Source: a virus (Duplodnaviria; Caudoviricetes). Taken from it: 64,000 bases of DNA. Where the stretch lies: the IMG/VR virus record IMGVR_UViG_3300022876_000002. One strand, 5' to 3'. The position numbers were made by a program, and so were the translations under genes. The notes under the pieces are model-generated. The model had not been told where the DNA came from and did no database searches. It saw only the letters and a program-made list of their open reading frames with translations. The number at the start of each line of letters is the position of its first letter. Position 1 is the stretch's first letter. Of this stretch, positions 1 through 64,000 are shown piece by piece.

Positions 1-22
1 GAGTGCAGCAGTACGATATTAG

Positions 23-394
23 TTAATTGTTTACTTCGCTAACCAGCCAGTTCCAGATACGGCGTTTGAAATCACCAATACCTTGCGTGCGTGGTTCTTC
101 CAGGACGTCCATCAGCACATCACGAGCATCGCTAACACTGACGCAATGGTGCTCGGACGTTACAGTCCCGCGATACATACCAGTGAACAAGTAGAAGCGG
201 CTGGCTTTACCATCGGACATCATGATCAGCATACCCACGTCTTTGATACGCTGAGCTACGTAGAAGGTGATGCTACCCAAACCAGGACGTACAGAAACAA
301 CACCACCCTTACGCGAGATCACTGGGGTGCCGCTATCCTTGTTAATGAACATGGTGCGACCGTTAGCGATCTTTGGGTTTACTACGTTAATCAT
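23..394 (-). CDS. hypothetical protein
   Basis: ORF 23..451; internal ATG at 394 (MINVV) lies after the hairpin at 424-441 and has a purine-rich RBS. Confidence 0.7.
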   Translation of the reverse strand: MINVVNPKIANGRTMFINKDSGTPVISRKGGVVSVRPGLGSITFYVAQRIKDVGMLIMMSDGKASRFYLFTGMYRGTVTSEHHCVSVSDARDVLMDVLEEPRTQGIGDFKRRIWNWLVSEVNN

Positions 395-423
395 TAGGAT
401 CCTTTCCTTTATTAGTTTTGAAA

Positions 424-441
424 GGGGAGTATTACCTCCCC
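424..441 (-). terminator. terminator-like hairpin GGGGAG/CTCCCC
   Basis: 6-bp GC-rich stem just after the stop of 452..1273, followed by TTT on the minus strand. Confidence 0.6.
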
Positions 442-451
442 CGTTGCGCAA

Positions 452-1273
452 TTAGTAGCCCAAGCCACTATTAGGCGCCAACGAACCAGCGCCGACTACG
501 TTGAACTCTTTTGGAGCCGCTACCGGTGCCTTACGCTCCCAGTTATGCGGGGCCAGGTACTGGAAGATCGGATTGTCGTCCGACAGTTCGAACGAAGAGA
601 GTTGAACACGTTCTTCGTTGTCGCGGTCGAAACCTTCCACTTCGTGGATCCAGCCTTCGCTGTCCATGTGCAGGACAACTTCTTCGCCGTTGTGGTCCGT
701 AACTGTTACGTGGATCAGATCAGCAGTCTCGATACGGAACTGGCCATCGACGCCGATGTGTAACACTACTTCTTCCCACTCAGCGGTAACACGATTGAAC
801 CCAACCCACTTGCCGGCTTCGTCGCGCTTGAACTTTACTGGTTCGCCGCGAAGTTCTTCGAAGGTCACTACTTCGTTCTCGTCGAGGGCGAGGTAGTTGC
901 TACCTACCTGGTCAGCGGATTTAACCTTGAGCTCGAAACCAGCCGGGTAACTTTCTTTGAGCGAGTCCAGGTGTTCAGCCAGAGTCCGTACCGCTGCACG
1001 TGGGTGGTCCTTGCTGAGTACGAAGCTCCCGTCGTTAGTGAGCCACATTACGGGGTTGTCGGCAGTCTGGAACAGGTTACTGCCACCCATAGGTGTCATC
1101 GCGCGGATGCCTGGGTGAGCCTTCGTCTGAGAACTGATCAGGGTGGCCAGGTTGTTTACACCGCCAGAACGAAGGAACCCACGCGGCACGGTCAATGGGT
1201 TACCGTTGTATTCCACCAGGTCGACGTTGGTAATATTGAAACGTGTTGCGTGTACGGTCAGATTGACAATCAT
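452..1273 (-). CDS. hypothetical acidic protein with internal repeat (EEVVLHxxxxG twice)
   Basis: 273-aa ORF, RBS (GAGGA) upstream. Confidence 0.8.
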   Translation of the reverse strand: MIVNLTVHATRFNITNVDLVEYNGNPLTVPRGFLRSGGVNNLATLISSQTKAHPGIRAMTPMGGSNLFQTADNPVMWLTNDGSFVLSKDHPRAAVRTLAEHLDSLKESYPAGFELKVKSADQVGSNYLALDENEVVTFEELRGEPVKFKRDEAGKWVGFNRVTAEWEEVVLHIGVDGQFRIETADLIHVTVTDHNGEEVVLHMDSEGWIHEVEGFDRDNEERVQLSSFELSDDNPIFQYLAPHNWERKAPVAAPKEFNVVGAGSLAPNSGLGY

Positions 1274-1292
1274 GATATTTCCTCGTTTACAA

Positions 1293-2849
1293 TTAGTGAC
1301 AGAATTCGTTGTAGTTTACCAGCGTGGTACGGTCGTTGTTACCTACGAACCAGTACTGATCGGATGGCTTGAGAATGGCGGTACCATAGTCACCTTTTAC
1401 GTAGGTAAGACGCCATGGCTTGGCCTTCTCGTCATCACGACCCAGGATAGTCAGATCGCTACCTGGGAGTTTGACTTCAGTACGCTCGGTGGTGATGTCG
1501 TTGTCACTACCGAAACGGTACCCTAACAGCGATTTGTACTTGTAGGTACGGAACCGCTTGCCTTCCAGCTCAACGTCACCGAAAGGTGCCTTGCAGTTGG
1601 TCACCGCAGTGTAGTTGCTGACTACCGTGTGCGTCACGACGTAGTTGTAGCCTACGACACCAACCGCTACCAGCAGTGCGATGACGGCCAGCAACAAAGA
1701 CCAGTTACGGACTTTACGCTTGGCGTTATCACGCTGGACCTTTTCCAGTTTTGCCAACGCCATGATCGCAGGATCACGCAGCGCCTCGCTCGCCGTGAGA
1801 TCACGTTGTTCGATGGTTTCACGCAAAGAACGAATAACAGTGTTCACACCGGTTTCCTGGTGTTTGTTCAACGCACCATAGACCGCCAACTGGCGATCGT
1901 TCTCGTGACTACCAGGCTCTCCAGGGTACGAGAGTCGTTGAGTCAAGAAGTTGGTAAAACTACGACGTTGGCGTTCCTCAGTCACTGGTTCTACATGAGC
2001 AGGTTTGTGTCCTGGAGCGGACGTTTGCATGATTTCGTACACCCCACGGTAGATAATGGAAGCCCACGCACGTTTCTCTGCGGCACCCATGTCTGGTTTA
2101 CCAACCGCCGGGAGGTCCAGTACGAAGTACCCATCACCACGGTGTTCCATGTTCGGGAAAGCTTGTTGGACTTTCTCAATCTGAGCGATAGTAGCACCAC
2201 CCATACGGAACTCCATGGTGTTATCCGGTGCATCGGCACTGTAGGTAACCTGGCCTTCTTCCGGCTTGCTAGCTTTAACCGGAGGCATGGGAACGGGATT
2301 CTCCAGATTAGGCAGCCCCAGTGCTACGCTGGACCAACCAAGCGACTGCCATTCGTCCGAACCCAGGTAAGTAAACTTATCGCTATGGATGAGTGCCTGC
2401 TCACCGACAGCTTTTGGGTGCCCCGAAGAAAAGACAGGGGAGAGCGTGATCGTGGCTACTTCGTTACGACAGTATTCGGCCCAACCCTTGTCGGTAAGCA
2501 GGTACGCTACCGTATGGGAATATACCTCGCCCACCTTGAGGTAAGTAACCATCTGACCAATAGGTGCGTCATCAGGCAACTTGAATACCGAAGGGGTGGG
2601 TATTTTAGGAGCATCAACACTGGTCATCGTTTTGACCTGGCTTGCTACGTAATTGACTTCATGCGGGTGGACTGGATCACGGCAGATCCACCACAGGCAG
2701 TCGCTATGGAGTTTGTAAAGTGTACGACCCATGTCCAGGGTGTCGCCTACATGTACTTCAGCCAGTCTAACTGAATCCTGGAACAATATCTTGCAAGGCT
2801 CGTTGTTGATTACCGCCTCTACGTTGTTTTCTTTAGCCTTTGCCATCAT
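1293..2849 (-). CDS. hypothetical membrane-anchored protein (single TM near C-terminus)
   Basis: 518 aa; hydrophobic WSLLLAVIALLVAVGVVGY segment followed by a ~110-aa domain. Confidence 0.8.
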   Translation of the reverse strand: MMAKAKENNVEAVINNEPCKILFQDSVRLAEVHVGDTLDMGRTLYKLHSDCLWWICRDPVHPHEVNYVASQVKTMTSVDAPKIPTPSVFKLPDDAPIGQMVTYLKVGEVYSHTVAYLLTDKGWAEYCRNEVATITLSPVFSSGHPKAVGEQALIHSDKFTYLGSDEWQSLGWSSVALGLPNLENPVPMPPVKASKPEEGQVTYSADAPDNTMEFRMGGATIAQIEKVQQAFPNMEHRGDGYFVLDLPAVGKPDMGAAEKRAWASIIYRGVYEIMQTSAPGHKPAHVEPVTEERQRRSFTNFLTQRLSYPGEPGSHENDRQLAVYGALNKHQETGVNTVIRSLRETIEQRDLTASEALRDPAIMALAKLEKVQRDNAKRKVRNWSLLLAVIALLVAVGVVGYNYVVTHTVVSNYTAVTNCKAPFGDVELEGKRFRTYKYKSLLGYRFGSDNDITTERTEVKLPGSDLTILGRDDEKAKPWRLTYVKGDYGTAILKPSDQYWFVGNNDRTTLVNYNEFCH

Positions 2850-2877
2850 TTACTCCATTACCGAATTAATAGTTATT

Positions 2878-2906
2878 ACCTACCTTACCCAATGGGTAAG
2901 GTAGGT
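2878..2906. terminator. palindrome with 14-bp arms, centre CCCAATGGG
   Basis: acctaccttaccca-a-tgggtaaggtaggt, intergenic. Confidence 0.7.
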
Positions 2907-2909
2907 TAC

Positions 2910-3470
2910 TCACGACAACAACCGTTTACGCTTAAACGGGATGCTAATGCGACGCTCAGCTACAGACTCGTCACGGAAATACATTACAGCAGTGGAGGTA
3001 CTGGATGCCCAGTCCTCGTTGATGAAAAGACTGTACATCTTACCATCTACCGGGATTACCAACCGTTTGCGTATGGTACTGCAAAGGTAGTGGAAAATCC
3101 GCAGGTAACCGTACTCGAAGAACTCGGAGATCAGTGCGTATTGCACGGGACCGACCTGACACCCGTAGTACTCGGAGATGTTATCTGTTCTAGCGCGCAG
3201 CTGGCACATCGTTACCAAACGCTCGTCTACGTCCTCGTTGTTCAAGAACTTAAACGATGGGATAGATGGATCATTGATCAGTTCGATCATGCAGTCCACC
3301 CCAAACAAAAACTCACGTATCAAATACTTCGAATCTTTACCAAAAGTGTCCACCAATTCCTGGGTGAATTCAGGTCCAAAAACTGTATGGTAGTAATGCT
3401 CGGTGAGATTACCCAATTTGACAACACGGTTGGCGTGGTTATGCACTTTATGCACCTTGCTCATGGCCAA
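2910..3470 (-). CDS. hypothetical protein, paralog of 3531..4091
   Basis: 186 aa; shared VGP..I.EF.E..Y...L.I..DG..Y pattern. Confidence 0.8.
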   Translation of the reverse strand: MAMSKVHKVHNHANRVVKLGNLTEHYYHTVFGPEFTQELVDTFGKDSKYLIREFLFGVDCMIELINDPSIPSFKFLNNEDVDERLVTMCQLRARTDNISEYYGCQVGPVQYALISEFFEYGYLRIFHYLCSTIRKRLVIPVDGKMYSLFINEDWASSTSTAVMYFRDESVAERRISIPFKRKRLLS

Positions 3471-3492
3471 GTACCTTAAATTTAGTTTTACC

Positions 3493-3511
3493 TATCCTCC
3501 TAGTAATGTAG
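3493..3511 (-). promoter_or_regulatory. early promoter-like motif CTACATTACT
   Basis: one of 7 copies, ~30 nt upstream of the 3470 start; lacks the GTGTAT part. Confidence 0.6.
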
Positions 3512-3530
3512 TCTTGTACTGCGCTAGGAA

Positions 3531-4091
3531 TTAACCGAACGCAAGGTTAGCCAAACGAGGGGCAGACGGCGACAGACTTTTACTGAGTCTAGTCAAGAAG
3601 AACGGTAACTTAAGTACCTTCTTTTCCCCTACGTTGGTGTACTCCAAGACTCCATAAAGAGCATGAGGTGTTTTGACTTCCAGACGGACAATATACTTCT
3701 GTCCATCCAACGTAATTTCCAACTTGTTATTAGTGGTGGCCCGCATTACACGGAACAACACGTTCACGTAGTCCCGTTCCAGGAATTCTGCAATCGCATC
3801 CCAAGTACCAGGTCCTACCGTTTTGATCTTCCAGGTAGTGTCCTTACTGTGTAACCGGTAGTCATTAAAAGCACGATTAACTTGACTACGCAGGCGATAG
3901 GTATCGTGGGTTTCCAGGATACGGTTTGACTTAAAGTGGGTAGTACAGGTGATCTCGTCCAGTTGATCCAGTGCGTACATGAATTCCGGAAGGTCAGCCA
4001 TTGCAAGCTTGCGTTCTACGTCCCACAGTGAGCTTATCTCTTTATTGAGACAACTCAAGTGTCGCTGCAGACGATCATGCATCATTTCCAT
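3531..4091 (-). CDS. hypothetical protein, paralog of 2910..3470
   Basis: 186 aa ORF. Confidence 0.8.
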   Translation of the reverse strand: MEMMHDRLQRHLSCLNKEISSLWDVERKLAMADLPEFMYALDQLDEITCTTHFKSNRILETHDTYRLRSQVNRAFNDYRLHSKDTTWKIKTVGPGTWDAIAEFLERDYVNVLFRVMRATTNNKLEITLDGQKYIVRLEVKTPHALYGVLEYTNVGEKKVLKLPFFLTRLSKSLSPSAPRLANLAFG

Positions 4092-4168
4092 GGTATAAAA
4101 ATCCTTAAAACCGTAAATGGCTAATAAATTAGCTTGGTATGTTATAATTTACTGTTTGCAAACATAAC

Positions 4169-4198
4169 CCCTACCCCAGGCTAATACCTGGGGTAGGG
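4169..4198. terminator. 12-bp hairpin ccctaccccagg/cctggggtaggg
   Basis: intergenic inverted repeat, 6-nt loop. Confidence 0.7.
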
Positions 4199-4206
4199 AC
4201 TAACCG

Positions 4207-4800
4207 TTAAGGCAATGGATCGGGTGCTTTACCCTTCAATTGGCCGTAATCGGTGTCAGGAATGACCAAGATTTCAGCCAGTCCTTTTACCCATTGCAGT
4301 TCACCTGCATAGGTATCACCGTTGAGTACAATAGTAGTACCCTCAGCCGGAACTTCTACGTCGACGATCTCGTACTGGATAGCACTACGGAACACCGACT
4401 CTACCGTGGTAGCAATGTCTGCATCGGCCGTGGCTTCTGCAATAACCACTACCACTTTGATTTCTTCACCATCGATGTAGGAATACAAGCCTACTTCGGT
4501 TTGCTCCTGGGCTTCTTCCAAGCTAGCCAAGGGGGTGTCGTTTTGCAGGGTGTACAGATCCAGGTCAGTCGCTGCCGGGGCAGGAGTCCAGATCTGGTTG
4601 AGTCCTTTGAAACGTCGTTTGGCGGACACCACCATCGAACTACGACGAGTACCATCCACGATCTCGATGATCTGGCTGATAGCCACATCAGGGAACGTCA
4701 GACCAGTGAACAGTGCCAGAAACTTAGGATCGTCTTTGTAGCGCTCCAGGTTGTACTCCAGGAAGCGTTCAAAGAACAGTTCCAAATGCGCTTTAGCCAT
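4207..4800 (-). CDS. hypothetical acidic protein
   Basis: ORF 4207..4845; probable start MAKAH at 4800. Confidence 0.75.
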   Translation of the reverse strand: MAKAHLELFFERFLEYNLERYKDDPKFLALFTGLTFPDVAISQIIEIVDGTRRSSMVVSAKRRFKGLNQIWTPAPAATDLDLYTLQNDTPLASLEEAQEQTEVGLYSYIDGEEIKVVVVIAEATADADIATTVESVFRSAIQYEIVDVEVPAEGTTIVLNGDTYAGELQWVKGLAEILVIPDTDYGQLKGKAPDPLP

Positions 4801-4852
4801 GTCGGTACCTAAAGGGTTACACTCCAGCGGAAAGCCGGAGAACATAAAATCC

Positions 4853-5056
4853 TTAATAGGCTACAAAATGCAAAGCAATAGATATTAACGTACTAGCCGC
4901 CGCACGGGATCCCGAGCGTAAGCCAGTGAACAATGTCATAGCAGTCCACACCATTACGTAGAACAACAGCCAGGGGGTCTGGAGGATAATAGCCATCATT
5001 ACCCACAGACTAAACCAGAATTTCTCTTCCCACAGCCTACGCATACCTAAAGTCAT
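4853..5056 (-). CDS. small hydrophobic (membrane) protein
   Basis: 67 aa, Trp/Phe-rich hydrophobic stretch. Confidence 0.55.
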   Translation of the reverse strand: MTLGMRRLWEEKFWFSLWVMMAIILQTPWLLFYVMVWTAMTLFTGLRSGSRAAASTLISIALHFVAY

Positions 5057-5070
5057 TACCGGTCCTCGAA

Positions 5071-5089
5071 GGGGGTGTTAGACACCCCC
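5071..5089 (-). terminator. hairpin gggggtgt-tag-acaccccc after chaperonin gene
   Basis: 8-bp stem 11 nt past the stop at 5101. Confidence 0.65.
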
Positions 5090-5100
5090 AGTTACTGTTG

Positions 5101-6777
5101 TTAGTTACCCAGGCTTACTGCATCGAGTTTGTTCGACACCATGATCGAACGCAGGTTAGCCAACATCTTCGCTGCACGAGCACCACCACGCAGAGCAGTG
5201 ATAGAAGCAAACGCCGTGTCGTAGATACCGAGGGTGACCGGATCGCCAATACGACCGTTAGCCAGGTTAAGCACCACGCCAGGAGCAAAGTCCTCGCGGT
5301 TAACACCTTCCATCAGGATCTCGTTCTGCTTGTGGGAGATTTCGATAACACCACCGAGGATCTCTTTCCAGGTGCTTGGGAACCCGCCGTCTTCTGGATC
5401 GGAGACTTCCTCTGTCAGGAGTTGAGGCAGTTTGTCCGCGGTAGCGATCAGAGTAGTACCTACCCCTGGAACGATACCGTTGGTCAGTGCCGAACGCACA
5501 GCTTTCACCACGTCTTCGAAGCGGTCCTTACGCTCGATGATATCCGACTCGGTTTCACCACCTACCCAGATGCTGACCAGTTTACCGGTCATCTGACGGA
5601 TACGACGCTCGTCAAAACGAGCCCGGGTATTGTAGCGGTTCTTGCCGTCGTAGGTACCCAGGACTTCCTGGACTTCTTTGACACGCTCAGCAATACGTAC
5701 CTTGGATTCGTCGCTAGGAGTCAGCAGGGAACGAGCCTGACTGATAACGAACTTGTCAGTACGTACACTGAGCTCGGCAGTCAGCGCCTGCTCTACAGTA
5801 GCCACCATAGGGCAACCCAGCATGATCGCCAAGTCTTGCAGCATGTAGCTACCGATAGAACCGCCAGCACCGTTTACACGGCAAGCCACGAACTGCAACA
5901 TCGGCTCAGTGTTGGACTGTTGTGCTTTCTGGCGCATGCCACTGTTGAACTGCAGCATGATGTTGTCCAGGGTGGACTCAAACGCGCGTGCAATCAGAAT
6001 GACTTGTACCGGTTTACCGTTCGCCCCACCGCCGTACTGTTTGGTCAGTTCAGTCAACAGGTTAGCCAGCTTCTGCATGTCTGGTTCACGGAACGCCATG
6101 TCCAGTACCAGCGGGACGTAGTGGGTGTACTCGCCCTGCTGGCGACCGCCAGGAGCATACTGGTGGTTGCTGTACACAGCGCCGGTGGTCAGACCGTCGG
6201 TACGCAGCACCTTGTCCTCGGCTTCTACACCTTGGATCAGTTCGATCACCGGGAAACTGGTTGGGTCTTCGCGGTACAGATCGGTGATCAGGTGCGCCAG
6301 CGCTGTGTCGTGGTTGGCCGAGGTCAGGGCCAGGTCGTACAGACGCGGGTCAAGCGTGTCGATGTGAATGGTGGCTTCCTGGAGTTCGTTGATCCACAGA
6401 GCCACCAGACGGTCGAGGAACGCTTGCTCGTGATAGCTGTCGAATTCACGATACAGCTTGTAGAACTCCGCCAGCATCAGCATGGTGGTAGTGGTACCGT
6501 CACCGCACTCTTCGTCAGTCTTGAGCGGAGCCTCGGTGACGATACGGTTTACCACCTCATAACGTGGGTCGTTGAATTTGATAGACCGCGCCACGGTAAC
6601 ACCGTCTTTGGTAACCTTAACGCGAGTACCCAGAGTGATCGCACCGTACTTGCCGTTAGGGCCCATGGTACCAACCACGGCTTTGTATACACGGTCAACT
6701 ACGTTGTCTACGATCTCGCCAGTCTTTTCGATGGTCAAGTAATCAACAATACCGGTGTTGCGATCAAAACCTTGCAT
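5101..6777 (-). CDS. groEL: phage GroEL-like chaperonin (phage EL gp146 type)
   Basis: 558 aa; TMGPNG, TKDGVTVARSI, GDGTTT ATP-binding motif, VGGETE..ERKDRFEDVVKAVRSAL, GIVPG, IYDTA; no GGM tail. Confidence 0.95.
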   Translation of the reverse strand: MQGFDRNTGIVDYLTIEKTGEIVDNVVDRVYKAVVGTMGPNGKYGAITLGTRVKVTKDGVTVARSIKFNDPRYEVVNRIVTEAPLKTDEECGDGTTTTMLMLAEFYKLYREFDSYHEQAFLDRLVALWINELQEATIHIDTLDPRLYDLALTSANHDTALAHLITDLYREDPTSFPVIELIQGVEAEDKVLRTDGLTTGAVYSNHQYAPGGRQQGEYTHYVPLVLDMAFREPDMQKLANLLTELTKQYGGGANGKPVQVILIARAFESTLDNIMLQFNSGMRQKAQQSNTEPMLQFVACRVNGAGGSIGSYMLQDLAIMLGCPMVATVEQALTAELSVRTDKFVISQARSLLTPSDESKVRIAERVKEVQEVLGTYDGKNRYNTRARFDERRIRQMTGKLVSIWVGGETESDIIERKDRFEDVVKAVRSALTNGIVPGVGTTLIATADKLPQLLTEEVSDPEDGGFPSTWKEILGGVIEISHKQNEILMEGVNREDFAPGVVLNLANGRIGDPVTLGIYDTAFASITALRGGARAAKMLANLRSIMVSNKLDAVSLGN

Positions 6778-6813
6778 ACGTTACTCCAATTAAAAGAATA
6801 CTTAAGTGTGGTT

Positions 6814-6832
6814 ACACACTGTAGTAATATAG
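6814..6832 (-). promoter_or_regulatory. early promoter-like motif CTATATTACT-ACAGTGTGT
   Basis: 45 nt upstream of the groEL start; matches the 7-copy consensus. Confidence 0.7.
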
Positions 6833-6839
6833 GTCTCAG

Positions 6840-7478
6840 TTATTTCTCAGGTGAATCAAAGACCTCACGCTCGAAGAACTTACGGAGCTGTTTAATAGCA
6901 GCTACTGCGCGACTAGCGCCCTTAGCCAGCTCTTCGATTTGCTTGATGATTTTCTGACTGTAACCATCTTTGGCACTGACACTCTTGTATGGGATGTACA
7001 CCCAGATAACAATAGTGTTGTGGCAGTCACCAATGGACACCGTTCCAGTACCGTCAGCAGCCAGGCTATAAGACACCATGCCGGTAAAACGACTGTCTGG
7101 TGGATTCAGCCAGTGCTTAATGGAAAGCGGCATCCGGTTCTCTTCTTTGGCCCACTCTTTATAGTTCTTGATGAACTCCTTGAGTGTGTCATGGAGCAAC
7201 TGGAGTTTAGCTTCCTGGTTTACCAGACCGACATCGTCGTCCATGTTGTGTAGGTGGACACGTTTACCATCCACACCGATGTTCAGGTGACCAGCCCAAC
7301 CGTACATGTAGTGTTCGATACCACCTTTCTTCTTGGGCTTGGTACCATCGAGCATGCAGTTGGCAGTAAACACGTAGTCCCAGTAGCAGGTGGACAACGG
7401 ATTAGGGTTAGTGACGAATTCACGTCCCAGCACAGTCAGAGTGTCAAAGCACACTGTACCTTTATCGTAACCTTTCAT
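6840..7478 (-). CDS. hypothetical protein
   Basis: 212 aa ORF with GGAG RBS. Confidence 0.8.
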   Translation of the reverse strand: MKGYDKGTVCFDTLTVLGREFVTNPNPLSTCYWDYVFTANCMLDGTKPKKKGGIEHYMYGWAGHLNIGVDGKRVHLHNMDDDVGLVNQEAKLQLLHDTLKEFIKNYKEWAKEENRMPLSIKHWLNPPDSRFTGMVSYSLAADGTGTVSIGDCHNTIVIWVYIPYKSVSAKDGYSQKIIKQIEELAKGASRAVAAIKQLRKFFEREVFDSPEK

Positions 7479-7511
7479 GATTAACTCCTAAAAACTAAAT
7501 ATAAGTTAAAG

Positions 7512-7541
7512 CTAACCCCTACCTGTAAGGGTAGGGGTTAG
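7512..7541. terminator. 12-bp hairpin ctaacccctacc/ggtaggggttag
   Basis: intergenic inverted repeat. Confidence 0.7.
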
Positions 7542-7556
7542 TTACCGTACCTAGCT

Positions 7557-7940
7557 CTAACTTTCCTTACCCAAAGCGGCTTCACGCAAAGAGTTGTACA
7601 AGGCAGCCAGAGCTTCGCACAACATTTCTTGAGTGTGATGGATTTTCACCACACGGTCTTTCTCGTGGTAGAAAAACGTGACCTCGTCACCACCACTACT
7701 GATAATCGCCACCGGGTTACGACTTTCTACAAAATCGTAGAAGTAGATGTCGTAATGATGACCGTTTTCTTTCTCGTAGGGGGCCACAATAGTGAGGCCG
7801 TGTTCTGCGCCACCGATAACCGTTTGGTGGACAAAGAACTTGTGAGTGAGGCCAAACAAACGGTTACGCAAACCAAACAGCGGAGTTTTGGTCTTTTCCG
7901 TGTAAGGTTTGAGATTAAGCAGATCAATAGGCATACTCAT
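7557..7940 (-). CDS. hypothetical protein
   Basis: 127 aa; ATGA-type coupling to the upstream gene. Confidence 0.75.
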   Translation of the reverse strand: MSMPIDLLNLKPYTEKTKTPLFGLRNRLFGLTHKFFVHQTVIGGAEHGLTIVAPYEKENGHHYDIYFYDFVESRNPVAIISSGGDEVTFFYHEKDRVVKIHHTQEMLCEALAALYNSLREAALGKES

Positions 7941-8206
7941 ACCTTGGCCATGAGATAGTAAACAGTACCACGCTTGACAAACGACAACTGTTTGGGCTTG
8001 ATATCCGACACACCCATCGCCACCACTACTTCGATCTTGCGACCGAGGTTAAACGCGTTGTGCACTTTACCCAGCACGTCATCGGTAGACAGGTCTACAT
8101 CCTGCGGGGTGTTCTTGATAATCCGGACTTCACCAGAGCGGATCTGTTGGTACAGGTCGTTCCATTCCGGCTTGGCCAGCTTCTGTTGTACTTTGATGTT
8201 AGCCAC
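7937..8206 (-). CDS. hypothetical protein
   Basis: 89 aa, AAGGAG RBS. Confidence 0.75.
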   Translation of the reverse strand: MANIKVQQKLAKPEWNDLYQQIRSGEVRIIKNTPQDVDLSTDDVLGKVHNAFNLGRKIEVVVAMGVSDIKPKQLSFVKRGTVYYLMAKV

Positions 8207-8215
8207 TTTGGCTCC

Positions 8216-8608
8216 TTAAGCTACCAGTTCTTCAATATACGCAATGAGTTTCTCCAGGGCGTAAACCTGGAACGGCACACAACGATCCATGTTTACTGGA
8301 GCGCCCTGGTTACCGTAAGCGCAGTACACCTGCACCGATTGCAGGGACGAGTAGTAGATGATTATCCGCACACCTTGGTACTCGTGCTCGTTCAGATCAA
8401 CCCACAGGTCGATAAACGAGTTACCCATGCAGTGCACCGCCCGTGCGTGTGCTGGTTTACCGAACACCGTACCGGTGCTAGTCACCTGGGTATTGAAATC
8501 CAGGGTGTAATAACGGTCACGGTCTTTAGCGTTTGCTACCCAGCGCAGGAAGATATCTTGTTCAGCACTGGTTGGAACTGGATCTTTGGATTCAGTCTGC
8601 ATTACCAA
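8216..8608 (-). CDS. hypothetical protein
   Basis: 130 aa in an operon-like run. Confidence 0.75.
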   Translation of the reverse strand: MVMQTESKDPVPTSAEQDIFLRWVANAKDRDRYYTLDFNTQVTSTGTVFGKPAHARAVHCMGNSFIDLWVDLNEHEYQGVRIIIYYSSLQSVQVYCAYGNQGAPVNMDRCVPFQVYALEKLIAYIEELVA

Positions 8609-8612
8609 CCCC

Positions 8613-8828
8613 TTAATAAATGATGTCGTAGAAATTATCTACGTTAGTGACAACACACAGGACGCCCAAGAAACCAAACGTAGCTTTAACAATGAAGTCA
8701 TCCCACTTGAAAAAGCGACGCAATGTAGCAGGGTCGTATTTGTACCCGATGTAACGAGTCAACGGGATACGGCACAACAGCAGGTACATGTACAGCAAAC
8801 CGATCACAACCAATAAAAGGTAGTTCAT
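8613..8828 (-). CDS. small two-TM membrane protein
   Basis: 71 aa, two hydrophobic segments. Confidence 0.7.
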   Translation of the reverse strand: MNYLLLVVIGLLYMYLLLCRIPLTRYIGYKYDPATLRRFFKWDDFIVKATFGFLGVLCVVTNVDNFYDIIY

Positions 8829-8950
8829 TACAGACCCCAGTTGTGATAGGTGTGTTTAGGACGACGGTAGCTGAATTGTGCGAACGTGATATCAGGATAC
8901 CGCGGTCCTGCTAACACTAATGCGCCAACAATGCCAATTGCTAAGCGCAT
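8828..8950 (-). CDS. small hypothetical protein (40 aa)
   Basis: MRLAIG start right after the 8952 stop; fills the gap. Confidence 0.5.
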   Translation of the reverse strand: MRLAIGIVGALVLAGPRYPDITFAQFSYRRPKHTYHNWGL

Positions 8951-8951
8951 G

Positions 8952-9296
8952 TTAACCCCGCGACGCGTCGAGCAAACGAGCTTGGATGAACATCGACAAC
9001 TCACCCAGAGTTTGACCTTCGTCGTGTTTACCGTCTTGCTCGTCGATGACCTCGTCACCCTTGCAGGTGTAGGCGCGGTAGCCTTTGAGCGGGCAGATGT
9101 AGATACGGAACTTCAGGTTACCGATCCAGCCCTCGGCATAGGAGCTACCGACACAGTACTGCACACGGATGCTGCATTCCAGATCGAATGCAAAACCGTT
9201 CAGGGTACGGCCGCCGGTGTACTTTTCGCGCTTGTACCTGTTAGATTCGTCGAACACATAAGCCAGGTAATCGACGAATTTATTTGTTTTGTCCAC
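8952..9296 (-). CDS. hypothetical protein
   Basis: 114 aa. Confidence 0.75.
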   Translation of the reverse strand: MDKTNKFVDYLAYVFDESNRYKREKYTGGRTLNGFAFDLECSIRVQYCVGSSYAEGWIGNLKFRIYICPLKGYRAYTCKGDEVIDEQDGKHDEGQTLGELSMFIQARLLDASRG

Positions 9297-9306
9297 TTAG
9301 GACTCC

Positions 9307-10077
9307 TTATTTGAAAATGCGACGTTGGTATGCTTCATGAGTGACTGCCAGAGCGCGCTCATAATCTTTAGTAAGCATGTTCATTTTTGCAATATACAAC
9401 CCTGAGCCGTAATCATCCGCTCGGCATCCCTGTCGGCCAGCAGCCAGTCTGAAATGTTTGTAGTACTGTTGATCTTTGAGCCATTCCAGGTCCTTGTCGA
9501 AGTCACCTTCGTACGAGGATTTGTGCTCCAGAACAGGCGACGCGTAAGTAGGTACCCACTGCGCAGCAAATGGCTGGGTAACAGCCGACTGTTCACAGAC
9601 TGGGATCTCCGGGATGTCCCAAAGGATATTCATCGGAACACCCGCCCAGACATCATCACCCAGATGCTCCAGGAAATCACCACGGTCCATTGGGTCTTCA
9701 CGAGTCAGATCCCCTGGGTCGCTACCAAACTCCAGTGGACAACGCATCGCCCACTGAAGCAGTTCCTCACCGAAATACAGCGCCTCTTTAGGATCACTCC
9801 CGTGCTTGTGGCGCCCCCAAGCTTCAATTACTTGCAAGAAGCCAGCAAAAGTACAACGACCATAAATAGTAATCAATTCCGCAGCACGGTTGTAAGCAAA
9901 CTGCAGCCGAGCGTTACATGGTTTACCGCACACCAGATCGCTAGCAATCATCATGGTGTCGCCACTGTACGCAATTACCACCTTGGAGATCTGTTCGAAC
10001 AGGTCCTTGGCCATAAGGTTCTTGCGGATCAGTTCGATCTCGGCGCCAATGTCTTTGTCATATTTACGGGCCATCAC
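9307..10077 (-). CDS. hypothetical protein
   Basis: 256 aa. Confidence 0.8.
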   Translation of the reverse strand: MMARKYDKDIGAEIELIRKNLMAKDLFEQISKVVIAYSGDTMMIASDLVCGKPCNARLQFAYNRAAELITIYGRCTFAGFLQVIEAWGRHKHGSDPKEALYFGEELLQWAMRCPLEFGSDPGDLTREDPMDRGDFLEHLGDDVWAGVPMNILWDIPEIPVCEQSAVTQPFAAQWVPTYASPVLEHKSSYEGDFDKDLEWLKDQQYYKHFRLAAGRQGCRADDYGSGLYIAKMNMLTKDYERALAVTHEAYQRRIFK

Positions 10078-10283
10078 GGTACCCTTAAGAAATTAGTTAA
10101 CACGAAATACCCAAATGCTAATGACAATGCCACCAGCAGTGCCCCGCACAGGAATGCAAAGCAGTGCAGTTGTATGTTAGTGAACCGATCTAATACCCGA
10201 TATCCGCTATGGGTACCAAACCAGTAAACAAACCACACCACTACAAATACAAAATACAGCCCCAGCAGAATATTCTCAATCAT
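10074..10283 (-). CDS. small two-TM membrane protein
   Basis: 69 aa, hydrophobic. Confidence 0.7.
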   Translation of the reverse strand: MIENILLGLYFVFVVVWFVYWFGTHSGYRVLDRFTNIQLHCFAFLCGALLVALSLAFGYFVLTNFLRVP

Positions 10284-10292
10284 TATTACACC

Positions 10293-10553
10293 CTAGTCGG
10301 GGCGTGTTATCCACCACGTCCCATAGAAGTTAGTAAAAATGAACCCAGTGGTTTTCTTGGTATTAATACGCGCACTAAGGTCCAGCTTCAAACGGTAGCC
10401 TTTCCCTTTAGGGTAGAGTTGCTTAACAACGCCAACTTCCTTACCCTCACCCTCATTGTCAGACACCATCACTGGCACACGACCCTCTTTGAACTGGTCA
10501 AAGATAGCCATTTCCTGTTGGGTGGACAACTCCTGGTCTACAAAGATTTCCAT
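10293..10553 (-). CDS. hypothetical protein
   Basis: 86 aa, AAGGA RBS. Confidence 0.7.
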   Translation of the reverse strand: MEIFVDQELSTQQEMAIFDQFKEGRVPVMVSDNEGEGKEVGVVKQLYPKGKGYRLKLDLSARINTKKTTGFIFTNFYGTWWITRPD

Positions 10554-10562
10554 TTAGAGTCC

Positions 10563-11012
10563 TTAAACCAAAACGATTTCAAGGGTCGTAGTCATTTGCG
10601 GGTGGATACCCATGCGCAGGAGTTCTGTGGTACCTGCTGCTTTTAACTCGAGCTCCCGGTGGTGCTGCATCTTAATACCACACGGGATCCACAACGTCTT
10701 TTCTTCCGTGACGTTACCGTTATCGTAGGACCAGATAACGCCAACCGCTTCCAGGTGGTCTTTCTGTTGATAACCACCACTGATATACAACGCGTTGCAC
10801 ACATGGCGGTATTGATCCGCCAGGCGAACAAACGTACCGTGCGCTACGTCATGCACAGGCAAGTAAGACAGCTGCTGCAAGGTATCACGTAGCAAGTCAA
10901 CTGCATCCTGATAAGTGAACCCCGGTTTGTTGTAAGCGCGGAGTTCCAGACCGGCTTTCCACAGCTCACGTTCACGCCATGCTGCTGCACGTTTGGGACA
11001 AGTACGAATCAT
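10563..11012 (-). CDS. hypothetical protein
   Basis: 149 aa, GGAG RBS. Confidence 0.75.
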   Translation of the reverse strand: MIRTCPKRAAAWRERELWKAGLELRAYNKPGFTYQDAVDLLRDTLQQLSYLPVHDVAHGTFVRLADQYRHVCNALYISGGYQQKDHLEAVGVIWSYDNGNVTEEKTLWIPCGIKMQHHRELELKAAGTTELLRMGIHPQMTTTLEIVLV

Positions 11013-11021
11013 AAAGCGCTC

Positions 11022-11246
11022 CTAGATATATAAAGGCTGGTCTTTAGGCACTAACAGTCCTCTATGGAACTGTAGATAGTCACCTACCTTCAGATTACAC
11101 TGACCAGACTTGATGAAAAATAAAAGGGTCCCATGAGCTATAATAGCCCCGGAACCCTTCAAGGTTTTAACCTTAAAAGACGTAAAGCGCTCCAGCACCC
11201 GTGTTTGTTCTGGAGTTAGTTCTAAGTACCTGTGCGGTAGATCCAT
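11022..11246 (-). CDS. hypothetical protein
   Basis: probable start MDLPH at 11246 with GAGGGG RBS; overlaps the 3' end of 11173..11637. Confidence 0.55.
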   Translation of the reverse strand: MDLPHRYLELTPEQTRVLERFTSFKVKTLKGSGAIIAHGTLLFFIKSGQCNLKVGDYLQFHRGLLVPKDQPLYI

Positions 11247-11637
11247 TAACACCAACCCCCTCGAAACCACAGTCTTGGTAGACCGTCTTGTCTTGGAAGA
11301 GGGTATCGGAATCTGGCTCTATCGCACTGATCCCTATCTCCCTGTCCCCATTCTCATTTACATAGAGATAGAGGACTTTGTGGAAATTAGGTGAGTAGTA
11401 CGTTACTGCTGTACCACTCAAATCAACACGGCTGGGATCACCCAGGACATACCGTTCATTACCTACCAATACTTCGTTCTGGTAGACGTTGAACACTGTG
11501 GGTTTGTTGCTAACGTTAATGTTGTGGAACAATTCAGCGTCAGCGGTATAACCTTGCTTATTGCAGCGCAACACAGTGTCGTTAGCTACTGCGGTACCAC
11601 TCACTAAAGCCAGCGACAGAGCAATCAATTTCAGCAT
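11173..11637 (-). CDS. secreted protein (signal peptide; Cys pair bracketing a beta-rich domain)
   Basis: MLKLIALSLALVSGTAVA signal peptide; Cys near both ends of the mature domain. Confidence 0.75.
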   Translation of the reverse strand: MLKLIALSLALVSGTAVANDTVLRCNKQGYTADAELFHNINVSNKPTVFNVYQNEVLVGNERYVLGDPSRVDLSGTAVTYYSPNFHKVLYLYVNENGDREIGISAIEPDSDTLFQDKTVYQDCGFEGVGVNGSTAQVLRTNSRTNTGAGALYVF

Positions 11638-12179
11638 GCTACTACATCCTTGTAGAGTTGGCCATCGATAATGTCTTTGATGGAAATACCGTCGACCGCC
11701 TTGAGGTGGTTACGGTACAGATCGGCCAGGGTCTCCAGACGATCGGAGAATGGCAGCGATTCCAAACGGGTATTGTTCTTGCATTTCAGCGCCAGCCCAT
11801 TAAGGGTAGGACCGAACATGCTGAACACGATGTCGTTGCCATCCATGCGACCGTGGAAATACAGCGGGGACTCTTGGTCCACGAACTGCGAGAACGTTTG
11901 TTGCTTATTACCACGCAGCCACTCGCGGGCCAGTTCCAGAGCATCAATGATCTCGAGGATCTGTGCTTGGTACTCGCCCATGTGCGTGGAAATACTGAAA
12001 GTGTGCAGACTATCAGTCTTGATGAAAGTCTGGCGGCGGATGCAACCCTCAGCACCAAACTCGAGGATCGACCGCAGGATCAGGTCGCCGTTACGGGCGA
12101 TTACAGCACTGGATTCGAAAACCACATTACGGGTTTTGAACGAGTCAACCAGTTCACGCGAAGAGAAGATAATAGCCAT
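11631..12179 (-). CDS. hypothetical protein
   Basis: 182 aa. Confidence 0.75.
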   Translation of the reverse strand: MAIIFSSRELVDSFKTRNVVFESSAVIARNGDLILRSILEFGAEGCIRRQTFIKTDSLHTFSISTHMGEYQAQILEIIDALELAREWLRGNKQQTFSQFVDQESPLYFHGRMDGNDIVFSMFGPTLNGLALKCKNNTRLESLPFSDRLETLADLYRNHLKAVDGISIKDIIDGQLYKDVVAC

Positions 12180-12235
12180 GACAAATAACTCCTATTTGGG
12201 TGTCTCTATGGACAGCCCGTATAAAGGGAAAATAC

Positions 12236-12454
12236 TTACAGCACGTCGCCGATGCGAGTAAACAGGATGAAGATGTAAACCATCAACAACGCTGCTGCAA
12301 CTACAAGACCCCATTTGAGGTAGTAGTCACGGGTGCCTTTGGTGGCAGCTTTGGCCTTGGTTGCCCAAGCCAACATGAAAACTTTGCTACCGTGCATTGC
12401 TGCTGCCAGGACCAGAATGGTCAGGACTAAATGGATCAGGGTATACATGATCAA
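12236..12454 (-). CDS. small two-TM membrane protein
   Basis: 72 aa, two hydrophobic segments, AAGGAG RBS. Confidence 0.7.
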   Translation of the reverse strand: MIMYTLIHLVLTILVLAAAMHGSKVFMLAWATKAKAATKGTRDYYLKWGLVVAAALLMVYIFILFTRIGDVL

Positions 12455-12483
12455 ACTCCTTAGAGAATAAACATTGTTGTTTC

Positions 12484-12502
12484 ATACACCCTAGTGATAT
12501 AG
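12484..12502 (-). promoter_or_regulatory. early promoter-like motif CTATATCACT-AGGGTGTAT
   Basis: upstream of the 12454 start; one mismatch to consensus. Confidence 0.65.
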
Positions 12503-12521
12503 ACCTGACCATCTCTAGGAA

Positions 12522-13022
12522 TTAAACCAGACGAAGCCTGGTGTAGATACCGGTTTCGTCTACTGGTTCAAAACCACGGGCCTTGTAAAACTTAAGGGCC
12601 GGCTGGTTATCGCGGTAACACTGGAGTTCCAGTGGTCGGTTGAAAACCTCACGATGATTGTTTATCATGTAAGTTCCCTTACCGCTACCCCGATGTGGAG
12701 AGTTAACCCACAACGACAGTAACTGTTCATCAGTTACAGCCATGAAACCATGTGGTTGGTAGTTGTATTCCAGAACGTAGAAGAAGTCTACCAGTTTGAG
12801 GTATTCTTGGAATTTCTCATCGAGGAACCCTGGTATCTTACTTTTGGCAATCTGTTCTTGGAACAAGACAGCAATAGTCTTATCCTGGGTAACCATGGCT
12901 AGCTCTTCTTTGGCTAGTTCATCCCACATGTACCGAATATGCGGTAGGGTCTTGCTATCGACCGCATCACGGTGGTACATGCGTAGCTGCCAGTGCGAGT
13001 TCAAATAACGAGTGTTTCTCAT
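12522..13022 (-). CDS. GNAT-family N-acetyltransferase
   Basis: LWVNSPHRGSGKGTYM (motif A), NQPALKFYKARGF (motif B). Confidence 0.9.
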   Translation of the reverse strand: MRNTRYLNSHWQLRMYHRDAVDSKTLPHIRYMWDELAKEELAMVTQDKTIAVLFQEQIAKSKIPGFLDEKFQEYLKLVDFFYVLEYNYQPHGFMAVTDEQLLSLWVNSPHRGSGKGTYMINNHREVFNRPLELQCYRDNQPALKFYKARGFEPVDETGIYTRLRLV

Positions 13023-13630
13023 TGTAGCTCCCTGCGCGCAACGATGATAAGTGCTTCCAGTTCTTCCAGGGTGTAGTGTCCATCCACTACTGCGTAGTCG
13101 CCACGGAAGTCGATATACGACCGGTCGATGTTATCCAGGACTTTATCGTAATGTGTCGGATCTGTTGGGGTAAGTGCTTCAATATGACAACCTTGTTCTG
13201 GACTGAACTCAGCCGTCACACCGAAACCACATTTAACGAAGACTTTAGTACTGGCAACAGTTTCCTTGGTCCAGACCGCTTTGAAGAAAGGGAACTTACC
13301 CTCGTTAAAGGTTTTGTAGTTTTGCAGCAACTGTGTCCCGACACCCTGGTTCTGGAAAGGAGGGTACACGTACATGTCTATTACTTGGTTACCACCAGCA
13401 ATTAGGTAACCGCTCACCCCATTGCCACCAGCGTGAACAATACCCACGTAGTCAGTGTGGTCCAACCACGTTTTGAACTGTCGTTTGGCTTCGTCGAGGT
13501 CTTCAATGCCTTTAACTGTGTCGTACAGATAAGCAAGCTTGTCGAGGTGCTTATCGTACAACTCCCGCGGGAATTTGAAAAGTGAGTCAACCGACAACTT
13601 ACCAACAAAAAACTCGTACGTATATTCCAT
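13019..13630 (-). CDS. GNAT-family N-acetyltransferase with C-terminal extension
   Basis: DMYVYPPFQNQGVGTQLL, KVFVKCGF. Confidence 0.85.
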   Translation of the reverse strand: MEYTYEFFVGKLSVDSLFKFPRELYDKHLDKLAYLYDTVKGIEDLDEAKRQFKTWLDHTDYVGIVHAGGNGVSGYLIAGGNQVIDMYVYPPFQNQGVGTQLLQNYKTFNEGKFPFFKAVWTKETVASTKVFVKCGFGVTAEFSPEQGCHIEALTPTDPTHYDKVLDNIDRSYIDFRGDYAVVDGHYTLEELEALIIVARRELQ

Positions 13631-13651
13631 AAAAAATCCTTAGGTGGGTAA

Positions 13652-13681
13652 TAGGTAAGCTAGCCTAGGCTAGCTTACCTA
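13652..13681. repeat. perfect 30-bp palindrome centred on CTAG (terminator-like)
   Basis: taggtaagctagcct|aggctagcttaccta. Confidence 0.85.
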
Positions 13682-13687
13682 ACAGGG

Positions 13688-14230
13688 TTAAGACAGTTTC
13701 CAGACGCAGCACGTTGCATTAGACATACAGAACCCCAACCTGGTGAGGAAAGCTCGCGGATCCAGATCGTAGGAATGTAAGCTACAAGTGATCTCCCTTA
13801 CGTCAAAGCGGTTGATGTACAGCTCCAACAAGCTGAGGCCGATGCGATCCCGACGGAAAGCAGGAATCACGTACATGTCCAGGATGTAGTGGTGAGGAGT
13901 CATGAGTAGGTAACCCATGACCATGCCGTGCTGGTTCTCCATGAGGATAACCGTTGATGCATCCGCAACACGGGCTTCGAAAACTTCCCGTCGCTTGGCT
14001 GGATTCAGCATCCAATCCAGGCCGTTCCAAGCATCTGGGTTATTAATGAACCACGGAAGCTGCTCGTAAACACCCAGGTTGAACAACTCCCACATTGACG
14101 CTAGTAGTGGACCTTCTGGCTTGTCATCGCCAATGTGCACCAGCCGTGCTTGGAACCCATCGGCGTATTTAACCTTACGTCTAGGGATCCCAAACACATT
14201 ACGATCAAATAATGCTTTATTAACAGTCAT
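13688..14230 (-). CDS. GNAT-family N-acetyltransferase
   Basis: LDMYVIPAFRRDRIGLSLL, RAFLTRLGF. Confidence 0.85.
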   Translation of the reverse strand: MTVNKALFDRNVFGIPRRKVKYADGFQARLVHIGDDKPEGPLLASMWELFNLGVYEQLPWFINNPDAWNGLDWMLNPAKRREVFEARVADASTVILMENQHGMVMGYLLMTPHHYILDMYVIPAFRRDRIGLSLLELYINRFDVREITCSLHSYDLDPRAFLTRLGFCMSNATCCVWKLS

Positions 14231-14865
14231 TAATAATCGTCCTTCAAGTCTTCGTGTTTACAGTTGCCTTCACCAGGCCCGCCGTTTTTCATGAACCACA
14301 CCAATTGAGCAAGCTCGGCCATGTCGAATGTGCCGTCTAGGGTAACATCTTTACCATCTGGTCCCCAGTGGATATACTGCCCCATCTTACCGATGTCTTT
14401 TCTGTTTGCAGTCAGGGCGATTGCACCTCGGTATTCCGGACCATTTAAGCACCACCATCCATCGCGTCGACCACGGCGTACGAACTCGAACTTACGAGCT
14501 TTCAAGAACGCACCAAATGGAGGATCTTCTTGTTCGATTTCGATGATAACGTATTCAATACTCCTACACATTAAGTCGTGGAGTAATGCACTACCAATGC
14601 CTTGCCTGCGGTATTTAGACTCCACATACAACACATTGATTACAAAAGCACCGTCATGCCACGCGCCGCACAAGGCACCGATAATCTTGTTATCATCGGC
14701 CTTGTCCTTAGCAAACATCCAACCCTGGTCGTAGGTAGGTGGGACGATACCTGTTTCTTGTTGCAATTGCTCCAACAAGTGTTTAACCCAGTGGCGTTTA
14801 ACGTTTTCATCCGGGTAGTTAACAGATTCTACCAAGATGTTATCTGGCAGTCGCTTGAGTTCCAT
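14230..14865 (-). CDS. GNAT-family N-acetyltransferase with C-terminal extension
   Basis: VLYVESKYRRQGIGSALL, AFLKARKF; start MELKRL after a GAGGA RBS. Confidence 0.85.
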   Translation of the reverse strand: MELKRLPDNILVESVNYPDENVKRHWVKHLLEQLQQETGIVPPTYDQGWMFAKDKADDNKIIGALCGAWHDGAFVINVLYVESKYRRQGIGSALLHDLMCRSIEYVIIEIEQEDPPFGAFLKARKFEFVRRGRRDGWWCLNGPEYRGAIALTANRKDIGKMGQYIHWGPDGKDVTLDGTFDMAELAQLVWFMKNGGPGEGNCKHEDLKDDY

Positions 14866-14867
14866 GA

Positions 14868-15314
14868 TCAGATCCTCTTGCAATTAGCCACGTAAACAGC
14901 ACGGTTGATTTCGCCATCAGACTTTGGATCTGGATCAGCGAAATACAGAATGAAATACGGTTTACCATTACCATCAACACGCTTGAACATCATCTCGTGT
15001 TGGGTACCTGCTACACCACTGATGTTCCCACCTTCAGGGATTGCTAACACCAGTCCTTCTTTGAGCAGGTCGTTCTTGGCGAACTTGAATTCGTATTTGG
15101 TTTGTTCAATACGGGTTTCCATGGTAACCCGGGGGTTATCCGTGGTATAACCTTGGGTAAAGGTCATCGCGTTGTCAGTATACTCCTGACACACGAACGT
15201 CTTTTGAACCGCGGCGTTTACAGTAGGGTCCAAAGACAAAGCCGAGGGCTGTTGTGCGGCCGCTGCCATACCAACAACAGGAATCAGGGACAGAACGAAC
15301 ATTGCAATCTTCAT
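14868..15314 (-). CDS. secreted protein (signal peptide; terminal Cys pair)
   Basis: MKIAMFVLSLIPVVGMAAAA signal; TFVC ... VANCKRI. Confidence 0.75.
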   Translation of the reverse strand: MKIAMFVLSLIPVVGMAAAAQQPSALSLDPTVNAAVQKTFVCQEYTDNAMTFTQGYTTDNPRVTMETRIEQTKYEFKFAKNDLLKEGLVLAIPEGGNISGVAGTQHEMMFKRVDGNGKPYFILYFADPDPKSDGEINRAVYVANCKRI

Positions 15315-15361
15315 GAAACACTCCTAAATGGATCGAGTGCAAGTATAACCGGAATTGGTTA

Positions 15362-15811
15362 TTACTTGTTGTAGCGGTTTACCAGCATTTGCAGTTTACG
15401 CAGACGCTCTTTACCTGCCTTGCGGGCTTTCCAGACCGCAGTATTATTAGTGCGGCAGTACCAATCAATCCACTTGGGATTGAGACCAAAGGTGGTTTCG
15501 CCACGGATTTCGGGTTCGGGGTCGTGGCCAAGACGGGCTTTGAGGATATCATCAAAAGGCGAACTGTGGATCTCCTCGTTTGTCATTGAACCAATACGGT
15601 CTACACTTGCTTGCAGTTCTTCTTCAGAGTAACATTTAGGTTCTCTGATTTTCTTGCTTACCAGCTCTCGTAATTCTGGGTTACTATATTGCTTTAGAAC
15701 TTCTTCTACTTCAGGTGTTAAAGGTCCGCCTCGTTCAAAGTCTTCAGCACCATATGGAACTGTTCTTGGACTAACCGGTTTGTCACTATGCTTGGCCATG
15801 TGATCTTTCAT
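15362..15811 (-). CDS. hypothetical protein with C-terminal WxxW module
   Basis: GLNPKWIDWYCRTNNTAVWKARKAG. Confidence 0.75.
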   Translation of the reverse strand: MKDHMAKHSDKPVSPRTVPYGAEDFERGGPLTPEVEEVLKQYSNPELRELVSKKIREPKCYSEEELQASVDRIGSMTNEEIHSSPFDDILKARLGHDPEPEIRGETTFGLNPKWIDWYCRTNNTAVWKARKAGKERLRKLQMLVNRYNK

Positions 15812-15821
15812 TACGATTACC

Positions 15822-16127
15822 TCAGTTAATATGACGCAACGCATTACGAGAATTGAAGAAGTAGTCAGCCATTCGGTTTACCCCGAGTACAGCTAATCCT
15901 TCATCAATACGAATGCCGTTGAATGGGTTACCAGGATCTTTGTTATTCAGCAAATGGTAGCCGCGGTTAATGGCAATAACACGCGGTACTCCAGTCTGAC
16001 GCTGGTGCCACTCTACCCAATCATTGGAGAGTATCTGTCGATCATGTTTGGTGAGAGGAGGTTCCATATCAGCAGACTGTTTGAGACGCGCCATGGTCCG
16101 CACCATGTTGATGCCCAACGTACTCAT
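15822..16127 (-). CDS. hypothetical protein with WxxW module
   Basis: ILSNDWVEWHQRQTGVPRVIAINRG. Confidence 0.7.
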   Translation of the reverse strand: MSTLGINMVRTMARLKQSADMEPPLTKHDRQILSNDWVEWHQRQTGVPRVIAINRGYHLLNNKDPGNPFNGIRIDEGLAVLGVNRMADYFFNSRNALRHIN

Positions 16128-16444
16128 TTATCGTTACCCAGGTACTTGATATCAACCGCACCGATGCGTGCACGGGAAATATCCGGATCGCGTGACATGA
16201 GTGCCGGAGAGATCGCATACGACTGCCCATCTACCGTAACCCAGTTGTTCTCGATATACACACCACAGAGAGCCCAGAAGCTTTTGACCATCTTGCGTAC
16301 GCCGCCGGTCAGGTTGTCGATAGCCAGGATAACTTTAGCACGCTCGGCTTCAGACGCCTGTGCCCAGAAAGCCATGGTGTAACGCTCCAAGGCTTCTTTA
16401 CCTTCGACGTCAGCCAGCCCGCAAATGTATTCTTCAAACGTCAT
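16124..16444 (-). CDS. hypothetical protein
   Basis: start MTFEE just after the 16447 stop. Confidence 0.7.
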   Translation of the reverse strand: MTFEEYICGLADVEGKEALERYTMAFWAQASEAERAKVILAIDNLTGGVRKMVKSFWALCGVYIENNWVTVDGQSYAISPALMSRDPDISRARIGAVDIKYLGNDK

Positions 16445-16446
16445 TA

Positions 16447-16755
16447 TTACCACCACATTGTTCTATGTTCTTTAGGGATTTCGGCACCTTCTGCTTTTGC
16501 CTTTATGCGCGCTTTACACGTACTTAAAGCAATATTGGAAGACACCTTTTTACGCAAGCGATACCACTTCTGCCAAACTGGGCTAGGTTTACCAGACTCA
16601 GTGGTCAGTTCCGGTTCAGGCAAGTTCTGTACACGTTCATTGAAATCTTTGTGCGCGTCCAGGTAAGTAGAACCCTTGGTCTCCATACACCACTTAGTCC
16701 AAGGGCCTTGGTTGAGTTCACCACGTTTGGTGATAAGTGGGGGTTCTTTGGCCAT
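16447..16755 (-). CDS. hypothetical protein with WxxW module
   Basis: LNQGPWTKWCMETKGSTYLDAHKDF. Confidence 0.7.
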   Translation of the reverse strand: MAKEPPLITKRGELNQGPWTKWCMETKGSTYLDAHKDFNERVQNLPEPELTTESGKPSPVWQKWYRLRKKVSSNIALSTCKARIKAKAEGAEIPKEHRTMWW

Positions 16756-17517
16756 TTATTTGCCCCAGGTAGTAAACGGGTTGGACAGGTCCAATGGGAT
16801 AGCTTTGTCGCTATCGGGGCGTTCTTTGTCACGCTGGATCTCGAAGTAGCCGCTCGGAACATCACCCTTGCTGAAAACTACTACAGGGTCGTCTTCTGGG
16901 ACTCGACCGTTATCGTCAATGGGACGACCGTCAGCGGTATGAGTAATACCTTCCAACAGTTTCTGCCTGCGGCGACCTTCTACTGTTACTGCCAGACGCT
17001 TGAACGTTGGCTGGTTAAAGATAACCACGTCATGCTTCGGTCCATCCATGACTTTAACGTCCATGCCTTTGAAGTGTCCAAAGTTAGGCATTGGAGCAAT
17101 GTCACGCAAGCTACGACCAACGAAGCACGGCGGTGTATGGTTAGTCGGAATATGCCAGGTCCCAGGGAAAACAAACGCGTTGAACAAAGGGCCAGAGATA
17201 TAATTCTCCATAACCCCGACAAATGCTTTCTTTGATGTAGCCAGCTCGTCAAAGACGAGTCTGTAAACTGTGTTACGTACACCACCGTCGCGCAGCACCA
17301 GGCTGGTCAAGTGGTCGTGGAACGGATCGAAAGGAGGAACAACGAACCCGTCCTTGTGCAATGCGCGGTGATGGGTGATCTCTGGCATTGCTTCGCGCAA
17401 CTGACCCAAGAAGCTGAAAGGGCTGTCCACAGGATACCCTTCGTTGTCGATAGTTACGGTGTGTATTACCGGAGCCGCTACCTGAGCTTTAATGAAATCT
17501 TCGAATTCTTTGCTCAT
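16756..17517 (-). CDS. hypothetical protein, first gene after early promoter
   Basis: 253 aa. Confidence 0.8.
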   Translation of the reverse strand: MSKEFEDFIKAQVAAPVIHTVTIDNEGYPVDSPFSFLGQLREAMPEITHHRALHKDGFVVPPFDPFHDHLTSLVLRDGGVRNTVYRLVFDELATSKKAFVGVMENYISGPLFNAFVFPGTWHIPTNHTPPCFVGRSLRDIAPMPNFGHFKGMDVKVMDGPKHDVVIFNQPTFKRLAVTVEGRRRQKLLEGITHTADGRPIDDNGRVPEDDPVVVFSKGDVPSGYFEIQRDKERPDSDKAIPLDLSNPFTTWGK

Positions 17518-17566
17518 TACCTAGTACCTCGTACAGTTGATCAGTATTAAAAACATTGTTACATGC

Positions 17567-17585
17567 ATACACTCGAGTAATGTAG
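17567..17585 (-). promoter_or_regulatory. early promoter-like motif CTACATTACT-CGAGTGTAT
   Basis: upstream of the 17517 start. Confidence 0.7.
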
Positions 17586-17654
17586 GTTTGTTTTATTACA
17601 AGAGTTAAAAACGTGCAGGGCTTACTAAATAGGGTAACTGGTTAAATAAAATTC

Positions 17655-17658
17655 TATG
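17655..17658 (+). promoter_or_regulatory. possible late promoter TATG after an AT-rich stretch
   Basis: phiKZ nvRNAP late promoters use TATG at the start site; a 4-mer is weak evidence. Confidence 0.25.
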
Positions 17659-17678
17659 ACTTCTCGAAGGTAACTATT

Positions 17679-18392
17679 ATGCACGAGTTATTACTGGCTA
17701 GCCGCTCAGGGTTCATTCCTCCTACTGGTGATGTCATTTTCCTCTTTGACCCCGGTACTGGTAAGGACGAAATATCCAACCAAGTCTGCATCGCAATGAG
17801 CGGTGGGCTTGCAGTGGACTCTACTTATCTAATGGACGACAAACCCTCATTGAAATTTACCGGGGCTGCCAACCAAGGATTAATTACCTTACCACAGGCA
17901 ATCAACCTCGATACCCTAGGTGACTGGACGATAGAGTGGAGCTCTCGCCCTACATCGTTCGTAACCACATATGCTAATGAACTATTCCTAGACATAACCA
18001 CCACCCAAGGTTATCCAATTGGTTGTAGGTGGGGTGATGGTGGTTATGGTAACCGCTTGCAGTTTAATATCAGTAATTGGGCTAACACTAACATAGGCCA
18101 GCCGCCAATCAATAAAGCTAGTGTTGTTAACAAAGTTAACCGGTGGGCTATGGTTTTCAGGAACAACCTGCTGCGTATATACAAAGATGGTGTACTACAA
18201 ATGATCGCCTTTGGTACATCCACCACATATGCACAAGATTACATGCCCAAGGTTAGTACATTACTGACAGCTACAAAAATGTATCTTGGTTACTACAACA
18301 ACATCAACCAAGCGTGGTTGGGTAACTTTGGGCGGATACGTATTAGCAATTTTGCTCGCTACTTGGGTAACTATACCCCAGAGAGTTTCTAA
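17679..18392 (+). CDS. LamG/concanavalin-A-like domain protein (possible virion accessory)
   Basis: DWTIEW..., LRIYKDG, WLGNFGRIRISNFARY...YTP resemble the LamG C-terminal signature. Confidence 0.7.
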   Translation: MHELLLASRSGFIPPTGDVIFLFDPGTGKDEISNQVCIAMSGGLAVDSTYLMDDKPSLKFTGAANQGLITLPQAINLDTLGDWTIEWSSRPTSFVTTYANELFLDITTTQGYPIGCRWGDGGYGNRLQFNISNWANTNIGQPPINKASVVNKVNRWAMVFRNNLLRIYKDGVLQMIAFGTSTTYAQDYMPKVSTLLTATKMYLGYYNNINQAWLGNFGRIRISNFARYLGNYTPESF

Positions 18393-18404
18393 GGGAAATG
18401 AATT

Positions 18405-19322
18405 ATGATTGAAGCAATGTTGTTCCGTAAACCAGCTAGCGGACCTAACATAATCCAGGGTATTTATTCGTCCCTAGCGCCAGGCGGCACTGCTCGTAGT
18501 GGGCAGTGTCTGGTAATGGTAGGAGACCTAATTTACAGTTATGGTGGAACGTACGGCGCCCTGAACAACACAATGGAAGTGTATGACATTAGAACCAATA
18601 CCTGGACTACTGTCACTCCTAACAATACCGCACCTACCCCCAGACACTCCCCAGGATTTTGTTTACTAAATAACAAACTCTACATGTTCGGCGGGTCTAC
18701 CGGTGTTAACTGGGGTCCAATGTCCAATGAAGCCTGGTGTTATGATTTCGCTACTAAACTGTGGACGAAATTAGCAAACTACCCTGTGTCGTTGGCTTTA
18801 GTAAGTGCGGTAGCCATCAATGATAAGATTTACTTACTCGGCGGGTATACCGGCACTGCTGCGTCCAGCCCATTCCATGAATACGATCCGGTCGCCAATT
18901 CATACAGGGCCATCACGCACTCGTTAAGTGCCCGTTACGGGCATAAAGCGGTTGTTGTTGATGGGTTAATGTATGTGTTTGGTGGTTCTATCGGGCCAAG
19001 CGCTGTTAGAGAATCATGGTCGTATAACCCAGTTAGTAACGTCTGGACCTCGTTGAAGGTAATGCCAGAAGGCAAACCACACTCTTACGTGGCTGCAATC
19101 GGCCCACTCATCTACATTTATGGAGGTAAGCAGGGTAACGAATCTGCTGCTATCAATAAGTTCTACCGCTACAACACAGGGACAGGGAACTGGACAGAAA
19201 TGCCACCAGGCCCAAGCCTCTACTACATGGGTGCTGCAGTAGCTAATGAAAACGCCATTTACATGCATGGCGGTATTGACATTAATGTAGCGTCTACAGC
19301 GCAACTACTAAAAATTACATAA
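18405..19322 (+). CDS. Kelch-repeat beta-propeller protein
   Basis: six blades with Y-x-x-GG (YSYGG, YMFGG, YLLGG, YVFGG, YIYGG, YMHGG) and downstream Y(D/N)...W. Confidence 0.9.
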   Translation: MIEAMLFRKPASGPNIIQGIYSSLAPGGTARSGQCLVMVGDLIYSYGGTYGALNNTMEVYDIRTNTWTTVTPNNTAPTPRHSPGFCLLNNKLYMFGGSTGVNWGPMSNEAWCYDFATKLWTKLANYPVSLALVSAVAINDKIYLLGGYTGTAASSPFHEYDPVANSYRAITHSLSARYGHKAVVVDGLMYVFGGSIGPSAVRESWSYNPVSNVWTSLKVMPEGKPHSYVAAIGPLIYIYGGKQGNESAAINKFYRYNTGTGNWTEMPPGPSLYYMGAAVANENAIYMHGGIDINVASTAQLLKIT

Positions 19323-19328
19323 GTGTTT

Positions 19329-19365
19329 ATAGTACCTCCTAGCCCATTGGGCTAGGAGGTACTAT
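19329..19365. terminator. bidirectional terminator, 18-bp arms, centre CCCATTGGG
   Basis: atagtacctcctagccca-t-tgggctaggaggtactat between convergent genes. Confidence 0.8.
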
Positions 19366-19367
19366 TG

Positions 19368-19928
19368 TTAGTCACTCAGAACTTTGTTCTTACGCTGGAA
19401 CTCTTTCAGGGCCTCAGCAGCGATCTCTGGATCGATATCCGGATGCTGGTGCACGATACCGTCTTCCAGTTGCTTACGGATTACGTCCATTGCGATACGG
19501 AGTTTATTACCTTCCATCTCGTTTACTGAGCAATCCAAACTCCTCCAGTCTTCTGGATAATCTGGATGTTTGAATGTTTCAGTCAGTTTGAGCCTGACCG
19601 AGTGAAGTTGGGTAATTACGTACGACTCAAGGTAGCGATCATAAAGCAAGTCGCAATTCAGCAACTGACCTTGGTGGAAGTGCAACTTACCCATGTTGGC
19701 ATCGAGGATACCCGTGAAAGTCAGGAGGTCTTTCTCATAAGCCTCTTGAGCAGCCGGCTTATGCTCGATCGGGGCGTAATGATCGACCGAAGTGATACGA
19801 CCATCAGCACCAATATTGATGTTGCCAATACCAATGTCCCAACGAACTTGCGTGTGCGTGCCTTTCTTGATCTGAACCCCATGGAAATCCAGGTCCTCGT
19901 TGAAATTGATGTCAGTAACCCAACCCAT
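19368..19928 (-). CDS. hypothetical protein
   Basis: 186 aa, AAGGAG RBS. Confidence 0.75.
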   Translation of the reverse strand: MGWVTDINFNEDLDFHGVQIKKGTHTQVRWDIGIGNINIGADGRITSVDHYAPIEHKPAAQEAYEKDLLTFTGILDANMGKLHFHQGQLLNCDLLYDRYLESYVITQLHSVRLKLTETFKHPDYPEDWRSLDCSVNEMEGNKLRIAMDVIRKQLEDGIVHQHPDIDPEIAAEALKEFQRKNKVLSD

Positions 19929-19938
19929 GTCTTACTCC

Positions 19939-20622
19939 TTAGCGCATTGCCTGCAAACCGTTCAGGTTAAACAGAGTGAATTTACCAGACCGTGGTTTCC
20001 AGCCTTCCGTGTCGATGAAGTAAGTGTTGCCCAGTTTGAGTACTTCCTTAACCGGGTTATGCCCCACCACTACCGCACGGATGTTTTGTACCCGATCCTT
20101 TTCCTTGAACTCGAATTTACGGCGAGAGTACATGCAGCTGTTAGCTACCAGCTTACGCTCGCGTGGATGTTGGTCAGGTCCCAAACGTTCCAGCAGGGTA
20201 TTCCAATCGTCGAACGGACATTCCGCATGCACCAGTCCAACGACACCGTATTTGGTTTCTACTTCAATGGCCACCGGCAAGTCTTGGAAAGGTGCGGCGA
20301 ACATGACTTTCTCCTCGTCATTGAACGCCTCACTGAACCACTTACCGGCTTTGCCCAACCAGGACTCTACAGTGTCCCAGCGTGCTACGTGGTGGTCATG
20401 GTTGCCCATCACTGGATGGAACCACGGGTAAGACAACCACTCGAACGCACGCTTGTTCTCTGGCCCACGGTCTACCAGATCGCCTACACTAAACAAACGG
20501 TCTACAGTAGGGTCAAACTTAATGCGGTTCAACTCCCGTTGTAAGTAAGAAAAATGTCCGTGGATATCACCTACTGCAATGTCACGGCCCTCTTTGTTGA
20601 TACCAAATCGTTTTACTAACAT
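19939..20622 (-). CDS. calcineurin-like metallophosphoesterase (lambda NinI/PphA-like Ser/Thr protein phosphatase)
   Basis: GDIHG, GDLVDRGP, GNHD, VHA, VGHNP, IDT motifs. Confidence 0.9.
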   Translation of the reverse strand: MLVKRFGINKEGRDIAVGDIHGHFSYLQRELNRIKFDPTVDRLFSVGDLVDRGPENKRAFEWLSYPWFHPVMGNHDHHVARWDTVESWLGKAGKWFSEAFNDEEKVMFAAPFQDLPVAIEVETKYGVVGLVHAECPFDDWNTLLERLGPDQHPRERKLVANSCMYSRRKFEFKEKDRVQNIRAVVVGHNPVKEVLKLGNTYFIDTEGWKPRSGKFTLFNLNGLQAMR

Positions 20623-20634
20623 GATGAATCCTTT

Positions 20635-21084
20635 TCAAATGCCTAATCCCGGAACCCAGGTATACCATTGCCGATGCATTTTCAAACGGTATTCACCGCT
20701 ATCCGGATCGTAGGATACTTCTGGCCGTATATCTTTGACTACCTGGTCCAGCAACGTCTCTTCTGGAAACGGCTGGTTAGCTATGGCCATATCCAATAAA
20801 CCGTTTTCTTCTTTTCTGAGAGATTCCAGTAAAACGTTTAATGCTTCTTCATCTAGGCTAGGAAACCCTATAGCGAGCTGTTCAAGCCAGTTAGAGTTAG
20901 CACTGCCATCTACACGGGTTAACGGAGTAGTCTCCACAAAACGCACCGTAGCGTTCCGCACGGCGTCATAGAACAGGTCAGCATTGGTATTACAAGGATC
21001 ATCGAGATCTTTAACGACAGGCTCTGGAAACTTAGGGCGCTTAATAGGCCAAAGACTACGCAACAGTTCAATAAAAAATACCAT
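20635..21084 (-). CDS. hypothetical protein
   Basis: 149 aa. Confidence 0.7.
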   Translation of the reverse strand: MVFFIELLRSLWPIKRPKFPEPVVKDLDDPCNTNADLFYDAVRNATVRFVETTPLTRVDGSANSNWLEQLAIGFPSLDEEALNVLLESLRKEENGLLDMAIANQPFPEETLLDQVVKDIRPEVSYDPDSGEYRLKMHRQWYTWVPGLGI

Positions 21085-21106
21085 AATAAAAACCCTCTAA
21101 AGTAAG

Positions 21107-21134
21107 CTACCTGGTAGGCTAGCCTACCAGGTAG
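21107..21134. repeat. perfect 28-bp palindrome centred on CTAG (terminator-like)
   Basis: ctacctggtaggct|agcctaccaggtag. Confidence 0.85.
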
Positions 21135-21142
21135 TATAAAGG

Positions 21143-21700
21143 TTACTTGATGGTTGCTTCACGCTTACCGGTTTTGAACGCGTTCTCTGTAGCCTCATCA
21201 ACAACGATCTGGCAGAGTTTCAACACGTCCTTCTTCGGGAAATCTGCCAGGCGCAGGAAGAAGCCACGTACCAGCGTGTCACGCATGGTTTCGTACGAGG
21301 TACACACTTCGTTCTTGCGTGTCTGCGAGATCTGGAACTCGGTATTACCACCGATGATAACTGCCTGCACAGGCTTGAACATCGATGAATCAACATTCGG
21401 GTTCTGTTCCTGGATCCACTGCATGGTAGCCTGGCTACCCTTGTCGCCGTAACGCCCAGTAACCGCAGCAGTGATCACTTCTTTCAGGCCGTCAGTGTAC
21501 GTCTTGTTCAGACCCACCAACGTCTGGATCTTGATGGTCATGCTGGACAACACGTTCTGGGACTCGTTATCGAGCCGCTTGATGTCGTTCTCGATGGTAA
21601 TCGCGTTGTCGTGCATGCTCTGGTAACCCAAGAACAATGCAACACCACCCAACGCGCCCAGACCCAACAGTACCAACAGAGCAATGCCAATAGCTTTCAT
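21143..21700 (-). CDS. N-terminally anchored helical protein (LemA-like by pattern)
   Basis: N-terminal TM then coiled-coil; GRYG...MQWIQEQNP pattern. Confidence 0.6.
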   Translation of the reverse strand: MKAIGIALLVLLGLGALGGVALFLGYQSMHDNAITIENDIKRLDNESQNVLSSMTIKIQTLVGLNKTYTDGLKEVITAAVTGRYGDKGSQATMQWIQEQNPNVDSSMFKPVQAVIIGGNTEFQISQTRKNEVCTSYETMRDTLVRGFFLRLADFPKKDVLKLCQIVVDEATENAFKTGKREATIK

Positions 21701-21713
21701 GATTTTCCTTAAA

Positions 21714-22805
21714 TTAAGCGACGTCTTCTTTGATTACAACGTATGCCACGCCAACCGCAACCAAGAAGTTGAGGATGGATAGCGTTACCAACAGCCAAGT
21801 AGGTGGAATCCACCCATTGGTTAGATAAGCGAAGGTCTTGTTAGGGACCCGCTTGAAATCATTCTGAATAACTCGGTACTGGTCTTGGACCAACCCGATA
21901 TCCAGTGTGCGATCATAAGCCAAGCCTTCTACCTCTTTGAGCATAACTTGGTTGTTCTGCCCATCAGCAAAAGACATAGCCTTAGTCCACTGTACTTCCA
22001 GCTTGTCGTCAACACCATAGAAAATGACTACATCGTTTTTCTTGGTGCCTTTCCATGCTTCCATTACCGCATAGAAATAGTCTTGGTCGTATTGAGTTAC
22101 TACCAAGATAACGTTCAGCTGTTTCAGCGCACCGTCTTTACGCAACTGGTTGTTAAGCCAGATGTTAATGCCGTCAAAGTCGGTGGAGTCTCCAGGATCT
22201 TGTACGATGCGATTATAGCGATAATAATCGTGTACGTGGGGGTAACCTGGAATCTTACCCAAATACTTCGTACGGATCAAATCAGACGTATTAAAGCGGG
22301 TTCCGTCGAGTAGCATGTAGTTGCGCACATAACCGGCTACGGCAACAGGCTCATCTACGTCTACCATATCCCAGCGATCAGGGACCTCCATACCACGACG
22401 GTCAACCCGTTCGATGGTAAAGGTACCCAACGTGCTGTATACATCCCAGTCTACGTCGTACGAGTGTTCGTCACAGTACTTAGGCTGGCACACCTTACGC
22501 GTATGTTTCTTGCCCTTGGAGTCCGTCGTGGTCTCCATGTGACAGGTCTCACCACAAACATAGTGGTGGGAGCACGACACCTTAACTCGATCTTTGCCAG
22601 TAACGTAACCGTTAAAGATCGACGTGTCACCGATCATGCTAAACGATGACCCCCAGACCACCACCATGAATATTAGGGTACTGAGTATAACCCCAGTGCC
22701 CTGTAACAGCCATTCACGTATGGTGATATGGTGAGGCCAGATCCATCGACAAACCAATACCACCAGCAGGGCTGGTAGCAGTACCACTGGTAGGTACGTC
22801 CACAT
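21714..22805 (-). CDS. three-TM membrane protein with Cys/His-rich extracytoplasmic domain
   Basis: two N-terminal TMs, CSHHYVCGETC...CQPKYCDEH, C-terminal TM. Confidence 0.8.
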   Translation of the reverse strand: MWTYLPVVLLPALLVVLVCRWIWPHHITIREWLLQGTGVILSTLIFMVVVWGSSFSMIGDTSIFNGYVTGKDRVKVSCSHHYVCGETCHMETTTDSKGKKHTRKVCQPKYCDEHSYDVDWDVYSTLGTFTIERVDRRGMEVPDRWDMVDVDEPVAVAGYVRNYMLLDGTRFNTSDLIRTKYLGKIPGYPHVHDYYRYNRIVQDPGDSTDFDGINIWLNNQLRKDGALKQLNVILVVTQYDQDYFYAVMEAWKGTKKNDVVIFYGVDDKLEVQWTKAMSFADGQNNQVMLKEVEGLAYDRTLDIGLVQDQYRVIQNDFKRVPNKTFAYLTNGWIPPTWLLVTLSILNFLVAVGVAYVVIKEDVA

Positions 22806-23167
22806 TACCGGTTATCCTTAGCCTGTTCATAAGCCTTAGCTTTGTTAATAGCACGATCTTTGTGACATTGCGGGGTATCGTATTTACCAAGGCAATGTTT
22901 AAGATCGTAATCTTTAGCCCAAACCTTTACTTTCTCCGTTTGGGTTAGCACCCCGTAGGACAACGCCCAAACACCGAGCCCCGCAATAGTCAGCACACCC
23001 ACCCAATCCAACACAGTACGGAACCAGTGTGGTTTAGGGATCTGCCGCATGGGAGGTGGTTTAGGCGGCAACTTAGCTGTCGGTGGTATTGTTTTACCAG
23101 GCACCTTTGGAGGAGGTGCTGGTGGCGCCTTAGGACGCACTGGAGGGATAGAATCATTCCTCGGCAT
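22805..23167 (-). CDS. single-TM protein with CxGxYxTxxC loop (Pro-rich N-terminus)
   Basis: HCLGKYDTPQC. Confidence 0.8.
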   Translation of the reverse strand: MPRNDSIPPVRPKAPPAPPPKVPGKTIPPTAKLPPKPPPMRQIPKPHWFRTVLDWVGVLTIAGLGVWALSYGVLTQTEKVKVWAKDYDLKHCLGKYDTPQCHKDRAINKAKAYEQAKDNR

Positions 23168-23170
23168 AGA

Positions 23171-23434
23171 TCACCCCGGTAAGTAAGAGATAAGGAACCA
23201 GGCCATGCACACAACACTACCCAGAAGTAGTGCTACCCAAAAGTCATCATTTAGATCTTTTGGCTCTGGCTTGAACTTGCAGTAGTACACAATCTCTGGG
23301 TCAGGTTCAGGAGTATCCAACCTTTCGAATTCAGCGTCCTTCATAGACCAACTGGTGTTTATGAAGACACGTTCATCCTTGGGTATAAACTCTCCCTCAA
23401 TTACTGTTGTGTAATCCCTGCTGGTCGATGGCAT
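23171..23434 (-). CDS. C-terminally anchored membrane protein
   Basis: 87 aa; FWVALLLGSVVCMAWFLISYL. Confidence 0.7.
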   Translation of the reverse strand: MPSTSRDYTTVIEGEFIPKDERVFINTSWSMKDAEFERLDTPEPDPEIVYYCKFKPEPKDLNDDFWVALLLGSVVCMAWFLISYLPG

Positions 23435-23669
23435 TAGCAGCCTCCTCGTACTGACGTTTGAGTTCTGCCTTCTTCAAACGCGGGCCCAGACACTCGGGGG
23501 TCTCGTATTTACCCAGGCACCCGACACGATCAGCCTCTTCCTGCCTGGCGTCAGCGTTTATCTTGTCCTGGCGCGCATAGTAAAACAATCCGCCGTAAAG
23601 ACCTACCGCCAAGACTACAAATGCCAAGCACTTCCATACATTAGGAGTGATCATTTTTGGTTTGGTCAT
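23397..23669 (-). CDS. single-TM protein with CxGxYxTxxC loop
   Basis: GCLGKYETPEC. Confidence 0.8.
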   Translation of the reverse strand: MTKPKMITPNVWKCLAFVVLAVGLYGGLFYYARQDKINADARQEEADRVGCLGKYETPECLGPRLKKAELKRQYEEAANAIDQQGLHNSN

Positions 23670-23959
23670 TTCTCTGCCGCTCTGCGCTTCTGTTTGAGTT
23701 CATTGAGCTCACCTTTGTACTGGTGATCCAATGCCAGTTTAGCCTTACGGTAATCCAGACAAGCCAAAGTGGCGTACTTACCGGTGCAGTTTTCGAAAGA
23801 TTCTACTTCCTGCATTTGGTCACGTCGTTTATCCAGAGAGTTCTTAACCTTTACCATTTGGTAACCAGCAACTATAGCCAGCGGAATAATAACCATCAAG
23901 ACAAACAGAGCGAACTTAGGAATCCCGAGCCTGAACGACGGGAAGTTAGGTAGCATCAT
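23666..23959 (-). CDS. single-TM protein with CxGxYxTxxC loop
   Basis: NCTGKYATLAC. Confidence 0.8.
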   Translation of the reverse strand: MMLPNFPSFRLGIPKFALFVLMVIIPLAIVAGYQMVKVKNSLDKRRDQMQEVESFENCTGKYATLACLDYRKAKLALDHQYKGELNELKQKRRAAEK

Positions 23960-24213
23960 TACTTAGGTCTCCTGGACTCCAGCAACAACTGCTCGATTTT
24001 GTACTGGTGGCACGGGATAGTGTTGTACTCACCGACACAGTTAGCTTTGTCTTGCTTAGTCTGTGTTACCCGGTAAGCAATAACGGTGTCCATGCTAGCC
24101 TTAAAGATCATCCAGCAACCGGCAACGATACCCAACATCAACAGGACACCTTTAATGGTATCCCATTTAGGGTTTCTTTTAGTTGCAAACAGTTCTTCCA
24201 ACAGACCTTTCAT
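23959..24213 (-). CDS. single-TM protein with CxGxYxTxxC loop
   Basis: NCVGEYNTIPC; start MKGLL with ATGA overlap. Confidence 0.8.
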   Translation of the reverse strand: MKGLLEELFATKRNPKWDTIKGVLLMLGIVAGCWMIFKASMDTVIAYRVTQTKQDKANCVGEYNTIPCHQYKIEQLLLESRRPK

Positions 24214-24530
24214 TTTACTTCCTTCAATTTGGCTTCGTATTCTTCTTTGAGTCGGGCCTCTTTTAAGAGCCGCTCTAAGCAAGCAGAGGTGGCGTAAATA
24301 CCCTCACAGCTTTCCTCACGACTACGCCGGTCCCATTCACCAATCCAGTAGACACCAGTACCAAAAGCGAGGAACACTACCGCCAACCAGAAATAACCGG
24401 GGATCAGCTCGCCACGTTTATAACCGTAATTGTCGCGTTCGTCTAGCCAATCACTCAACCAGATTAACAAACGTTTGAATTTACCTACTTTTGGTTTGGG
24501 TGCACCAGCTACATCGCTACCATCACGCAT
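24210..24530 (-). CDS. single-TM protein with CxGxYxTxxC loop
   Basis: SCEGIYATSAC; probable start MRDGS. Confidence 0.75.
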   Translation of the reverse strand: MRDGSDVAGAPKPKVGKFKRLLIWLSDWLDERDNYGYKRGELIPGYFWLAVVFLAFGTGVYWIGEWDRRSREESCEGIYATSACLERLLKEARLKEEYEAKLKEVK

Positions 24531-24540
24531 ACCTAAACCC

Positions 24541-25140
24541 TCAATCACAGGAAGGAGAACTGCTATCACTGCTGTCGTAGGAAGGACTGCCGTAGTCGCT
24601 GTCACGGCTAGGACTACACGCCGGGGCACTACGGTTGTTATCGTCCGAAGACGACAGAACTGCGGCAGCCACCGCCACGTGCATCAGGGTGTTGTCATCA
24701 TGGTGATGGTGGTGGTGCGCATCACGAACGCTGCTGCTGGATGGCAACGGAGCTGGTTTAGGACGAGGTGCTGGTTTTGGTTGGTGCTGATGCTGGAAGA
24801 TACTCACCTGTGGTGCAGGTGGTGGTGACATGTTTGTCGGGAGGTTACCAACCATTTCTGCATATTCGCTTTCACGGATATGGTTTTTACGGTGCCGGTA
24901 CTCAGTGTCCCTCAGACCCAGACCAGTTTGTACCAAGGACTGGCCCTGTGGTTTGGGGCTGAGTTCCTCGATCTTATCACGGAGTTCCTGGTTCTCGCGC
25001 TTGAGCTTGTTGTTCTCGGCCTCAGCACGGGTTACCAATTGTTTGATTTTGATAACCAATACGAAGGCTGCCAACAAGCACAGCCCTACTACAATACCGG
25101 GAACAATAACCAGCATGTCCAACAAAGTAAACTTATCCAT
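24541..25140 (-). CDS. TM + coiled-coil protein with His run and Ser/Asp-rich tail
   Basis: 199 aa; HHHHHH and SSDSSSPSCD. Confidence 0.75.
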   Translation of the reverse strand: MDKFTLLDMLVIVPGIVVGLCLLAAFVLVIKIKQLVTRAEAENNKLKRENQELRDKIEELSPKPQGQSLVQTGLGLRDTEYRHRKNHIRESEYAEMVGNLPTNMSPPPAPQVSIFQHQHQPKPAPRPKPAPLPSSSSVRDAHHHHHHDDNTLMHVAVAAAVLSSSDDNNRSAPACSPSRDSDYGSPSYDSSDSSSPSCD

Positions 25141-25324
25141 TTAAACGCTCCATAGCTTTAATGTCTTTATCCAACAAGCTTTCGTACTTGTCGGCTGCCT
25201 CAGCAATGTTACCCAGGGCGTAAACAATAGCGATTACGCAAACCATGGGGACTACGCACATCGTGATAATGAATACCCAATCACCACGATCTAATTTACG
25301 AACCTTTCTTATTACGTGTTTCAA
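25133..25324 (-). CDS. small single-TM protein
   Basis: 63 aa. Confidence 0.65.
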   Translation of the reverse strand: MKHVIRKVRKLDRGDWVFIITMCVVPMVCVIAIVYALGNIAEAADKYESLLDKDIKAMERLNG

Positions 25325-25722
25325 TCATCCGACCCCTTACTGCCACCCCCACCCGATCCACCACCACTGTCATGACTGCTACTGCTGCCACTAGAACAAT
25401 GACTGTTATGGCCGATATCAAACCCAACATGCACACGACCAGTCGCAATGCCGTGTGTAAGTGAGTCGTTATCGTCTTTTGCTTTGTGGGTGGTACGTTT
25501 TGCCCTTGCTGTGCCATTACTGCTATTCCTTGTTTTGCTTCTGTGGACAATGTACCCGTCAGATGTATCGGTGTAAGGCAAGTCTTCACCATGCTTACGC
25601 AAGGCTTCCAAGAACTCACGGTCTTCCTTAGTCATTTTGCGGCGACTAACACCAAAGCTAAGAATCATACAAACGGTGCCCAGCAGTAATAATCCCGCTA
25701 TTACTCCCCCGACCATAAACAC
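25321..25722 (-). CDS. TM protein with Ser/Gly-rich tail
   Basis: 133 aa; SSGSSSSHDSGGGSGGGGSKGSDD. Confidence 0.75.
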   Translation of the reverse strand: MFMVGGVIAGLLLLGTVCMILSFGVSRRKMTKEDREFLEALRKHGEDLPYTDTSDGYIVHRSKTRNSSNGTARAKRTTHKAKDDNDSLTHGIATGRVHVGFDIGHNSHCSSGSSSSHDSGGGSGGGGSKGSDD

Positions 25723-25738
25723 CCCCTTAGTTAAAGTA

Positions 25739-25766
25739 CCTACTGGGGCTTGTGGGCCCCAGTAGG
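25739..25766. terminator. 11-bp hairpin cctactggggc/gccccagtagg
   Basis: intergenic. Confidence 0.7.
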
Positions 25767-25793
25767 ATTTACGTATTATTGCTAGGGGAGTAC

Positions 25794-26201
25794 TTATTTA
25801 CCACGCAGTTCTTTCAGCCTGCGCATACCCTCAGCCTGGGTCTCACGCAACGAATGACCCTTACCGTGATTGCGGTACCAGTCAATCCACTCACGGTTCA
25901 GACCGCAAGACATACCGCCTTGCAGTGGCGGTTCCTTACGTTCCACTTCAAGCAGTGCGCCAGCGGTTTTATACCATTGGTCACTAGGGCCTTGGTCGGT
26001 AGAGGCAGGATCGATAAAACTGTCGCACTCAGCAGCTTTTACTGGCGGGTTGCGGAACAGAGACTTACCCTCTTTGTCCACAGTGTTGCAAGAAGCATCC
26101 ACCATGTACATCGGTTCCTTTACACCGTCTACTACAACACGGTAAACCACCTTACCCTCGTGACTACGTCCAAGGGCATCAACACGAGCATTCTTATCCA
26201 T
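25794..26201 (-). CDS. hypothetical protein with C-terminal WxxW module
   Basis: GLNREWIDWYRNHGKGHSLRETQAEG. Confidence 0.75.
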   Translation of the reverse strand: MDKNARVDALGRSHEGKVVYRVVVDGVKEPMYMVDASCNTVDKEGKSLFRNPPVKAAECDSFIDPASTDQGPSDQWYKTAGALLEVERKEPPLQGGMSCGLNREWIDWYRNHGKGHSLRETQAEGMRRLKELRGK

Positions 26202-27204
26202 TGTCTTGTACCGGACGTGGGTCAACAACAGTTACCAAATCCTGGAGCTTGTCCAGGAGTTCTTCCAGTTCGCTTTGTTTAACCGTGTGCCAGAACGGGT
26301 TACCTACCTCAAGGCAAGCTTCCACAAGTTTGTGGGACACGTTAGGGTGCTTGCGGAAGATAGCCACAGCCATGTCTTCCATCAAATCGTTATCATGGAT
26401 ACCGACGGCGAACGCCACCCGGGTGAATTGGGTAAGGATTCGTCCCATCAGTTCAGACTTGCGCATGGTCGCACGACGGACCTCACCATAGCTACGATCA
26501 AACGAAGCCGACATCATGATGGAACGATTATTACCGATCGCCAGACCTCTACGCCCACGGAACTCGATCATGCGCGGGTATTTATCGATAAGCTCTTTGG
26601 CCTCTACCGCAGCAGCCACCTCGATAGGAGCGCCGTCAGCGGGGATAAACTCCATTCCGCCAGGAGGCCCTGCCAATGTTTGCGTGCTTTCTTCACGCAT
26701 TAGTGCGACAACCTGGGGATCGTCGGAGAGTACTTGTCCTTTGTCACAGACCTGAGCAACCCAATCACGTGCGTCAGGAATGCGCCCACGCACCACTGCG
26801 TCAAACTTCTCAGCCATAGGGCTGAGTTGTTCACAAGCAGCAAACGATTCACGGGTAAGCATGTCTCCATCCATATCACCCACCACGTCTTTGCCCATAC
26901 GAGCCAAACGACCAGACAGGTGCTTGATACGTTGTTCGGCGGCGTCCAACAGACGGTAGAAGTACATACCACGCTGGTAGAACTCGCGTTCTTCACGCAG
27001 GTAACCATTGAGCGTGTTCAGCTCGTGAGCCAACTCCTGGTCGGTCAAGTTACCCAGTTGGAGTTCACGACGATCCGCCAGGGAAGGATCGGATGCTTTG
27101 GCCAGGCTATCGAAACCTTCGTGGCCCTGAACGTAAGTGAACAGCTTAGCACCAAACTCTTCTACTGCTTGATCAGCTTTGCTTTGAAATTCATTCATTA
27201 CCAT
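26194..27204 (-). CDS. hypothetical protein
   Basis: 336 aa, helical/coiled-coil N-terminal half. Confidence 0.8.
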   Translation of the reverse strand: MVMNEFQSKADQAVEEFGAKLFTYVQGHEGFDSLAKASDPSLADRRELQLGNLTDQELAHELNTLNGYLREEREFYQRGMYFYRLLDAAEQRIKHLSGRLARMGKDVVGDMDGDMLTRESFAACEQLSPMAEKFDAVVRGRIPDARDWVAQVCDKGQVLSDDPQVVALMREESTQTLAGPPGGMEFIPADGAPIEVAAAVEAKELIDKYPRMIEFRGRRGLAIGNNRSIMMSASFDRSYGEVRRATMRKSELMGRILTQFTRVAFAVGIHDNDLMEDMAVAIFRKHPNVSHKLVEACLEVGNPFWHTVKQSELEELLDKLQDLVTVVDPRPVQDNG

Positions 27205-27631
27205 TGCTCCCGTATTGCATGAGATCGTTGAGGTTGTAATTGTCGCCGGTAAACGGCTTAGGGGCTGGGTTATTCAGTTTGAGGATACGCTCAACAGCCT
27301 CCCCACTCCAATCGATGGAACATTCACCTATCGTGAGGATGTCGCCCAGATCCCCTTTGCTCCAGGCCACATCACCATTACCACGACGGATGGAAATGGA
27401 GGTAAGGGTGTTAAACGTCTTTGGTATCCTGACGTTATACATCTTGATATTGTTGGACCAGTCGGGACGTTCCAGCTCACCACGCAGGAAGGCAATAACT
27501 TCGGAACGTTCTTCTGGCTTTAGTGGGATCTTGGAGTAAACAGCGTATTCAGTCCCGTGCTTAACTACCGTAGATCGAATTACCTCCACAATCCCCATAT
27601 CCAAGTCGAAACCAAAGACACGTTTGCTCAT
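27191..27631 (-). CDS. hypothetical protein
   Basis: 146 aa. Confidence 0.75.
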   Translation of the reverse strand: MSKRVFGFDLDMGIVEVIRSTVVKHGTEYAVYSKIPLKPEERSEVIAFLRGELERPDWSNNIKMYNVRIPKTFNTLTSISIRRGNGDVAWSKGDLGDILTIGECSIDWSGEAVERILKLNNPAPKPFTGDNYNLNDLMQYGSNGNE

Positions 27632-28098
27632 TCTTTTGCTCCCAGGGCAACCGCATACGCATGTGCCTCTTCTGGCGTCATACCGTCGTTGTAACAGATG
27701 AACAACAACCAGTCCAAGGCAACATACCCGTCGGCAGTAACGTTGCTCTTAGGAGGCTTGTAGAAGTCAGGAGGGGCTATGCCGAGATCTCTACGAATAC
27801 CTTCCTGAATAGCCACCCCGCTAGCACGAATGGCAACCGCCATTGGGCTATTAGTAAACTTACTAACCCGTGGATCGATTTCACGACGACCGATAGGAAT
27901 ACCGTCAGGACCCAAGATTACCCGAGTGTTCAGGAACTCGTTGATAGCATCGAAAGCTTTACGACCTTTTGCTACCTGCACTCCTACTAATGCATTTGCA
28001 GCAAACTGCACCCAGACTTCATTAACGACACCGTTGTCTTTGGTAAACAACGAGGGCTCGTTAACGCTGGGCTTGTACAAACCAAGATCATTACTCAT
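27628..28098 (-). CDS. hypothetical protein with two degenerate WxxW-type modules
   Basis: VVNEVWVQF..., YVALDWLLFICYNDGMTPEEA. Confidence 0.75.
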   Translation of the reverse strand: MSNDLGLYKPSVNEPSLFTKDNGVVNEVWVQFAANALVGVQVAKGRKAFDAINEFLNTRVILGPDGIPIGRREIDPRVSKFTNSPMAVAIRASGVAIQEGIRRDLGIAPPDFYKPPKSNVTADGYVALDWLLFICYNDGMTPEEAHAYAVALGAKE

Positions 28099-28502
28099 AT
28101 CAGATTGTCATCCCTTACAAAGGCGGTTACCCGTTTAGCATCAGTGGAAGGCCATTCGTGAGTGCCTTTCCAGCGAGCTGAGTTATACGTACAGTTTTCT
28201 TTGTTAGCGTACCACACCATCCAAGCCAGACTGAGACTTTTACCCAAGATGGTACATACCACCTTTTCTGGCTCAGGATAATCAATTACTCGGCGCGGTT
28301 CTTTAAGCAATTTATCAACTACTAACATACCAGCCGCTTGAGCCACAGCAATGGTGGCTCGTGGGTTCTTACGGATATACCACAGCATCCAAGCAGAACT
28401 TACCGGATAACGGTGGCTACCGGTGAAAACGCAAGGCTCGTCATTTGCAGGTTGGTATACATCGGATGCACCCAAGCGGTCGTTGACTTTGTCCTTACTC
28501 AT
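28095..28502 (-). CDS. hypothetical protein with two WxxW modules
   Basis: PVSSAWMLWYIRKN..., SLSLAWMVWYANKEN. Confidence 0.75.
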   Translation of the reverse strand: MSKDKVNDRLGASDVYQPANDEPCVFTGSHRYPVSSAWMLWYIRKNPRATIAVAQAAGMLVVDKLLKEPRRVIDYPEPEKVVCTILGKSLSLAWMVWYANKENCTYNSARWKGTHEWPSTDAKRVTAFVRDDNLI

Positions 28503-28507
28503 TATGT

Positions 28508-29101
28508 TTACTCTTTACCTAAGAAAGTTTGACTTGTTGTGAAATACACTTGATTACGGCTAAACACACAGTACTCTGTTGCATCGGCAGAACCCCTACC
28601 GCTCCCGCGGTGGATGGCTCCGTCGTAACCGAGCTTACGGAGTCGGTTGATCTCCATGAAACTATCAAAGAAACGGTACGCCTGGAAATACAAGTCATCC
28701 ACTGACCCGCCTTGGTAAAGGAAGTCAGCTACACCCTTGAAGTTTTTATTGGGGTTTAGTCGCTCGCGCCAGTTATCGGTTTCTTCGATATACTTAGCGA
28801 AGCGAATAGCGATACGTTTGGTCTCACTCCCACCCAACAACATTCTTACATGTCCCAATTCCAGGTAAGGGTCGTTAGGCTGGTTAATAAAAGGACGGTC
28901 CAGTATCAAATGAACGGGGAACACACGCGAAGTGTAGTAGTTTCCCGAGTTGGTAGTTGCTTCCGCATGAATGTTTGCGGTATCTACGTTTCCGAAGTAC
29001 AAAGCGCGGAGGTTAGACTTCGGCGTGTCGTGATGAGGATGTGCACACTCCCCACGATACAAGCACAAAGGTTTACCATCAGGACCTTTATAAAACGGCA
29101 T
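28508..29101 (-). CDS. putative ADP-ribosyltransferase (ART-PolyVal-like)
   Basis: LYRG, LYFG, FPVHLILDRP, LGYDGAIH...EYCVFSRNQV strand order. Confidence 0.6.
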   Translation of the reverse strand: MPFYKGPDGKPLCLYRGECAHPHHDTPKSNLRALYFGNVDTANIHAEATTNSGNYYTSRVFPVHLILDRPFINQPNDPYLELGHVRMLLGGSETKRIAIRFAKYIEETDNWRERLNPNKNFKGVADFLYQGGSVDDLYFQAYRFFDSFMEINRLRKLGYDGAIHRGSGRGSADATEYCVFSRNQVYFTTSQTFLGKE

Positions 29102-29102
29102 G

Positions 29103-29708
29103 TCACTTCTCCTTAAGTAGTCTCGCTAGCTCAGCGTTATCACTGATACGATCTTCTTCTTTGTAAATGTCTTGCAACTTTTGCCAGTGGGGGTCCTTGA
29201 ACCTGAAATCCACAGCAAAAGGTTTACCACTAAACCCAAATTTAGGGAACAATACTAACCGTCCCTTAAACTTACGAATACGGTGTTTAGCCATCCAGCT
29301 GATAATGGCCTTGTCGATGATTTCGTTTTCATCCTCTTCTGTCCACTTGGTGTCTTTTTCCGGATTGAGCCATTTCTCGTTGGCATCAATAGCAAACCCG
29401 TAGATAGTAGAACCATCCAGGATCATGCCATGGTTGCCCTCGTTGATTAACCCTTCGATAACCACTGGGTATTCATCAATGTCCTTAAACGCCCGCTGCA
29501 AAAACTTAGCAGGGTTAGCGGATGCGGCCATGTGCAGACAAAAGTTCTGCTGGATAAACGCTGGGACCAACGGACAGATGTACACGTTCATCTGTTTGAG
29601 TTTCTTTGGGTTGGTGGTGAAATTATCACGGAACCAACTCAGTACGTGCAGTTCTTGTTCAAACGGAGCCAAGTCCGTTGGGAACACATAAGGCGGGAAC
29701 TTACTCAT
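29103..29708 (-). CDS. hypothetical protein, paralog of 29722..30336
   Basis: EGNHG, WLN, LFPKFGFSG shared; probable start MSKFP. Confidence 0.8.
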   Translation of the reverse strand: MSKFPPYVFPTDLAPFEQELHVLSWFRDNFTTNPKKLKQMNVYICPLVPAFIQQNFCLHMAASANPAKFLQRAFKDIDEYPVVIEGLINEGNHGMILDGSTIYGFAIDANEKWLNPEKDTKWTEEDENEIIDKAIISWMAKHRIRKFKGRLVLFPKFGFSGKPFAVDFRFKDPHWQKLQDIYKEEDRISDNAELARLLKEK

Positions 29709-29721
29709 TAATACAAATCCT

Positions 29722-30336
29722 TTACAGTTTCTTGGGCATTCCGCTAAAGCCGAACTCTGGGAACAACATAACTTTCCCGCCATCAAGGGTACCGTGTTCT
29801 TCTTCCCAGCGATCGACGACGTCTTTCATGATTGCCCACTCGTCATCTGGGTGCCAGCGTTTTTGTTGTTTGTCATTCAACCAACGCGGTTGGGTGTTGA
29901 GGTTGATACCGTGAACATCACCGTCTTTAGACCAGATAACCCCGTGGTTACCTTCTTTCAACATACGCTCGATGATCTCAAGCCAGACAGCTTTCTCATC
30001 AAAGCAGGCTACCCAGAAATCAACTGGGTCCACTTCGTACCGCAAGACCGGATTCAACAACGAGCGCTGAATGAACTTAGGCACTTGCGGGTAGATCCGC
30101 TTGGCGAGGTTGTACAGATTCTTTTTCTTGGCAGCCCAGTTGTCGTAGAAGTAAGCGATTACAGCGTTCTCCTGCTCCATTGGGGTGCCGTCAACAGGGA
30201 ACACGAAGCGGCTTGGTGGGCGAGTGGAAAACTTCGGCTTACGCCAGTCACGGAAGATCTTAGCGATCTCTTTGGTGGTATCGTCAGAAACAGATACACC
30301 GGCCAGTTCATTACGGAGTTCTTTAGTAGTGTCCAT
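29722..30336 (-). CDS. hypothetical protein, paralog of 29103..29708
   Basis: EGNHG, WLN, LFPEFGFSG. Confidence 0.8.
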   Translation of the reverse strand: MDTTKELRNELAGVSVSDDTTKEIAKIFRDWRKPKFSTRPPSRFVFPVDGTPMEQENAVIAYFYDNWAAKKKNLYNLAKRIYPQVPKFIQRSLLNPVLRYEVDPVDFWVACFDEKAVWLEIIERMLKEGNHGVIWSKDGDVHGINLNTQPRWLNDKQQKRWHPDDEWAIMKDVVDRWEEEHGTLDGGKVMLFPEFGFSGMPKKL

Positions 30337-30340
30337 TACC

Positions 30341-31153
30341 TTATCCTTTCATATACTTGTTAATTGCTTCTTGTAGCCCGGTCGGTTTGCGAGTGAGTAC
30401 TACACGACCCGTTATAGAACGCAAGTCGACTTCGATTTCAATGGCGTAAGCATCAAACAATTCTGGCGTAAGTAGTGAGTTCTGCAACTCATGCATTACT
30501 GACGTGGCGATGGTAGACCGCACAAAACACTCTGCCTGGTTAGCCATACGCTTGGTAATCCAATCCATCCAGCTGGGATTGATAACCAAAATGGTGTTCT
30601 CTGGATTGAAGGCTGAGAACATGTGTGGTTCGTCAATCAAGAACCCATGCTGTGTAAGCAGGTGGTTGGCTTCATAAACCGTGTTGTACACACGCTCGAA
30701 CAAACGGGAGTTAAATGGACCTACTTGCGGCACAGCAAGCAAGTGCAGGAGTCCACACAAGGAGTCCAGTTCTTTTTTGGAGCTACCTATTACACCACCG
30801 CGCTGTTCAATACCCTTAGCCCAGTCATCAACTGCTTTGCCATAGGCTACATGTCGCGCCATTTTGCCTTCGGACCCATCTGGATTAGGGCCGAATGCTT
30901 CTGTATAAGTGTGGAGTTGGCGCATGGTCTCAATAACTGTCTTGATGGTATCGGCAGCAAGTGGCTCAGTAATTACCGCATGCAGTTCAAGAAACAGAAG
31001 TCCTATCTGATGAACTTGTTCTGGCAACGATACCTGGTGGTGCAAGAACGTTCCATGATTTGTAATCCAACGCATGACAACTGCTTCGAACTTGTTGGAC
31101 ACACTCAGTTGGTTGGTAGCTCGCGAGTACTCACCATCACCTGCTTCAAGCAT
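30341..31153 (-). CDS. hypothetical protein with WxxW module
   Basis: VINPSWMDWITKR. Confidence 0.8.
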   Translation of the reverse strand: MLEAGDGEYSRATNQLSVSNKFEAVVMRWITNHGTFLHHQVSLPEQVHQIGLLFLELHAVITEPLAADTIKTVIETMRQLHTYTEAFGPNPDGSEGKMARHVAYGKAVDDWAKGIEQRGGVIGSSKKELDSLCGLLHLLAVPQVGPFNSRLFERVYNTVYEANHLLTQHGFLIDEPHMFSAFNPENTILVINPSWMDWITKRMANQAECFVRSTIATSVMHELQNSLLTPELFDAYAIEIEVDLRSITGRVVLTRKPTGLQEAINKYMKG

Positions 31154-31394
31154 CTTCTAACGCTCCACTGAAAGTCACAGTTGCCTTGCCGTCACGGCTA
31201 ACGGTAGCGGTGACACCTGGCTTGGCTTTGATGAATGCCGGGGCACGTTCAGCCACTACGTCCAGGATAGGGTCGATCCCTTCAAATGCCTGAGACTCGT
31301 GCAGAACATACCAGCCAATCCAATCACGCGAAACAATCCACCCCATGTTAGGTGTCTTACGTAGCAGGGCTGGTTCTTTCTTGTGCTTTCCCAT
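31146..31394 (-). CDS. small protein consisting largely of the WxxW module
   Basis: IVSRDWIGWYVLH. Confidence 0.7.
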   Translation of the reverse strand: MGKHKKEPALLRKTPNMGWIVSRDWIGWYVLHESQAFEGIDPILDVVAERAPAFIKAKPGVTATVSRDGKATVTFSGALEDA

Positions 31395-31403
31395 AACTAA
31401 TCC

Positions 31404-31781
31404 TTAGCTGGTTTGTTGCTCGCCTGGCTTAACACCGACGTACGCTTTAATACCGTTGAGAATGAAATCCACACTGGTGTCAGTGAGCTTGTCCGCACCA
31501 AAGAACTGTACGGTCATGCGCATGTCTTTCTTGTCGATCACCGAGTGCATGCTGAAAAACGGCACCTGGGAAGGACCGCGTTGTTCTACTACCAGGATAA
31601 CACCAACGTTTTGTTTCTTTTCGTTCTTGCCTACGCTGGTGTTGAAAAGGAAACGACGACCATGCAGTTCCTTGGGAACTACGTCCTCGTCACCGAAGGC
31701 TTGTTGCAGAACGACCTTGTTGGTTTCAATGTAGGTCTGCAGAGCGGTGTAGACTTGTTTGAAAGGGGCTGTGCGTGCCAT
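31404..31781 (-). CDS. hypothetical protein, tandem triplet member 3
   Basis: VPKELHGRRFLFN. Confidence 0.8.
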   Translation of the reverse strand: MARTAPFKQVYTALQTYIETNKVVLQQAFGDEDVVPKELHGRRFLFNTSVGKNEKKQNVGVILVVEQRGPSQVPFFSMHSVIDKKDMRMTVQFFGADKLTDTSVDFILNGIKAYVGVKPGEQQTS

Positions 31782-31789
31782 GATGGTCC

Positions 31790-32221
31790 TTAGTGCAAAG
31801 TACGTGGAGTAGTAGGAGGAGTGGGGTCGTTTGCTGCTTCTGGCTGTGGGTTGGTGTCAGTCGCCAGGAGTAGTTCCAGACCGGTGAGCAATGCTGCGAG
31901 TTCTTCAACACTGAAATCAGGGGTAACCTGGCCGTCAGTTACTGGGTAGTTTGTGGAGTGGGTTGACTCGCGATCCTTCAGCACATAAAAGTAGCAAGCC
32001 ATCACGGTTTGGTCACCAATGGTTTCCTCGATCCCGATGATGAGCAAATTATTGCCGTAGTTGTCACCACCCAGACCAGCATTAAAACTGAAGATACGTT
32101 TGTCCAGACTCTTCGGTACCGAGTTACCACCCTTGAGCATGATCGTGGGTTTCAGGTTATGCTTGCGCACATACTCGGTGAGATCAGTGTGCAGTTTGAC
32201 AACCGATTGGTAATCTTTCAT
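31790..32221 (-). CDS. hypothetical protein, tandem triplet member 2
   Basis: VPKSLDKRIFSFN. Confidence 0.8.
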   Translation of the reverse strand: MKDYQSVVKLHTDLTEYVRKHNLKPTIMLKGGNSVPKSLDKRIFSFNAGLGGDNYGNNLLIIGIEETIGDQTVMACYFYVLKDRESTHSTNYPVTDGQVTPDFSVEELAALLTGLELLLATDTNPQPEAANDPTPPTTPRTLH

Positions 32222-32230
32222 AATACGACC

Positions 32231-32668
32231 TTAATGTAGTGTTTTGTTAGCTGGGACAGCAGCTTCCTGGAGCTCGGTAGTAGTCCAGGTCTGGATTTGG
32301 CCAGCCGGGATAGTGCCGCTCAGGTAAACCATCAGATTGATCAACAGGATTTTTACCCAGTCTTCTTCGATCCGCTCGTCAGTCAGGTTATCGACGTTGA
32401 GACCGTTGGTTTCACGGTTACCATAAATAACCATAAACGGTACGTGGTCAGTGAACGTATTATCTTTCTCTTCACCGATAAAGATACCGCTGTCACCAGC
32501 ACCAGCCATGTCGGTTACCAGGGTATAGTAGAAGAAACGACCTTCCAGTGGGGTCTTTACTTCCCCTGTGGATTTAACTGAGATATACAAGCCTTCGGCA
32601 CCTTTTTCGGTACAGTGTTCGAAAAGCTTTTCCATCATTACACCCAAATCGGCTGCGTCGATACGCAT
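32231..32668 (-). CDS. hypothetical protein, tandem triplet member 1
   Basis: VKTPLEGRFFYYT; start MRIDA after a GGAGG RBS. Confidence 0.8.
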   Translation of the reverse strand: MRIDAADLGVMMEKLFEHCTEKGAEGLYISVKSTGEVKTPLEGRFFYYTLVTDMAGAGDSGIFIGEEKDNTFTDHVPFMVIYGNRETNGLNVDNLTDERIEEDWVKILLINLMVYLSGTIPAGQIQTWTTTELQEAAVPANKTLH

Positions 32669-32693
32669 AAGACCTCCAAACAAAATTGACTTG

Positions 32694-32712
32694 CTACACC
32701 TTAGTAATATAG
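32694..32712 (-). promoter_or_regulatory. early promoter-like motif CTATATTACT-AAGGTGTAG
   Basis: upstream of the 32668 start, just downstream of the 32737 hairpin. Confidence 0.7.
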
Positions 32713-32736
32713 ATGTATTAATCGTTTAAAGTTACC

Positions 32737-32769
32737 TACCCTACCTACCCTTTTGGGGTAGGTAGGGTA
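32737..32769. terminator. 14-bp hairpin taccctacctaccc/gggtaggtagggta
   Basis: intergenic. Confidence 0.75.
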
Positions 32770-32778
32770 TACCGGTAT

Positions 32779-33396
32779 TTAGTAAAGTGACACGTGGTCA
32801 ACAGACTTGACAAAGGTAACTTCGAACGGGTTGTGTATACCAGGAATTGGTGTAAATACGGTCAGGTCTTGGGCGTAGTCTTTGGCAATTTTGGCCGCCG
32901 CTACCTTCCAGGCTTCTTGACGGCTTACACTGTGACGGTGGGTATACCAGTCAATCCACTCGCGGTTGATCACCGCACCGGAATGGTTGTCATCGTGGTA
33001 GACTTTGGGTTCTTCTGGACCATCGTTCTCGATTTTCCAGAGAGCCTTAACCAGTTTGTCCACTACGGTAATAACCGGCAGGCGGTTACCTTCAGCGTCT
33101 TTGGTGGCTATAGCCAGTACACCAGGAGTAATACGTGGCGCTGCCATACGTTTAACTACTTCTTGACGGATGAGGGGTTCCACGTCCTTGTAGAAGAACC
33201 GATAAACGGTCGCGCCGTCGGTAACGATACCGATGTTCAGTTCACCGGTGGAGGCCTCAGGGAAACGTACCAACAGCCATTCAGTGAACTGCCGGTCGTT
33301 CATTTTCTGCAAGAGGTTGAGCGCCAGCTCTTGGGCCTGGCGCAGGTTGTCACCTTCCAATTCAACCAGGAAATTCTTGCTCACACGTGTAGCCAT
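32779..33396 (-). CDS. hypothetical protein with WxxW module
   Basis: VINREWIDWYTHRHSVSRQEAWKVA. Confidence 0.8.
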   Translation of the reverse strand: MATRVSKNFLVELEGDNLRQAQELALNLLQKMNDRQFTEWLLVRFPEASTGELNIGIVTDGATVYRFFYKDVEPLIRQEVVKRMAAPRITPGVLAIATKDAEGNRLPVITVVDKLVKALWKIENDGPEEPKVYHDDNHSGAVINREWIDWYTHRHSVSRQEAWKVAAAKIAKDYAQDLTVFTPIPGIHNPFEVTFVKSVDHVSLY

Positions 33397-33410
33397 TGTC
33401 TTACTCCTTG

Positions 33411-34304
33411 TTAGAGCGCTTCGGTAATGCGCACTTTAGTTACTTGATGCATGTTGAAGCCAAACGTACCTTTGTAGATGCACAAGCCGTCCACATGAAT
33501 GGTCGACGCATCCCAACCTTTGGCTTTAGCCAGGTCTTCGGCAATGCGATGTGTAGCAGCTGTGACCAGTCCCAGAATACTGGAAGAGGTCTTGTCACGT
33601 TGACGCACTAGCAACCAGACTAAATACGTAGGGTTAACGAAATACTCACCATCCACCTGCAACCCTTTAACCGGTGGCATGTCAACCAACCCTGACCCCC
33701 TGTACCAGGCACATAACACATCAGTAAACTGGTTCAGCAGCCCAATAATCAACTCGCCGGTAACTTCGTAAACGGGGCTATCTACTGACAGTTTAGCACC
33801 TTTATCCAAGTCACTCAGACTGAACACTACGTTACCGACCTGTTTAGAAAAGAAACTACATTGGAACTTTTCTTTGTCGATACGTACCAAGAAGTTACCT
33901 AGGTCATACTCAGTAAGGTTATCTACATGATGACTGTACACACCCAGGGCGATGTGGTACATGACAATCTCGTAAATATCGCCCTGGTACGACTTCATAC
34001 TGAACGTCGATCGTTTGGGTTGTGACAACCAATGCAGGAAGATAGAGTCCAGCGCACCGATTACCCAGTTGCGGTCACATTGGGTTCCCCATTGTTCATC
34101 CGGCCACATCAACTGACCAGATGCACCAACACTAACTGCCTTGATTCCATTTACCCAGAAAGAATATTCGTTGAGTGCACTGTAGTGGTACTCGGACAGT
34201 TTAAGACAAACACTACCGTCTTGGCTGTAGATACCGCCATCTTGGGCATACACACCCATTTTGCCAAGTACCGAGAACTTTTCAGCTAAAGCTTTATCAG
34301 ACAT
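33411..34304 (-). CDS. hypothetical protein, ~300-aa tandem triplet member
   Basis: 297 aa; FVNPTYLVW module near C-terminus. Confidence 0.8.
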   Translation of the reverse strand: MSDKALAEKFSVLGKMGVYAQDGGIYSQDGSVCLKLSEYHYSALNEYSFWVNGIKAVSVGASGQLMWPDEQWGTQCDRNWVIGALDSIFLHWLSQPKRSTFSMKSYQGDIYEIVMYHIALGVYSHHVDNLTEYDLGNFLVRIDKEKFQCSFFSKQVGNVVFSLSDLDKGAKLSVDSPVYEVTGELIIGLLNQFTDVLCAWYRGSGLVDMPPVKGLQVDGEYFVNPTYLVWLLVRQRDKTSSSILGLVTAATHRIAEDLAKAKGWDASTIHVDGLCIYKGTFGFNMHQVTKVRITEAL

Positions 34305-34313
34305 GGCTGCTCC

Positions 34314-35297
34314 TTAATAGCAGATAACTTCTTCCTTAATCTCGACAATTTCGAACTGTCGCGACTCCAAGTTCTTGATACGAGCTTCGTACCGACTACC
34401 CTCTGGAGCAGGACGCCGCTTCTCCAACTGATGTAAAGCGCGTTTGACACCATCTACAGTCAGCTGCTCCAACGTACTAGGTCGGCCTTTGGCGTCGTTC
34501 AGCTCACTCCACATAATCCAGGCTGGGGTAACAAACCGCTGATTACCAGCTACCATGTAAGTAACTGGTGGCTCTTTATCCAAACGGCCAGAGTCATGCC
34601 AATGCTCACGTACATGGTTATAGAAACTAGACATGACACAAGTCATGATCCTGGTGTCTATTTTGTTAGAGTACTGTGTACTGACGTGTTTAATACCATC
34701 GGACACCACGCAGTAATCAAACAAGTGCTCATCCAGGTGTTCGCCTGGCAGGCGCAGGTACACAGAGAACATTCCGTTCTTCTGATCTACCTTGATGAAG
34801 AAGAAACCCAAGTCCCAATCTACCTGAGTCAGGAAGTTGCTGAAAATACCAACCCCTTGCAACCATCTGCCTAGCTCGTGCATATCGCCGTGCGTGTGCT
34901 CGATGCGGAAACCTTTACCGCCCTCACGCACAACCATGTTGCGCCACTCACCGCCAGTTTTGTCAGTGCGTAACCAATCGAGGAAAAACTCTTGCAAGAT
35001 GCTGGAGAGCTTATCGATACCGTACAGTTCTTCTGCTGCTGGAGTAGGCCAGTTAAAGAAGTCAGTGGCCTTAGACCAGCAAGCCAGTTGCATCCCATTA
35101 ACAGTCAGTGCAAACCTGACACCGTAAGCATCCACCCGGTCATTCCAGGAGAGTATAGTAGTCTGGTCCTTGCTCACCAACTGTTGCTTGAAATGGAATA
35201 AACCGTAACGTACGTAACTAGCCATTTGCATGAAAAAGTCGTGACGTTTCTTGTCACGACGGTCTAGCGCATCCCTTACTTTACCCATGCCCGGCAC
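34314..35297 (-). CDS. hypothetical protein, ~300-aa tandem triplet member
   Basis: 327 aa; FVTPAWIMW; ends IVEIKEEVICY. Confidence 0.8.
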   Translation of the reverse strand: MPGMGKVRDALDRRDKKRHDFFMQMASYVRYGLFHFKQQLVSKDQTTILSWNDRVDAYGVRFALTVNGMQLACWSKATDFFNWPTPAAEELYGIDKLSSILQEFFLDWLRTDKTGGEWRNMVVREGGKGFRIEHTHGDMHELGRWLQGVGIFSNFLTQVDWDLGFFFIKVDQKNGMFSVYLRLPGEHLDEHLFDYCVVSDGIKHVSTQYSNKIDTRIMTCVMSSFYNHVREHWHDSGRLDKEPPVTYMVAGNQRFVTPAWIMWSELNDAKGRPSTLEQLTVDGVKRALHQLEKRRPAPEGSRYEARIKNLESRQFEIVEIKEEVICY

Positions 35298-35300
35298 TCC

Positions 35301-36242
35301 TTAGTAAACTACGGTTTCCTTGATCTCGATGATCTGGAACGATAACGCGTACATATCTAGGAAACGTACACGGTAGATGTTACTTGGCAAGTTGGACTCT
35401 TCTGCCAAATTACCAGCAATTGTAGCTACTGCTTTCTTGAAAGCAGTGGTACCAGACCAGTGGGCTTCAATATGACTGGGGTCACCACCGAAGATCTGCC
35501 ACGCCAGCCACAGGGAATTAATGGCACGGACGCCGGTGAAATCAGTAACCCATTCCCACTGTTGTGGTTCTTTGGCAATCAACCCGCTAGTTAGCAGGAA
35601 GTCGCGGTAGTGTTTGGTAAGGCGGACAAAGATTCCCAATACCACGGCAGGTGTAAGCGAAGCATCCAGCATGCGGAAGTCAAAGATGTCTTCCGGGCGT
35701 TCTGAATTCAGAGTAACCTGGATTACTTCTTTTGCGAGGTTGGTATTGACAACGCTGATTGCTACACCATCACCATCTTTCAAAGACACTTCAAACACAT
35801 CAAAACGCCACGTACGTTTGAGGTGAGTCAAGAAACCAGTCTGTAACAGCGTGCTAAGTACCTCTGGCACGCGATTGGTGAAATCCTTACCAACCATCTT
35901 GGTGGTGATAGACGAATAGATTTCTTGTAGTTCTTCTTTGTCCGAGTTGATGTACCGAACGCAGATAGCACGCAAAATTCCATCCAACTCCTTGATGGGA
36001 TAAACCGCCTTGATCTCTTCGCGACCAAAGTAGTTAAAGGAGTGGTCCATACCAGAGTAGTAACCAATGTTCAGGTTCTCTACGAACAACCCAATGTTAG
36101 GCTGTGTCCTGGAACCAAAGCTGTCAGGACTTACCTGGATATAAGTACCTTCCTGACCGCTATCAAACTTACTGCCTGGGTCGAACTCCGCACCATAAGT
36201 GCGCATTTTCGAGACCTGCTTGGCAAAAAAATTATTATCCAT
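35301..36242 (-). CDS. hypothetical protein, ~300-aa tandem triplet member
   Basis: 313 aa; AINSLWLAW; ends IIEIKETVVY. Confidence 0.8.
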   Translation of the reverse strand: MDNNFFAKQVSKMRTYGAEFDPGSKFDSGQEGTYIQVSPDSFGSRTQPNIGLFVENLNIGYYSGMDHSFNYFGREEIKAVYPIKELDGILRAICVRYINSDKEELQEIYSSITTKMVGKDFTNRVPEVLSTLLQTGFLTHLKRTWRFDVFEVSLKDGDGVAISVVNTNLAKEVIQVTLNSERPEDIFDFRMLDASLTPAVVLGIFVRLTKHYRDFLLTSGLIAKEPQQWEWVTDFTGVRAINSLWLAWQIFGGDPSHIEAHWSGTTAFKKAVATIAGNLAEESNLPSNIYRVRFLDMYALSFQIIEIKETVVY

Positions 36243-36558
36243 GGAAACGTGATTCCTTTTTGGTACGTTCCCTAAGGATCAGTTGCTTACCGCCCTTAGG
36301 GTGTTGTGTTTCAGAGATTACTTCAAAACCAAAATGTGATACCAAGATAGCCCGGGAGTCTGCTACAGGTTGGATAGTCACACAACCGGTGTCCCGCCTT
36401 TTAAGCTTCTTCATCTCTCCCAGAACAGGCAAGTGATAAACAGCGTAAGTGTACTCGTCAATAAGCTCCTCAAAGAGCTCGCGAGCCTTCTGCTCGTCAA
36501 GCCCTTCGAAGAGTTTAGTGAAACGAGCCGTAAGTATGGACTCGTCTTTTTCTGACAT
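36235..36558 (-). CDS. hypothetical protein
   Basis: 107 aa. Confidence 0.7.
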   Translation of the reverse strand: MSEKDESILTARFTKLFEGLDEQKARELFEELIDEYTYAVYHLPVLGEMKKLKRRDTGCVTIQPVADSRAILVSHFGFEVISETQHPKGGKQLILRERTKKESRFHG

Positions 36559-36560
36559 TG

Positions 36561-36860
36561 TTACTCCTTGATTACCGGCACCAGCGGGATCGGACTGTAG
36601 AAGTCCTTGGTAGGTTTGTAATCTTTAACGAAAGCAGCACACTCAGCCAGCAGGTTAGCATCACTGCCATCAATCATGTCGGCGGTATGCTTAGCCTCGT
36701 TGATGAAGTCACGCATCGACTTGCTAAGGTGCTCCAGAGCTACTTCCATGGTGAGCTCGTGCTGGGCCATGTACTCGGCCAGCCATACCTTGTTTACTTC
36801 CGGGGTTTCTACGTTCGTGAACATCCATGGACGACGAAAAGACATCGATGAGTTAGGCAT
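36561..36860 (-). CDS. hypothetical protein with degenerate WxxW module
   Basis: EVNKVWLAEYMAQHELTMEVA. Confidence 0.7.
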   Translation of the reverse strand: MPNSSMSFRRPWMFTNVETPEVNKVWLAEYMAQHELTMEVALEHLSKSMRDFINEAKHTADMIDGSDANLLAECAAFVKDYKPTKDFYSPIPLVPVIKE

Positions 36861-37524
36861 CGAATATTTCCTCTCTGACAAAGGTGAAGTTGTTTTGGGT
36901 GATTCCTTGCAAGACAACGTCCATGGTACCGTAAACGCGCGGTCGGTCTCCCCTGATTTTGACTGGGTTGAGTGGATTGAGTTTAGCGGTGAACCCAGCT
37001 ACTACGCTTACAAGTGGAACCGAGCTAGGACCTTCGTGTATACGCAATGTGTGCTGACTACCACCAAATTCAGCAGAAACCATTACGTGTCCTATATCAA
37101 TAGCCACTCGGTATTTAAGCCCCTTGTTGTGGGGGTCGGTCCTGCTGCGGATAGCCTCCACAATAGCCCTGGCTGGCTCTACAATTTTGGTTACTTGATC
37201 AACCAGTTCTTGCATAGCCTTATTTACTTCGGCCGGGTAGGCGTGCCCGAGGAGACCGATAAAGTTGTTATCAGGCTCACGTTTAAATGCCATCATATCT
37301 TTGACGGCTGGTTTAAATACACCTGGACTGAACAGACCAGTGGTAAGCTGCTGGAGCCGGCCATAGTCACGGGTCTTGCCGTCTTCTGTACTTACCCGCT
37401 CGATAGTCAACAAGAACCCTGTGGTAGCAAAAATCTTGTTGCTACTCACCTCACCTACTGGGGTCTTCTCCAGCAGAGTGGCGAAATGTTGCTTTGCTTC
37501 ATCAAAACCATTACTATTATTCAT
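36853..37524 (-). CDS. hypothetical protein
   Basis: 223 aa. Confidence 0.8.
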   Translation of the reverse strand: MNNSNGFDEAKQHFATLLEKTPVGEVSSNKIFATTGFLLTIERVSTEDGKTRDYGRLQQLTTGLFSPGVFKPAVKDMMAFKREPDNNFIGLLGHAYPAEVNKAMQELVDQVTKIVEPARAIVEAIRSRTDPHNKGLKYRVAIDIGHVMVSAEFGGSQHTLRIHEGPSSVPLVSVVAGFTAKLNPLNPVKIRGDRPRVYGTMDVVLQGITQNNFTFVREEIFDA

Positions 37525-37526
37525 TA

Positions 37527-38198
37527 CTATTCACTCTTTAGGGAGTCCATAAACTCCCGTAGGTTATTGGGTTCAGTAGGATCTTTGTCGATACTGGAGA
37601 AATACTCGATCATACTGATATCAAACAAGCTCATTGCCCGGCGACGTTTCCGATACTCGATTTCGGCATCGGTAGGGTCGACATTGTGTACGGTTTGGTA
37701 ACGCTTGATCCAAGCTTTCCTGCTATTAAGGTCAGGATGCACTAACTCGCCTTCAAAATAGCGATCCATTTGATCTACTACTACTTGCGTAGCTTGGAGC
37801 TCTGACATACCTCGTTCTTCCATGACCCGGTCAATACGCTCGAACAACAAATCGAGATGGTTAGGTAGCCTGAACGGTTTACGGTTAGGCCAACCAGCGA
37901 TACAGATTTTCAGGTTGGTCAGTGCTTGATCGTAGTCAAAACAACGTGGCGGTTCGAGCAAGCGCACGCGGTCAGCTGCAATAGACGCATGCACCCAACC
38001 ACGTAATTGCTGGATACGGACTTCATAACCGAGGCCTGGCATGTAGCCGATTTCCACAGCGATGTTATCAACTACAACTTTGGTACGACGCCAAGCACCG
38101 TTTGTGTCTTCTTCTTTAGCCAGATCAATCAGATCTAAACACAGACCCTTAACTACGTTAGCCTGTTCTACATTCAAAGCTTTTGTATCTTTCAACAT
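37527..38198 (-). CDS. hypothetical protein with degenerate WxxW module
   Basis: LNSRKAWIKRYQTVHNVDPTDA. Confidence 0.8.
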   Translation of the reverse strand: MLKDTKALNVEQANVVKGLCLDLIDLAKEEDTNGAWRRTKVVVDNIAVEIGYMPGLGYEVRIQQLRGWVHASIAADRVRLLEPPRCFDYDQALTNLKICIAGWPNRKPFRLPNHLDLLFERIDRVMEERGMSELQATQVVVDQMDRYFEGELVHPDLNSRKAWIKRYQTVHNVDPTDAEIEYRKRRRAMSLFDISMIEYFSSIDKDPTEPNNLREFMDSLKSE

Positions 38199-38200
38199 GT

Positions 38201-38422
38201 TCAGTCCTTAGCTACACTGCAAGTAACAGTGAGTTTAGTGGTACTGTTCGCGGCCTTCATGCTGGAATTACTCCAGCTCTTTATATAAGAGTTAAGACCG
38301 TAACTTTTTACTATCTGTTCCATGAGTGGTTTACACTCAGTCCCGTACACGATATTCGACTGAGGTGGACTACCCACCATGGTCAGTACCGCAATAGCAA
38401 TAGCTTTCATGTGCACCACCAT
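38201..38422 (-). CDS. small hypothetical protein (hydrophobic N-terminus, Cys pair)
   Basis: 73 aa. Confidence 0.6.
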   Translation of the reverse strand: MVVHMKAIAIAVLTMVGSPPQSNIVYGTECKPLMEQIVKSYGLNSYIKSWSNSSMKAANSTTKLTVTCSVAKD

Positions 38423-38442
38423 AATGCAAAAAGAAAAAGGTA

Positions 38443-38476
38443 ACTACCTACTAGAGCCTGAGCCCTAGTAGGTAGT
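38443..38476. terminator. hairpin actacctactag/ctagtaggtagt
   Basis: 9 nt after the stop of 38486..39844. Confidence 0.75.
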
Positions 38477-38485
38477 AGTTGAGGT

Positions 38486-39844
38486 TTAGCCAGCCATCAG
38501 CGCAGCCAGGCCAGTGAGCATGCCACCGGACTCGTGCACTGGTTCGGTACGCTGGGTGATGACCTGAGCGGGGATGGTCGCTACCACAGTGGAGTCGGAT
38601 TGCTCTACCATGGTTTCGTCATCGTCGCTCAGTGCACGGCCGATGTTTCGGCCGATACGTGCACCACCAACGCCCATGATGCCGCCGAGTGCACCAGCAG
38701 CGAAGTCGCGCAGGTGTGGGTTCTCGATGGAGTCTTCCAGCAGGCCACCGGCGTAGAACGCACCGCCAGTTGCAATGGCAGCACCAGCGATAGCCGATAC
38801 GTCGAAGCCGTTCATGGCCATGTCGACAGTACCGCCGATCACAGCGCCAGCGGCTGCAGTCCAGCGTGGGTTGACACCGTTGGAGTTCTCACGCACGAAA
38901 GCGTAAGTGTCGTCGCCGGTCTCCACCGACTCGGCCTCGGTGTAGGCGAAGTTGGCGAACTCGATCGACACCCGCAGGTTTTCTTCCGACAACAGGAGGA
39001 ACATCGCCATGATGTGGTCTGGTTTGTCCAGGACCTTGCTGGCGCGCTTGTTGAACTTCTTGAAGGCCTTGGCGCGGTCTTCATCGCCATTGACCCAGGA
39101 CTCGAACACGGTGGCGCGCTTGTCAGCATCTTTCATGCCCGGCAGTTCCTTGATCGCGTTGACCATGAACTTGATTGTCGGGCGCATGAAAGCGTAGATG
39201 ACGTTGATGCCGAACTGGTCGATCGAGTCCATGGCGAAAGCCAGCTTGACGTGACGGTCAGCTTTCTTGACCTTGCCCTTGGCGTGGGCGTCGACGAAGG
39301 CCTTGGCGAAACGCTTGGATTCGGCTTTGGCCAGGTCGGCTTCTTCGGTTGCCACTTCGACGCGCTTGTCTTTCTTGGCCTTGTCTTTCTTGCCAGGCTT
39401 TTCAGCGCGCTGGGTCATGGTGTTACCTTGCTCGGTGATCTGAGCGTTGGCGTTGGATTCTTGGGCTTGGGACTGTTGGGCGTTGGTTTGCATTTCGGTG
39501 GTTCCTTGCTGGGCGGTGTCGGCGGTGTGGGTGTGGGAGATCAGTGCGGAGTCAGCTGGGATTTCGGTAGACCCGATTACTTTATCCGTACGGACCAGAA
39601 CTGCTTTCTCTGGCAGTTCGAATGGGAGGGTTTTCAGAATGACCGGATTACCCTTCTTGATACCAGTGAGCGAGTACTTGGTGTCGAGCTTGTTGTTGAT
39701 CAAGACCAGCAACTCGTGGCGGTCTTGTTTGGCAACGTAATGCTCATCCATGATGTACTCTTTCAGGATGGCCGGAATTGCGTTGTTGACACTGTGCTGG
39801 ATAGCGAGTTCAACAGCAGCAATGATAGTTTCGAACTGATGCAT
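38486..39844 (-). CDS. hypothetical protein with C-terminal glycine-zipper-like hydrophobic region; GC-rich
   Basis: 452 aa; AAAGAVIGG..., AIAGAAIATGG..., AAGALGGIMGVGG. Confidence 0.85.
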   Translation of the reverse strand: MHQFETIIAAVELAIQHSVNNAIPAILKEYIMDEHYVAKQDRHELLVLINNKLDTKYSLTGIKKGNPVILKTLPFELPEKAVLVRTDKVIGSTEIPADSALISHTHTADTAQQGTTEMQTNAQQSQAQESNANAQITEQGNTMTQRAEKPGKKDKAKKDKRVEVATEEADLAKAESKRFAKAFVDAHAKGKVKKADRHVKLAFAMDSIDQFGINVIYAFMRPTIKFMVNAIKELPGMKDADKRATVFESWVNGDEDRAKAFKKFNKRASKVLDKPDHIMAMFLLLSEENLRVSIEFANFAYTEAESVETGDDTYAFVRENSNGVNPRWTAAAGAVIGGTVDMAMNGFDVSAIAGAAIATGGAFYAGGLLEDSIENPHLRDFAAGALGGIMGVGGARIGRNIGRALSDDDETMVEQSDSTVVATIPAQVITQRTEPVHESGGMLTGLAALMAG

Positions 39845-39887
39845 AACAAACTCCTAGACTATTAAAGAGTACAAAACTCTTGTTCCT

Positions 39888-39906
39888 ATACACCCAAGTA
39901 ATACAG
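39888..39906 (-). promoter_or_regulatory. early promoter-like motif CTGTATTACT-TGGGTGTAT
   Basis: upstream of the 39844 start. Confidence 0.7.
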
Positions 39907-39948
39907 GTTTATAATAGCCTAGAAGTTAAATTAACCGCCCATAAGTAA

Positions 39949-40389
39949 TTACTTATCTTTCTTAATACCGAACGACATATCCCCGAAATACAGCTCACGC
40001 CCCATCCAGGTAGCAAACACTTGGTCTAATGCCAAGTGGTCGTGTGGGGACAGTTTGTAGCCCAGCGACATATGGAACATGGGGGTACCATATGAATGCT
40101 CGTAACCTGCTTCTTTGAGCAGGCGGAATTCTTCGAGCATTTGTGGGGACGTAAGGTGGAATACGTAAGCATCCCCCAGCACACCCATACTGATGATCTT
40201 AGCTGTAAACTCTTTGCTGCTGTCCAGCAAACAGAAAGGTTCAGCCAATTCACGTTCGTCGTACATCATGGTAACGTGCAGATCGTGTTTGTCACTAGGA
40301 GCACAACCAGCCTCCATGATCGCAGCGAACACGTCTTCTACCAGGTTGTCTCGCAGTGCTACGTTGATATAGCTAAAATCCAATTCCAT
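39949..40389 (-). CDS. 2H phosphoesterase, anti-CBASS Acb1 (T4 57B)-like
   Basis: 146 aa; H38-V-T40 and H106-M-S108 catalytic motifs, spacing 68. Confidence 0.75.
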   Translation of the reverse strand: MELDFSYINVALRDNLVEDVFAAIMEAGCAPSDKHDLHVTMMYDERELAEPFCLLDSSKEFTAKIISMGVLGDAYVFHLTSPQMLEEFRLLKEAGYEHSYGTPMFHMSLGYKLSPHDHLALDQVFATWMGRELYFGDMSFGIKKDK

Positions 40390-40394
40390 TTCCT

Positions 40395-40604
40395 TTACTC
40401 CTTGGCCTTGCTACGGACACTTATCTGTGTAATACAGGAGCCCTTTTTAATCTTTTTTACAAGACGCTCACATGCAGCGACTCTTAACGTACGACTGCAT
40501 TGCTCCTTGTTAGGAATCTCTTGATGGTAGTAGGAATGCTTTATGTAATCAGCACCACCATTCTCACCAATTTTAGCTAGTGGAAGATCCATACACAACT
40601 CCAA
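40395..40604 (-). CDS. small basic hypothetical protein
   Basis: 69 aa. Confidence 0.55.
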   Translation of the reverse strand: MELCMDLPLAKIGENGGADYIKHSYYHQEIPNKEQCSRTLRVAACERLVKKIKKGSCITQISVRSKAKE

Positions 40605-40621
40605 AAAATAAAGTAAGGTAC

Positions 40622-40647
40622 GGCTCTTACCCCTAGGGGTAAGAGCC
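40622..40647. repeat. perfect 26-bp palindrome centred on CTAG (terminator-like)
   Basis: ggctcttacccct|aggggtaagagcc. Confidence 0.85.
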
Positions 40648-40654
40648 TATACGA

Positions 40655-41119
40655 TCACTTGGGCTGGTCATTAGTAAGGTAAGTTACTTGTGGCCTTGTT
40701 GGCATTATTGGCTCGGGTGGACTGGACTCCGAGATAAACCCTGTGTCCTTACGAGCACGTGTGACACCAGGTCCGTGAGCAACTCTACCCCAACTACTAG
40801 TAATGATGCTGTCAAGCCCTTTGGCGACGATAAACTGTTGCCTGGCGCTTTCTGCAAAGCCCAACCAGATGGATGCATCGATATCTGGTAGACGTGGGTC
40901 ATATACATTAGGACCAAACACCAAGACTGGCTCAGCCGATACCTCGAAGTCATACAAACAAGCATTTACTTCGGTGTGATCCCAGACCTTAGCAAATACC
41001 AAATGACATCGACTGGGTAACTGCGTAGTGCGGATACGCATGTTACCATTGGCCAAAAAGTCCGTAACTAGTTCTTGGCCAATATCCATTACCTTTTTAA
41101 TGCAAGAACCTTCATTCAT
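40655..41119 (-). CDS. hypothetical protein
   Basis: 154 aa. Confidence 0.75.
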   Translation of the reverse strand: MNEGSCIKKVMDIGQELVTDFLANGNMRIRTTQLPSRCHLVFAKVWDHTEVNACLYDFEVSAEPVLVFGPNVYDPRLPDIDASIWLGFAESARQQFIVAKGLDSIITSSWGRVAHGPGVTRARKDTGFISESSPPEPIMPTRPQVTYLTNDQPK

Positions 41120-41583
41120 TTCGTTGGCCTTTTGACTGGAGGTTTATTCCAAGCAGTAAGCGCGCGCAGGATGGACTCGTACTGTTCCAAGTACAGACCT
41201 TTACCACGGCTACCAAAGATCAAACCTTCTTTACCACATGCAGTGAACGGCTCCAGGCACTTACCAGCATTGAACCGTTTACCTTTGATATGGTAGTTGC
41301 GAGTAATGATAAACGCGTACGACGGCTTCTGAACCGTGGTTACCTGGAAGGTGAACTTATCTGGCAGCCCAGGGGACTCGAAGTAATGGCGACCACCACG
41401 GATCTCCACATTGAAGCACTGGAGCTCTTTAGCCTCTGGAGCAAAGTATCCCAGAGTAGCCAAACGTTCCCAAGCTTTAATGCGGAGTGTCTCCAGTTCA
41501 GCAGCAACCATCTCACTGTCACGTGGGCCACCAACGTTGAATGCATCAAAGCTGAAATTATTCTTGGTGAAAGTCCAGCTCAT
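41116..41583 (-). CDS. hypothetical protein
   Basis: 155 aa. Confidence 0.75.
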   Translation of the reverse strand: MSWTFTKNNFSFDAFNVGGPRDSEMVAAELETLRIKAWERLATLGYFAPEAKELQCFNVEIRGGRHYFESPGLPDKFTFQVTTVQKPSYAFIITRNYHIKGKRFNAGKCLEPFTACGKEGLIFGSRGKGLYLEQYESILRALTAWNKPPVKRPTK

Positions 41584-42575
41584 CAGTTAACCCCTTCTGC
41601 ATACCGTGGAGCTTGTATCCAGTCTTTACCTATTTTAACCGGACGAGTAGATGACAGGTGTGCGTGTGAGTGGTAGAACTGTTCGTCATCCATGGGGATT
41701 CGGAAAGCAGCGCTGTTAGGATGACCGCCGCCACCGAAGCGCTTGGCGATCTCACCTACATCTACACCCGTACCTTTCTTACTGCGCAGAGAGTACTGGC
41801 GCCCGTCACGACCGTCGGTGTAAGTCATGGAGAACGGTTCGTCAATTGCCAGCAACGCACCCAGCTCATTACGGAACAGCGAGTTAGCATTGACGACCGG
41901 TACGTCGTACTCGTCAATAATGAAGCGGCGAGCTTGCTTAGACAGACCTTTAACGGTCTTGTCGATATGACGCTGGATGGCACGACCTTCTTGCACCACT
42001 TCTTCAATAGAGACTTGCATTACCCGATTGAAGTTTTCTACATTCAGTTCGTGGCTAAATGCAGCGGCAGACCAGTGCTTGGTCTCTGGGTATGCGAAGC
42101 GCCACAAATCGTAGTCTTCGGCCAGCGCAATACCCTTAGGCGGTTCGGCACCTGGGTTGAACCACATCCAGGCCAGCATAGCACCGGAATGGCGGTCATC
42201 TACCACTACCACCGGTACACCGAAATCGTCTTTAACCAGGTCCCATTGTTCATAAGCTCGTGGCCAAGAACGCCATGCAATGGGTTCCAGTGCTTTCCAG
42301 GCAGTAGCGTGGTGATCCAGTACCAAGAGCTTGCTTACTGCACCCAGGGCTTTGGTTTCCGCCAGGTTGAAAGCAAAGTCCACACAGATGACCGACTTAC
42401 CAGTCAGCAGGTTCCAGTTCTCCCCGAACATATCGGCAAAATTGTCACCGTACTGCACCGGTACTAAACTTACGTTGCCTTCGTAGGCTTTCCATACCAC
42501 CCATGCCGAGGCTAGGCCGTCCAGGCAGTTTTTGTGGTACAACACTACTACGTCATGTTGTAAATCAATGGCCAC
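41583..42575 (-). CDS. DHH/DHHA1-family phosphoesterase
   Basis: YHKNCLDG, VDF, LDHH, SGAMLAW, DYDLW, SLRS, GGGGHPNSAAF. Confidence 0.9.
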   Translation of the reverse strand: MAIDLQHDVVVLYHKNCLDGLASAWVVWKAYEGNVSLVPVQYGDNFADMFGENWNLLTGKSVICVDFAFNLAETKALGAVSKLLVLDHHATAWKALEPIAWRSWPRAYEQWDLVKDDFGVPVVVVDDRHSGAMLAWMWFNPGAEPPKGIALAEDYDLWRFAYPETKHWSAAAFSHELNVENFNRVMQVSIEEVVQEGRAIQRHIDKTVKGLSKQARRFIIDEYDVPVVNANSLFRNELGALLAIDEPFSMTYTDGRDGRQYSLRSKKGTGVDVGEIAKRFGGGGHPNSAAFRIPMDDEQFYHSHAHLSSTRPVKIGKDWIQAPRYAEGVN

Positions 42576-42585
42576 AATAAAGTCC

Positions 42586-42822
42586 TTATTCGTTATCCCG
42601 AATGATCTTTTCCTGGCGCTTAATCTCTAACCTAGCGTCAGCTTTTATTTGTTGTCGCACACGGCAATCGAAGTTGTTGTGCAGGCCTTCACAACGGGCT
42701 TTATTAGAGGCTTCTCGCCAACTGTTAAACCCTTTGTACATCCCAAACAAACAAAATACGATAATTATAAATAGTGCGATTATAAACCAGCCTGGAGGGT
42801 CGTCATCATCCCAATGAGGCAT
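42586..42822 (-). CDS. single-TM protein with variant CxGxHxNxxC loop
   Basis: RCEGLHNNFDC after the TM. Confidence 0.75.
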   Translation of the reverse strand: MPHWDDDDPPGWFIIALFIIIVFCLFGMYKGFNSWREASNKARCEGLHNNFDCRVRQQIKADARLEIKRQEKIIRDNE

Positions 42823-42832
42823 AACCCCATCC

Positions 42833-43075
42833 TCACTCTTTATGTTCTAGGTTTTTGACACCAATAGACACAATGGTGCCGCGAGATCGCTTGATACGCT
42901 TGTAAGCACGAAGAGCAGCAGTTCGAATGCCAGTGCGCTCTTCATTGGTGTCGCCACTAACCGTTTGCAGGTGGTGACGTTTGGCAAAGAACAGGAATTC
43001 TGGCTTTACCTTGTAGTTCATTGTCTCGGCAACTACACGACGACGAAACTTGCTTAATGGGTAACGGTTTTCCAT
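42833..43075 (-). CDS. small basic hypothetical protein
   Basis: 80 aa; C-terminus resembles 43381..43542. Confidence 0.7.
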   Translation of the reverse strand: MENRYPLSKFRRRVVAETMNYKVKPEFLFFAKRHHLQTVSGDTNEERTGIRTAALRAYKRIKRSRGTIVSIGVKNLEHKE

Positions 43076-43078
43076 AAC

Positions 43079-43378
43079 TCAGCCCTTAATAAAGAATTCG
43101 GTTTTCTCTACCACGCGAGTCGCGATATACGCGCCGGTCTCGTTAGCTTCATCGTGATAAGCGTTTTCTTCGTACACGTGCTCGACCTTGGTGATGAAAC
43201 CATTCTCGACGTATACGTAAAACTCATTCTTATCGGGCTGCGGCACAGTGATGCGCACTGGACGAGCACCTACGACACCCAGCACATGCTCCAAAGCAAA
43301 AGTGTTGATAACTTGGGATTGCTCGGCACCTTTCTCGATGAAACGCCACTCGTTATTGTGCTTGTAGAAACGATACAT
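43079..43378 (-). CDS. hypothetical protein
   Basis: 99 aa. Confidence 0.75.
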   Translation of the reverse strand: MYRFYKHNNEWRFIEKGAEQSQVINTFALEHVLGVVGARPVRITVPQPDKNEFYVYVENGFITKVEHVYEENAYHDEANETGAYIATRVVEKTEFFIKG

Positions 43379-43380
43379 GA

Positions 43381-43542
43381 TTAGTCCTTGAGCTTATAAC
43401 GAGGGTTCTTGACCTGGACGCGGACAATGGTGTCGCCCTTGACACACTTCTTACCCAGGCGACGAGCAGCTTCATCAGCCCCCGGAATACCGATGTAGCT
43501 GAAGGTGTACTCGTCAATTTCCATCAGGTACTTACTTTCCAT
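43381..43542 (-). CDS. 53-aa protein absent from the ORF track (MESKYLMEIDEYTFSYIGIPGADEAARRLGKKCVKGDTIVRVQVKNPRYKLKD)
   Basis: fills the gap exactly; TAATG overlap with the upstream stop. Confidence 0.7.
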   Translation of the reverse strand: MESKYLMEIDEYTFSYIGIPGADEAARRLGKKCVKGDTIVRVQVKNPRYKLKD

Positions 43543-43901
43543 TATTTCATCCCATCCATAGTAGTTGCCATACGTAGCGTTTTGATGACCAGGTCGTCGA
43601 TAAGGGTGAGCTGTTCTACTACAGCAGGTTTAGTGCCATGTAGTCCCAGGATACCTACTTCATCGACAGTGTAAATTGGTGAGCGCTCATGGGATTCCGA
43701 GTCGTAGATATAAAGCGCACCTACGAAAGACTCGGGTACCAGTGCAGTACTGCTTGCTGTCCGCGTAGGCCCCCGGCGGACAGTACGTTTGAACAGGACG
43801 GTGTAACGTCCTTCCCCTATGGTGTAAAAGCGTTGTGGCTTGCGCAGGGCACTTAATTTCTTAAGCGCCTCCGGCAGTTTATTATCGTTATGTTTCATCA
43901 T
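43542..43901 (-). CDS. hypothetical protein
   Basis: probable start MMKHND. Confidence 0.7.
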   Translation of the reverse strand: MMKHNDNKLPEALKKLSALRKPQRFYTIGEGRYTVLFKRTVRRGPTRTASSTALVPESFVGALYIYDSESHERSPIYTVDEVGILGLHGTKPAVVEQLTLIDDLVIKTLRMATTMDGMK

Positions 43902-43911
43902 CAATCCTTGA

Positions 43912-44247
43912 TTAGATGTGCTTGGGCACAAACCGGATTTTGTGGAGGGTTTCGGTGGTAGCTACCAAAGAGGTAACGTACTCACCGGTGTAATGGATTA
44001 CGTCAATGACCACAATTACTTCGGATTCTTTACCCAAATAGGCATTGATCAACTGCGGGCTTTTGACGAGTTTGTCGTAGTAGACCTGGGCGTGGCGGGT
44101 AGCGTCTTCCGTGCGGTTAAACAGGCTAGCCGCGGCCATATCAACAGCCAAGTCGATATGGGGATGTTTACGGAAGTCCAGGTAACGTTCTTGGTGCGGT
44201 TTATTCAGTGTTGTACTGCGCACACGAAGGAAGGAGAACTGCGGCAT
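43912..44247 (-). CDS. hypothetical protein
   Basis: 111 aa. Confidence 0.7.
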   Translation of the reverse strand: MPQFSFLRVRSTTLNKPHQERYLDFRKHPHIDLAVDMAAASLFNRTEDATRHAQVYYDKLVKSPQLINAYLGKESEVIVVIDVIHYTGEYVTSLVATTETLHKIRFVPKHI

Positions 44248-44249
44248 AC

Positions 44250-44597
44250 TTACCCCTTAATGATCATCTCGTTCATGGAGGCTTTCACGATATCGATAAG
44301 TTCCTCGATATCCTGGAGCTCGCTACGCTTGACATAAACTTCAATGCCGGTGTCGGACTTACGGATGTAGCAGATTGGACTGAACGCACGCTTGTAGTCG
44401 TAGATCAATACCATCGGCAACAAGCCAGTGCGGTTGTAAACACCCAGTACGTTGTCACGCTCATTGAACACGGTGAACGAATGACGACTGTACACCAACT
44501 CTTTATACAGCTTGTCGATAGAGTGGTAAGCGCTAGGCTCGCAACGACGATCGTTTACGAGCTGTACGTATTCTTCTGCTAGTACCAAATTATTCAT
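44250..44597 (-). CDS. hypothetical protein
   Basis: 115 aa. Confidence 0.7.
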   Translation of the reverse strand: MNNLVLAEEYVQLVNDRRCEPSAYHSIDKLYKELVYSRHSFTVFNERDNVLGVYNRTGLLPMVLIYDYKRAFSPICYIRKSDTGIEVYVKRSELQDIEELIDIVKASMNEMIIKG

Positions 44598-45298
44598 CGA
44601 TCATACTCCTCCACCGGTGTCCCGAATACATCGAGGCAACGGAAAATACCAAAGGCTTCTTTAGTCTCTGCTACCAAACGAACTGCTTCGGTAGTAGCAT
44701 CTTTAAGTGTCAGGTGACGGTAAGGTGCACGGTTAAACAGCGCTACACCGTTCTTACCCACTTTACCGATTACGTAGCGACCCAGGATATTGTTGTGGAT
44801 ATCCTTGAAGGTAGCCGATTTGGTCTGAGTCAGTTTAAAGTGGTACAGGAAGAACCCAACCCACTTGTCCTGTACCCGCTGGTTAATGTAGTTACCGTCA
44901 GCGTCTCTGGCCAAGTCCTCCTTATTGAGGGTTGGCTCTATCTCAAAGATCAGGATCTCGAATTCTTCACGAACCGAAGACCGGCGATTATCTGGATTAG
45001 CGACATGCAGACGAGCTGGGGTTTCAGTTTTAGCTTTCTTGGTTACGTTTTTGATCGGGATCAACATAACGTAGGGGTCACCAACGTTATCCGGTGGGTA
45101 GACAATTGGATCACGATCGTAGTCACGGTTATCACCGATACGTACCATCAACTGGTCAAACGCTTCGGTAATAGCCTGATGGATAGCATCGTCACCACCG
45201 CCTAGCGCAGCAGCCCGGGTATTAATCCATTCCGGAGAAATGCAACGTTGCGAGTATGACTCTTTGTGAATGAAATCGAATTGCGGGTTATCGGACAT
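44594..45298 (-). CDS. mosaic hypothetical protein (WxxW-like module plus two small modules)
   Basis: CISPEWINTRAAALGG; REEFE...RDADGNY...VQDKW; H..LKDATTEAVRL. Confidence 0.75.
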   Translation of the reverse strand: MSDNPQFDFIHKESYSQRCISPEWINTRAAALGGGDDAIHQAITEAFDQLMVRIGDNRDYDRDPIVYPPDNVGDPYVMLIPIKNVTKKAKTETPARLHVANPDNRRSSVREEFEILIFEIEPTLNKEDLARDADGNYINQRVQDKWVGFFLYHFKLTQTKSATFKDIHNNILGRYVIGKVGKNGVALFNRAPYRHLTLKDATTEAVRLVAETKEAFGIFRCLDVFGTPVEEYDR

Positions 45299-45299
45299 T

Positions 45300-45842
45300 T
45301 CAGGAGCCTAAGCTGGCTACGTAGCCAGTGTCATCAAGTGTTGGATTTTTGGCAGCTTCGTCAGCGAGTTCGTCAGCCATTTCGTTAAACGGGTCACCGG
45401 CGTGACCAGGTACTTTGTAGAATGCTACCTTGTTAAGCTTGAGCAGTTCATCCATCACCGCCCATAGATCGGCATTCTTAACTGGTTCGCCGGTTTGAGC
45501 GGTCATCCAGTTGTTACGCACCCAGTTCTTAACCCACAGGGTACAACCGTTGATGGTGTATTGGGAGTCAGTACAGATAATGAAATGCTTACCTGGACCG
45601 AATTCTTCCAGTACCGCAATTACCCCCATCATTTCCATACGGTTGTTAGTAGTGAGGTTATAACCTTCCGACATCTTTACTACAACGTCGTTATTGATAA
45701 TTACCGCACCGTAACCACCAGGGCCTGGGTTGTTCTTACAGCCACCGTCGGTATAGCAGATATATGGGTTCTGTTTCAGCGCTTCCTTAATCTGACGATT
45801 GTCTGGTTTAGCCTTACGTTTATGAAAAAACTTAGCGGACAT
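45300..45842 (-). CDS. rnhA: ribonuclease HI
   Basis: YTDGGC..NPGPGG, TNNRME, TDSQY, KNADLW, VPGHAG..FNEMADELA. Confidence 0.95.
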   Translation of the reverse strand: MSAKFFHKRKAKPDNRQIKEALKQNPYICYTDGGCKNNPGPGGYGAVIINNDVVVKMSEGYNLTTNNRMEMMGVIAVLEEFGPGKHFIICTDSQYTINGCTLWVKNWVRNNWMTAQTGEPVKNADLWAVMDELLKLNKVAFYKVPGHAGDPFNEMADELADEAAKNPTLDDTGYVASLGS

Positions 45843-45857
45843 AAATACCTCTAACTA

Positions 45858-45877
45858 GGGAGGGTGTTACCCCTCCC
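45858..45877. terminator. hairpin gggaggg/ccctccc
   Basis: between 45890..47470 and rnhA. Confidence 0.55.
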
Positions 45878-45889
45878 CGGTATCAAGCG

Positions 45890-47470
45890 TTAGAAATAGT
45901 TCAGCATGTCAGACGCTTCACGCGATTCCAACATACGGCCGATCTCGATCGCCTGGTTAGCGGTCTTGATCACACCAATCCGCGACATGATGGAATCCAC
46001 CAGGTAGCGAATCATCGACTTGGTGATAATGTCAGTCGAGGTAGTAGGTTGCTGGTCCGGATCGTCATTATAACGATCATAGGTAGCCAGAGCCTTCTCT
46101 ACCCAGGCTTCGACGTCATCACGCAATGCGTAATCAGCCTTGAACGTACGGAGTTTGCAACGATCCATGGAGCTACCTTTTTGCAGCTCCATGGTGTCAC
46201 GATCAACCATGATCAGTTTGATCACGTTGTACGAACTACCAAACGGGTTGTCGAACGTCGAGATCCCCAGTTTGTTCAGTGCGAACAGTTCGTCGACTTC
46301 CAGGTTGCCGTCTTTCAGAGTCTGGCTAGCCAGCAACAGGTTCCGGTTACAACGGATCCAGTAGTCGGTGAGTGTAGCACCGTGCAACATGATCATGTTG
46401 TTGGAAGTGAGTTTGGCGTTGGTCAGATGCGACATGTCAATTTTTACATTGCTTGGGCATTCGACCTTGGAGTCACGGATATGCGACTGGAAGTAGCTAC
46501 CGCCCGACAGCTTACTACGAATGGCGTGGGTACGTTCCAAGTAGCATTGGTTCAGATCGTAGGAATCGTCACGACCATCGTGTTTACGACCACCCCATGG
46601 CAGATCGAGCTCCTTCTTATCTTCTTCCAGGCAGTTCACGCTGGAATCAGAGAACAAGCAAGCCCGATGGACACCACCGATCAGGGTAACCGCATTGTAA
46701 CAGGTACTGTGGGTGATGGTGGCGCCCACCATGATTACCGCACTACCCATGTCGTGGCGGATCTGACGCTTGGCGGTGACCCAAGGCATGGCCAGACGGT
46801 CGGTTTGGTCTTCCATGATCCACACTTTGGACGTAGGGTCCAGCATGTAGGTATGGATCTTGCCTTCCGACTCGAACTGGTAAACCGAGAACTCCATGTC
46901 CGGCTTGATCTCGGTCATGTGGCTACGGTAGGTGAACAGATTCTGACTAGGATCGAGACCCAGGTCGACGTCAAAGCCGGAACTGTAGTAAGGCCCAGCA
47001 TTGGCTTTCTTGCGCACGCCAGTAGCGACGGGCTTAAGCTTGATACCCATTACCCACAGACCATGGGTAGCGGCATTGAATTCGCCACGGGTATAAACCT
47101 TATCGGTTTCGATATCGGACAGCTTAGGAACATACATCCCCTTAGGCGCCTTACGATTACCAAAATGCCCCATAGGGCGCCCCAGATCTTCAAACACGGC
47201 TTTGGTTTTACCTTCTCGGGCCATGAGATCCAGAATGGCTGCACCTGTACCGTTGGCTTCTACGGTGTTATCATTCCCGTGCTCAATTAAACCAAACTTG
47301 AATGGTTTGGGACCAGCTACCTTTTCTGGTTTCTTGGCAGCCACTTGGTCGTCTTTAGTGAATACCTTCACTACCTTGGCAGTTGCCGGTGGGGACACCA
47401 CAGCGAGTTCCGGCTTCTTTCCAGGCAGTTTTTCTTTGGTCACGGTTTCAGTTTTTGCTTTATCAGTCAT
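45890..47470 (-). CDS. hypothetical protein with possible beta-helical repeat region
   Basis: 526 aa; repeated S-x-h-x-x-S/A-x-h periodicity in the central part. Confidence 0.8.
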   Translation of the reverse strand: MTDKAKTETVTKEKLPGKKPELAVVSPPATAKVVKVFTKDDQVAAKKPEKVAGPKPFKFGLIEHGNDNTVEANGTGAAILDLMAREGKTKAVFEDLGRPMGHFGNRKAPKGMYVPKLSDIETDKVYTRGEFNAATHGLWVMGIKLKPVATGVRKKANAGPYYSSGFDVDLGLDPSQNLFTYRSHMTEIKPDMEFSVYQFESEGKIHTYMLDPTSKVWIMEDQTDRLAMPWVTAKRQIRHDMGSAVIMVGATITHSTCYNAVTLIGGVHRACLFSDSSVNCLEEDKKELDLPWGGRKHDGRDDSYDLNQCYLERTHAIRSKLSGGSYFQSHIRDSKVECPSNVKIDMSHLTNAKLTSNNMIMLHGATLTDYWIRCNRNLLLASQTLKDGNLEVDELFALNKLGISTFDNPFGSSYNVIKLIMVDRDTMELQKGSSMDRCKLRTFKADYALRDDVEAWVEKALATYDRYNDDPDQQPTTSTDIITKSMIRYLVDSIMSRIGVIKTANQAIEIGRMLESREASDMLNYF

Positions 47471-49455
47471 TGCTGCATTTCCTTGATGGCGGTGATCAGT
47501 TGGTCAATGCTGGAAGCCTTAGATCCCTCTAGCATAGGGATACCCAGCGCGGTTGCTTTTAACACTTTACTCTTACTAGGTTTTTCTCCTTTCAGTAGGA
47601 ACTGACAGTCTTTGGTAAGGTCTTCCACGAGTTCGATCCCGTGGTTACCAAAGTACTCGATCAGTTCTTCACGGACAGGACCCAAAGACCCTGTGATAAC
47701 ACCCTTGAGGTCGCATACAGGGCCGGTATAAGGTGTGCAGTTGAGCCACTTAAGCAAATCCCTGGCATTCTCCCAAAACGCTTCTCTGCGCAATGCAGAG
47801 GTGATCTTGAGGGTCAGCCCAGGACCAAACCCAGGAACCTTACGTACCTGCTCAGGATCTTTCAGGAAGTCCAGAGCATTAGTAGTAGGTGCTCGGTCAT
47901 TACGTACGTCTTCTGGCAATGCATCAGCCAGCTTTTTAGCTCGTGTAATATCGACGCCGGGCAACCCCAATGCTTTAATCAGGATATGCCATGGCTGTCT
48001 ACGAGCCGCCTCAATACGGTCGTAGACTTTCTGACCGACATGGGACACTTTCAATATAGACACTACGTCTGATGTGTCGTTAATAATACCGAAGTCGATC
48101 AATTGACCCAGCTTAACTGGCCCCAGGTCTTCGATATCCAAACAACGTTTACCAACCAGAGCCACGCAACGCATCAGTAGCTGCGCAGGGCACTCAGAGA
48201 CGTTGTTACAGATGAGATCAGCGCTGAGCTTACTCGTACGTGTCTCTAGTACTGAACCACAGCTAGGGCACTCTGTAGGAGCTTTAAAGAGCTCCCCGTG
48301 TCCACCATCGACAACGCTATGCAGCCGAGGAATAACATCACCGTTCCGAGAAATTGAGATAATAGAGTCCGCACGGAGTTCTAGCGCCAAGAATTGATAG
48401 ATGTTGTCCAGGGAAGCGCGATCGCACATTACCCCGCCCAGTCTTACAGGTTTGTAGTTAATACATGGCACTACCCGCCCAGTCTTACCTACTTGCCAAT
48501 CCACACTAACGGGTTCGGTTTCTTTCTCCTCGTTAGGGAACTTGTAGGCAATTGCGTAGTTAGGGTATTTGTTAGTTACCCCCAGTTCGTCCCACTTAGC
48601 CAGGCTATTAATTTTCTTAACGATACCGTCTACCGGGATCTCAGGCAGGTAACGATTACGACGATAGTCATCTTCGTTGGCCTCTGGTGAGATACGGAAC
48701 CCCATGAGTCGCCACCAGAGCAGCAAGTCTTTGTACGTCTTACGACCAAACGTAGTGTCTGTCCAGTAGATACCGAAGTGCACTAACCCCTTAGCGTTCT
48801 TATCCTGGTTCTTTTCCAGCGCCCGGACAAACCCACTAGCCGCATTACGTGGTGTAGTTTTCGGTTTAGGGGCGATCTCGTTATAAGAGTCAAAGTTGTA
48901 GATGGGGAGGTAGCCCTCGCCACGTACTTCAAATGACTTGATATCTTTATTCTCTACTTTGATAATTGTAGGGATCTGTCCTTCCTGGAACATTGGTAGG
49001 GCGTGGGTAACGTCTTCACCTTCCAGGCCACTACCACGAGTAGTAATGGATTTCAGGTGCATCCAGGTGTCTGGCTGACGTTCGTAGAACAACGACAGTG
49101 CGATACCGTCCAGTTTGTACTCGTCGACGAACTCTTCGTCTGGGTGCTTATCAGTAAACGCTGTGACTTCCTCTATGGACAAAGCTTTCTTTAAGCTGAG
49201 CATTGGGTTGTCAAAGGTTACGATGTCCAACCCAGCGCCAGTCGGCTCGTGGATCGGTACTGGCTTGTTCTGGATTTCGAACAGTTCTGCTATCTCAGGG
49301 TTATTAGCCTTGAGTTCATCGAAACGCTTAACCATATCGTCGTAGACGTGGTTAGGAATCTCTGCATTGTCCTTGTTGAAATACAGATCGGCGTGGTAGA
49401 GGATCTCATTATTGAGCTCCTGCATCTCCACGAACACTGAATTCTTGTTTAACAT
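47467..49455 (-). CDS. ligA: NAD-dependent DNA ligase
   Basis: EYKLDG adenylation motif, FEVRGE, DGIVKK, AYKF, OB-fold, CPSC/C...C zinc finger, HhH, C-terminal BRCT. Confidence 0.97.
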   Translation of the reverse strand: MLNKNSVFVEMQELNNEILYHADLYFNKDNAEIPNHVYDDMVKRFDELKANNPEIAELFEIQNKPVPIHEPTGAGLDIVTFDNPMLSLKKALSIEEVTAFTDKHPDEEFVDEYKLDGIALSLFYERQPDTWMHLKSITTRGSGLEGEDVTHALPMFQEGQIPTIIKVENKDIKSFEVRGEGYLPIYNFDSYNEIAPKPKTTPRNAASGFVRALEKNQDKNAKGLVHFGIYWTDTTFGRKTYKDLLLWWRLMGFRISPEANEDDYRRNRYLPEIPVDGIVKKINSLAKWDELGVTNKYPNYAIAYKFPNEEKETEPVSVDWQVGKTGRVVPCINYKPVRLGGVMCDRASLDNIYQFLALELRADSIISISRNGDVIPRLHSVVDGGHGELFKAPTECPSCGSVLETRTSKLSADLICNNVSECPAQLLMRCVALVGKRCLDIEDLGPVKLGQLIDFGIINDTSDVVSILKVSHVGQKVYDRIEAARRQPWHILIKALGLPGVDITRAKKLADALPEDVRNDRAPTTNALDFLKDPEQVRKVPGFGPGLTLKITSALRREAFWENARDLLKWLNCTPYTGPVCDLKGVITGSLGPVREELIEYFGNHGIELVEDLTKDCQFLLKGEKPSKSKVLKATALGIPMLEGSKASSIDQLITAIKEMQQ

Positions 49456-49494
49456 AAATACCTCTGAAAAACCGTATAGCAGCTATAAGGTTAA

Positions 49495-49523
49495 ACCTAG
49501 TAGACCCATTGGGTCTACTAGGT
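49495..49523. terminator. palindrome with 14-bp arms, centre CCCATTGGG
   Basis: acctagtagaccca-t-tgggtctactaggt. Confidence 0.75.
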
Positions 49524-49528
49524 ACTAA

Positions 49529-49984
49529 TCAAGCTGTATGTCTGACTGGGTGCATTTCCTTGAATAGGGCATCCAGTTTAATGAGGTCGAGTCGGTCCTG
49601 CTGACGTTTAGCCAGTGGACGTTCTACTCGATTGATACCACCTCGCTTGTGGATGAGGCAGGTCAGGACGTCGAACACCTGAATCCCGTCGAACTCATCC
49701 ACTTTGAAGTAATGATTGCGTTTACGAACCCAGAAGTACTCAAAGTCTTTCGGGTTGAACACAGTATCGACAAGCGGGTGACAAATTACTTTTTCCTGCT
49801 CTGCCAGACGAGAGAAATGTTCCTCGTCAATCCAGATGTTAATGTCGCTGGTATGTGTACGCATTCCCCGCAACATCAGATTGGCTCCCCCACCAATCAC
49901 GATGCACTCCATTGGGATGTTGTTCTTTTCGGCGAACCCCGTAACCATCAATGCTACTTCAGTGTTGCTAATGATTGGCGTCAT
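49529..49984 (-). CDS. Pol-beta-fold nucleotidyltransferase-like protein (D-x-N variant)
   Basis: IVIGGGANLMLRGMRTHTSDINIW; C-terminal KRQQDRLDL. Confidence 0.65.
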   Translation of the reverse strand: MTPIISNTEVALMVTGFAEKNNIPMECIVIGGGANLMLRGMRTHTSDINIWIDEEHFSRLAEQEKVICHPLVDTVFNPKDFEYFWVRKRNHYFKVDEFDGIQVFDVLTCLIHKRGGINRVERPLAKRQQDRLDLIKLDALFKEMHPVRHTA

Positions 49985-49986
49985 TG

Positions 49987-50478
49987 TTAAACCTTAGTTG
50001 CTACAAGGCTAACACCAGCGTTCTCTAACTGGCGTTTAGCGTCATTAACGTTATCCATTATCTCTTTAAGCTTGACGAGGTCGCAGCGGTCTTGTGCCGC
50101 CTTACGTGGCTCACGGTCTTTGTGTTTAGCCAGTTTGCGTTTCTGCTTCATCAAGGCCTTTGGGCTATATATCCATATACCCAAATAGTTCATTACATCA
50201 CCGTCGGTGAAGTGTGCGGGGAGGGGGTGGATATCCACCATGCCGTCCCACGCAACTGCCTCACCGAGCAATCCATTGGTAAAGCCTTTGCGCACGCGTT
50301 GCTGATTGAAGAAAGCCGCTGGTACATCTACGTCGATCTCTTGGGTATGTTTGCGCACACCCATCAAGACCATTGCAGCACCAGCACTCAGAATTACGTC
50401 TTTGTAATCCAACCCCATTTCGACACAGAGTTGTTTATAACGACGTACAACAGCATCACGATCTAGGCTCATACACAT
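49987..50478 (-). CDS. Pol-beta-fold nucleotidyltransferase-like protein (E-x-D variant)
   Basis: VILSAGAAMVLMGVRKHTQEIDVDV; KAAQDRCDL. Confidence 0.65.
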   Translation of the reverse strand: MCMSLDRDAVVRRYKQLCVEMGLDYKDVILSAGAAMVLMGVRKHTQEIDVDVPAAFFNQQRVRKGFTNGLLGEAVAWDGMVDIHPLPAHFTDGDVMNYLGIWIYSPKALMKQKRKLAKHKDREPRKAAQDRCDLVKLKEIMDNVNDAKRQLENAGVSLVATKV

Positions 50479-50777
50479 TACCCCAACATGTTTTCGTTCA
50501 TATGACGAATGATGTTTTCGATTGACTGCATATCCGTCGAGGTTACTTGCGGATTAAGACAGGTATAGTTGAGGCCTTTCAAGCCCAAAGAGCAGAAAGA
50601 AACCATTGCCTGGTTAATCCCAAAGAAGTTGATGATGGCGGTTTTAGGGCCATCACCTTGTTGTATTGTGATATATGCAGTACCGGTACCGCCGAACGAC
50701 GGAGTAAGCACACCAGTAGCATCCTGGTTCACACGAACTGGCATTTGCATTGGAATAATTCCCTGTAAGTTGTACAT
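50478..50777 (-). CDS. hypothetical protein
   Basis: 99 aa, first gene after the promoter at 50834. Confidence 0.7.
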   Translation of the reverse strand: MYNLQGIIPMQMPVRVNQDATGVLTPSFGGTGTAYITIQQGDGPKTAIINFFGINQAMVSFCSLGLKGLNYTCLNPQVTSTDMQSIENIIRHMNENMLG

Positions 50778-50824
50778 TAAGGCTGGCTACCTAGAAGATG
50801 GCTGGCCCGTTAAACCTAGCAGGG

Positions 50825-50843
50825 ATACGTCAAGGTAATATAG
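50825..50843 (-). promoter_or_regulatory. early promoter-like motif CTATATTACC-TTGACGTAT
   Basis: shares upstream ATTATAAAC with the 39897 copy. Confidence 0.65.
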
Positions 50844-50856
50844 GTTTATAATCCCT

Positions 50857-53325
50857 TTACACGATGACAGCATTGCGGTTAGGTTCACCAGGCATTGTGA
50901 GTCCTTCGTATTTGAAGGCAATGATGTTGGGGTTCTTGAGAATCCCGTACTGACCGAAGTAGTGCGATACCATGAACAGCTGCCGAGGGTTTTTACCCTG
51001 GGTATACTCTTGGATGAAGTTAAAGAACCGACCGCGCTTGATCTCGTCAAACGACACACCGACCTCATCCATAATCAACGGTGGGGTAAAGCCTACGTAA
51101 TCACCGAACACAAAGCGGAACGCCCAGTCGATTACATCGGTTTCCCCTGCCGAGCAGTCCAGGATGTCTGGCGTTGGATCCGCCTCACCTGTAACAACCG
51201 GGAACTTGTAGTTGAGATCCCCGTTCTCTTTACTGCACGGCTTTACATACAACGTGGTGTTCCAGATCTGCTTAATAACTGCGTTGACGTTACCACACAG
51301 TGTATTAATGAAGTCACTCATCAGCTTACCGATGATCCCCTTGTTAGGGCACAAACCGTCTTGCAACACCTCGACGATCTTTAGTCGATGACGCATGCGG
51401 TTGATATCGGCAGTGATGGACTCCACTACAGCAGTTAATGACTTGGCATTAATGATAGACGTGAGGCAAGCGTCTTTGTCGCTAGACAGTTCACTAATCC
51501 ACGAGTCTACTAAGTCACGCAGACTTACATTGGCCTTGTTAGCTATCGACTTAATCAGATCTGTGCGGAGCATGTTCAGCTCTGCCAGGTCTTTCTCATA
51601 GTCAGCGATTGCCTGGAGTTCAGTTGCGTACAGATGAACCTTACGTTTGTAGAAGTTCACTCTACCAGTGGCGCTCAGGAGCTGTCGCTCGAGGTCCAAT
51701 ACGTGGTTAGCAATATCCAAAACGTTGTTCTTGCTTATAAGCTCCAGACGGCCATCTACAAGCGCTTTCTGATCGAACAGGGTCTGTCTATAAGCAACTA
51801 CCGCAGTAAGCCCGCCGTAGGCTAACAGAGCGTTACAGAGGGGTCCATGAGGCAAACGACCTATACCGTACTCACGCACCAGTTCCGTAAGGCACCGCAC
51901 ATTACCATTAGCCCGTACAAAGTTGTACAACTGGTTCATCGAGTTAAACCACTCTGAGTCCTGCTCGATTAGTTCCAGTAGCTTGGCTTGCTTAAGCTCG
52001 CCTTTGGCAATGCGTTCTTTGGTACCTTCGATACTAGCCTGCAGCATGGTGATATCTTTAGGAGAGATCCCCACCTTGAACGTATGCGTGCAGTCAGGAC
52101 ACTCAACGTCACTAGCATTCTGGTAATGCTTGAGCTTGTGTTCCATCTGCTCAAGGTTACCGCGTAGCGTCCGCAAGTGGTTAGCGATCTGCTCACTGTC
52201 CACCAAGTACTGTTTATAAGCTGCACTGGTAATGTCTGGATCTGAGGCGATCACTACACGGCTTAGGTACTCACGGAATTCATCCGCTACATACTCCAGT
52301 CCCGTAAGAACCATTTCCTCGTCACTAAACACCGGTTGAGTTGCCAGTACTGCTTTGAAGTTAGCCATGCTGGTTTCGGTCCGTGCCAAATCCTCGCCGA
52401 GGTCTTTGGCTTGTTCCTCAATGGCACCTGGGTTCTTGATGAGATCATCCATACCCTCCAAGAAGCTCGCGTTCTCTGCGATCGAACCTTTGATCATGTT
52501 AACCTGATCTTGGTACTTGGTAAGGAACCCCTCAGCGGTCAGATGTGCTTGCTCGAGTTCTTCCTTACTGAACTGCACCCCACTCATGTTGTTTACTGTT
52601 AACTTGGTAACCAACAGATTGTGTTTGGCGTTCTTTACCTGTAGCTCAGGATCCAGTACGGCAGCAGCCAACCCACCACGTAATAGCAGACTGGTTTGCA
52701 AGTCTGTGTCAATCTGCTTGATACGACGCTCTAGCTCATCTACCCCACAGTTGTTCAGGGTAGTAAGCTTACGGTTTTCTTCCGTGTGTCGTTCGATCTG
52801 TTTCTTGATCGTGGATTTGAGGTCGTTACGTTCTTGTCGGAGCTTTTGGTAAACCCCCAGTGCATACTCAGTGTCATTTGGATAGATCTGGAGGATCAGT
52901 TCTTTACGCCGGTTAGGAGACATAGCTGACATGCGATCGGTAATTTTCAAACCATTGAGCACACGTATTAAAGCAGCATCCGCTTTACCCAGGTGGTTGT
53001 ACACGAGTTCTTTCTGTGCACTAAACGTACCACCAGTGTTTAACTCTGGACCGTCGTCAATGCGGAAGCTGTGTCCATTACCTACGCCAGTACGAGAATC
53101 CAGTTTATACACTTTCTTGTTTGCGTGCCATTCAACATACTTTCGGCCGTTACGGTAGTTACCGTTCTCAGCCGGTTGGAAATTGAGTTCCCGCAAGATG
53201 CTACTTTTCCCCACGCCATTAGGCGCAATAAAGAGGTTAATCATGGACTGTAGATCCATGTCAACACTCGTAATCCCGCTGGACAATAACGGGATATAGT
53301 TCTCTAAGATCAACCTACCAAGCAT
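50857..53325 (-). CDS. SbcC/Rad50-like SMC-family ATPase
   Basis: Walker A APNGVGKSS, long coiled coil with CPDC hook, signature CSAGE, Walker B LIMDE. Confidence 0.92.
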   Translation of the reverse strand: MLGRLILENYIPLLSSGITSVDMDLQSMINLFIAPNGVGKSSILRELNFQPAENGNYRNGRKYVEWHANKKVYKLDSRTGVGNGHSFRIDDGPELNTGGTFSAQKELVYNHLGKADAALIRVLNGLKITDRMSAMSPNRRKELILQIYPNDTEYALGVYQKLRQERNDLKSTIKKQIERHTEENRKLTTLNNCGVDELERRIKQIDTDLQTSLLLRGGLAAAVLDPELQVKNAKHNLLVTKLTVNNMSGVQFSKEELEQAHLTAEGFLTKYQDQVNMIKGSIAENASFLEGMDDLIKNPGAIEEQAKDLGEDLARTETSMANFKAVLATQPVFSDEEMVLTGLEYVADEFREYLSRVVIASDPDITSAAYKQYLVDSEQIANHLRTLRGNLEQMEHKLKHYQNASDVECPDCTHTFKVGISPKDITMLQASIEGTKERIAKGELKQAKLLELIEQDSEWFNSMNQLYNFVRANGNVRCLTELVREYGIGRLPHGPLCNALLAYGGLTAVVAYRQTLFDQKALVDGRLELISKNNVLDIANHVLDLERQLLSATGRVNFYKRKVHLYATELQAIADYEKDLAELNMLRTDLIKSIANKANVSLRDLVDSWISELSSDKDACLTSIINAKSLTAVVESITADINRMRHRLKIVEVLQDGLCPNKGIIGKLMSDFINTLCGNVNAVIKQIWNTTLYVKPCSKENGDLNYKFPVVTGEADPTPDILDCSAGETDVIDWAFRFVFGDYVGFTPPLIMDEVGVSFDEIKRGRFFNFIQEYTQGKNPRQLFMVSHYFGQYGILKNPNIIAFKYEGLTMPGEPNRNAVIV

Positions 53326-53372
53326 GGTATAGATTCCTTGACATTTGTCCACTAAAGTATGGGGCTACTAGT

Positions 53373-54371
53373 ATGAGTTTACTGCAGTTCCTTGGGGTGG
53401 GTACAGTAACCGCCACCAAGGATACCGATAGCAACGAAGTCATGGTTTACTGCCCATTTCTTTTCCCGCAAGCAGAAGGCCGTATGTCGGCGAATGCGGA
53501 ACAAGTTGAACGGGTAAGTAAGAACGCCTATAATGAAGAAGTCCGCAGTGTCACTTTAAAGTCCAACAGTATTCCTGCTGTCTGGAAGAAAATGGATGAC
53601 TCCAACCGGATCAGTTCTCCTGACGTACGGGAGGGCACTCCGGTAGCTATTTATCACATTGCTGGCCAGAACCAGTACTACTGGACGCTGGATGGGGTTA
53701 ACCCTAATACGCTCCGTATGGAGACGGTGATGTATGGTTGGAACGCCAACCCTGAGGTCGAAGAAAACGGCGATTACGATGTAGACAACTTCTATATCTT
53801 CGCGATCGACACCCGCAGCGGGCTTGTCCAGTTCCGCACTAGCGAGCGCAATGGTGAAGCCTCCAAGTTTGACATCCAGATCAACACCAAAGACGGTACC
53901 ATTACAATTGGTGCCAAAAACCACAGCATGCTCAACCTGAACGACGTAGACCACTCGTTCACGTATACCAACGAAGAAGGTGCGTTACTTCGCATTGAAA
54001 AGAAAGAGGGTACGTTATACCTGCCAGATAAACTGTCTATCTTTGCAGATAATACGTTCAATCTGAAAACCAAACAGATCAATATCCAGGCTGAGGAAGC
54101 CAACATCGATATCGGTCTCACTCGGTGGAAAGGCAAAGTTGAACGTACTGGTGACACTAGTCAGATCGGTAACTGGGATTTGACTGGTAACTACGAACAA
54201 GTAGGCTTCTACCAACAAGAAGGTGACACTCGTCGTACTGGTAACTCGTATACCTCTGGCTTCGTATGGGGCTTCACTGATGTACGTACTATGACGGTTA
54301 GTCTTAACCTGCACTTGCACGGTGGTGTGCGTGGCGGTGAAGATACTACCAGTGTACCTTTGCCTAGCTGA
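53373..54371 (+). CDS. baseplate central spike (P2 gpV/phi92 gp138-like)
   Basis: N-terminal OB-like region, beta-helix repeats, apex motif LHLHGGVRGG..TTSVP (HxH iron site). Confidence 0.8.
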   Translation: MSLLQFLGVGTVTATKDTDSNEVMVYCPFLFPQAEGRMSANAEQVERVSKNAYNEEVRSVTLKSNSIPAVWKKMDDSNRISSPDVREGTPVAIYHIAGQNQYYWTLDGVNPNTLRMETVMYGWNANPEVEENGDYDVDNFYIFAIDTRSGLVQFRTSERNGEASKFDIQINTKDGTITIGAKNHSMLNLNDVDHSFTYTNEEGALLRIEKKEGTLYLPDKLSIFADNTFNLKTKQINIQAEEANIDIGLTRWKGKVERTGDTSQIGNWDLTGNYEQVGFYQQEGDTRRTGNSYTSGFVWGFTDVRTMTVSLNLHLHGGVRGGEDTTSVPLPS

Positions 54372-54381
54372 TATATCCTTA

Positions 54382-54416
54382 ACTACTCCTACCGGCGTAA
54401 AGCCGGTAGGAGTAGT
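54382..54416. terminator. bidirectional terminator, 15-bp arms
   Basis: actactcctaccggc-gtaaa-gccggtaggagtagt between convergent genes. Confidence 0.8.
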
Positions 54417-54424
54417 ACTGGGGT

Positions 54425-57325
54425 TTAAATGCGGTCGCGTTGAGTGAAGAACTTGTTGGTACCGTTTGCGCCATCGTCGGCGAAGAACGGAATCGCACCA
54501 CCCTGACGAGTAGCACTGATCACATGGTTGTTCAACACGATGTAGCTAGTGTTGGATTCCCAAATGCCGTTCTTGATCATCCCGATCATCACTTCGTTGT
54601 TGGACGATTCCCGCAGAGTCAGCGATGCGTTCACAAGGAACTTCATGCCGGTACGGATAAGGTACAAGTAGTAAGTGAGCGTAGGGTCAACTTGGATCTC
54701 GTAGCTACGGTCAGTTGCGAACGACCGTCCGTTGATCACCATCTTGGTACCCGCCGGGATAACCACAAACCCTACGTCGTTTGGATCGAACGGATCGATC
54801 TGGTCAGCAGGGTTAGCAACGTTGGTGCACAGCGTGTTGAAATCCGTGGCGTTTACCGGATCATACTGCCAGATGCCTTTACCAGGGATATTGAACGCAG
54901 GGTACAACTCATCCACTACGTCAATAGCCGAACTACCAGGGTACAGACGTGCTGGGTTAACAGCAACCATGGCAATCTCAGGCACAGCAGCGTTGAGACC
55001 GGTAATGGTGAAACTGATGTCACCATACAGTTTACCAAACGGACGGTTGATCACCACTGCATAGTTGTTGGTGGCTGTACGATGAATCAACATGTCGGAG
55101 AACTCAGATGTCAAGTTATCCCCAGACTTCGACTCACGGGACAGCCCCGGTACCGCAGTAGCGTCACCCAACAGTGCCGTAACCAGTTTCATGCCACTGC
55201 TGAAGTTCAGCGTAACAATCCCGTTGACGTTGGTGTAGTTGACAATGCCGCCCTCAACCGAACCCAGGCCATCCGAGAGGATGTACAGAGCCTTGTTGTT
55301 AGCTGGCAGCACATACACAGCAAACGAAGGCTTACGCAGGCTGTTGTTGATAGTCGGGCGACGTGTACGAGTACGCTCCAAGAACGCAGGGAGTAACCCT
55401 TTGATCTTGATCTGACTGGCCTTGCTAAGCTGTACTGGGTCACCCAAGATAAGCACGCCGTCGGCGTAGGTGAAACTGCTCACGGATTTGTAGCCATTCG
55501 CCTCAGTGAACACCAGCGGAGTATTCGACACGGAGTTGAGTGTCGTGGTGGTGTAACTCACAATACCGCTTGGGAAAAACTTGAGGTTATTGTTAGTCGT
55601 CACTTCTTCTGGTTGTTTAAGACCAGTCTTAGTGTCGATAACGTTACCCATCAGGTTGTTGGTAGCCCAAGAGATTTCTTTCCATCCGTACTGTGCAGTT
55701 TGCATGTTCAGACCGTATACCAAGTACATAGTCTTTGCTGCTACTTGCGAGATAGGGATAATCCGATCGGGCAACGACGTAAACGGACTGTGACGACCCG
55801 GTACATAGGTGGTCAGTGTCGCTTGGTTCATCGGTACCCGCGGGCGTGGACCTACCATCCACTCCAAGTGGTTAGCAAACGACGACTCGTATTTCTTCAC
55901 CTTGAGGCTGTACTTGGTAGTTTTGGACTTAATTACCGTCCCGTCATCCAAGATCATCCCTGGCGAGTGCACAGTAGAGTTGACATCCCACTGGTCACTT
56001 ACCGTAAAGAACGCAGCACCTACTGGATCAGACTTGTCAGCAGGGATTACATCCGGTGGGGCCTCAGAAACAATACTGATCGCTGCTTTACCACCAGCAC
56101 GTAAAGTACCAGGGATAATCGAAACGATAAAGTTCAAGGTGAGGTATTTGAGTGTTGCGTCTGAATACCGTACGTAGCAACCGATAGCCATGAACAGGTA
56201 AGCTTCACCGTCCTGGATGTTCCACACCAACGAGATGTTGTCAGTGGAGCGGTTACCACCACCGGTTAATGTAGCGCCTGCTGGCAAGGAGATAAACTGA
56301 CCGATGTCTATTGTGAAAGGGTCGTTGGCTGGTTGGTTAACCGCTGCACCTACAAATGGCTTAACCGATGCCATGTAAGTGTTATCCAACAAGTCCACCA
56401 GTGTCGGGTCAGTGTCCGGGGTGTTAACCTTGAAAAACCGCGGTTGTATCGTAACGACGTTACCGGTTCGGCTAGTGGAGACTCCCAGTCCTTTATAAGT
56501 AGCGCCAGCATACCCACGGAACAGCAGGTAAGCAATGGTAGCGTCACCAGCCAGTCCGGTAGTCTGGTTCTTGAAGTCGAAGATCTTTTTCTCCGGCAAC
56601 GGACGGAAGAAGTTTACTGTGCGTGCAGTAGTAGGACCTGCACTACTCCGCCACCCTCTAGGACGATACGTGCTGGAGATATTGCGGATCTCGGTCATGG
56701 GTACTTTGTCAAACGCCCGAGTAGGTCCGCTGAGGAAGCACGTGTTGCGCTGGTAGTTGGCAGTAGCGCGTGTAGTGGTGAACAGCAACCGATCCGAGTC
56801 CAAGAGGATACTTGGGTAAATATCGTTGGTTTCGGCCTTGGTGAAATACCGGGGAATCTCTACTGTACCGGGCAATGTAGTAGGGTAGTTGTTTTGGTAG
56901 TAGTAGGACGACATCTGCAACACGTCGTTCTGCTGGTAAGCCGTTTTGTCGTAAGTACCGGTGTTCTCGGTTACTGCTTGCTTGGCACCCTGCACCGTTA
57001 CAAAAGCATCTACGTCAGCGAAGGCTAACTGTTGTGCCAAGGTGGCTGCAGGGAAGTTATCCTTATTGCCAAGCCCTACGGTGGCTTTGTTTTCGCCATG
57101 CACAGGACCACGTGCGTTGATGTGCTCATCCATTGGCACTACTACTTCCTGAATGAACGAGTTCAGCGCGTCGGTAAAGCCTTGTAACTTAGCACTGGTG
57201 TCGCCGGAGAAGTTCTTGGTTTTCTCCTCCACGAAAAACGTGAGTTCGTTCATTTTCTCGATGACCCCACCGAACCGGGGGTTGGGGTCTTCGCTGAACG
57301 GTTGTGCTTCGTCAAATGTAAGCAT
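54425..57325 (-). CDS. putative tail fibre / baseplate-associated virion protein (paralog family)
   Basis: VHGENKATVGLGNKDNF anchor-like motif; C-terminal domain shared with the next two genes; start MLTFD after a GGAG RBS. Confidence 0.75.
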   Translation of the reverse strand: MLTFDEAQPFSEDPNPRFGGVIEKMNELTFFVEEKTKNFSGDTSAKLQGFTDALNSFIQEVVVPMDEHINARGPVHGENKATVGLGNKDNFPAATLAQQLAFADVDAFVTVQGAKQAVTENTGTYDKTAYQQNDVLQMSSYYYQNNYPTTLPGTVEIPRYFTKAETNDIYPSILLDSDRLLFTTTRATANYQRNTCFLSGPTRAFDKVPMTEIRNISSTYRPRGWRSSAGPTTARTVNFFRPLPEKKIFDFKNQTTGLAGDATIAYLLFRGYAGATYKGLGVSTSRTGNVVTIQPRFFKVNTPDTDPTLVDLLDNTYMASVKPFVGAAVNQPANDPFTIDIGQFISLPAGATLTGGGNRSTDNISLVWNIQDGEAYLFMAIGCYVRYSDATLKYLTLNFIVSIIPGTLRAGGKAAISIVSEAPPDVIPADKSDPVGAAFFTVSDQWDVNSTVHSPGMILDDGTVIKSKTTKYSLKVKKYESSFANHLEWMVGPRPRVPMNQATLTTYVPGRHSPFTSLPDRIIPISQVAAKTMYLVYGLNMQTAQYGWKEISWATNNLMGNVIDTKTGLKQPEEVTTNNNLKFFPSGIVSYTTTTLNSVSNTPLVFTEANGYKSVSSFTYADGVLILGDPVQLSKASQIKIKGLLPAFLERTRTRRPTINNSLRKPSFAVYVLPANNKALYILSDGLGSVEGGIVNYTNVNGIVTLNFSSGMKLVTALLGDATAVPGLSRESKSGDNLTSEFSDMLIHRTATNNYAVVINRPFGKLYGDISFTITGLNAAVPEIAMVAVNPARLYPGSSAIDVVDELYPAFNIPGKGIWQYDPVNATDFNTLCTNVANPADQIDPFDPNDVGFVVIPAGTKMVINGRSFATDRSYEIQVDPTLTYYLYLIRTGMKFLVNASLTLRESSNNEVMIGMIKNGIWESNTSYIVLNNHVISATRQGGAIPFFADDGANGTNKFFTQRDRI

Positions 57326-57374
57326 TCCCAGCTCCTGCAAATAAACTAGGTGCTGTACAAGCCACCTAGCTGGG

Positions 57375-60300
57375 TTAAGGTAAGAGTTCGCTTTGCTTAA
57401 GGAACACAAAGTCGCCGTCAACTTGTGGCTGGCCAGAGCTGACAGGAATGATCCCTCCCTTACGGTAGGAACTCAACTCGAGGTCACCAATCAAGAATGG
57501 TTGGAAACGTTCGATCGTCAGGATCTGTGTAGCACTTGTGGTAATCGTCGCCACATGCATACGTCGAGCGGAATGACGTAGCTTGGTATCAGAGATCAAG
57601 TAACGCCCCCGACGGTCCTCCAAGGTAACGTAAACGTAGAACGTTTTGTTGTATGGGGCTGAGTCGATATCCCGTAGGTCAATGCTGGTACCAGGAACAC
57701 TGTAAGGTGTGCCGTTTACCATCATGGTTACACCGTCTTGGAAGAACACGGTCCACCCTACCGCTGGATAGCCAGTAGGACCCATGTAGATGTCTACCGA
57801 GTTATCTGGGTTTGTCCTGCTGAAGACCCTACCTACACCACCAGTTGCCTCATAAGGTGGGATGGTGGTAGAGAAGGCTAACGTGCCGTTCTCTGTAGTG
57901 GTCCCGCCAACCCGGAAATCAGCAAGGCCGACTTTAGGAATGGGCACAGTCAAGTCACCTGGACTCCACCCTACACTGTGTGCCGTCATGGCCTCGAACT
58001 TGTTGGTCGTCGTGTTAATGACGAAGTACGAAGTTTGACGAGTGTAAATGGTACCGACCGAGTTAGTGCTGTACGGGAGAATGGAGAACCCTTGGATCAG
58101 GTTACCATCACGGTACATCTGCAGCGAACTCTGTGTCACAGCCCCTGGGATAACCAGTTGTTGTTCGGCCACCCGTACGTTAGCAGCAGACCGGTGTGCC
58201 GCTGACCGATCCAACTCAGTAATGTCTTTCAACAAATACACGTCAGGGTGATCAGCATTAGGGTTTTCTATGACCGGGCGGAACAGTACATGGATCAACC
58301 GCATGAAGGCTTTACTAGGGTCAGAGAACGAGATAATCGCCACACCCAAGTTAAGACCTTTGAATGCTCCTCCGGCGACATCTTGGAGCAGACTGATCGA
58401 AACACTCCATGGCAGGTAATCCGTATACTCAGCAGGGATCATTGCCTTGAACTTATCTAACAGATCCTGACGGCAACCGTAGAAAGTATCTGCTTTATAA
58501 GTAACCCGCTTAGCTGCTGTCTCGATGGTCTTCGAATGTGTGCGTGGGCACGAGAGGACCATGTTGTTCGCGGCAGGTGGTTTAAACAAGGCAGCACGGG
58601 GGAACAGATGTCTAGCTCCCATGCTGCTGTAACCCATGTACGAGAAAGACGTACTACCACACTCGGTATTACCTGCGGTCAACACAGCCGCAGACCCGCT
58701 CATGCCGATCGGTGGATCCTCATAAGTGAGGTTGGTGTTGAACACGTCGTTGGTTAATGGGCGAGACCGTACGTTGCTGTAGGTCAAGTTAGTTAACTCT
58801 GGACGTACCGCGTATGGACCAGTAACCGTGCGGAAAAACACCTTACGGTTGTTAGCAGCAAGGTCCTGTGCCATGTAGAGCTCGCCATCATCCTCGTATG
58901 TAGCGCGAGACGGAGTGGTACCACTGAGCAATGGAGACATAACTACTGGTACAACGTTCCTGGATACAGCAAGCGGGGCTGCTACCTTGTCCATGGGTTT
59001 GGTCATTACATCCGCACCGCTTACCCGGTCTGCGTAAATACAAACCGTCAAGGACCGTGGGAAATTCAAACCACTACCAGAAGTAGAGATCAGAATGTCC
59101 CCGTTATCCAGGATAGTCACCGAGGCGGTAGAGTTCTGGATAACAGCGTTGTAGAACTGACGATAGAACCGTTGCGACTGTGCGTCGCGTTGTGCCTGAG
59201 TGAGGTTAACGAAATCAACCTCGTTAGTAGGCGGTCGTGACGTTTCGATCAATGCCCCAGTAACTGGGTTGAGCTGGTAGGCTATTGAATACTCACCTTG
59301 AGCAGTTGCCTGCGCACCATTCACCAAACGAGAGGCGTTGGCATACATGATGAAGCAGATATACCCTAGGGCTGAGTTGGTGGCGTGCTTAGCAGCAAAG
59401 CACCCAGTACGGCCGTTCTTGTTAACCGCTGTTGCTGGTTGCAGGAACGTGGTAGGACCTACACGCTTGTAGCCAGCCTCAGGAGCAGCGCTCTGCCAAA
59501 CCCACGGACGATACGAGTCAGCATTGGTGTATTGCACACCATCGTAGTCCTTGTAGGTAACAGGCATGTGTACCCAAGTCGCATCAGAGGCGTTGGCCAA
59601 GGCAGACAATGGACACTTAAAGAAAGTACTGAGTTCGTTAATCCCAGCCCCGTTACCAATATGCAGGATGGCGTAGTCACCGACACGCAGGATGTTGGTA
59701 CGTGATTCGTTATCCTTGTAAGTAGTGCCTACCTTAGCCCAAACCGCAGTCATGTCCATTTTCACGAACTGATGGGCACTAGCCTCCAAAGTACCGTTAG
59801 CCAGTGCCAGGTAATACTCACTGGTAATCAGATCAGCTACCATTATCAGATCCGTGTTACTACCAGCGATTACCGTGGTAGGGGTAAAGCCACGCGAACT
59901 TAAAGAAGGTGCGTCATACTTAAAGCCAGTAAACACGATGTTGGCTTTGGTGGTGTCGTATTCCGTGCAATACGAGTAGTACAAACCAGCGTTACGTCCG
60001 TCGTTGTGCGCAGTTACCATCATCAGTAACCCGCTCTTTTCCAGAACGATAGCCGACGACACAGACAACCCACCTAAGCCTTCGAACGAACCACTGATAT
60101 TTGGTGGAATATAGGAATCCCCACCGTAACGACTGATAGGCATCACACCCATGTCCATCGAGTCATCAGTGTTTAACGTCGTGTCACCGATCATTGCCAT
60201 TACACCTTCCGGTGTAGCTAACAGATTGGCTGCGGTACCCACAACGTGATCCGCCAGGTTGCCGGTGGCGTAGTTGGGGTGTTTGTCCATTTCCGCCATG

Positions 60301-60977
60301 AGTTTGGTAAAGACATGGGGGTTGTTGTAGTTCAACGAGTGGTCATTAACACGAGTGTTCTGGGCGTCACGTAGTGCGTACAGCTGATCAAAGAAAGCCT
60401 TGATCGGGGTAGAGATCTGCTGCCATGGGCCGTATGGACGCTGCTGGATGCTCTTAGCAATATGAACGAAAAAGCTAGTCAGCTCAAACCAACCAGTCAA
60501 TTCCGTCTTGATGTTGTGGTAGTGTAGCCCAGCTGGAAACGTTAGCGGGAGATCAATGATCTGGTTCCAGTCGACTGTACGTCCTGGGGTCTTCACTTTC
60601 TCCAGCAAGTCCTTGAGACCGTTACGCACCACGAAGTAAGCGCCAGTAGACTGGTAGCTAACAAACACTTTAGTGTTCGCTGCTAATACAGCATCCGACA
60701 GCCTTACGAAGCACATGATAGGACGCCCAGTAACCGCTACGAGAGGGATAAACTCTTCCTCTACCCAGTAATCGGTGTCACGGGTTAAAGCTACGCCAGC
60801 GGCGTTGTAGACGGTTACAATGGGTACCCCATTTGCAGGGTAGTCGCCAAAGAAAGGAGAGCCATTCGGGATAACCCATGGACAGGTCTTATCCTCGATT
60901 AGGATCTCTTCCTTAACGACTTTGTTGTTGGGGTTAGTACCCCGTACATCGAAGTCTTTAATTACTTTAATATCCAC
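57375..60977 (-). CDS. putative tail fibre protein (1200 aa)
   Basis: HSLNYNNPH...HPNYAT, PPNISGSFEG, C-terminal SSYRKGGIIPVS; GTG start. Confidence 0.8.
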   Translation of the reverse strand: MDIKVIKDFDVRGTNPNNKVVKEEILIEDKTCPWVIPNGSPFFGDYPANGVPIVTVYNAAGVALTRDTDYWVEEEFIPLVAVTGRPIMCFVRLSDAVLAANTKVFVSYQSTGAYFVVRNGLKDLLEKVKTPGRTVDWNQIIDLPLTFPAGLHYHNIKTELTGWFELTSFFVHIAKSIQQRPYGPWQQISTPIKAFFDQLYALRDAQNTRVNDHSLNYNNPHVFTKLMAEMDKHPNYATGNLADHVVGTAANLLATPEGVMAMIGDTTLNTDDSMDMGVMPISRYGGDSYIPPNISGSFEGLGGLSVSSAIVLEKSGLLMMVTAHNDGRNAGLYYSYCTEYDTTKANIVFTGFKYDAPSLSSRGFTPTTVIAGSNTDLIMVADLITSEYYLALANGTLEASAHQFVKMDMTAVWAKVGTTYKDNESRTNILRVGDYAILHIGNGAGINELSTFFKCPLSALANASDATWVHMPVTYKDYDGVQYTNADSYRPWVWQSAAPEAGYKRVGPTTFLQPATAVNKNGRTGCFAAKHATNSALGYICFIMYANASRLVNGAQATAQGEYSIAYQLNPVTGALIETSRPPTNEVDFVNLTQAQRDAQSQRFYRQFYNAVIQNSTASVTILDNGDILISTSGSGLNFPRSLTVCIYADRVSGADVMTKPMDKVAAPLAVSRNVVPVVMSPLLSGTTPSRATYEDDGELYMAQDLAANNRKVFFRTVTGPYAVRPELTNLTYSNVRSRPLTNDVFNTNLTYEDPPIGMSGSAAVLTAGNTECGSTSFSYMGYSSMGARHLFPRAALFKPPAANNMVLSCPRTHSKTIETAAKRVTYKADTFYGCRQDLLDKFKAMIPAEYTDYLPWSVSISLLQDVAGGAFKGLNLGVAIISFSDPSKAFMRLIHVLFRPVIENPNADHPDVYLLKDITELDRSAAHRSAANVRVAEQQLVIPGAVTQSSLQMYRDGNLIQGFSILPYSTNSVGTIYTRQTSYFVINTTTNKFEAMTAHSVGWSPGDLTVPIPKVGLADFRVGGTTTENGTLAFSTTIPPYEATGGVGRVFSRTNPDNSVDIYMGPTGYPAVGWTVFFQDGVTMMVNGTPYSVPGTSIDLRDIDSAPYNKTFYVYVTLEDRRGRYLISDTKLRHSARRMHVATITTSATQILTIERFQPFLIGDLELSSYRKGGIIPVSSGQPQVDGDFVFLKQSELLP

Positions 60978-60997
60978 TGTAACACCTTGAAGGTTAA

Positions 60998-61016
60998 TAG
61001 GGGGCTAGGCCCCCTA
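60998..61016. terminator. hairpin tagggggc-tag-gcccccta
   Basis: between the tail-fibre paralogs. Confidence 0.6.
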
Positions 61017-61022
61017 CGGTGG

Positions 61023-64000
61023 TTACGGTAAGAGCTCACTCTGTTTGAGGAACACGAAGTTACCCTCAACCTGCGGCAAGCCCGTACTGACAGGAATGAT
61101 CCCGCCTTTACGGCTAGTGCTCAGTTCCAGGTCACCGATCAAGAAAGGCTGAAGCCGTTCGATGGTTAGGATCTGCGTAGCACTGGTAGTAACGGTAGCA
61201 ATGTGCATGCACCGCCCAGAGTGGCGTAGCTTGGTAGGTGTGATGACGTAACGACCTTTCTGGTCCTCCAGCGTGACGTAGATGTAGAACACCTTGTTAG
61301 CGGGACTAGGATCAATGCTCAACAGGTCGATCGTTTCACCCGGCATTTCGTAAGCAGTACCATTTATCATGATTCGGATACCGTCTTGGAAGAACAGAGT
61401 CCAGACTACGTCAGGATAAACAGTCGGCCCAATGTACCAATCAACAGTACCGTTATTGGGATCCGTACGGTGCAGTAATCGAGCCGCACCACCGGTATAG
61501 TCAAATACCGCTGGAGTAACTGTGTTGATACGCGAGTTATCCACCCCGCCAGTAAGACCCACGTCACTCATCCCAACCTTCGGGATAGGTGCGCACAGGT
61601 CCGGAACAGACCAGGATGCTTGATACGAGTAAATGTTCTCGAACTTGTTAGTTGAGATATCTACGTCAAACCGTGCAGTCTGTCTCGTGTAGATGGTCGA
61701 TGTAGTGTTGGAGGTATACGGGTTCATGATGTAGAACAACAGTTTGTTGCCATCACGGTAAATGTACACTCCGGCTTTGGCTCGTGCACCAATAAGACCT
61801 AGCAGGTTTTGTTCCGGAATACGAATGTTGAGACAGGAACTCCAAGCTGCGGTTACATCCAGTACGGTAATGTCTTTAATCCAGTGCACATCAGGATGAT
61901 CAGCATTGGGTTCTTCTACTACCGGGTGGAACAGCACAAACATCTGTCTGGAGAAAGACCGACTAGGTTCGTGGAATGCAATTACCGCAACACCCAGGTT
62001 CAGTCCCTTGAACATTCCACCGACCTCGTTGCCGAGCATGTGGAAACATACCGACCACGGAGTGTAGTTAGTGAACTGGGCTGGGATCATCGCTTGCATT
62101 TTGTCGATGAGCGCCTGACGCACACCGTAGAAACTATCCGGTTTGTAAGTAGCACGCTTGGTGCTGTCATCCAGGACCTTGCTAAAAGTCCTAGGGCAAG
62201 ACAGCAACATACCGTTGGCCGCAGGAGCCAAGAAAGCACCAGTACGCGGGTATGAATGGCCAGCACCCATACTGCTATAACCCATCGATGCTAACGAGGT
62301 GCTACCACACTCCACACCACCTGCTGTAAGTTCAGCAGCACTACCAGTAATCCCGATTGGGGTCTCGTAATAAGCCATGTTAGTCAAATACACGTCGTTG
62401 GTTAACGGACGCGACTTGATGTTATCTACGGTGGTGTTTGTTACCTGTGGCCTTACAGCGTACGGGCCAGTCACCTTACGGAAGAACGTTCTGCGGGTGT
62501 TGGTGACTGGGTCAGTTGCAGAGTAGAGTTCCCCGTCCGGTTCAAAGGTCATGCTTCCAGGGAACACACCGCTAAGCAATGGAGACCCCACCGTCTGACT
62601 AATACGTTTTTGGTACTCAATCGGGCTGAAGATAATGTCCATACGTTGCGACAGGACTTCAGCAGCACTCTTACGGTTCTCGTAAACCAACTTGGTCATA
62701 TATGCCGGGAAGTTGTTACCCCCAGACGAGGTAGCCATCAGGATTTCACCCGTACTGAGTATAACCCCGCACGATCCTGCTGCTTGTCCATAACCGTCGT
62801 AGAACTGATAATAGTGCTGACGAGTGTAGTCGTCTCGTTGAGCCTGCGTTGTGTTCTCGAAATCAGCGGTCCACGAAGGTGTACGGAACACCTCGGTTAG
62901 CACACCGGTAGCTGGGTTAAGCTCATATCCCGTACCAAGTACAGCGGACACAGTACGTGTATCCGAAGCTGTCCGATAACTGGCGTTGTTACCTTGCAGA
63001 ATGAACAAGTACTCTGACACAGAGTCATTGGGCTTCTTGCCATTCAGGAACATCGTCTTACCACCACGGTTGGTCGACAGTGGCGTTTGTGCGTAAGTGA
63101 TTGGACCCCAACGTTTAACTACACCGTTTTCCAACACTTGCTTCATTGGCTGGAAACGCTCTACCCCGGTATACTGAGTGCCCTCGTAGTCTTTATACGT
63201 TAAGAGGATTTGCTCCCATTGCAGGAGGTTATTGGCTTCTTTGAAACGCGCCACCGGGATCTTGAAGAACAAGTGGATATCTTGGTTACTGGTGCCAGGG
63301 GAAATAATCAGCACCACGTACTCACCAATCAGGTGGATGCTCATCCGATTGTCGCTGTTGGCATAGACGGACAGTACTTGCTTACCTTTAGCTAATACTG
63401 GGGCCATGTCCACTTCCGTGTAGATGTGGGCTGCTGCATCCAGTGTGCCGTTGGTCAGTGCTACAAACCAACGATCTAATTTGTCATCACCAACCATGAT
63501 AACCCGGTGGTTGCTACCACCGATTACTGACGTAGGGTTGAACCCTTTACTTAACAGTGACGGTGCGTCGTATTTAAAACCGGTATAGGTGATCTTGGGG
63601 TTATCCGACTGGAACTCGGTTACCTGTGAGTAGTACAACCCCTCGTTACGCCCATCGTTGTGCGGAGTCAGCATCATGACGATCCCGGATTTCTCCAGAC
63701 AGAAAGCCGAAGACACCGACAAAGACCCAAGGCCCTCAAAGCTACCGGAGATGTTTGGGGGAATGAACGAGTCACCACCAAACTTACTGACGGGCATTAC
63801 TCCTACGTCCATGGACATCGACGTATCTGTCAGGGTTTGCTCTACCAGGTTGTACACACCATCTGGAGTAGCCAACAGGTTAGCAGCAGTACCAGCGTTA
63901 TGGTCTGCTTGCGTACCCGTTGCATAGTTCGGGTGGTTACCCAAATCCAGATCAGCTTTAACAATAACGTGAGCGTTATTGTAGTTAGCTGCGTGGGTGT
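61023..64000 (-). CDS. putative tail fibre protein, 5'-truncated by the window edge
   Basis: frame stays open to 64000 (HAANYNNAHVIVKADLDLGNHPNY); colinear paralog of 57375..60977. Confidence 0.8.
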   Translation of the reverse strand, partial: THAANYNNAHVIVKADLDLGNHPNYATGTQADHNAGTAANLLATPDGVYNLVEQTLTDTSMSMDVGVMPVSKFGGDSFIPPNISGSFEGLGSLSVSSAFCLEKSGIVMMLTPHNDGRNEGLYYSQVTEFQSDNPKITYTGFKYDAPSLLSKGFNPTSVIGGSNHRVIMVGDDKLDRWFVALTNGTLDAAAHIYTEVDMAPVLAKGKQVLSVYANSDNRMSIHLIGEYVVLIISPGTSNQDIHLFFKIPVARFKEANNLLQWEQILLTYKDYEGTQYTGVERFQPMKQVLENGVVKRWGPITYAQTPLSTNRGGKTMFLNGKKPNDSVSEYLFILQGNNASYRTASDTRTVSAVLGTGYELNPATGVLTEVFRTPSWTADFENTTQAQRDDYTRQHYYQFYDGYGQAAGSCGVILSTGEILMATSSGGNNFPAYMTKLVYENRKSAAEVLSQRMDIIFSPIEYQKRISQTVGSPLLSGVFPGSMTFEPDGELYSATDPVTNTRRTFFRKVTGPYAVRPQVTNTTVDNIKSRPLTNDVYLTNMAYYETPIGITGSAAELTAGGVECGSTSLASMGYSSMGAGHSYPRTGAFLAPAANGMLLSCPRTFSKVLDDSTKRATYKPDSFYGVRQALIDKMQAMIPAQFTNYTPWSVCFHMLGNEVGGMFKGLNLGVAVIAFHEPSRSFSRQMFVLFHPVVEEPNADHPDVHWIKDITVLDVTAAWSSCLNIRIPEQNLLGLIGARAKAGVYIYRDGNKLLFYIMNPYTSNTTSTIYTRQTARFDVDISTNKFENIYSYQASWSVPDLCAPIPKVGMSDVGLTGGVDNSRINTVTPAVFDYTGGAARLLHRTDPNNGTVDWYIGPTVYPDVVWTLFFQDGIRIMINGTAYEMPGETIDLLSIDPSPANKVFYIYVTLEDQKGRYVITPTKLRHSGRCMHIATVTTSATQILTIERLQPFLIGDLELSTSRKGGIIPVSTGLPQVEGNFVFLKQSELLP

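Follow-up and report, generated by a model that had tools for sequence, protein, structure and literature searches.

A variable island of four divergent GNAT-family genes in an uncultured jumbo phage from soil

Four neighbouring minus-strand open reading frames, G1 to G4, occupy positions 12522-14865 of the window (the whole 64,000-nucleotide stretch of viral DNA that we analysed) and encode divergent proteins of the GNAT acetyltransferase fold. The locus behaves like an accessory hot-spot, a plastic 'GNAT island', in which one ancestral enzyme is accompanied by a changing set of further GNAT genes. We lean towards the explanation that the island supplies four acyltransferases, arranged in two coupled pairs, each of which would act on a different amine acceptor, the most probable ones being lysines or amino termini in proteins of the host or the phage. 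The four genes are as follows.

12522..13022, minus strand: G1, a 166-aa GNAT with motif A RGSGKG and a motif B containing Tyr146; the core member of the array
13019..13630, minus strand: G2, 203 aa, with a GNAT domain at about residues 1-160, motif A QNQGVG, and a C-terminal tail
13688..14230, minus strand: G3, a 180-aa GNAT with motif A RRDRIG; about 75 aa of conserved sequence extend it at the N-terminus
14230..14865, minus strand: G4, 211 aa, with a GNAT domain at about residues 5-145, motif A RRQGIG, and an extended tail

The sequence-only reading had described four adjacent genes with these motif A strings, and all four strings were found at these positions. Homologs have their first residue at the position matching 14865 (MELKRL), which supports this start for G4. 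Against a gathering threshold of 20.7 bits, Pfam Acetyltransf_1 (PF00583) scored 30.7 bits for G1, 23.7 for G2, 22.1 for G3 and 29.0 for G4 (E 4e-7 to 1.9e-4), the G4 match covering residues 51-99 only. Since four neighbours all exceed the Pfam threshold, their co-occurrence is far beyond chance. Each protein also matches PHROG acetyltransferase families. Motif A (Q/R-x-x-G-x-G/A, following strand beta-4) is canonical in G1, G2 and G4 and variant in G3, where an arginine that is invariant in the family replaces the middle glycine; the remaining residues of the motif and the strand-helix geometry are conserved inside each family. The motif B that had been noted in each gene was likewise recovered as a '..F...(G/K)F'-like helix in all four, with the usual tyrosine kept in G1 only. 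All four genes are under purifying selection (dN/dS 0.04-0.19; 0.06 for G1 and 0.12-0.19 for G3), with no sign of diversifying selection, which is not a classic arms-race signature.

Lack of the GNAT fold in structure prediction had been named as a refutation, and structural comparison agreed with these assignments. When the family profiles of G2, G3 and G4 were searched against the PDB they matched GNATs only. The ESM Atlas models of G2 and G4 align with GNATs at TM scores (by target) of 0.79-0.83 over residues 1-160 and 0.73-0.75 over residues 1-145, respectively. For G3 an AlphaFold2 model (pLDDT 68, pTM 0.65) returned GNATs for all of the top 50 Foldseek hits in the PDB (best E 5e-5); the AlphaFold2 model of G4, built from a 4-sequence alignment, was poor (pLDDT 45) and unusable. 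We conclude that all four are GNAT-fold proteins with an acetyl-CoA-binding loop, the fold of G1 being assigned by sequence alone.

The four proteins differ strongly from one another. Pairwise BLASTP among them aligned only short stretches around motif A, in agreement with the dissimilar N-terminal regions seen earlier, and kinship was detected only at the profile level (G2-G3, E 2e-9; G2-G1, E 2e-6; G4-G2, E 1e-5). Recent tandem duplication was rejected because pairwise similarity among the four is too low; they appear instead to be old paralogs that evolved separately.

The window belongs to a jumbo phage of roughly 240 kb, to which Pseudomonas phage EL is a distant relative (about 34% amino acid identity). 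The phage is uncultured, and its only other records are metagenomes of soil, rhizosphere and compost. Megablast and blastn comparison of the region with 50,697 phage records gave zero matches, and IMG/VR scans with G4 and G1 as queries revealed no relatives; the arrays compared below come from about ten related contigs of 233-244 kb. The window stretch is also present in 24 soil runs, 20 of which are filed as metatranscriptomes. Because the contigs from the metatranscriptome libraries are long (13-47 kb, with the longest run records at 65-192 kb) and their depth is flat, DNA carry-over is a possible source, and these runs are not proof of transcription.

Around and between the four genes we identified the following additional features.

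13652..13681, no strand assigned: perfect 30-nt palindrome in the 57-nt gap between G3 and G2, forming a conserved stem-loop that lies some 30 nt ahead of the G2 start
14868..15314, minus strand: upstream flank, a conserved 148-aa protein whose N-terminus resembles a signal peptide, at the 5' border of the variable slot
12236..12454, minus strand: downstream flank, a 70-72-aa hydrophobic protein, found after G1 in all arrays
11631-12179: second downstream protein, conserved, 182 aa, next after the 70-72-aa protein

The G3 start overlaps the G4 stop (TAATG) and the G1 start overlaps the G2 stop (ATGA), and the palindrome, whose RNA fold reaches -23.1 kcal/mol (z -3.4), lies between the two pairs. 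Judged from these overlapping stop and start codons and the hairpin, G4-G3 and G2-G1 would form two translationally coupled pairs that the hairpin divides. It is found upstream of G2 (of G1 in L002, the relative that lacks G2) in seven arrays, whichever gene precedes it, and its stem shows compensatory changes in two relatives, L007 and L011. Its likely role is that of a terminator or of a processing site at the boundary of the variable slot. A scan for sigma-70 promoters and terminators gave counts no higher than shuffled sequence, but nothing can be read from this, as jumbo phages of this kind probably transcribe with RNA polymerases of their own. The 148-aa flank protein is 53-100% identical across all related loci and always lies directly upstream of the array; it has no Pfam or PHROG family. 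The 70-72-aa protein has a weak DUF4235 match below the cut-off.

Among the relatives, arrays at this one syntenic slot contain 2-5 GNAT domains. G1 is present in every related array, whereas one phage (L002) lacks exactly G2 and another (L005) lacks exactly G4-G3; G2 homologs in the related contigs are 35-99% identical. Phages that are nearly identical elsewhere can differ in the G4-G3 block, which is missing from one of them or replaced there by a diverged allele. Between the window and L004, identity in the flanks is mostly 91-100% but falls to 68-85% over G4-G3, and dS is 0.68-1.07 over that block compared with 0.05-0.17 in the flanks and G2-G1. Faster protein evolution was rejected as the source of this divergence since dS rises along with dN and omega stays at 0.12-0.19, which indicates that the block was exchanged by recombination. 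From one relative to the next, additional GNAT genes have thus entered, left or been traded at the slot between the 148-aa gene and the hairpin.

G2 and G4 share a tail of roughly 40 aa that is specific to this clade and is the most conserved part of both proteins.

13022..13159, minus strand: G2 tail, residues 158-203, a beta-hairpin and helix, predicted homodimerisation module
14233..14412, minus strand: G4 tail, residues 152-211, the hairpin-helix module seen in G2, then a conserved G-G-P-G-x-G-x-C-x-H-x-D-L ending

The consensus of the G2 tail is Y-I-D-F-R-G-x-x-V-x-V-D-G-x-F/Y-T-L-x-E-L-E-x-L. Nineteen of the 33 invariant columns in the G2 family fall within residues 172-202, and 24 of 43 in the G4 family within residues 152-207. 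Aligned by hhalign, the two families match along both the GNAT core and the tail (E 1e-5 to 3e-5), and in the window an HMM of the tail matches G2 and G4 only. The tail has no Pfam family at E<=10 and no PDB relative by sequence or profile; Atlas features likewise gave no credible relative, and its Atlas structure rows have TM scores of at most 0.49 and unrelated names. It is therefore, by Pfam and PDB, an undescribed module. The tail alignment comprises 26 sequences. Modelled as a homodimer, the tail reached an ipSAE of 0.83, compared with 0.01 for the best of 3 controls, with runs agreeing in 100% of contacts and a partner pLDDT of 92-93. In the benchmark for this measure, 20 of 30 proteins whose solved structures are pairs of one chain came up to that mark, as did 1 of 23 whose structures are single chains; these counts hold only roughly for the tail, for which a custom alignment was used. 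The tail is thus predicted to turn G2 and G4 into dimers.

Phage EL represents the closest cultured lineage and shares a phage GroEL with the window phage. Its gp152 (YP_418185.1, 'GNAT family N-acetyltransferase') is the ortholog of G1: both proteins are 166 aa, tblastn aligns them across 93% of their length with 27% identity (E 8e-15), and the G1 family HMM scores gp152 at 112.6 bits. G1 is accordingly the ancestral core enzyme, common to phage EL. In EL, however, gp152 stands alone beside a Kelch-like gene, and a single unrelated GNAT lies 10 kb off; G2, G3, G4, the tail domain and the array are all lacking. When G1-G4 were compared with the 50,697 phage records by tblastn (E <= 1e-3), G1 matched EL-like phages and a few Streptococcus phages, and G2-G4 matched none. 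Four GNAT genes in a row had been called unusual for a phage, which is overstated: of the four PF00583 genes of SPN3US, three share an accessory region and lie within about 10 kb, and numerous GNATs occur across jumbo phages (Iyer et al. 2021, PMC7824862). The SPN3US-like GNATs (gp88, PDB 7DQG; gp95; gp104) are nevertheless not adjacent, lack the tail and are kin at the superfamily level only (G3 profile against 7dqg, E 0.048), and strict adjacency of four is still uncommon, EL having its two dispersed. Jumbo phages with several closely spaced GNATs have been described before, and the four-gene island is moderately novel; on sequence evidence, we would regard the locus as an annotated curiosity rather than a new system.

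The explanation we find somewhat probable is that, during infection, each enzyme would take an acetyl or another short acyl group from CoA and pass it to an amine acceptor of its own, most likely a lysine or N-terminus of a host (or phage) protein; acetylation of host targets by G1-G4 is plausible. The lean towards protein substrates comes from two sources. The best named relatives of G1 are E. coli YjaB (PDB 2kcw, E 0.002) and PRK10562/PRK10514, single-domain GNATs of about 150 aa that G2 also matches; YjaB and YiaC are protein lysine acetyltransferases. Names of RimI-like protein N-acetyltransferases appear among the nearest Atlas structure clusters of G4 (2 of the 10 listed) and G2 (1 of the 10 listed), most of the others being generic GNATs. 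These likenesses are weak and far below NCBIfam cut-offs: G1 scores 31.5 and 33.9 bits against PRK10514 and PRK10562, whose equivalog cut-offs are 134 and 125, and G1-G4 score 13.8-17.3 bits against RimI (TIGR01575; bS18-alanine N-acetyltransferase; cut-off 86.4). The substituted glycine in motif A of G3, the restriction of the motif-B tyrosine to G1 and the purifying rather than diversifying selection also count against this explanation. AcrVA5 is a small phage-encoded GNAT that acetylates Cas12a and so disarms the host. Rac of phiKMV-like phages is a phage GNAT that acetylates the host RNA polymerase alpha subunit (PMC7552054), and jumbo-phage GNATs have been predicted to be Rac-like modifiers of host proteins (PMC7824862). 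Rac and AcrVA5 serve here as the favoured functional model, with no detectable sequence relationship to G1-G4; no phiKMV-like phage was among the tblastn matches described above. By analogy, acetylation by the island enzymes would reprogramme or disarm the host, and the variable members might tailor the phage to individual hosts or to the defences they carry. The proposal of a diversified acetylation toolkit aimed at several host targets fits in so far as the four GNATs are divergent and selectively maintained and the hot-spot shows gene gain and loss and the G4-G3 swap.

Post-translational modification is an established phage strategy of takeover and anti-defence, as in ADP-ribosylation by T4 and acetylation by Rac and AcrVA5, and to our knowledge almost no jumbo-phage GNAT has a known target. 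The island provides a natural experiment in which near-identical phages differ only in the GNAT genes that fill one slot, with a core enzyme common to a cultured phage and a small undescribed module, predicted to dimerise, on two enzyme lineages. If a host can be found, or if EL gp152 serves as a stand-in, these genes could reveal the number of distinct host processes that a giant phage alters through acetylation, and whether the enzymes travel as cassettes. A bolder version, which we consider rather improbable, is a modular counter-defence or host-takeover hot-spot in which the tail would join G2- and G4-type enzymes as homo- or heterodimers or dock them on a shared partner, while catalytic 'heads' with different protein targets (e.g. 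defence proteins) would be swapped and one assembly module kept. If true, this would amount to a new design principle for acetyltransferases of phages.

The most serious competitor to protein acetylation, and a real if lesser possibility, is acetylation of small molecules such as polyamines (spermidine, diaminopropane), toxic amino-acid analogues, and soil antibiotics or anti-phage metabolites such as aminoglycosides, which would tune the metabolite pool of the infected cell or render harmless any compounds that stop the phage from replicating. The best solved match of the G2 profile is the 1,3-diaminopropane/polyamine acetyltransferase DpA (PDB 8a9n/8a9o; E 1e-5), a similarity that is low but extends over nearly the whole GNAT domain (profile positions 27-146); G2 differs from DpA by its extra tail. 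The best fold matches of G3 are PA4866, YncA and phosphinothricin-type acetyltransferases, which act on amino-acid analogues. With a polyamine enzyme as kin of G2 and amino-acid-analogue enzymes as kin of G3, small-molecule substrates fit about as well as proteins. Functional SpeG-like spermidine N-acetyltransferases exist in phages (PMC9992855), and the phage comes from soil, where such compounds occur. However, no NCBIfam SpeG, other polyamine or AAC model matched at E <= 0.1; G4 shows weak, partial likeness to spermidine acetyltransferases (residues 56-104 only against 2fl4/9dsb, E 0.02) and to AAC(3)-XI / AAC(6') enzymes (profile against AAC(3)-XI 9mgt, E 0.0014 over 67 positions; E 0.075 for G3), and many generic GNATs match equally weakly. 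Overall the similarity is at a generic GNAT level (TM about 0.5, 13-20% identity), and metabolism alone less readily accounts for four different small-molecule enzymes, two with a tail predicted to dimerise, and for their cassette-like turnover.

Unlikely, but with some points in its favour, is the view that some members, either G3 (altered motif A) or G2 and G4 (no motif-B tyrosine), are non-catalytic GNAT-fold scaffolds or binders, the tail rather than the catalytic domain being best conserved in G2 and G4. Against it stands the family-wise conservation of the rest of motif A and of the strand-helix geometry; moreover, many active GNATs lack the motif-B tyrosine, and the glycine-to-arginine change need not abolish binding since motif A contacts the pyrophosphate via backbone amides. 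Marginally less credible still is action as TacT-, AtaT- or ItaT-type toxins, which acetylate charged tRNA and would shut off host translation. The GNAT fold and small size fit, the sequence-only reading had pointed to GNAT toxins that act on aminoacyl-tRNA, and host shut-off is a common early phage function, but there is no RHH- or DUF1778-like partner among ten flanking proteins (none with a Pfam or PHROG family above cut-off), NCBIfam and PDB searches gave no toxin sequence match, and a phage that needs host ribosomes would harm itself. PADLOC likewise returned no match below E 0.04, and the analysis tied the genes neither to defence proteins nor to aminoacyl-tRNA nor, beyond the weak AAC likeness described above, to aminoglycosides. 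Most improbable of all is modification of nucleic acids or nucleotides, as in Mom-like DNA base acylation or acetylated nucleotide immune signals. Mom-family GNATs do occur in some jumbo phages (PMC7824862; PMC13219725), but G1-G4 have no Mom-like Pfam or NCBIfam match and no detected nucleic-acid-binding domain; the described jumbo-phage Mom domains are fused to nucleases, whereas G1-G4 are unfused, and the tail strand is hydrophobic and acidic.

The sequence-only reading had placed four adjacent GNAT acetyltransferase genes (G1-G4) in the window, and all four were recovered as consecutive minus-strand ORFs, each scoring above the 20.7-bit Pfam gathering threshold for Acetyltransf_1 (G1 30.7, G2 23.7, G3 22.1, G4 29.0). 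The motif strings quoted in that reading were all found in G1-G4, a motif-B-like helix is present in every gene, and each gene matched PHROG acetyltransferase families. The genes and their neighbours are:

11173-11637 (-), conserved protein near the array, signal-peptide-like N-terminus
11631-12179, second downstream protein, ~182 aa, conserved
12236-12454, downstream flank after G1, hydrophobic protein, 72 aa (70-85 aa across relatives)
12522-13022 (-), G1, 166 aa
13019-13630 (-), G2, 203 aa
13688-14230 (-), G3, 180 aa
14230-14865 (-), G4, 211 aa; homologs share the ATG start at 14865
14868-15314 (-), upstream flank, 143-148 aa, signal-peptide-like N-terminus

No Pfam or PHROG family was found for the proteins at 14868-15314, 11173-11637 and 12236-12454. 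Structural comparison agreed with the GNAT assignment: GNATs made up all 50 of the 50 best Foldseek matches in PDB to an AlphaFold2 model of G3 (pLDDT 68, pTM 0.65), and ESM Atlas models of G2 (residues 1-160) and G4 (residues 1-145) superposed on complete GNAT domains with TM by target of 0.79-0.83 and 0.73-0.75, respectively. Our own G4 prediction was of poor quality and was set aside. PDB matches of the G2, G3 and G4 family profiles were essentially GNATs only.

In every related contig the GNATs sit between the same two conserved flanks, and the arrays differ in content, as classified by family HMMs.

GNAT arrays at the conserved site in the window and related metagenome contig loci
Window, L004: G4-G3-G2-G1
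L002: G4-G3-G1
L009: G3-G2-G1
L005, L007, L022: G2-G1
L011: G4-G2, then a 393-aa fusion (L011:3315-4496)
L015, L016: 383-aa double GNAT, 231-aa GNAT, then G2, G1

The number of GNAT domains in the slot thus ranges from 2 to 5, with G1 universal. Boundaries are gene-precise at the DNA level, L002 being without exactly G2 and L005 without exactly G4-G3. Double-GNAT fusions at this locus (the 393-aa L011 protein, L015:5001-6152 of 383 aa, and the related protein P0071 of 408 aa) are of two types: a G1-like domain, tail-like linker and second GNAT, as in L011, or an extra GNAT ahead of a G4-type domain and tail, as in L015 and L016. An extra 175-aa GNAT belonging to none of the four families lies two genes upstream of the 148-aa flank in L005 (L005:4371-4898).

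Between the window and L004, identity over the flanks and G2-G1 is mostly 91-100% but drops over precisely G4-G3 to 68-85%, and synonymous divergence is 0.68-1.07 in G4-G3, compared with 0.05-0.17 for the flanks and for G2-G1. We rejected fast protein evolution as the driver of this divergence because omega is low while synonymous divergence is high; from this combination we conclude that recombination exchanged the G4-G3 pair as one block. A second mosaic zone of small genes without assigned function lies just upstream of the island (15529-15809, 16453-16753 and 16785-16888), where short segments are replaced or deleted among strain variants. In two soil runs the assembled contigs lack 279 nt and 299 nt there, with 672 and 640 other letters in their place, and lack a further 102 nt with nothing in between; the same breaks recur against L004.

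Only 2 nt lie between the stop of the upstream 148-aa gene and the start of G4; within the pairs, G4 overlaps G3 by 1 nt (TAATG) and G2 overlaps G1 by 4 nt (ATGA). The sole gap separates G3 from G2, and its 57 nt include a perfect 30-nt palindrome (13652-13681; RNA fold -23 kcal/mol, z -3.4). Seven arrays carry this stem-loop ~30 nt upstream of G2 (of G1 in L002) irrespective of the preceding gene, with compensatory stem changes in L007 and L011. The simplest reading of the hairpin is a terminator or processing signal where the variable slot ends on its 3' side. Several other perfect hairpins between genes of the window are similar to it, and such palindromes (13-18 bp, with tiny loops and tops reading CCCA-N-TGGG or CCT-AGG) occur at 2878-2906, 13652-13681, 19329-19365, 21107-21134, 40622-40647 and 49495-49523; the family probably represents bidirectional terminators or processing hairpins delimiting transcription units.

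G2 and G4 reach 45-65 residues past the GNAT domain, and these extensions are homologous, the hhalign alignment of the two families running on from the GNAT core into the tail. The tail consensus is a hairpin (Y-I-x-F/W ... V-x-V/L-D-G) and then a helix (F/Y-T-x-x-E-L-x-x-L); with 19 of the 33 invariant columns of G2 and 24 of the 43 of G4 lying in it, the tail is the best-conserved part of both families, and G4-type tails end in an additional conserved G-G-P-G-x-G-x-C-x-H-x-D-L. Searching 1.84 billion representative proteins with a tail profile gave ~20 clusters in which a GNAT domain carries the tail. The tail was also seen in double GNATs, either between the two domains or behind them, and by itself in ORFs of 48-106 aa from short contigs; for the two such ORFs that were examined, the contigs measure 1.0 and 1.6 kb and do not allow placement. 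All members looked up with long-contig context fall at this locus in the same phage clade. The tail found no Pfam family at E <= 10, no PDB relative by sequence or profile, and no match among Atlas features. As a homodimer, the G2 tail (26-row alignment) was predicted with ipSAE 0.83, compared with 0.01 for the best of three controls; in calibration, 20 of 30 proteins solved as one-chain pairs and 1 of 23 solved as single chains came up to this mark, counts that are only a rough guide since the tail prediction used our own alignment. Runs agreed on 100% of contacts (partner pLDDT 92-93), and the predicted interface pairs the conserved strand (G2 178-188) antiparallel with its twin, plus helix 191-203. 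The prediction supports binding, and the tail is probably a dimerisation module.

Recent duplication of G1-G4 was rejected because BLASTP matches among them are short and confined to the surroundings of motif A. Profile-profile comparison links the families (E = 2e-9 for G2-G3, 2e-6 for G2-G1, 1e-5 for G4-G2, ~6e-5 for G4-G1 and G4-G3), and the four are either paralogs of old date or GNATs that were recruited separately. Purifying selection acts on each of them (pairwise dN/dS 0.04-0.19), G1 being the most constrained at 0.06.

None of the four could be assigned to a specific family among those considered (YjaB/PRK10562/PRK10514, RimI, DpA, PA4866-type, AAC, SpeG, toxin-antitoxin GNATs, Rac). 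We consider it slightly more likely than not that, using acetyl-CoA, they acetylate several distinct proteins of the host or the phage. Jumbo-phage GNATs have been viewed as Rac-like host-protein modifiers (PMC7824862, PMC13282480, PMC7552054), and some of the nearest Atlas structure clusters of G2 and G4 are RimI-like; RimI itself scored 14-17 bits against a cut-off of 86.4, and G1-G4 showed no relation to Rac of phiKMV-like phages. The nearest named relatives of G1, YjaB/PRK10562/PRK10514, reached 31-34 bits against cut-offs of 125-134. Small-molecule acceptors are a possibility to which we give a minority weight: phage spermidine acetyltransferases have been shown to be functional (PMC9992855), the best solved relative of G2 is the polyamine acetyltransferase DpA (E 1e-5), and the best fold matches of G3 are PA4866/YncA/phosphinothricin-type enzymes (TM ~0.5); matches to AAC and SpeG were weak and partial. 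That they are pseudo-enzymes is unlikely. Action as tRNA toxins is slightly less likely again, there being no antitoxin-like neighbour among the flanking genes and no PADLOC match below E 0.04, and modification of nucleic acid is very improbable. The cassette-like turnover of accessory members would fit host- or defence-specific roles.

A nucleotide search of 50,697 phage records gave no match to the window, and protein searches found the four genes on 233-244-kb metagenome contigs only, their sources including a metagenome from compost and several assemblies of JGI and ENA. The stretch is present in 24 soil metagenome or metatranscriptome runs; across 9000-19000, k-mer depth in soil runs of 2018-2019 is 44-323 for the phage and a ~98%-identical variant. 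A large share of these runs carry the label metatranscriptome and still give contigs of 13-47 kb here (up to 192 kb overall) with flat depth, which suggests an abundant phage and DNA carry-over; these "RNA" libraries are therefore no demonstration of transcription.

The window derives from a jumbo phage: its large virion proteins show ~34% identity to Pseudomonas phage EL, the closest cultured relative, and ~32% to Erwinia phages Joad and RisingSun, and it encodes phage GroEL, an NAD-dependent ligase and an SbcC-like protein. EL gp152 is the ortholog of G1 (tblastn E 8e-15; 112.6 bits to the G1 HMM), but EL has only one further, unrelated GNAT 10 kb distant, whereas the window has four adjacent genes. 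The earlier view that four in a row is unusual for a phage is overstated: multiple GNATs per jumbo phage were already known, SPN3US having four PF00583 genes, three within 10 kb, and GNATs being numerous across jumbo phages (Iyer et al., PMC7824862). What is new is the strict adjacency of four mutually divergent GNATs as two coupled pairs, the fixed insertion slot in which, inside a small uncultured clade, genes are gained and lost and alleles exchanged, and an undescribed tail domain on G2 and G4 for which dimerisation is predicted. The GroEL-type chaperonin (5101-6777, minus strand; phrog_5725, E 2e-101; compare EL gp146) stands in a different order with respect to the GNAT and Kelch-like genes than in EL. 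At 54425-63944 (minus strand) lie three consecutive virion/tail-like proteins of 970-1200 aa homologous to EL structural proteins (~34% identity), two being paralogs in phrog_3573 and one, in phrog_14667, sharing an N-terminal module with them.

Follow-up and report, generated by a model that had tools for sequence, protein, structure and literature searches.

An EL-like giant phage carries a previously undescribed ~50-residue protein module in a dozen of its small genes

We describe a previously undescribed protein module of ~50 residues that has ~15 copies in an EL-like giant phage, spread over a dozen small genes. Its signature consists of E-P-x-h and a short beta-hairpin, then h-[NS]-x-x-W-h-x-W-Y as helix 1 and, past a turn of 3-4 residues, a second helix (helix 2) that often begins [ST]-x-x-E-A. 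The family is real, two of its subfamilies have one predicted local fold in common, and the copies cluster in one accessory region. With roughly even confidence, we take the module to be an independently folding mini-domain that is itself a binding or effector domain, each paralogue having its own macromolecular target.

Signature and statistical support

The original prediction described a ~35-aa W-h-x-W-Y module in the window (the whole 64,000-nucleotide stretch of viral DNA that was analysed). The motif is real and far beyond chance at the genes it classed as strong, but the module is larger, at ~45-50 residues, and includes an upstream Glu-Pro. This invariant Glu-Pro sits 12-19 residues upstream of W-x-x-W in every strong copy and, being absent from the earlier description, is an independent confirmation of the motif. 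The pattern E-P-x(11-18)-W-x-x-W has 12 matches in 10 window proteins, compared with 0.11 expected and at most 2 in 300 shuffles, and it is present in all ten genes classed as strong (12 copies). We defined the EP-WxxWY family by E-P, 11-18 residues and W-x-x-W together with a match to the A2 profile; so defined, it holds these window copies, 77 database clusters and EL ORF133 (E 2e-10).

Unsupervised BLASTP linked the member proteins via the motif region. Leave-one-out HMMs recovered 15362, 25794, 28095, 31146 and 32779 (genes are named by their lower coordinate) at 14.5-21.6 bits, with the best of 4,650 shuffled proteins at 6.6-12.6 bits. In this small test 30341 was marginal and 15822 failed; both pass clearly with an HMM built from database representatives (Table 1), for which the best of 50 shuffled proteomes reached 4.8 bits. 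In both HMM tests, scores stand far above shuffled controls, and the motif passes the comparison with shuffles that the original prediction had set.

In a MAFFT alignment of 37 copies, Pro is invariant and Glu and both Trp residues are present at 90% or more. Family-wide conservation is limited to core-type residues, namely E, P, W, W, Y and hydrophobics. Identical module residues use differing codons across copies, hence conservation acts at the protein level. The motif is short, and one could suppose that it recurs by chance or as a side effect of repeated DNA. The ~100-fold excess over shuffles, the cross-validated HMMs, conservation in orthologues, the differing codons and the 77 database clusters all argue against this; we regard it as refuted by the shuffle, HMM, orthologue and codon controls, with a negligible probability left to it.

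Copies in the window

Membership is secure for 10 copies in 8 genes (15362, 15822, 16447 ×2, 25794, 28095 ×2, 30341, 31146 and 32779). Degenerate copies in 27628 (×2), 33411, 34314 and 35301 are probable, those in 36561 and 37527 are marginal, and a copy in 44594 is not supported, scoring just 0.2 bits with the representative HMM. Every copy is on the minus strand and falls within 15.3-36.2 kb, and a scan of all frames of the window revealed no additional copy and none outside this range. The real span is therefore 15362-36242, perhaps to 38198, and does not extend to 45298 as first proposed. The carriers had also been called unrelated, which needs amending: 33411, 34314 and 35301 are paralogues over their full length (BLASTP), and 27628 and 28095 look paralogous to each other.

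Table 1. Module copies in the window, with the evidence for each (rep., representative HMM)
Gene (length)	Copy	Position	Strand	Evidence and remarks
15362-15844 (160 aa)	C-terminal	15383..15517	-	71.2 bits rep.; pattern match; leave-one-out 16.4 bits; basic helix 2
15822-16127 (101 aa)	module	15930..16064	-	30.5 bits rep.; pattern match
16447-16755 (102 aa)	tandem copy 1	16612..16746	-	30.4 bits rep.
16447-16755	tandem copy 2, strongly basic	16486..16617	-	60.0 bits rep.
25794-26228 (144 aa)	C-terminal	25800..25934	-	60.8 bits rep.; leave-one-out 18.0 bits; second copy present in relatives
27628-28098 (156 aa)	N-terminal, degenerate	27925..28059	-	12.9 bits rep.; Phe in place of second Trp; EP and first Trp kept in orthologues
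27628-28098	C-terminal, degenerate	27649..27756	-	10.4 bits, HMM of second copies from database proteins (matched by 1/4,650 shuffled proteins)
28095-28502 (135 aa)	copy 1	28302..28439	-	38.1 bits rep.; orthologues in L003 and L004 are single-copy proteins of 72 aa
28095-28502	copy 2	28134..28274	-	26.5 bits rep.; 24.5 bits second-copy HMM
30341-31153 (270 aa)	internal	30482..30631	-	21.2 bits rep.; identity to orthologues 54-58% in module vs 39-41% in rest of protein
31146-31394 (82 aa)	most of the protein; acidic helix 2	31233..31376	-	29.1 bits rep.; leave-one-out 14.5 bits
32779-33396 (205 aa)	module	32869..33012	-	43.8 bits rep.; orthologues that are 47-50% identical share a dense block of invariant residues here
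33411-34304 (297 aa)	degenerate (M-P ... Y-x-x-W)	33537..33680	-	6.8 bits rep.
34314-35297 (327 aa)	degenerate	34431..34574	-	pattern match; 6.8 bits rep.
35301-36242 (313 aa)	degenerate	35421..35570	-	pattern match conserved in orthologues; paralogy; no match with rep.
36561-36917 (118 aa)	possible, without hairpin	36732..36809	-	5.9 bits vs shuffled maximum 4.8; no EP at usual spacing, no second Trp
37527-38198 (223 aa)	possible, without hairpin	37629..37736	-	4.9 bits vs shuffled maximum 4.8; orthologue in L001 is the C-terminal part alone (77 aa)

Relatives, portability and spread

At E<=0.001, a profile search of 1.84 billion proteins yielded 77 clusters, none of them named. Elvirus alone among sequenced phages carries the module (EL ORF133, ORF084 and ORF092), and searches of phiKZ, OBP and Joad gave no match; it is restricted to EL-like jumbo phages. 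EL ORF133 is the two-copy orthologue of 16447 (37% identity by tblastn; Foldseek E 2e-6 and TM 0.68-0.76 against the 16447 model), and ORF084 and ORF092 are true family members with one copy each. Database entries for these EL genes are uncharacterised proteins (accessions Q2Z0U8 and Q2Z0Z7). In the syntenic region, EL has ~4 copies in 3 genes, whereas the phage of the window has ~15 copies in 12 genes. In a 184-kb relative, all 9 module matches fall within 16 kb. A single-query search with chimallin (phiKZ gp054) gave no match in EL or in the 184-kb relative, which is uninformative because this protein diverges so strongly. The stretch itself was found in 20 libraries labelled soil metatranscriptomes; in the four looked at, it lies in contigs that reach 64 kb and derive from records of up to 136 kb, which may be DNA, and neither transcription nor timing can be read from them.

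That the module belongs to no described family, as had been supposed, was borne out: no relative was found in Pfam, PHROG, the PDB or AlphaFold DB. Pfam and PHROG profiles gave no relevant match to 10 of the proteins at E<=1, no Pfam family recurred among 37 module copies at E<=10, and the fused parts of 10 larger relatives matched nothing in Pfam or PHROG. By sequence, the PDB returned chance matches alone, to the antibody framework 'WYRQ', and a literature search on the motif found nothing relevant.

The claim of portability also stands. A 15362-type module, 92% identical, ends a 280-aa protein with an unrelated N-terminal body and also stands alone as a whole protein of 61-65 aa. Among family proteins the module is N-terminal, C-terminal, internal or tandem, orthologues vary between one and two copies, and 35 of the 76 database representatives are little more than one or two modules. 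We conclude that the module spread in three ways: genes were duplicated, copies were duplicated within genes, and recombination occurred at the module boundary. Of eight families compared, four (25794, 27628, 30341 and 32779) show higher conservation between orthologues in the module than in the remainder of the protein; this does not hold for 28095 and 31146, nor for the 33411/34314/35301 family.

These data bear on the proposal that the module is an inherited folding nucleus without a shared function, its copies being remnants of one duplicated ancestral gene, kept since they stabilise otherwise fast-evolving small proteins. The core-type nature of the conserved residues, the clustering of all copies and the decay of the module in the 33411/34314/35301 family fit such a history. 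Descent alone, however, does not explain how a 92%-identical module came to be recombined onto unrelated bodies, and the module is the best-conserved part in several families; we consider the proposal very improbable.

Two known systems offer partial parallels. The T4 capsid targeting sequence is, like the module, a short element common to otherwise unrelated small internal proteins. It differs in comprising ~10 residues, being strictly N-terminal and being removed by the prohead protease, whereas the module is a folded 50-residue unit found at the N-terminus, at the C-terminus, internally and in tandem, with the last three arrangements seen in most proteins. We also considered Glu-Pro as a prohead-protease site. 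Cleavage in phiKZ-like phages follows an S/A/G-x-E rule; the residues preceding the Glu misfit it, and a Pro past the scissile bond is unfavourable, so we rejected this candidate. The small 'polyvalent' or accessory modules of phages are likewise shuffled between unrelated bodies in conflict-related regions, and the module genes have an ART-PolyVal-like gene in their midst (a weak Pfam match, in orthologues only); yet no described module in Pfam or PHROG matches ours in sequence.

Predicted fold and possible functions

For two different families, 16447 and 32779, AlphaFold2 predicted a beta-hairpin and then two helices, a shared fold of the kind for which the original prediction proposed to test. 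In 16447 (pLDDT 84), copy 1 has a beta-bridge pair at residues 8/14 and helices at 16-27 and 31-43, and copy 2 has helices at 59-69 and 73-89. The 32779 module (pLDDT 81-87) has strands at 133-136 and 140-143 and helices at 145-155 and 159-173; the overall pLDDT of this model is 68.6, its N-terminal body being poorly modelled. Helix 2 is predicted to start 3-4 residues past helix 1. Judging from helix geometry, the Trp residues would be buried, and the invariant E, P, W, W and Y may build a small hydrophobic core. A purely structural role would be unusual for a Glu that is invariant, and this residue could mark a contact that the copies share.

The 32779 model matches EL ORF133 in BFVD (probability 0.97), and searches with it gave nothing useful for the N-terminal body. 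Fold searches with 16447 (PDB, AlphaFold DB clusters, ESM Atlas and VIA-align) gave nothing above noise, just generic helix pairs at Z<=4.3, and a search of ESM Atlas by features gave no usable match, whether the query was 28095 or the N-terminal body of P0036 or P0027. Modelled as two copies from a 26-row alignment, the 15362-type module scored 0.07 (mark 0.42), which is neutral on pairing.

One possibility is that the module proteins are small sequence-specific DNA- or RNA-binding regulators, HTH- or RHH-like, whose tandem copies or dimers control transcription of phage or host. Small size, two helices with a G-h-[ST] turn before helix 2, the abundance of two-copy proteins and the very basic helix 2 and tails of the 15362 and 16447 subfamilies are consistent with this idea. 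RHH proteins (Arc/MetJ/CopG) similarly have ~45 residues, a strand followed by two helices and a G-x-[ST]-like turn, and tandem two-copy module proteins resemble TraY. However, the predicted strands form a hairpin inside the module that, in 32779, precedes helix 1, not the single cross-subunit strand of an RHH ribbon, and helix 1 is shorter. Neither Foldseek nor VIA-align had an RHH chain in its rows (best Z 4.3), an engrailed HTH fragment at Z 3.7 is within noise, and HTH or RHH support from Pfam is absent among the 37 copies (E<=10), bar one stray HTH_24 match at E 0.03. Several members are, moreover, neutral or acidic. We therefore regard a family of such regulators as unlikely.

The original prediction instead saw a tag that brings cargo to one partner. 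Here, a conserved E-P and W-x-x-W-Y surface would bind a single partner (for instance a component of the shell or of import, the phage RNA polymerase or a host hub), and a dozen different bodies would be brought there. A portable module, found at either protein end and fused to unrelated bodies, with E, P, W and W invariant in all paralogues, suits this role, and proteins made of the module alone could serve as competitors or regulators. Nevertheless, 35 of 76 representatives carry no cargo, and paralogues differ widely in helix 2 and in net charge (-4 to +6; the 15362 type has a K/R-rich helix 2 and tails). The phage-nucleus version is weakened further: the replication enzymes of the window (ligase, RNase H and an SbcC-like protein) carry no copy, and phiKZ, OBP and Joad lack the module. 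The import signals of the PicA pathway also concern jumbo phages of the phiKZ/EL group and share the idea of a common recognition element, but published work on PhiKZ import points to a species-specific surface patch with no conserved motif, not to a linear signal (PMC11087766). A single-partner tag thus has, in our estimate, a low probability. We are more doubtful still of a lineage-specific docking handle whose Glu-Pro/Trp face binds one hub (a host complex, or a compartment or import component of the phage); through it, EL-like phages would bring a dozen interchangeable effector bodies to one site, and proteins made of the module alone would compete. If true, no jumbo phage would have had a linear, transferable targeting domain described before.

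Since 35 of 76 representatives are module-only, the module is likely the working part, and its variable helix-2 face, together with the replication enzymes that lack it, leaves a single shared partner or nucleus tag unsupported. We favour the small binding domain, in which the variable helix-2 face would carry specificity. For the strongly basic subfamilies (15362 type and the second copy of 16447), the likeliest ligand would be a nucleic acid or other polyanion, and for acidic members such as 31146 it would be a protein. The neighbourhood, with Acb1-like proteins, DHH-type and metallo-phosphoesterases and GNATs, suggests a role in host takeover or counter-defence.

The module constitutes a new domain family, to which about a dozen 'hypothetical' genes within one accessory region of EL-like jumbo phages belong, and it shows how this region evolved, by duplication, copy-number change and body-swapping at a fixed module boundary. 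With three members in the cultivable phage EL, its function is directly testable in Pseudomonas aeruginosa. Should there be a single partner, the module would offer a useful handle for targeting and hint at how EL-like phages organise infection; should each paralogue have its own target, the family would be a compact library of host-directed binders.

Sequence and predicted fold of the module

The original prediction described a W-x-x-W-Y module on about 15 proteins of the window (genes are named here by start coordinate), and the W-x-x-W motif is present at every site that it listed as strong. Every strong copy also has a Glu-Pro pair 12-19 residues upstream, a feature missing from that description. 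The pattern E-P-x(11-18)-W-x-x-W has 12 matches in 10 window proteins, versus 0.11 expected and at most 2 in 300 shuffles. Without any prior, BLASTP joined 15362, 25794, 32779, 31146, 15822, 28095, 30341, and 16447 via the module region only. In leave-one-out tests, HMMs detected five proteins with scores of 14.5-21.6 bits, the top score among 4,650 shuffled proteins being 6.6-12.6; a database-representative HMM gave 21-71 bits for ten copies, spread over eight proteins, and at most 4.8 bits in 50 shuffled proteomes. A MAFFT alignment of 37 copies (window and relatives) shows an invariant Pro, with the Glu and both Trp conserved at ≥90%. Since identical residues use different codons in different copies, the module is not repeated DNA.

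In the AlphaFold2 model of 16447 (20-row alignment; pLDDT 84.4), the module unit is seen twice: a beta-bridge pair leads into a W-x-x-W helix, which a three-residue turn joins to a second helix. The model of 32779 has low confidence as a whole (pLDDT 68.6) but is confident in the module (81-87; strands 133-136 and 140-143, helices 145-155 and 159-173). Searched against BFVD, the 16447 model matched ORF133 of Pseudomonas phage EL (E 2e-6, TM 0.68-0.76), weakly EL ORF084, and no others; the 32779 model also matches ORF133 (probability 0.97). Fold searches of PDB, AlphaFold DB, ESM Atlas, and VIA-align returned generic helix pairs only (Z ≤4.7). Sequence searches of Pfam, PHROGs, and PDB gave no match to the module, in agreement with the earlier statement that no described family is known to have this motif. 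The E, P, two W, Y, and hydrophobic positions, invariant family-wide, would build the core of this very small fold, with W, W, and Y on one face of helix 1, where the Pro and hairpin hydrophobics could cover them.

Among the weaker members proposed, 33411 and the two copies of 27628 stand as probable, degenerate modules (27628 N-terminal copy, 12.9 bits with the database-representative HMM; C-terminal copy, 10.4 bits with an HMM of second copies from database proteins only). 36561 and 37527, in which neither the hairpin spacing nor the second Trp is kept, are of borderline significance, and 44594 is unsupported. This leaves about 15 copies in 12 genes for the window, or perhaps 17 copies in 14 genes, confined to 15362-36242 (or 38198) rather than reaching 45298; the remaining frames and regions of the window yielded no further copy. 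The carriers had been called unrelated, which does not hold for 33411, 34314, and 35301, mutual full-length paralogs whose decayed module is no better conserved than the remainder of the protein.

Portability and distribution of the module

That the module is portable was borne out by near-identical copies on dissimilar bodies and by changes in copy number. The C-terminal 61 residues of 15362 recur at the ends of two other proteins, one of 280 aa (P0017; 92% identity) and one of 137 aa (85%), and in a 65-aa protein hardly larger than the module itself (82%). The N-terminal bodies of proteins sharing this 15362-type module show no similarity to one another. 28095 has two copies, but two relatives encode its ortholog as a 72-aa protein with just one; relatives of 25794, which are up to 434 aa long, bear a second copy. 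The 76 representatives comprise 21 single modules, 14 double, 18 C-terminal, 5 N-terminal, and 18 other arrangements, and the fused parts of 10 larger relatives have no Pfam match. The module spreads and multiplies via duplication and boundary recombination.

A module profile (A2) searched against 1.84 billion representative proteins retrieved 77 clusters with lengths of 46-618 aa (E ≤0.001), and all ten of those looked up are unnamed and metagenomic. Elvirus genomes are the only matches among 50,697 phage records, EL having a pair of copies in ORF133 and a single copy in each of ORF084 and ORF092; none was found in phiKZ, OBP, or Joad. The module is kept in each orthologous group at syntenic loci of three related metagenomic phages. 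Orthologs of 32779, found on contigs of ~243 kb, are 47-50% identical, with a dense block of invariant residues inside the module. All nine matches in a 184-kb IMG/VR relative lie inside 16 kb. These modules make up a new mini-domain family that is restricted to one lineage and clustered in a single accessory region.

Gene neighborhood and other features

The window phage is a jumbo phage distantly related to EL: EL ORF116 is 39% identical to a 998-aa window virion protein, and the gene order is that of EL 133-157 kb (ligase, RNase H, DHH phosphoesterase, many small genes, acetyltransferases, and Kelch). The minus strand carries nearly all genes at 13-53 kb. Neighbors of the module genes are an Acb1-like phosphodiesterase above the Pfam threshold, a DHHA1 protein, a metallophosphatase, three GNATs, and Kelch. 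As context only, they are compatible with a host-takeover or counter-defense region. Many intergenic gaps other than the promoter-like sites hold GC-rich, terminator-like hairpins.

Of a paralogous triplet proposed earlier (31404/31790/32231), a weak pair survives; 32231 has no BLASTP link. Gene 37527 lies in a piece that is possibly a variable cassette, and its ortholog in the related locus L001 is shortened to the last 77 residues. All sampled words from 25001-45000 occur in 8 soil libraries labeled metatranscriptomic, and most in a ninth. The phage was therefore abundant in those soil samples. In four such runs its sequence lies in contigs up to 64 kb (records up to 136 kb), and these long contigs may be DNA.

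Features of the window beside the module copies
Feature	Position	Strand	Evidence
Acb1-like protein, 146 aa	39949-40389	minus	Pfam Acb1 (anti-CBASS 2H phosphodiesterase), 28.1 bits vs curated cut-off 27; relatives' versions 75% identical
197-aa protein amid module genes	28508-29101	minus	76-81% identity in relatives; no Pfam match at E ≤0.01; orthologs have a weak precomputed ART-PolyVal match
Putative promoter motif, AAACCTAcATTACT then GTGTAT	17518-17678, 32684-32778, 39845-39948 (ahead of operons); 50778-50856; also 3480-3530, 12455-12521	 	intergenic; resembles 19-nt EL 'putative phage promoter'
Six small single-pass membrane proteins, common Cys-x-G-x-Y-x-T-x-x-C loop	22805-24629, 42586-42822	minus	pairwise BLASTP E 4e-5 to 3e-3; kept in related loci
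Adjacent paralogs	29103-29786, 29722-30336	 	BLASTP, 34% identity, E 2e-26
Weakly similar pair 31404/31790, in the range of the proposed triplet	31404-32683	 	BLASTP, E 0.006
840-bp piece covering 37527	37452-38291	 	assembly breaks on both sides, three soil runs
Two giant virion proteins	57375-63944	 	BLASTP, 52% identity across 977 residues
Conserved unit NARVD-x-x-GR-x-HEGK ... Y-h-VD ahead of module	25794-26228 (N-terminal 45 residues)	 	also in database relatives, 109-286 aa, one or two modules
H-x-x-x-[WY]-W tail (e.g., HRTMWW) C-terminal to second module	16447 two-copy family	 	conserved

Address tag or binder

The original prediction took the module for an address or docking tag that brings different cargo to one partner, the phage nucleus being a candidate. 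Module-only proteins make up almost half of the family, and a pure address tag should stand alone less often. A nucleus address is weakened by the replication enzymes of the window and by other phages of the group (phiKZ, OBP, and Joad), none of which carries a copy. Nor does the precedent fit: for proteins imported in PhiKZ, no conserved motif was reported and a surface patch was proposed instead (PMC11087766). We consider one partner shared by all modules unlikely, although it keeps some plausibility because a purely structural role would seldom require an invariant Glu.

Helix 2 varies between paralogs but is conserved within each orthologous group, and the net charge of the module ranges from -4 to +6. 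Together with the frequency of module-only proteins, this favors the module itself being a binder, with paralog-specific targets. Lys and Arg are abundant in helix 2 and the tails of the 15362 type and of copy 2 of 16447, a composition that points to nucleic acid or another polyanion as their putative ligand.

Follow-up and report, generated by a model that had tools for sequence, protein, structure and literature searches.

Some of the best-known controllers of superinfection and of lysis timing, among them T4 RI, Imm and Sp, are small phage membrane proteins exposed to the periplasm. T4 RI (rI, NP_049717, 97 aa) comprises an N-terminal hydrophobic segment, helices, a C-x5-C pair and a C-terminal helix; its periplasmic domain is helical, and RI binds a holin ectodomain, causing lysis inhibition. 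The cysteine pair is conserved and likely to form a disulfide, and the C-terminal helix carries a conserved aromatic residue (PMC11413866); the N-terminal segment was reported to be a cleavable signal peptide and not a membrane anchor (PMC8385771). [quoted passage not shown] Its gene shares a cassette with those for spanins and endolysin, next to the tail sheath gene. A further protein, SPN3US gp116 (69 aa), displays a TM segment, a helix, two spaced cysteines and a second helix. Among host proteins, E. coli MgrB (47 aa) is bitopic with N-in/C-out topology and needs its two periplasmic cysteines to inhibit the sensor kinase PhoQ.

Here we analysed a family of small membrane proteins encoded by a giant, uncultured phage from soil or compost that is related to Pseudomonas phage EL, a member of the nucleus-forming phiKZ-like group. 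The window, i.e., the whole stretch of DNA under analysis, is 64,000 nucleotides long. All six open reading frames of the original prediction, designated m1 to m6, were found on the minus strand with the loops reported for them, and their positions and those of their neighbours are as follows:

24541..25140, minus strand: 199-aa context protein preceding the array, with a TM segment, a coiled coil, a His run and a Ser/Asp-rich tail
24210..24530, minus strand: m5, 106 aa, ATG at 24530, TM 45-64, loop CEGIYATSAC
23959..24213, minus strand: m4, 84 aa, ATG at 24213, loop CVGEYNTIPC
23666..23959, minus strand: m3, 97 aa, strongly hydrophobic TM, loop CTGKYATLAC
23397..23669, minus strand: m2, 90 aa, TM 14-32, loop CLGKYETPEC, charged tail of 30 aa
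23171..23434, minus strand: non-family 87-aa ORF between m1 and m2, tail-anchored (C-terminal TM), devoid of the Cys loop
22805..23167, minus strand: m1, 120 aa, basic and proline-rich N-terminal region of about 55 aa, TM 55-75, loop CLGKYDTPQC, short charged tail
21714-22805, minus strand: phrog_2087 membrane protein, 363 aa, near the operon end
21143-21700, minus strand: phrog_1383 membrane protein, 185 aa, ending the operon with phrog_2087
21107-21134: hairpin with a 12-bp stem, after phrog_1383
42586..42822, minus strand: m6, 78 aa, dispersed member with the aberrant loop CEGLHNNFDC

Start and stop codons overlap by 4 nt (ATGA) at the m5/m4 and m3/m2 junctions and by 1 nt at the m4/m3 junction, and the stop of m1 shares 1 nt with the start of the next gene. 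Translational coupling links the five array genes, which should thus be made together. Their near-tandem arrangement was borne out, except that the unrelated, conserved 87-aa ORF is interposed between m1 and m2. The operon products are all membrane-anchored, including TM peptides of 33-63 aa. The sixth gene lies 18 kb from the array in a separate operon, immediately upstream of a DHH phosphoesterase gene. The array region contains many accessory genes, such as those for a NinI-like phosphatase and Kelch proteins, and no virion or replication genes; its counterpart in EL carries GNAT genes. An early-promoter-like motif occurs elsewhere in the window and none was found directly upstream of the array operon, while a sigma-70 promoter scan returned 4 sites, below the shuffle expectation of 9.9. 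Nine soil metatranscriptome runs contained the whole stretch as contigs, which give no strand, level or timing and may derive from carried-over DNA.

The six proteins (78-120 aa) constitute a true paralogous family of single-pass proteins, each consisting of a TM segment, a helix, a 10-residue Cys loop and a charged helix, with C-x8-C spacing and the core C-x-G-x-[YFH]-x-T-x-x-C. The family profile selected exactly these six ORFs in the window at E <= 1e-16, the next ORF scoring 0.14, and members across all loci were recovered at E <= 1.4e-11, against 0.13 for the next ORF. A phmmer comparison within a 700-ORF database linked m1-m6 at E 1e-3 to 1e-5, with m6 connected via m5. The pattern C-x-G-x-[YHFW]-x4-C occurred 6 times in the six-frame translation, solely within the m1-m6 ORFs, against a mean of 0.53 in 200 mononucleotide shuffles.

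A profile search of 1.84 billion representatives returned 34 clusters at E < 1e-3, giving about 33 further clusters of the family, all on metagenome contigs, the longest of 164-243 kb. The match to P0013, a protein of 544 aa built of repeats with CPGRYNTMTC units, was due to these repeats and was set aside as a resemblance at motif level only. The 37 members analysed measure 68-172 aa with ectodomains of 45-65 aa. None of the 37 sequences departs from the cysteine pair, and in every one these are the only two cysteines beyond the TM segment, at a mean column identity of 17%. The G and T of the loop are kept at >= 90%; the G of the consensus C-x-G-x-Y-x-T-x-x-C given in the original prediction varies in relatives such as CLLRYETSSC and CEASYRTSAC. 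A conserved His follows the second cysteine in the m1 and m4 subfamilies.

Phylogenetic analysis resolved an m4 clade (support 99/97) with one member in each of five lineages, an m1 clade (84/87; four lineages), an m5 clade (81/74; five lineages) and an m6 clade (100/98) with the orthologue P0029, which in L013 and L014 stands in the RNase H ... DHH ... Acb1-like gene order also seen for m6. The m5 counterpart in the related locus L005 is also a 106-aa gene call, and the long m1 N-terminus is kept in L002, P0017, P0019, P0030 and P0031. Comparison with L005 gave dN/dS values of 0.04-0.55, indicating purifying selection; against L002 the values were 0.14-0.15 for m1 and m2, and dS was saturated for m3-m5. 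Given this conservation and these ratios, a reading of m1-m6 as spurious ORFs was dropped. With respect to L002, identity was 50-100% in the loop and 40-88% in the tail, compared with 25-68% in the N-terminus, TM and juxtamembrane part, and loop and tail are the best-conserved parts of the proteins. The m4 tail, HQYKIEQLLLESR, is near-identical between lineages, and m5 ends in LERLLKEARLKEEYEAKLKE; m3 diverges fastest, with 34% identity to its L002 counterpart. The original prediction had portrayed the array as diversified towards a common target. This description was not supported: the m1, m4 and m5 subfamilies are old and under purifying selection, each with its own conserved loop and tail, which makes the array unlike a fast-diversifying arms race. 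The conservation pattern would fit either distinct fixed partners or distinct subunits.

The surrounding genes were compared in the related loci. A Ser/Asp-tailed protein, m5, m4, a small TM peptide, a tail-anchored protein and m1 form a set that recurs in five lineages, counterparts of the 199-aa Ser/Asp-tailed protein being present in L002, L005, L006, L007 and L011. The 87-aa tail-anchored protein is identical to that of L005 at 87/87 residues, with synonymous changes only, and 86-aa tail-anchored ORFs occupy the matching site in L007 and L010. The gene order in L002 is m5, m4, m2, m1, m3; L010 carries three m5-like copies, and m2 and m3 are absent from L007, L010 and L011. The phrog_2087 and phrog_1383 pair occurs in L005 and L011 and is absent from L002, L007 and L010.

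Searches of the known families returned no counterpart. No Pfam family matched any of the 37 members at E <= 0.01, PHROGs and NCBIfam gave no family-wide match and only single-member hits at E >= 3.7e-4, and among the spanin families (i-spanin, Rz-like) just 1 of the 37 members touched phrog_1152, with E 0.005. The PDB sequences provided no significant match, the best hit being Serratia SMA2266 (4b6i) at E 0.84, which aligned the second cysteine only and was rejected as noise. A tblastn search with m1 and m4 against 50,697 GenBank phages found nothing at E <= 1. Profile searching of the EL and Ea35-70 records yielded no candidates at first look, and hmmsearch of the EL counterpart region at 136-180 kb detected no family member. 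Its absence from both EL and phiKZ shows that the family does not belong to the core of the phiKZ-like group. It appears to be previously undescribed and is found so far only on metagenomic contigs of jumbo-phage size related to the uncultured EL-like phage.

The AlphaFold2 model of m2 (mean pLDDT 85) consists of a helix at residues 9-50, a loop at 51-57 and a second helix at 58-88. Foldseek found no match to this model in the PDB, a VIA-align comparison with 48,161 chains returned generic long coiled coils only (Z <= 5.4, rmsd 5-10 A), a result that carries no information for a protein of two helices, and the ESM Atlas gave no structure hit, its best feature score of 0.80 being at chance level. 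Prediction of a complex of four ectodomains (m1, m4, m5 and m2) scored 0.01, with chain pLDDT < 40, values too low to weigh for or against contacts.

The membrane orientation was evaluated from the charges flanking the TM segment. Net charge averaged +1.9 before the TM and -0.1 after it, the N side having the higher value in 29/37 members, although the K+R counts were near balance (higher on the N side in 18 members and on the C side in 13). The N-termini of the m1 subfamily are 50-108 residues long, basic and proline-rich, with 7-20 K/R and no signal peptide, and are thus hardly exportable, which places the N-terminus inside for the one-TM homologues. Basic N-termini had been proposed for every protein and proved not to be universal, that of m6 being acidic and that of m5 of mixed charge, with a gap of just 11 residues between TM and loop in the latter. 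In m6 and its orthologue, and in m3, K/R residues after the TM segment outnumber those before it, with 4 in the 15 residues past the TM for the m6 pair and 5 for m3. The acidic N-terminus of m6 and its K/R-rich segment past the TM suggest that its topology may be inverted. The N-in/C-out orientation of the original prediction is therefore favoured for most members on net flank charge, while the m6 pair and, by K+R count, m3 look N-out. In most members the Cys loop is probably exposed to the space that separates the two host membranes. Exported proteins of bacteria with DsbA are known to be biased towards even numbers of cysteines.

The closest analogue in layout, by inspection, is T4 RI, a small protein that combines a hydrophobic N-terminal segment for export or anchoring with helices and a close cysteine pair; for m1-m6, a periplasmic location and a disulfide are predicted. 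However, RI is encoded by a single-copy gene and has C-x5-C spacing, whereas m1-m6 are five or six paralogues with C-x8-C spacing and true TM-like segments, and their neighbourhood has no known T-type holin. Alignment of the family with RI by hhalign gave a probability of 0.58% (E 0.1), the cysteine pairs being aligned without significance. The phiKZ gp142 holin resembles m1-m6 in being small and single-pass with a short C-terminal ectodomain, but it has no cysteines and no homology to the family (hhalign probability 0.17%), and no cassette like that of gp142 was found among the genes scanned around the m1-m6 array. SPN3US gp116-type proteins have C-x17-C spacing and are encoded by one or two genes, in contrast to the C-x8-C array, and show no homology to the family (hhalign probability 0.26%); their layout indicates that other phiKZ-like jumbo phages also encode small membrane-tethered two-Cys proteins. 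Finally, MgrB demonstrates that a protein with a layout like that proposed for m1-m6 can block an envelope sensor, although it is a host protein with a different Cys spacing.

As a tentative but quite plausible explanation, we propose that m1-m6 are periplasmic, disulfide-looped bitopic proteins that bind fixed partners and steer or protect envelope events. Most members would insert with the N-terminus on the cytoplasmic side, the TM helix may extend some 10-25 residues further on the periplasmic side, and the two invariant cysteines would close the 10-residue loop through a disulfide, followed by a charged amphipathic helix. The conserved loop and tail would be the working surface; as each subfamily keeps its own version across lineages, we infer that each has a fixed partner, either periplasmic or on the outer face of the inner membrane. 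The role itself is a guess and might consist, as for the T4 antiholin RI, in regulating or protecting envelope events during infection, with lysis timing and superinfection sensing or exclusion as options, and not in enzymatic action. Between 19368 and 28502, no gene matched a lysis family in the PHROG scans, and those of the larger ORFs of the window found no tail sheath or lysis family. The lack of a recognisable lysis gene near the array counts against the proposal, and we know of no antiholin or exclusion system with as many as five or six retained paralogues, which also weighs against the proposal.

The same data were considered in the light of other explanations. It is rather unlikely, if conceivable, that the paralogues join, as subunits, with the 87-aa tail-anchored protein, the 33-63-aa TM peptides and the 199-aa protein in a single hetero-oligomeric assembly of the inner membrane, instead of being independent binders of host targets. 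Translational coupling, the membrane anchoring of every operon product, the recurrence of the gene set in five lineages and the retention of one member per subfamily over long divergence, typical of complexes built from paralogues, all speak for such an assembly, but gene order and copy number vary among L002, L007, L010 and L011, and m6 is encoded 18 kb away in another operon. A related, unlikely extension is that the co-translated looped paralogues and the remaining very small membrane proteins encoded in the operon make up a dedicated phage-built apparatus of the inner membrane and periplasm in one clade of EL-like jumbo phages.

The acidic N-terminus of m6 and its orthologue, the K/R residues past the TM in these and in m3, the conserved His of the m1 and m4 subfamilies and the 7-15 K/R of the charged C-terminal tails could all be accommodated if the C-terminal domain were cytoplasmic (N-out/C-in) in at least some members. 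There, a reduced Cys pair at the tip between the helices would bind metal across two chains and dimerise the membrane-anchored helices in the manner of a zinc hook. We regard this as decidedly unlikely, because the N-termini of the m1 subfamily are not plausibly exported and net charge favours N-in; in addition, metal-binding sites do not, to our knowledge, usually show C-x8-C spacing with a conserved G, T and aromatic residue and, often, P. Even more doubtful is that some members, m1 above all, are lethal membrane proteins of the gp142 holin type: m1 shares the gross layout of gp142, with a large cytoplasmic N-terminal region and a small C-terminal ectodomain, but shows no similarity to it, contains the cysteines that gp142 lacks and returned nothing from GenBank phages by tblastn. 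Neither an endolysin nor a spanin was found among the scanned neighbours. In phiKZ, the cassette borders the gene for the tail sheath.

Returning to the disulfide-looped periplasmic binders, the family offers a clean, conserved, Cys-marked set that predicts a DsbA-dependent disulfide and partner binding dependent on loop and tail. If the operon did encode a dedicated apparatus, its task might be to sense or block a secondary infection or to gate lysis, and studied phages would offer no counterpart to it. The non-homologous two-Cys peptides of SPN3US hint that such proteins may be a recurring, unexplored theme in phiKZ-like phages.

Five small ORFs on the minus strand at 22805-24530 were found to encode a single hydrophobic segment, then a C-x8-C loop and finally a charged tail, and a sixth ORF of the same layout occurs at 42586-42822, in agreement with the original prediction of a five-gene array and a dispersed sixth gene with a Cys loop. 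Starts were assigned to the ATG codons fitting the stops of neighbouring genes. The array and its surroundings are as follows.

21143-22805, minus strand: phrog_2087 and phrog_1383, two membrane-protein genes ending the operon
22805-23167, minus strand: m1, array gene
23397-23669, minus strand: m2, array gene
23666-23959, minus strand: m3, array gene
23959-24213, minus strand: m4, array gene
24210-24530, minus strand: m5, array gene
24541-25140: 199-aa protein upstream of the array, with a transmembrane segment (TM), a coiled coil and a Ser/Asp-rich tail
42586-42822, minus strand: m6, dispersed gene

The overlap is 4 nt (ATGA) between the m5 stop and the m4 start, 1 nt between the m4 stop and the m3 start, 4 nt between the m3 stop and the m2 start and 1 nt between the m1 stop and the start of the next gene. 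Between m1 and m2 there is an unrelated ORF of 87 aa whose TM is C-terminal. In the six-frame translation of the window, C-x-G-x-[YHFW]-x4-C gave six matches, confined to these six ORFs, against a mean of 0.53 in shuffled sequence. Spurious ORFs were excluded as an explanation.

The six proteins were joined pairwise by phmmer (E 1e-3 to 1e-5, 700-ORF database), with m6 entering the family via m5. When 1.84 billion representatives were searched with a profile of the six sequences, 34 proteins were retrieved at E < 1e-3, 33 of which have 68-172 aa and the layout of m1-m6; P0013, a repeat protein matched at motif level only, was rejected as a member. Both cysteines are invariant in the resulting 37-sequence alignment and the motif G and T reach ≥ 90% conservation, with a mean column identity of only 17%. 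The HMM built from it recovered exactly six window ORFs (E ≤ 1e-16), thus confirming the six-member family, and separated members (E ≤ 1.4e-11) from all other proteins (E ≥ 0.13) over all fetched loci. The family was not found in 50,697 GenBank phage records (tblastn with m1 and m4, E ≤ 1), nor were matches present in Pfam, PHROGs, NCBIfam or PDB sequences.

No near-DNA match to the window was detected among GenBank phages. Its baseplate protein and NAD ligase are 47% and 40% identical to those of Pseudomonas phage EL, a member of the phiKZ-like nucleus-forming group, with Erwinia phage RisingSun next closest. The window and EL share the gene order ligase, RNase H, DHH phosphoesterase, GNAT and Kelch, and an HMM search of the corresponding EL region did not find the family. 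Compost and soil metagenomes contain contigs, up to 228-243 kb long, that encode identical or related proteins. The entire array stretch (22805-24530) is present as contigs in nine soil metatranscriptome runs (2018-2019); about 45% of its words occur in fifteen further runs and presumably derive from a relative. Elsewhere in the window, TATAAACCTRTATTAC lies upstream of genes exactly twice (39898-39913 and 50835-50850, minus strand), with weaker copies at 32704-32719, 17577-17592 and 48441-48456 (5 matches in total, 0.77 expected); it ends in TATTAC, as phiKZ early promoters do. The 146-aa gene at 39949-40389 has counterparts in two related loci (L013 5372-5815, L014 3592-4035) with a weak precomputed Pfam Acb1 match (PF23474).

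Array order was compared among loci of related phages on metagenome contigs.

Array order in four related loci
L002: m5, m4, m2, m1, m3
L007: different C-x8-C protein, m5, m4, 33-aa peptide, second m4-like, tail-anchored 86 aa, m1
L010: m5, m4, 43-aa peptide, m5-like, tail-anchored, m1; further member before phosphatase gene
L011: Ser/Asp-tailed protein, 72 aa, m6-like member, m4, 105 aa, 43 aa, m1, phrog_2087, phrog_1383

Another small TM protein type with C-x8-C spacing heads the arrays of L007 (129-353) and L006 (202-441); its loops differ (CPLPQMSPVC, CMLPVYSPIC) and the family HMM did not detect it (E 1.7-4.1). In a tree built from the loop-and-tail region, clusters corresponded to subfamilies rather than to phages, with support of 99/97 for m4 (five lineages, one member each), 100/98 for m6, 84/87 for m1 and 81/74 for m5. 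The position of m6 between the RNase H and DHH genes is kept in other phages. dN/dS was 0.04-0.55 against the close relative L005 and 0.14-0.15 for m1 and m2 against the 54%-identical L002, where dS was saturated for the other members. L002 orthologues are 50-100% identical in the loop and 40-88% in the tail, above the 25-68% of the N-terminus, TM and juxtamembrane part. The subfamily clustering, the dN/dS values and the better-kept loop and tail indicate that the copies are old paralogues, each individually constrained, and not a rapidly diversifying battery.

Every product of the array's operon carries a hydrophobic anchor, and small TM ORFs also occur upstream of the array. The 199-aa protein, which also contains a long disordered region, rich in P/Q/H and including a His run, and a short hydrophobic patch, heads the array in every relative (L002 3644-4276, L011 3194-3874); its sole family matches are weak (phrog_10669, E 5e-4; DivIC, E 0.0045). 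On the minus strand at 25296-25722 two ORFs overlap in different frames: the C-terminal part of that at 25296-25619 shows clear homology to a TM protein of L002 with 57 aa (3315-3488), the other (133 aa, 25321-25722) has no counterpart there, and one call may be wrong or the genes may overlap. A strong GC-rich hairpin, CCTACTGGGGC ... GCCCCAGTAGG (about 25739-25766, minus strand), separates a 144-aa gene from the operon's first gene and may be a terminator or RNA-processing site. Downstream of the array, phrog_2087 (363 aa, two TMs, Cys-rich middle) and phrog_1383 are followed by a hairpin at 21107-21134. This pair is a separate cassette, widespread in unrelated phages and absent from L002, L007 and L010, relative to which it is an insertion; homologues about 45% identical occur in Agricanvirus jumbo phages, in 110-116 kb Enterobacter, Erwinia, Pantoea and Providencia phages and in many Salmonella and Klebsiella phages. 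Accessory genes surround the operon, namely those for a NinI-like phosphatase and for Kelch proteins and many others without assigned function; no lysis gene is among them.

An AF2 model of m2 from the family alignment (mean pLDDT 85) predicted a long helix at residues 9-50, comprising the TM plus an extension, which a loop (51-57) joins to a second helix (58-88). When the 15 residues on either side of the TM were compared in all 37 sequences, net charge was +1.9 before and -0.1 after it, being higher on the N-terminal side in 29, equal in 5 and lower in 3, whereas plain K+R counts were near balance (18 vs 13). In the m1 subfamily, 35-108 proline-rich basic residues with 7-20 K/R precede the TM and no signal peptide was seen there; the N-terminus of those members should therefore lie inside. 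The orientation may be reversed in m6 and its orthologue, which have an acidic N-terminus and, following the TM, 4 K/R. The N-in/C-out topology originally proposed is thus favoured by net charge and the m1 N-termini but not by the K+R counts or m6, and we consider it probable for the family as a whole. Exactly two cysteines lie beyond the TM in 37/37 sequences; the invariance of this pair, within a small domain that otherwise varies greatly, is consistent with an exported domain held by a structural disulfide; a cytoplasmic metal-bridged hairpin appears unlikely.

In T4 RI the parts follow one another as in the family: a hydrophobic N-terminal segment, helices, a close cysteine pair and a C-terminal helix. 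The RI cysteines have been reported to be conserved and to form a likely disulfide (PMC11413866); profile comparison with the family gave no homology (probability 0.6%). Translated SPN3US gp116, also without homology, has a TM segment and then C-x17-C between helices, in contrast to the C-x8-C of the family. The phiKZ lysis cassette, which comprises spanins, holin gp142, a regulator and an endolysin, is located next to the tail sheath gene (PMC12894885). A holin-like role is quite improbable, gp142 being unrelated to the family, while assembly of the operon's products into a single hetero-oligomer is a serious alternative, if a doubtful one. The leading, still tentative interpretation is that N-in/C-out anchors would present a disulfide-stapled helix-loop-helix in the periplasm, each member binding one fixed partner via loop and tail and thereby influencing envelope events in an RI-like manner. 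Since T4 RI and SPN3US gp116 are similar in layout and non-homologous, the layout is of a recurring kind; the present proteins are a new form of it that stands out for the fixed C-x8-C loop and the retention of five or six paralogues.

Follow-up and report, generated by a model that had tools for sequence, protein, structure and literature searches.

ADP-ribosyltransferases (ARTs) are reported from more than 40% of jumbo phages (PMC9503650). Among the enzymatic modules predicted in phage polyvalent effectors they are the most common, yet for no member of the ART-PolyVal family does a target seem to be known. Iyer et al. 2017 (PMC5512222) described the active site of the polyvalent-protein ARTs as a His on strand 1, a Tyr on strand 2 and an Asp on strand 5, and grouped these domains with Tox-ART-HYD2, apart from the R-S-E clade of Alt and VIP2. 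Stand-alone ARTs of the polyvalent type in jumbo phages have been covered by comparative-genomic surveys (PMC7824862, PMC9503650). The literature that we searched, which omits much of the subscription literature, contains no biochemically characterised member of the corresponding Pfam family, PF18760, and the activity of the family is thus itself a prediction.

The window analysed here is the whole 64,000-nt stretch of phage DNA, and the gene under study lies at 28508-29101 on the minus strand. The gene and the parts of its product that are needed below are as follows.

28508..29101, minus strand: ART gene, 197 aa, ATG start and TAA stop; predicted stand-alone R-type ART-PolyVal-like ADP-ribosyltransferase
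29054..29056, minus strand: codon of R16 on strand 1 (Y-R-G-E); predicted NAD-binding Arg, at the His position of H-type domains
28997..28999, minus strand: codon of Y35 on strand 2 (Y-F-G), followed by a helix
28925..28927, minus strand: codon of R59 at the start of strand 3; subfamily-specific conserved Arg
28628..28873, minus strand: helical insert, residues 77-158, with an E-T-x-x-W motif (E106, T108, W111); candidate target-recognition subdomain
28574..28576, minus strand: codon of E176 on strand 5 (E-Y-C-V-F); predicted catalytic Glu

The original prediction called this product a stand-alone ADP-ribosyltransferase-like protein on the strength of a series of motifs, and all of them are present in the translation of 28508-29101 in the order claimed: LYRG (residues 14-17), LYFG (34-37), VFPVHL (60-65), DRP (68-70), LGYDGAIH (157-164) and TEYCVFSRNQV (175-185). 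The only PHROG matched by the ORF is 8642, whose function is unassigned (E = 1e-26). That the protein stands alone is also borne out, the gene being translationally coupled to separate genes on either side and its closest relatives being 189-205 aa long. Its Shine-Dalgarno-like AAGGAG sits within the 3' end of the upstream gene (junction AAGGAGAAGTGAcATG) and a gap of 5 nt follows downstream, from which we take it to be a separate, translationally coupled gene.

An alignment with 26 close homologues (44-92% identity) shows that R16, G17, E18, Y35, F36, G37, R59, D160 and E176 are invariant down to 44% identity, and that R96 and R100 are nearly so. An exhaustive profile search extends the comparison to 180 domain instances, ~98% of which keep the residues at the R16 and E176 positions. 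With such conservation the motifs are no product of chance. The strand-1 position, which aligns with the His of canonical ART-PolyVal domains, is R in 166 of 168 non-gap instances, and the strand-5 position is E in 174 of 177. The strand-2 position is more varied: Tyr is invariant in the close family and occurs in 38/180 instances, and most of the wider subfamily has Ser or Thr. T108 and W111 of the helical insert are nearly invariant across the 180 instances.

The structure was modelled by AlphaFold2 (AF2) with the 26-sequence homologue alignment as input (pLDDT 87.5, pTM 0.81). Strands are formed by residues 14-20 (with R16), 35-37 (Y35-F36-G37, then a helix at 39-45), 57-65, 161-166 and 175-179 (with E176), so that the quoted motifs fall on strands 1 to 5 of an ART fold, as had been proposed. 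The insert forms helices between residues 82 and 156 with pLDDT 92-97; the canonical H-type domain 1 of Tunturi_5 has a shorter insert.

The model was compared exhaustively with 48,161 representative PDB chains using VIA-align. Nearly all of the best 46 matches are ART-superfamily chains, covering model residues 1-190; their Z-scores (2.9-6.4) are each middling, in a range that the tool calls common, and the case for the fold is made by the uniformity of the list together with the positions of the conserved residues. Among these matches are tankyrase (TNKS1, Z = 5.6), diphtheria toxin (5.3), ParT (5.2), PARP1 (5.2), AcrIF11 (4.5), MbcT (4.4), Arr (4.4), ExoA (4.4), Vis (3.6) and HopU1 (3.1); tankyrases, PARPs, diphtheria-toxin relatives, RES toxins, cholix, Tpt1, Tne2 and a fungal NADase are also listed. 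Foldseek gave weak matches to the same set. An ART fold was thus found by both of the structural searches, and the modelled protein shows the fold of the ADP-ribosyltransferase superfamily, with R16, Y35 and E176 on strands 1, 2 and 5 as predicted NAD-binding and catalytic residues. No link to a solved structure came from searching PDB sequences with the protein itself, the profile of the close family, a broad profile of 52 members or both Tunturi_5 domains; the only matches were spurious, to coiled coils or periplasmic binding proteins.

The top structural match, 9k3a_B (Foldseek probability 0.97, VIA-align Z = 6.4), is gp27 of the pre-ejectosome of cyanophage A4. We considered it as a solved ART-PolyVal domain and rejected it, the 129 aligned residues being scattered over chain residues 471-1601. 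The protein has no match to PF18760, nor to the ART family HMMs even with filters off, and the structure paper does not mention ADP-ribosylation. Chain B of 9k3a corresponds to gp27 of Anabaena phage A-4L (L027:20116-25269), an ejection protein whose sequence lends no support to an ART domain.

Assignment to the ART-PolyVal type, the second part of what had been proposed, stands in a qualified form. A Pfam scan of the protein gives no match even at E ≤ 1, and the PF18760 gathering score of 31.2 bits is not reached. The assignment comes through the relatives: 20 of the 26 close homologues match PF18760 at E ≤ 1 (best 7.7e-8), five carry it as a precomputed annotation, 34 of 52 distant stand-alone homologues match it, and it is essentially the sole Pfam match among the 78 close and distant relatives scanned. 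The gathering score is passed by the module homologous to the window protein in P0040 (49.4), P0047 (63.7) and gp225 of Tunturiibacter phage Tunturi_5 (49.2). In the last of these the match lies inside a 1,262-aa protein adjoining the portal gene, in which Pfam finds a nucleoside 2-deoxyribosyltransferase-like domain (Nuc_deoxyri_tr2) followed by two ART-PolyVal domains, the second being the segment homologous to the window ART. Membership of the gene in PF18760 is therefore supported at the level of sequence through its relatives, while its own score is below the Pfam threshold and its active-site residues, R-Y-E, are not the published H-Y-D.

A profile search with the family recovers 419 representative clusters at E ≤ 0.001, split about evenly between stand-alone proteins (170-300 aa) and giants reaching 5,812 aa. 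Of the 150 representatives listed, about half are likewise stand-alone. The R-type module also occurs within polyvalent proteins of 1,000-5,812 aa, whereas the window gene is a separate ORF of 197 aa. Fourteen viral contigs carry the module in ORFs of 1,000 to more than 3,900 aa, and contigs of jumbo-phage size carry it in ORFs of 176-304 aa. A tblastn search against phage genomes gave 30 records, all of them jumbo phages, and a megablast search of the 6-kb neighbourhood against phages gave no match. Intact stand-alone copies occur in the cultured phages PhiEaH1 (Erwinia; L028:2318-2902), Eowyn (Klebsiella) and KpGz_1 (Klebsiella).

The active-site positions R16, Y35 and E176 agree with the published His, Tyr and Asp only at the strand-2 Tyr. 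An HMM was seeded on the canonical H-type first domain of Tunturi_5 and iterated over the polyvalent proteins collected. It recovers 100/102 R-type modules, and the H-type and R-type domains therefore belong to one sequence family. Within it, near-complete domains of the same polyvalent proteins fall into two sharply different classes, 106 of the H-type and 98 of the R-type.

Strand 1: H-type, [Y/F]-H-G-[T/S], with H in 97/106; R-type, [Y/F]-R-G-E, with R in 93/98
Strand 2: H-type, poorly conserved; R-type, [S/T]-F
Strand 3: H-type, variable; R-type, Arg in 83/98 (the R59 position)
Strand 4: H-type, G-[Y/F]-D-G; R-type, G-[Y/F]-D-G-x-x-H
Strand 5: H-type, variable; R-type, E-Y-x-x-F, with E in 92/98 and Glu or Asp at -2 in 61/98

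The window protein is, judged by these patterns, of the R-type, which would form a distinct subfamily of ART-PolyVal with the pattern R-[S/T/Y]-E and conserved R59, D160 and H164. It differs from most R-type domains on strand 2, where it and all of its clade have Tyr for Ser/Thr, and at -2, where it has Ala: the [E/D]-x-E motif of ~56% of the subfamily is absent (A174; D-A-T-E). The apparent split between R-type and H-type was not found in the literature consulted for the family, and the founding description does not mention it.

We regard it as probable, with confidence somewhat above even, that the gene encodes a soluble, single-domain, NAD+-dependent mono-ADP-ribosyltransferase of the R-type ART-PolyVal subfamily that is made early and acts on a host macromolecule. 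By analogy with established ART enzymology, R16 and Y35 would hold NAD+ and E176 would stabilise the oxocarbenium-like transition state. From the context, ADP-ribose would then be passed to a host macromolecule, most likely a protein, and the helical insert with its E-T-x-x-W motif may pick the target. The setting of some relatives favours this reading, with a macrodomain gene beside the homologue in phage Eowyn and, in Tunturi_5, fusion to a nucleoside 2-deoxyribosyltransferase-like domain and a second ART; the window itself has no ADP-ribose eraser or NAD-salvage gene, which counts against it, as do the missing [E/D]-x-E and the lack of a Pfam match.

Active-site residues can be lost in this family: the homologue of the SPN3US group lacks strands 1-2 and the Glu, and a metagenomic copy (L009) has Gln for Glu. 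Such copies make the strict conservation in the clade of the window protein more telling. They also give some substance to the idea of a catalytically dead ART-fold binder acting as a sensor of NAD+/ADP-ribose or as a protein decoy, as do the missing [E/D]-x-E and the Tyr where most relatives have Ser/Thr; the invariance of R16, G17, E18, Y35, R59, D160 and E176 across the 26-member clade is what a maintained active site would give, and we consider a dead protein highly improbable. The SPN3US copy itself (ACQ60_gp088, L003:2866-3393 / L026, with ~19 related Salmonella phages) keeps the helical insert and the GYDGAIH strand, and is probably an inactive derivative kept across the group.

Several enzymes in the list of fold matches use NAD+ in other ways. 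MbcT, RES toxins, Arr, Tne2 and a fungal NADase (Z = 3.1-4.4) invite the view that the protein consumes or converts NAD+ with no macromolecular target, being a NADase or a RES/MbcT-like NAD+ phosphorylase, or that it modifies a small molecule in the way of Arr. Yet the NADase-type and Arr matches score no better than the protein-modifying ARTs, the large conserved insert suggests recognition of a macromolecule, and depletion of NAD+ would harm a phage whose window carries a NAD-dependent DNA ligase; this function is very unlikely.

The macromolecule-modifying ART that we favour can be set against four described groups. With ART-PolyVal (the 'N4-like' ART or Tox-ART-HYD2-related clade; PMC5512222, PMC9503650) it has in common the strand-4 G-[Y/F]-D-G and the x-x-x-F ending of strand 5; the same module is present in phage polyvalent proteins, and it is likewise predicted to be an NAD-dependent, host-modifying enzyme. 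The differences are the R, Y and E of the active site, the subfamily-specific R59 and H164, the helical insert of ~80 residues, a score below the Pfam threshold, and a separate 197-aa gene in place of a part of a polyvalent protein.

With the R-S-E clade (T4 Alt/ModA/ModB, VIP2 and the cholera-toxin group) it has in common an aromatic-Arg-Gly strand 1 and the strand-5 Glu. Most R-type relatives, but not the window protein, also have the strand-2 Ser/Thr and [E/D]-x-E, and the enzymes of this clade are phage-encoded host modifiers, as is predicted for R-type ARTs. The window protein has Y-F-G versus S-T-S on strand 2 and A-T-E versus [Q/E]-x-E leading into strand 5. Neither it nor any of the 78 scanned relatives matches a Pfam family of the R-S-E clade, and R-S-E structures score below H-Y-E members against the model (Vis, Z = 3.6; HopU1, Z = 3.1). 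The relationship to T4 Alt/Mod and DarT put forward in the original prediction appears to hold at the level of the superfamily and no closer, Iyer et al. 2017 (PMC5512222) having placed the polyvalent-protein ARTs in a clade other than that of Alt/Mod; DarT is absent among the fold matches listed by Foldseek and VIA-align, and such absence does not exclude likeness.

The H-Y-E clade (PARP/tankyrase, diphtheria toxin) supplies the best discrete structural matches. The strand-2 Y-F-G resembles the Y-F-A of PARPs, as does a single strand-5 Glu followed by Tyr, and against the strand-5 motifs tabulated in PMC7955679 the E-Y-x-V-F of the window protein (T-E-Y-C-V-F) resembles the PARP type, while its strand 1 (Y-R-G) resembles that of an R-S-E enzyme. 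It differs from the H-Y-E enzymes in its Arg for the strand-1 His, its different helical insert and the lack of regulatory or polymer-forming elements, and no sequence similarity to PARP or diphtheria-toxin domains is detectable.

The fourth comparison is with PDB 6kyf, deposited as 'an anti-CRISPR protein', which we take to be AcrIF11, presumably acting as an ART on a CRISPR complex. It too is a small single-domain protein (Z = 4.5, 109 residues aligned); it has 137 aa, no helical insert and no sequence similarity to the window ART. Nothing in the analysed data links the window gene to CRISPR.

The ART gene is the eighth of 13 close-packed genes (gaps of at most ~10 nt) between two strong hairpins. 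The features of this unit that bear on its expression and on the immediate neighbours are the following.

32735..32770, minus strand: hairpin at the upstream boundary, ending the preceding unit (-29.5 kcal/mol, z = -4.24)
32704..32722, minus strand: promoter-like element ATTAATACATCTATATTAC (degenerate version of ATTATAAACCTRTATTAC), where the 13-gene unit probably starts
29722..30336, minus strand: paralogue of the upstream partner (g29722; 34% identity, blastp E = 5e-28)
29103..29708, minus strand: upstream partner gene (g29103), 201 aa from an internal Met; translationally coupled to the ART gene
28095..28502, minus strand: downstream gene (g28095), 135 aa, with two WxxWY modules; start 5 nt past the ART stop
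25739..25766, minus strand: hairpin at the downstream boundary, end of the 13-gene unit (-23.8 kcal/mol, z = -3.50)

A phage-specific promoter-like motif, ATTATAAACCT[A/G]TATTAC, has two perfect 18-nt copies in the window, neither directly before the ART gene. Sites of the motif or its core, all on the minus strand, lie at 39898-39915, 50835-50852, 32704-32722, 40429-40437 and 6824-6832, and the 3' core CT[A/G]TATTAC occurs 5 times versus 1.05 expected. The copy at 32704-32722 lies directly past the strong hairpin and ends in CTATATTAC, as the perfect copies do; it has three mismatches, and a search relaxed to that degree is near chance (7 found versus 4.7 expected). Scans for sigma-70 promoters and intrinsic terminators gave counts at or below shuffle expectation. 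After each of the two bounding hairpins the sequence continues with a common tail, GGTA(A)CTTTAA, in place of a T-run; this tail may be a phage-specific terminator signature.

The virion genes of the window lie at 54-64 kb, ~25 kb from the ART gene. One of them, at 57375-60977, encodes a 1,200-aa protein that matches proteins from Pseudomonas phage EL and from the Erwinia phages Joad and RisingSun along its entire length (~34% identity), and the phage is therefore phiKZ-like. Jumbo phages that encode their own RNA polymerases have phage-specific AT-rich early-promoter motifs (PMC7598289). This operon context, a promoter-like motif in a phiKZ-like phage, is compatible with early expression. From it we suppose that the ART may be made early through the phage's own RNA polymerase and act in the cytoplasm, either in host takeover or in countering a defence.

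Delivery with the virion is a competitor for the timing: the ART would be packaged and then injected, as T4 Alt and the polyvalent proteins are. Iyer et al. (PMC5512222, PMC9503650) argue that packaging in the head is common among phage ARTs, and the same module sits in giant proteins adjoining portal genes, as in Tunturi_5 gp225, polyvalent forms making up about half of the 419 clusters. The window gene, by contrast, belongs to a long array of small non-structural genes with a promoter-like motif ahead of it, far from the virion genes, and its product is fused to neither MuF nor any other head-associated domain and lacks an N-terminal extension, the family match beginning at residue 1. Packaging of this protein is accordingly judged quite unlikely.

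The upstream partner is called at 201 aa in the database as well. In four related contigs (L004, L005, L006 and L009; ART 42-67% identical) the gene immediately upstream of the ART belongs to the g29103/g29722 family, and a g28095- or g27628-like gene lies downstream; in L004 and L006 the gene that follows is g28095-like. The AF2 model of the g29103 product (pLDDT 87) combines a helical bundle at the N-terminus with a beta/alpha part at the C-terminus, and gave no informative fold match, only mixed helical-bundle matches with Z < 6. A role as an immunity protein, raised by a weak Pfam match to Imm74 (E = 0.018), was rejected when the fold comparison gave it no support.

The placement of the ART among WxxW-module genes agrees with what we find: eight of the 18 genes between 25.8 and 36.6 kb contain W-x-x-W, with nine occurrences in all. 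From 25794 to 36558 its context is always [N/S]xxW[I/M/L]xW[Y/I/Q/S], in genes that are otherwise unrelated; the whole window has 15 occurrences versus ~4.6 expected, none of them in the ART. The module genes include 28095-28502, 25794-26228, 32779-33396, 31146-31394 and 30341-31153, and NREWIDWY is identical in two genes. Distant paralogy (E = 1e-8 and 1e-4) links three adjacent genes of ~300 aa each (33411-34304, 34314-35297 and 35301-36242); close to its C-terminus each product carries a single motif of the W-x-x-W type or one related to it.

The nature of the target can also be weighed in this setting. Like DarT, pierisin/Scabin or CmdT, the ART might act on nucleic acid (the DNA or RNA of the host), with the phage nucleus rather than an antitoxin protecting the phage genome. 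ART-fold enzymes with such targets exist (DarT, cited in PMC9503650), the phage belongs to the phiKZ-like group, described as shielding its DNA in a proteinaceous nucleus (PMC7598289), and the subfamily keeps extra basic residues (R59, with R96 and R100 nearly invariant). Macrodomain, NUDIX, ARH and NAD-salvage genes were sought with Pfam and PHROGs among 71 window ORFs and none was found; the lack of a macrodomain or other eraser would fit the same idea. Against it, Iyer et al. 2017 (PMC5512222) and the 2022 survey (PMC9503650) predict protein targets for the family, the protein has no nucleic-acid-binding domain, and DarT, pierisin and Scabin are absent among the fold matches listed, an absence that does not amount to exclusion. 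On balance a nucleic-acid target seems unlikely, and a host protein is still the target that we favour.

A broader scenario, which we offer as speculation and hold to be rather improbable, is that the R-type ART of nucleus-forming (phiKZ-like) jumbo phages escaped from polyvalent proteins delivered with the virion and turned into an enzyme that ADP-ribosylates, early and in the cytoplasm, a target that the phage has in common with its host (DNA, RNA or the transcription machinery), the phage nucleus serving as the 'immunity' in place of an antitoxin or macrodomain. A separate part of the same speculation is that the R-[S/T]-[E/D]xE subfamily, nested in the H-type family, would be an extant intermediate form linking the two great classes of ART active site.

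What this gives for the window alone is one hypothetical gene soundly annotated by function, and not a new kind of system. A small, soluble, single-domain ART is far easier to handle biochemically than a polyvalent protein of 3,000 residues. Annotation is affected by the division into H-type and R-type, since R-type domains are under-detected by the Pfam model, which misses the window protein entirely; the division also bears on the choice of catalytic-dead mutants, and perhaps on the relationship between R-S-E and H-Y-E ARTs.

Some relatives deserve mention in their own right. The ART homologue of Klebsiella phage Eowyn (L001:4010-4570) is directly preceded by a macrodomain gene (L001:3558-4001; PF01661, E = 1.5e-8), which ends 9 nt before it, and the two are a possible writer/eraser pair. 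Tunturi_5 gp225 (L002:2432-6220) is annotated as 'MutT/NUDIX hydrolase'; Pfam finds no NUDIX domain in it, and the public annotation is probably wrong. The polyvalent proteins P0036 (4,536 aa), P0118 (4,957 aa) and P0037 (3,560 aa) each contain at least a dozen tandem ART-PolyVal-type domains, mostly of the H-type, with one or a few of the R-type.
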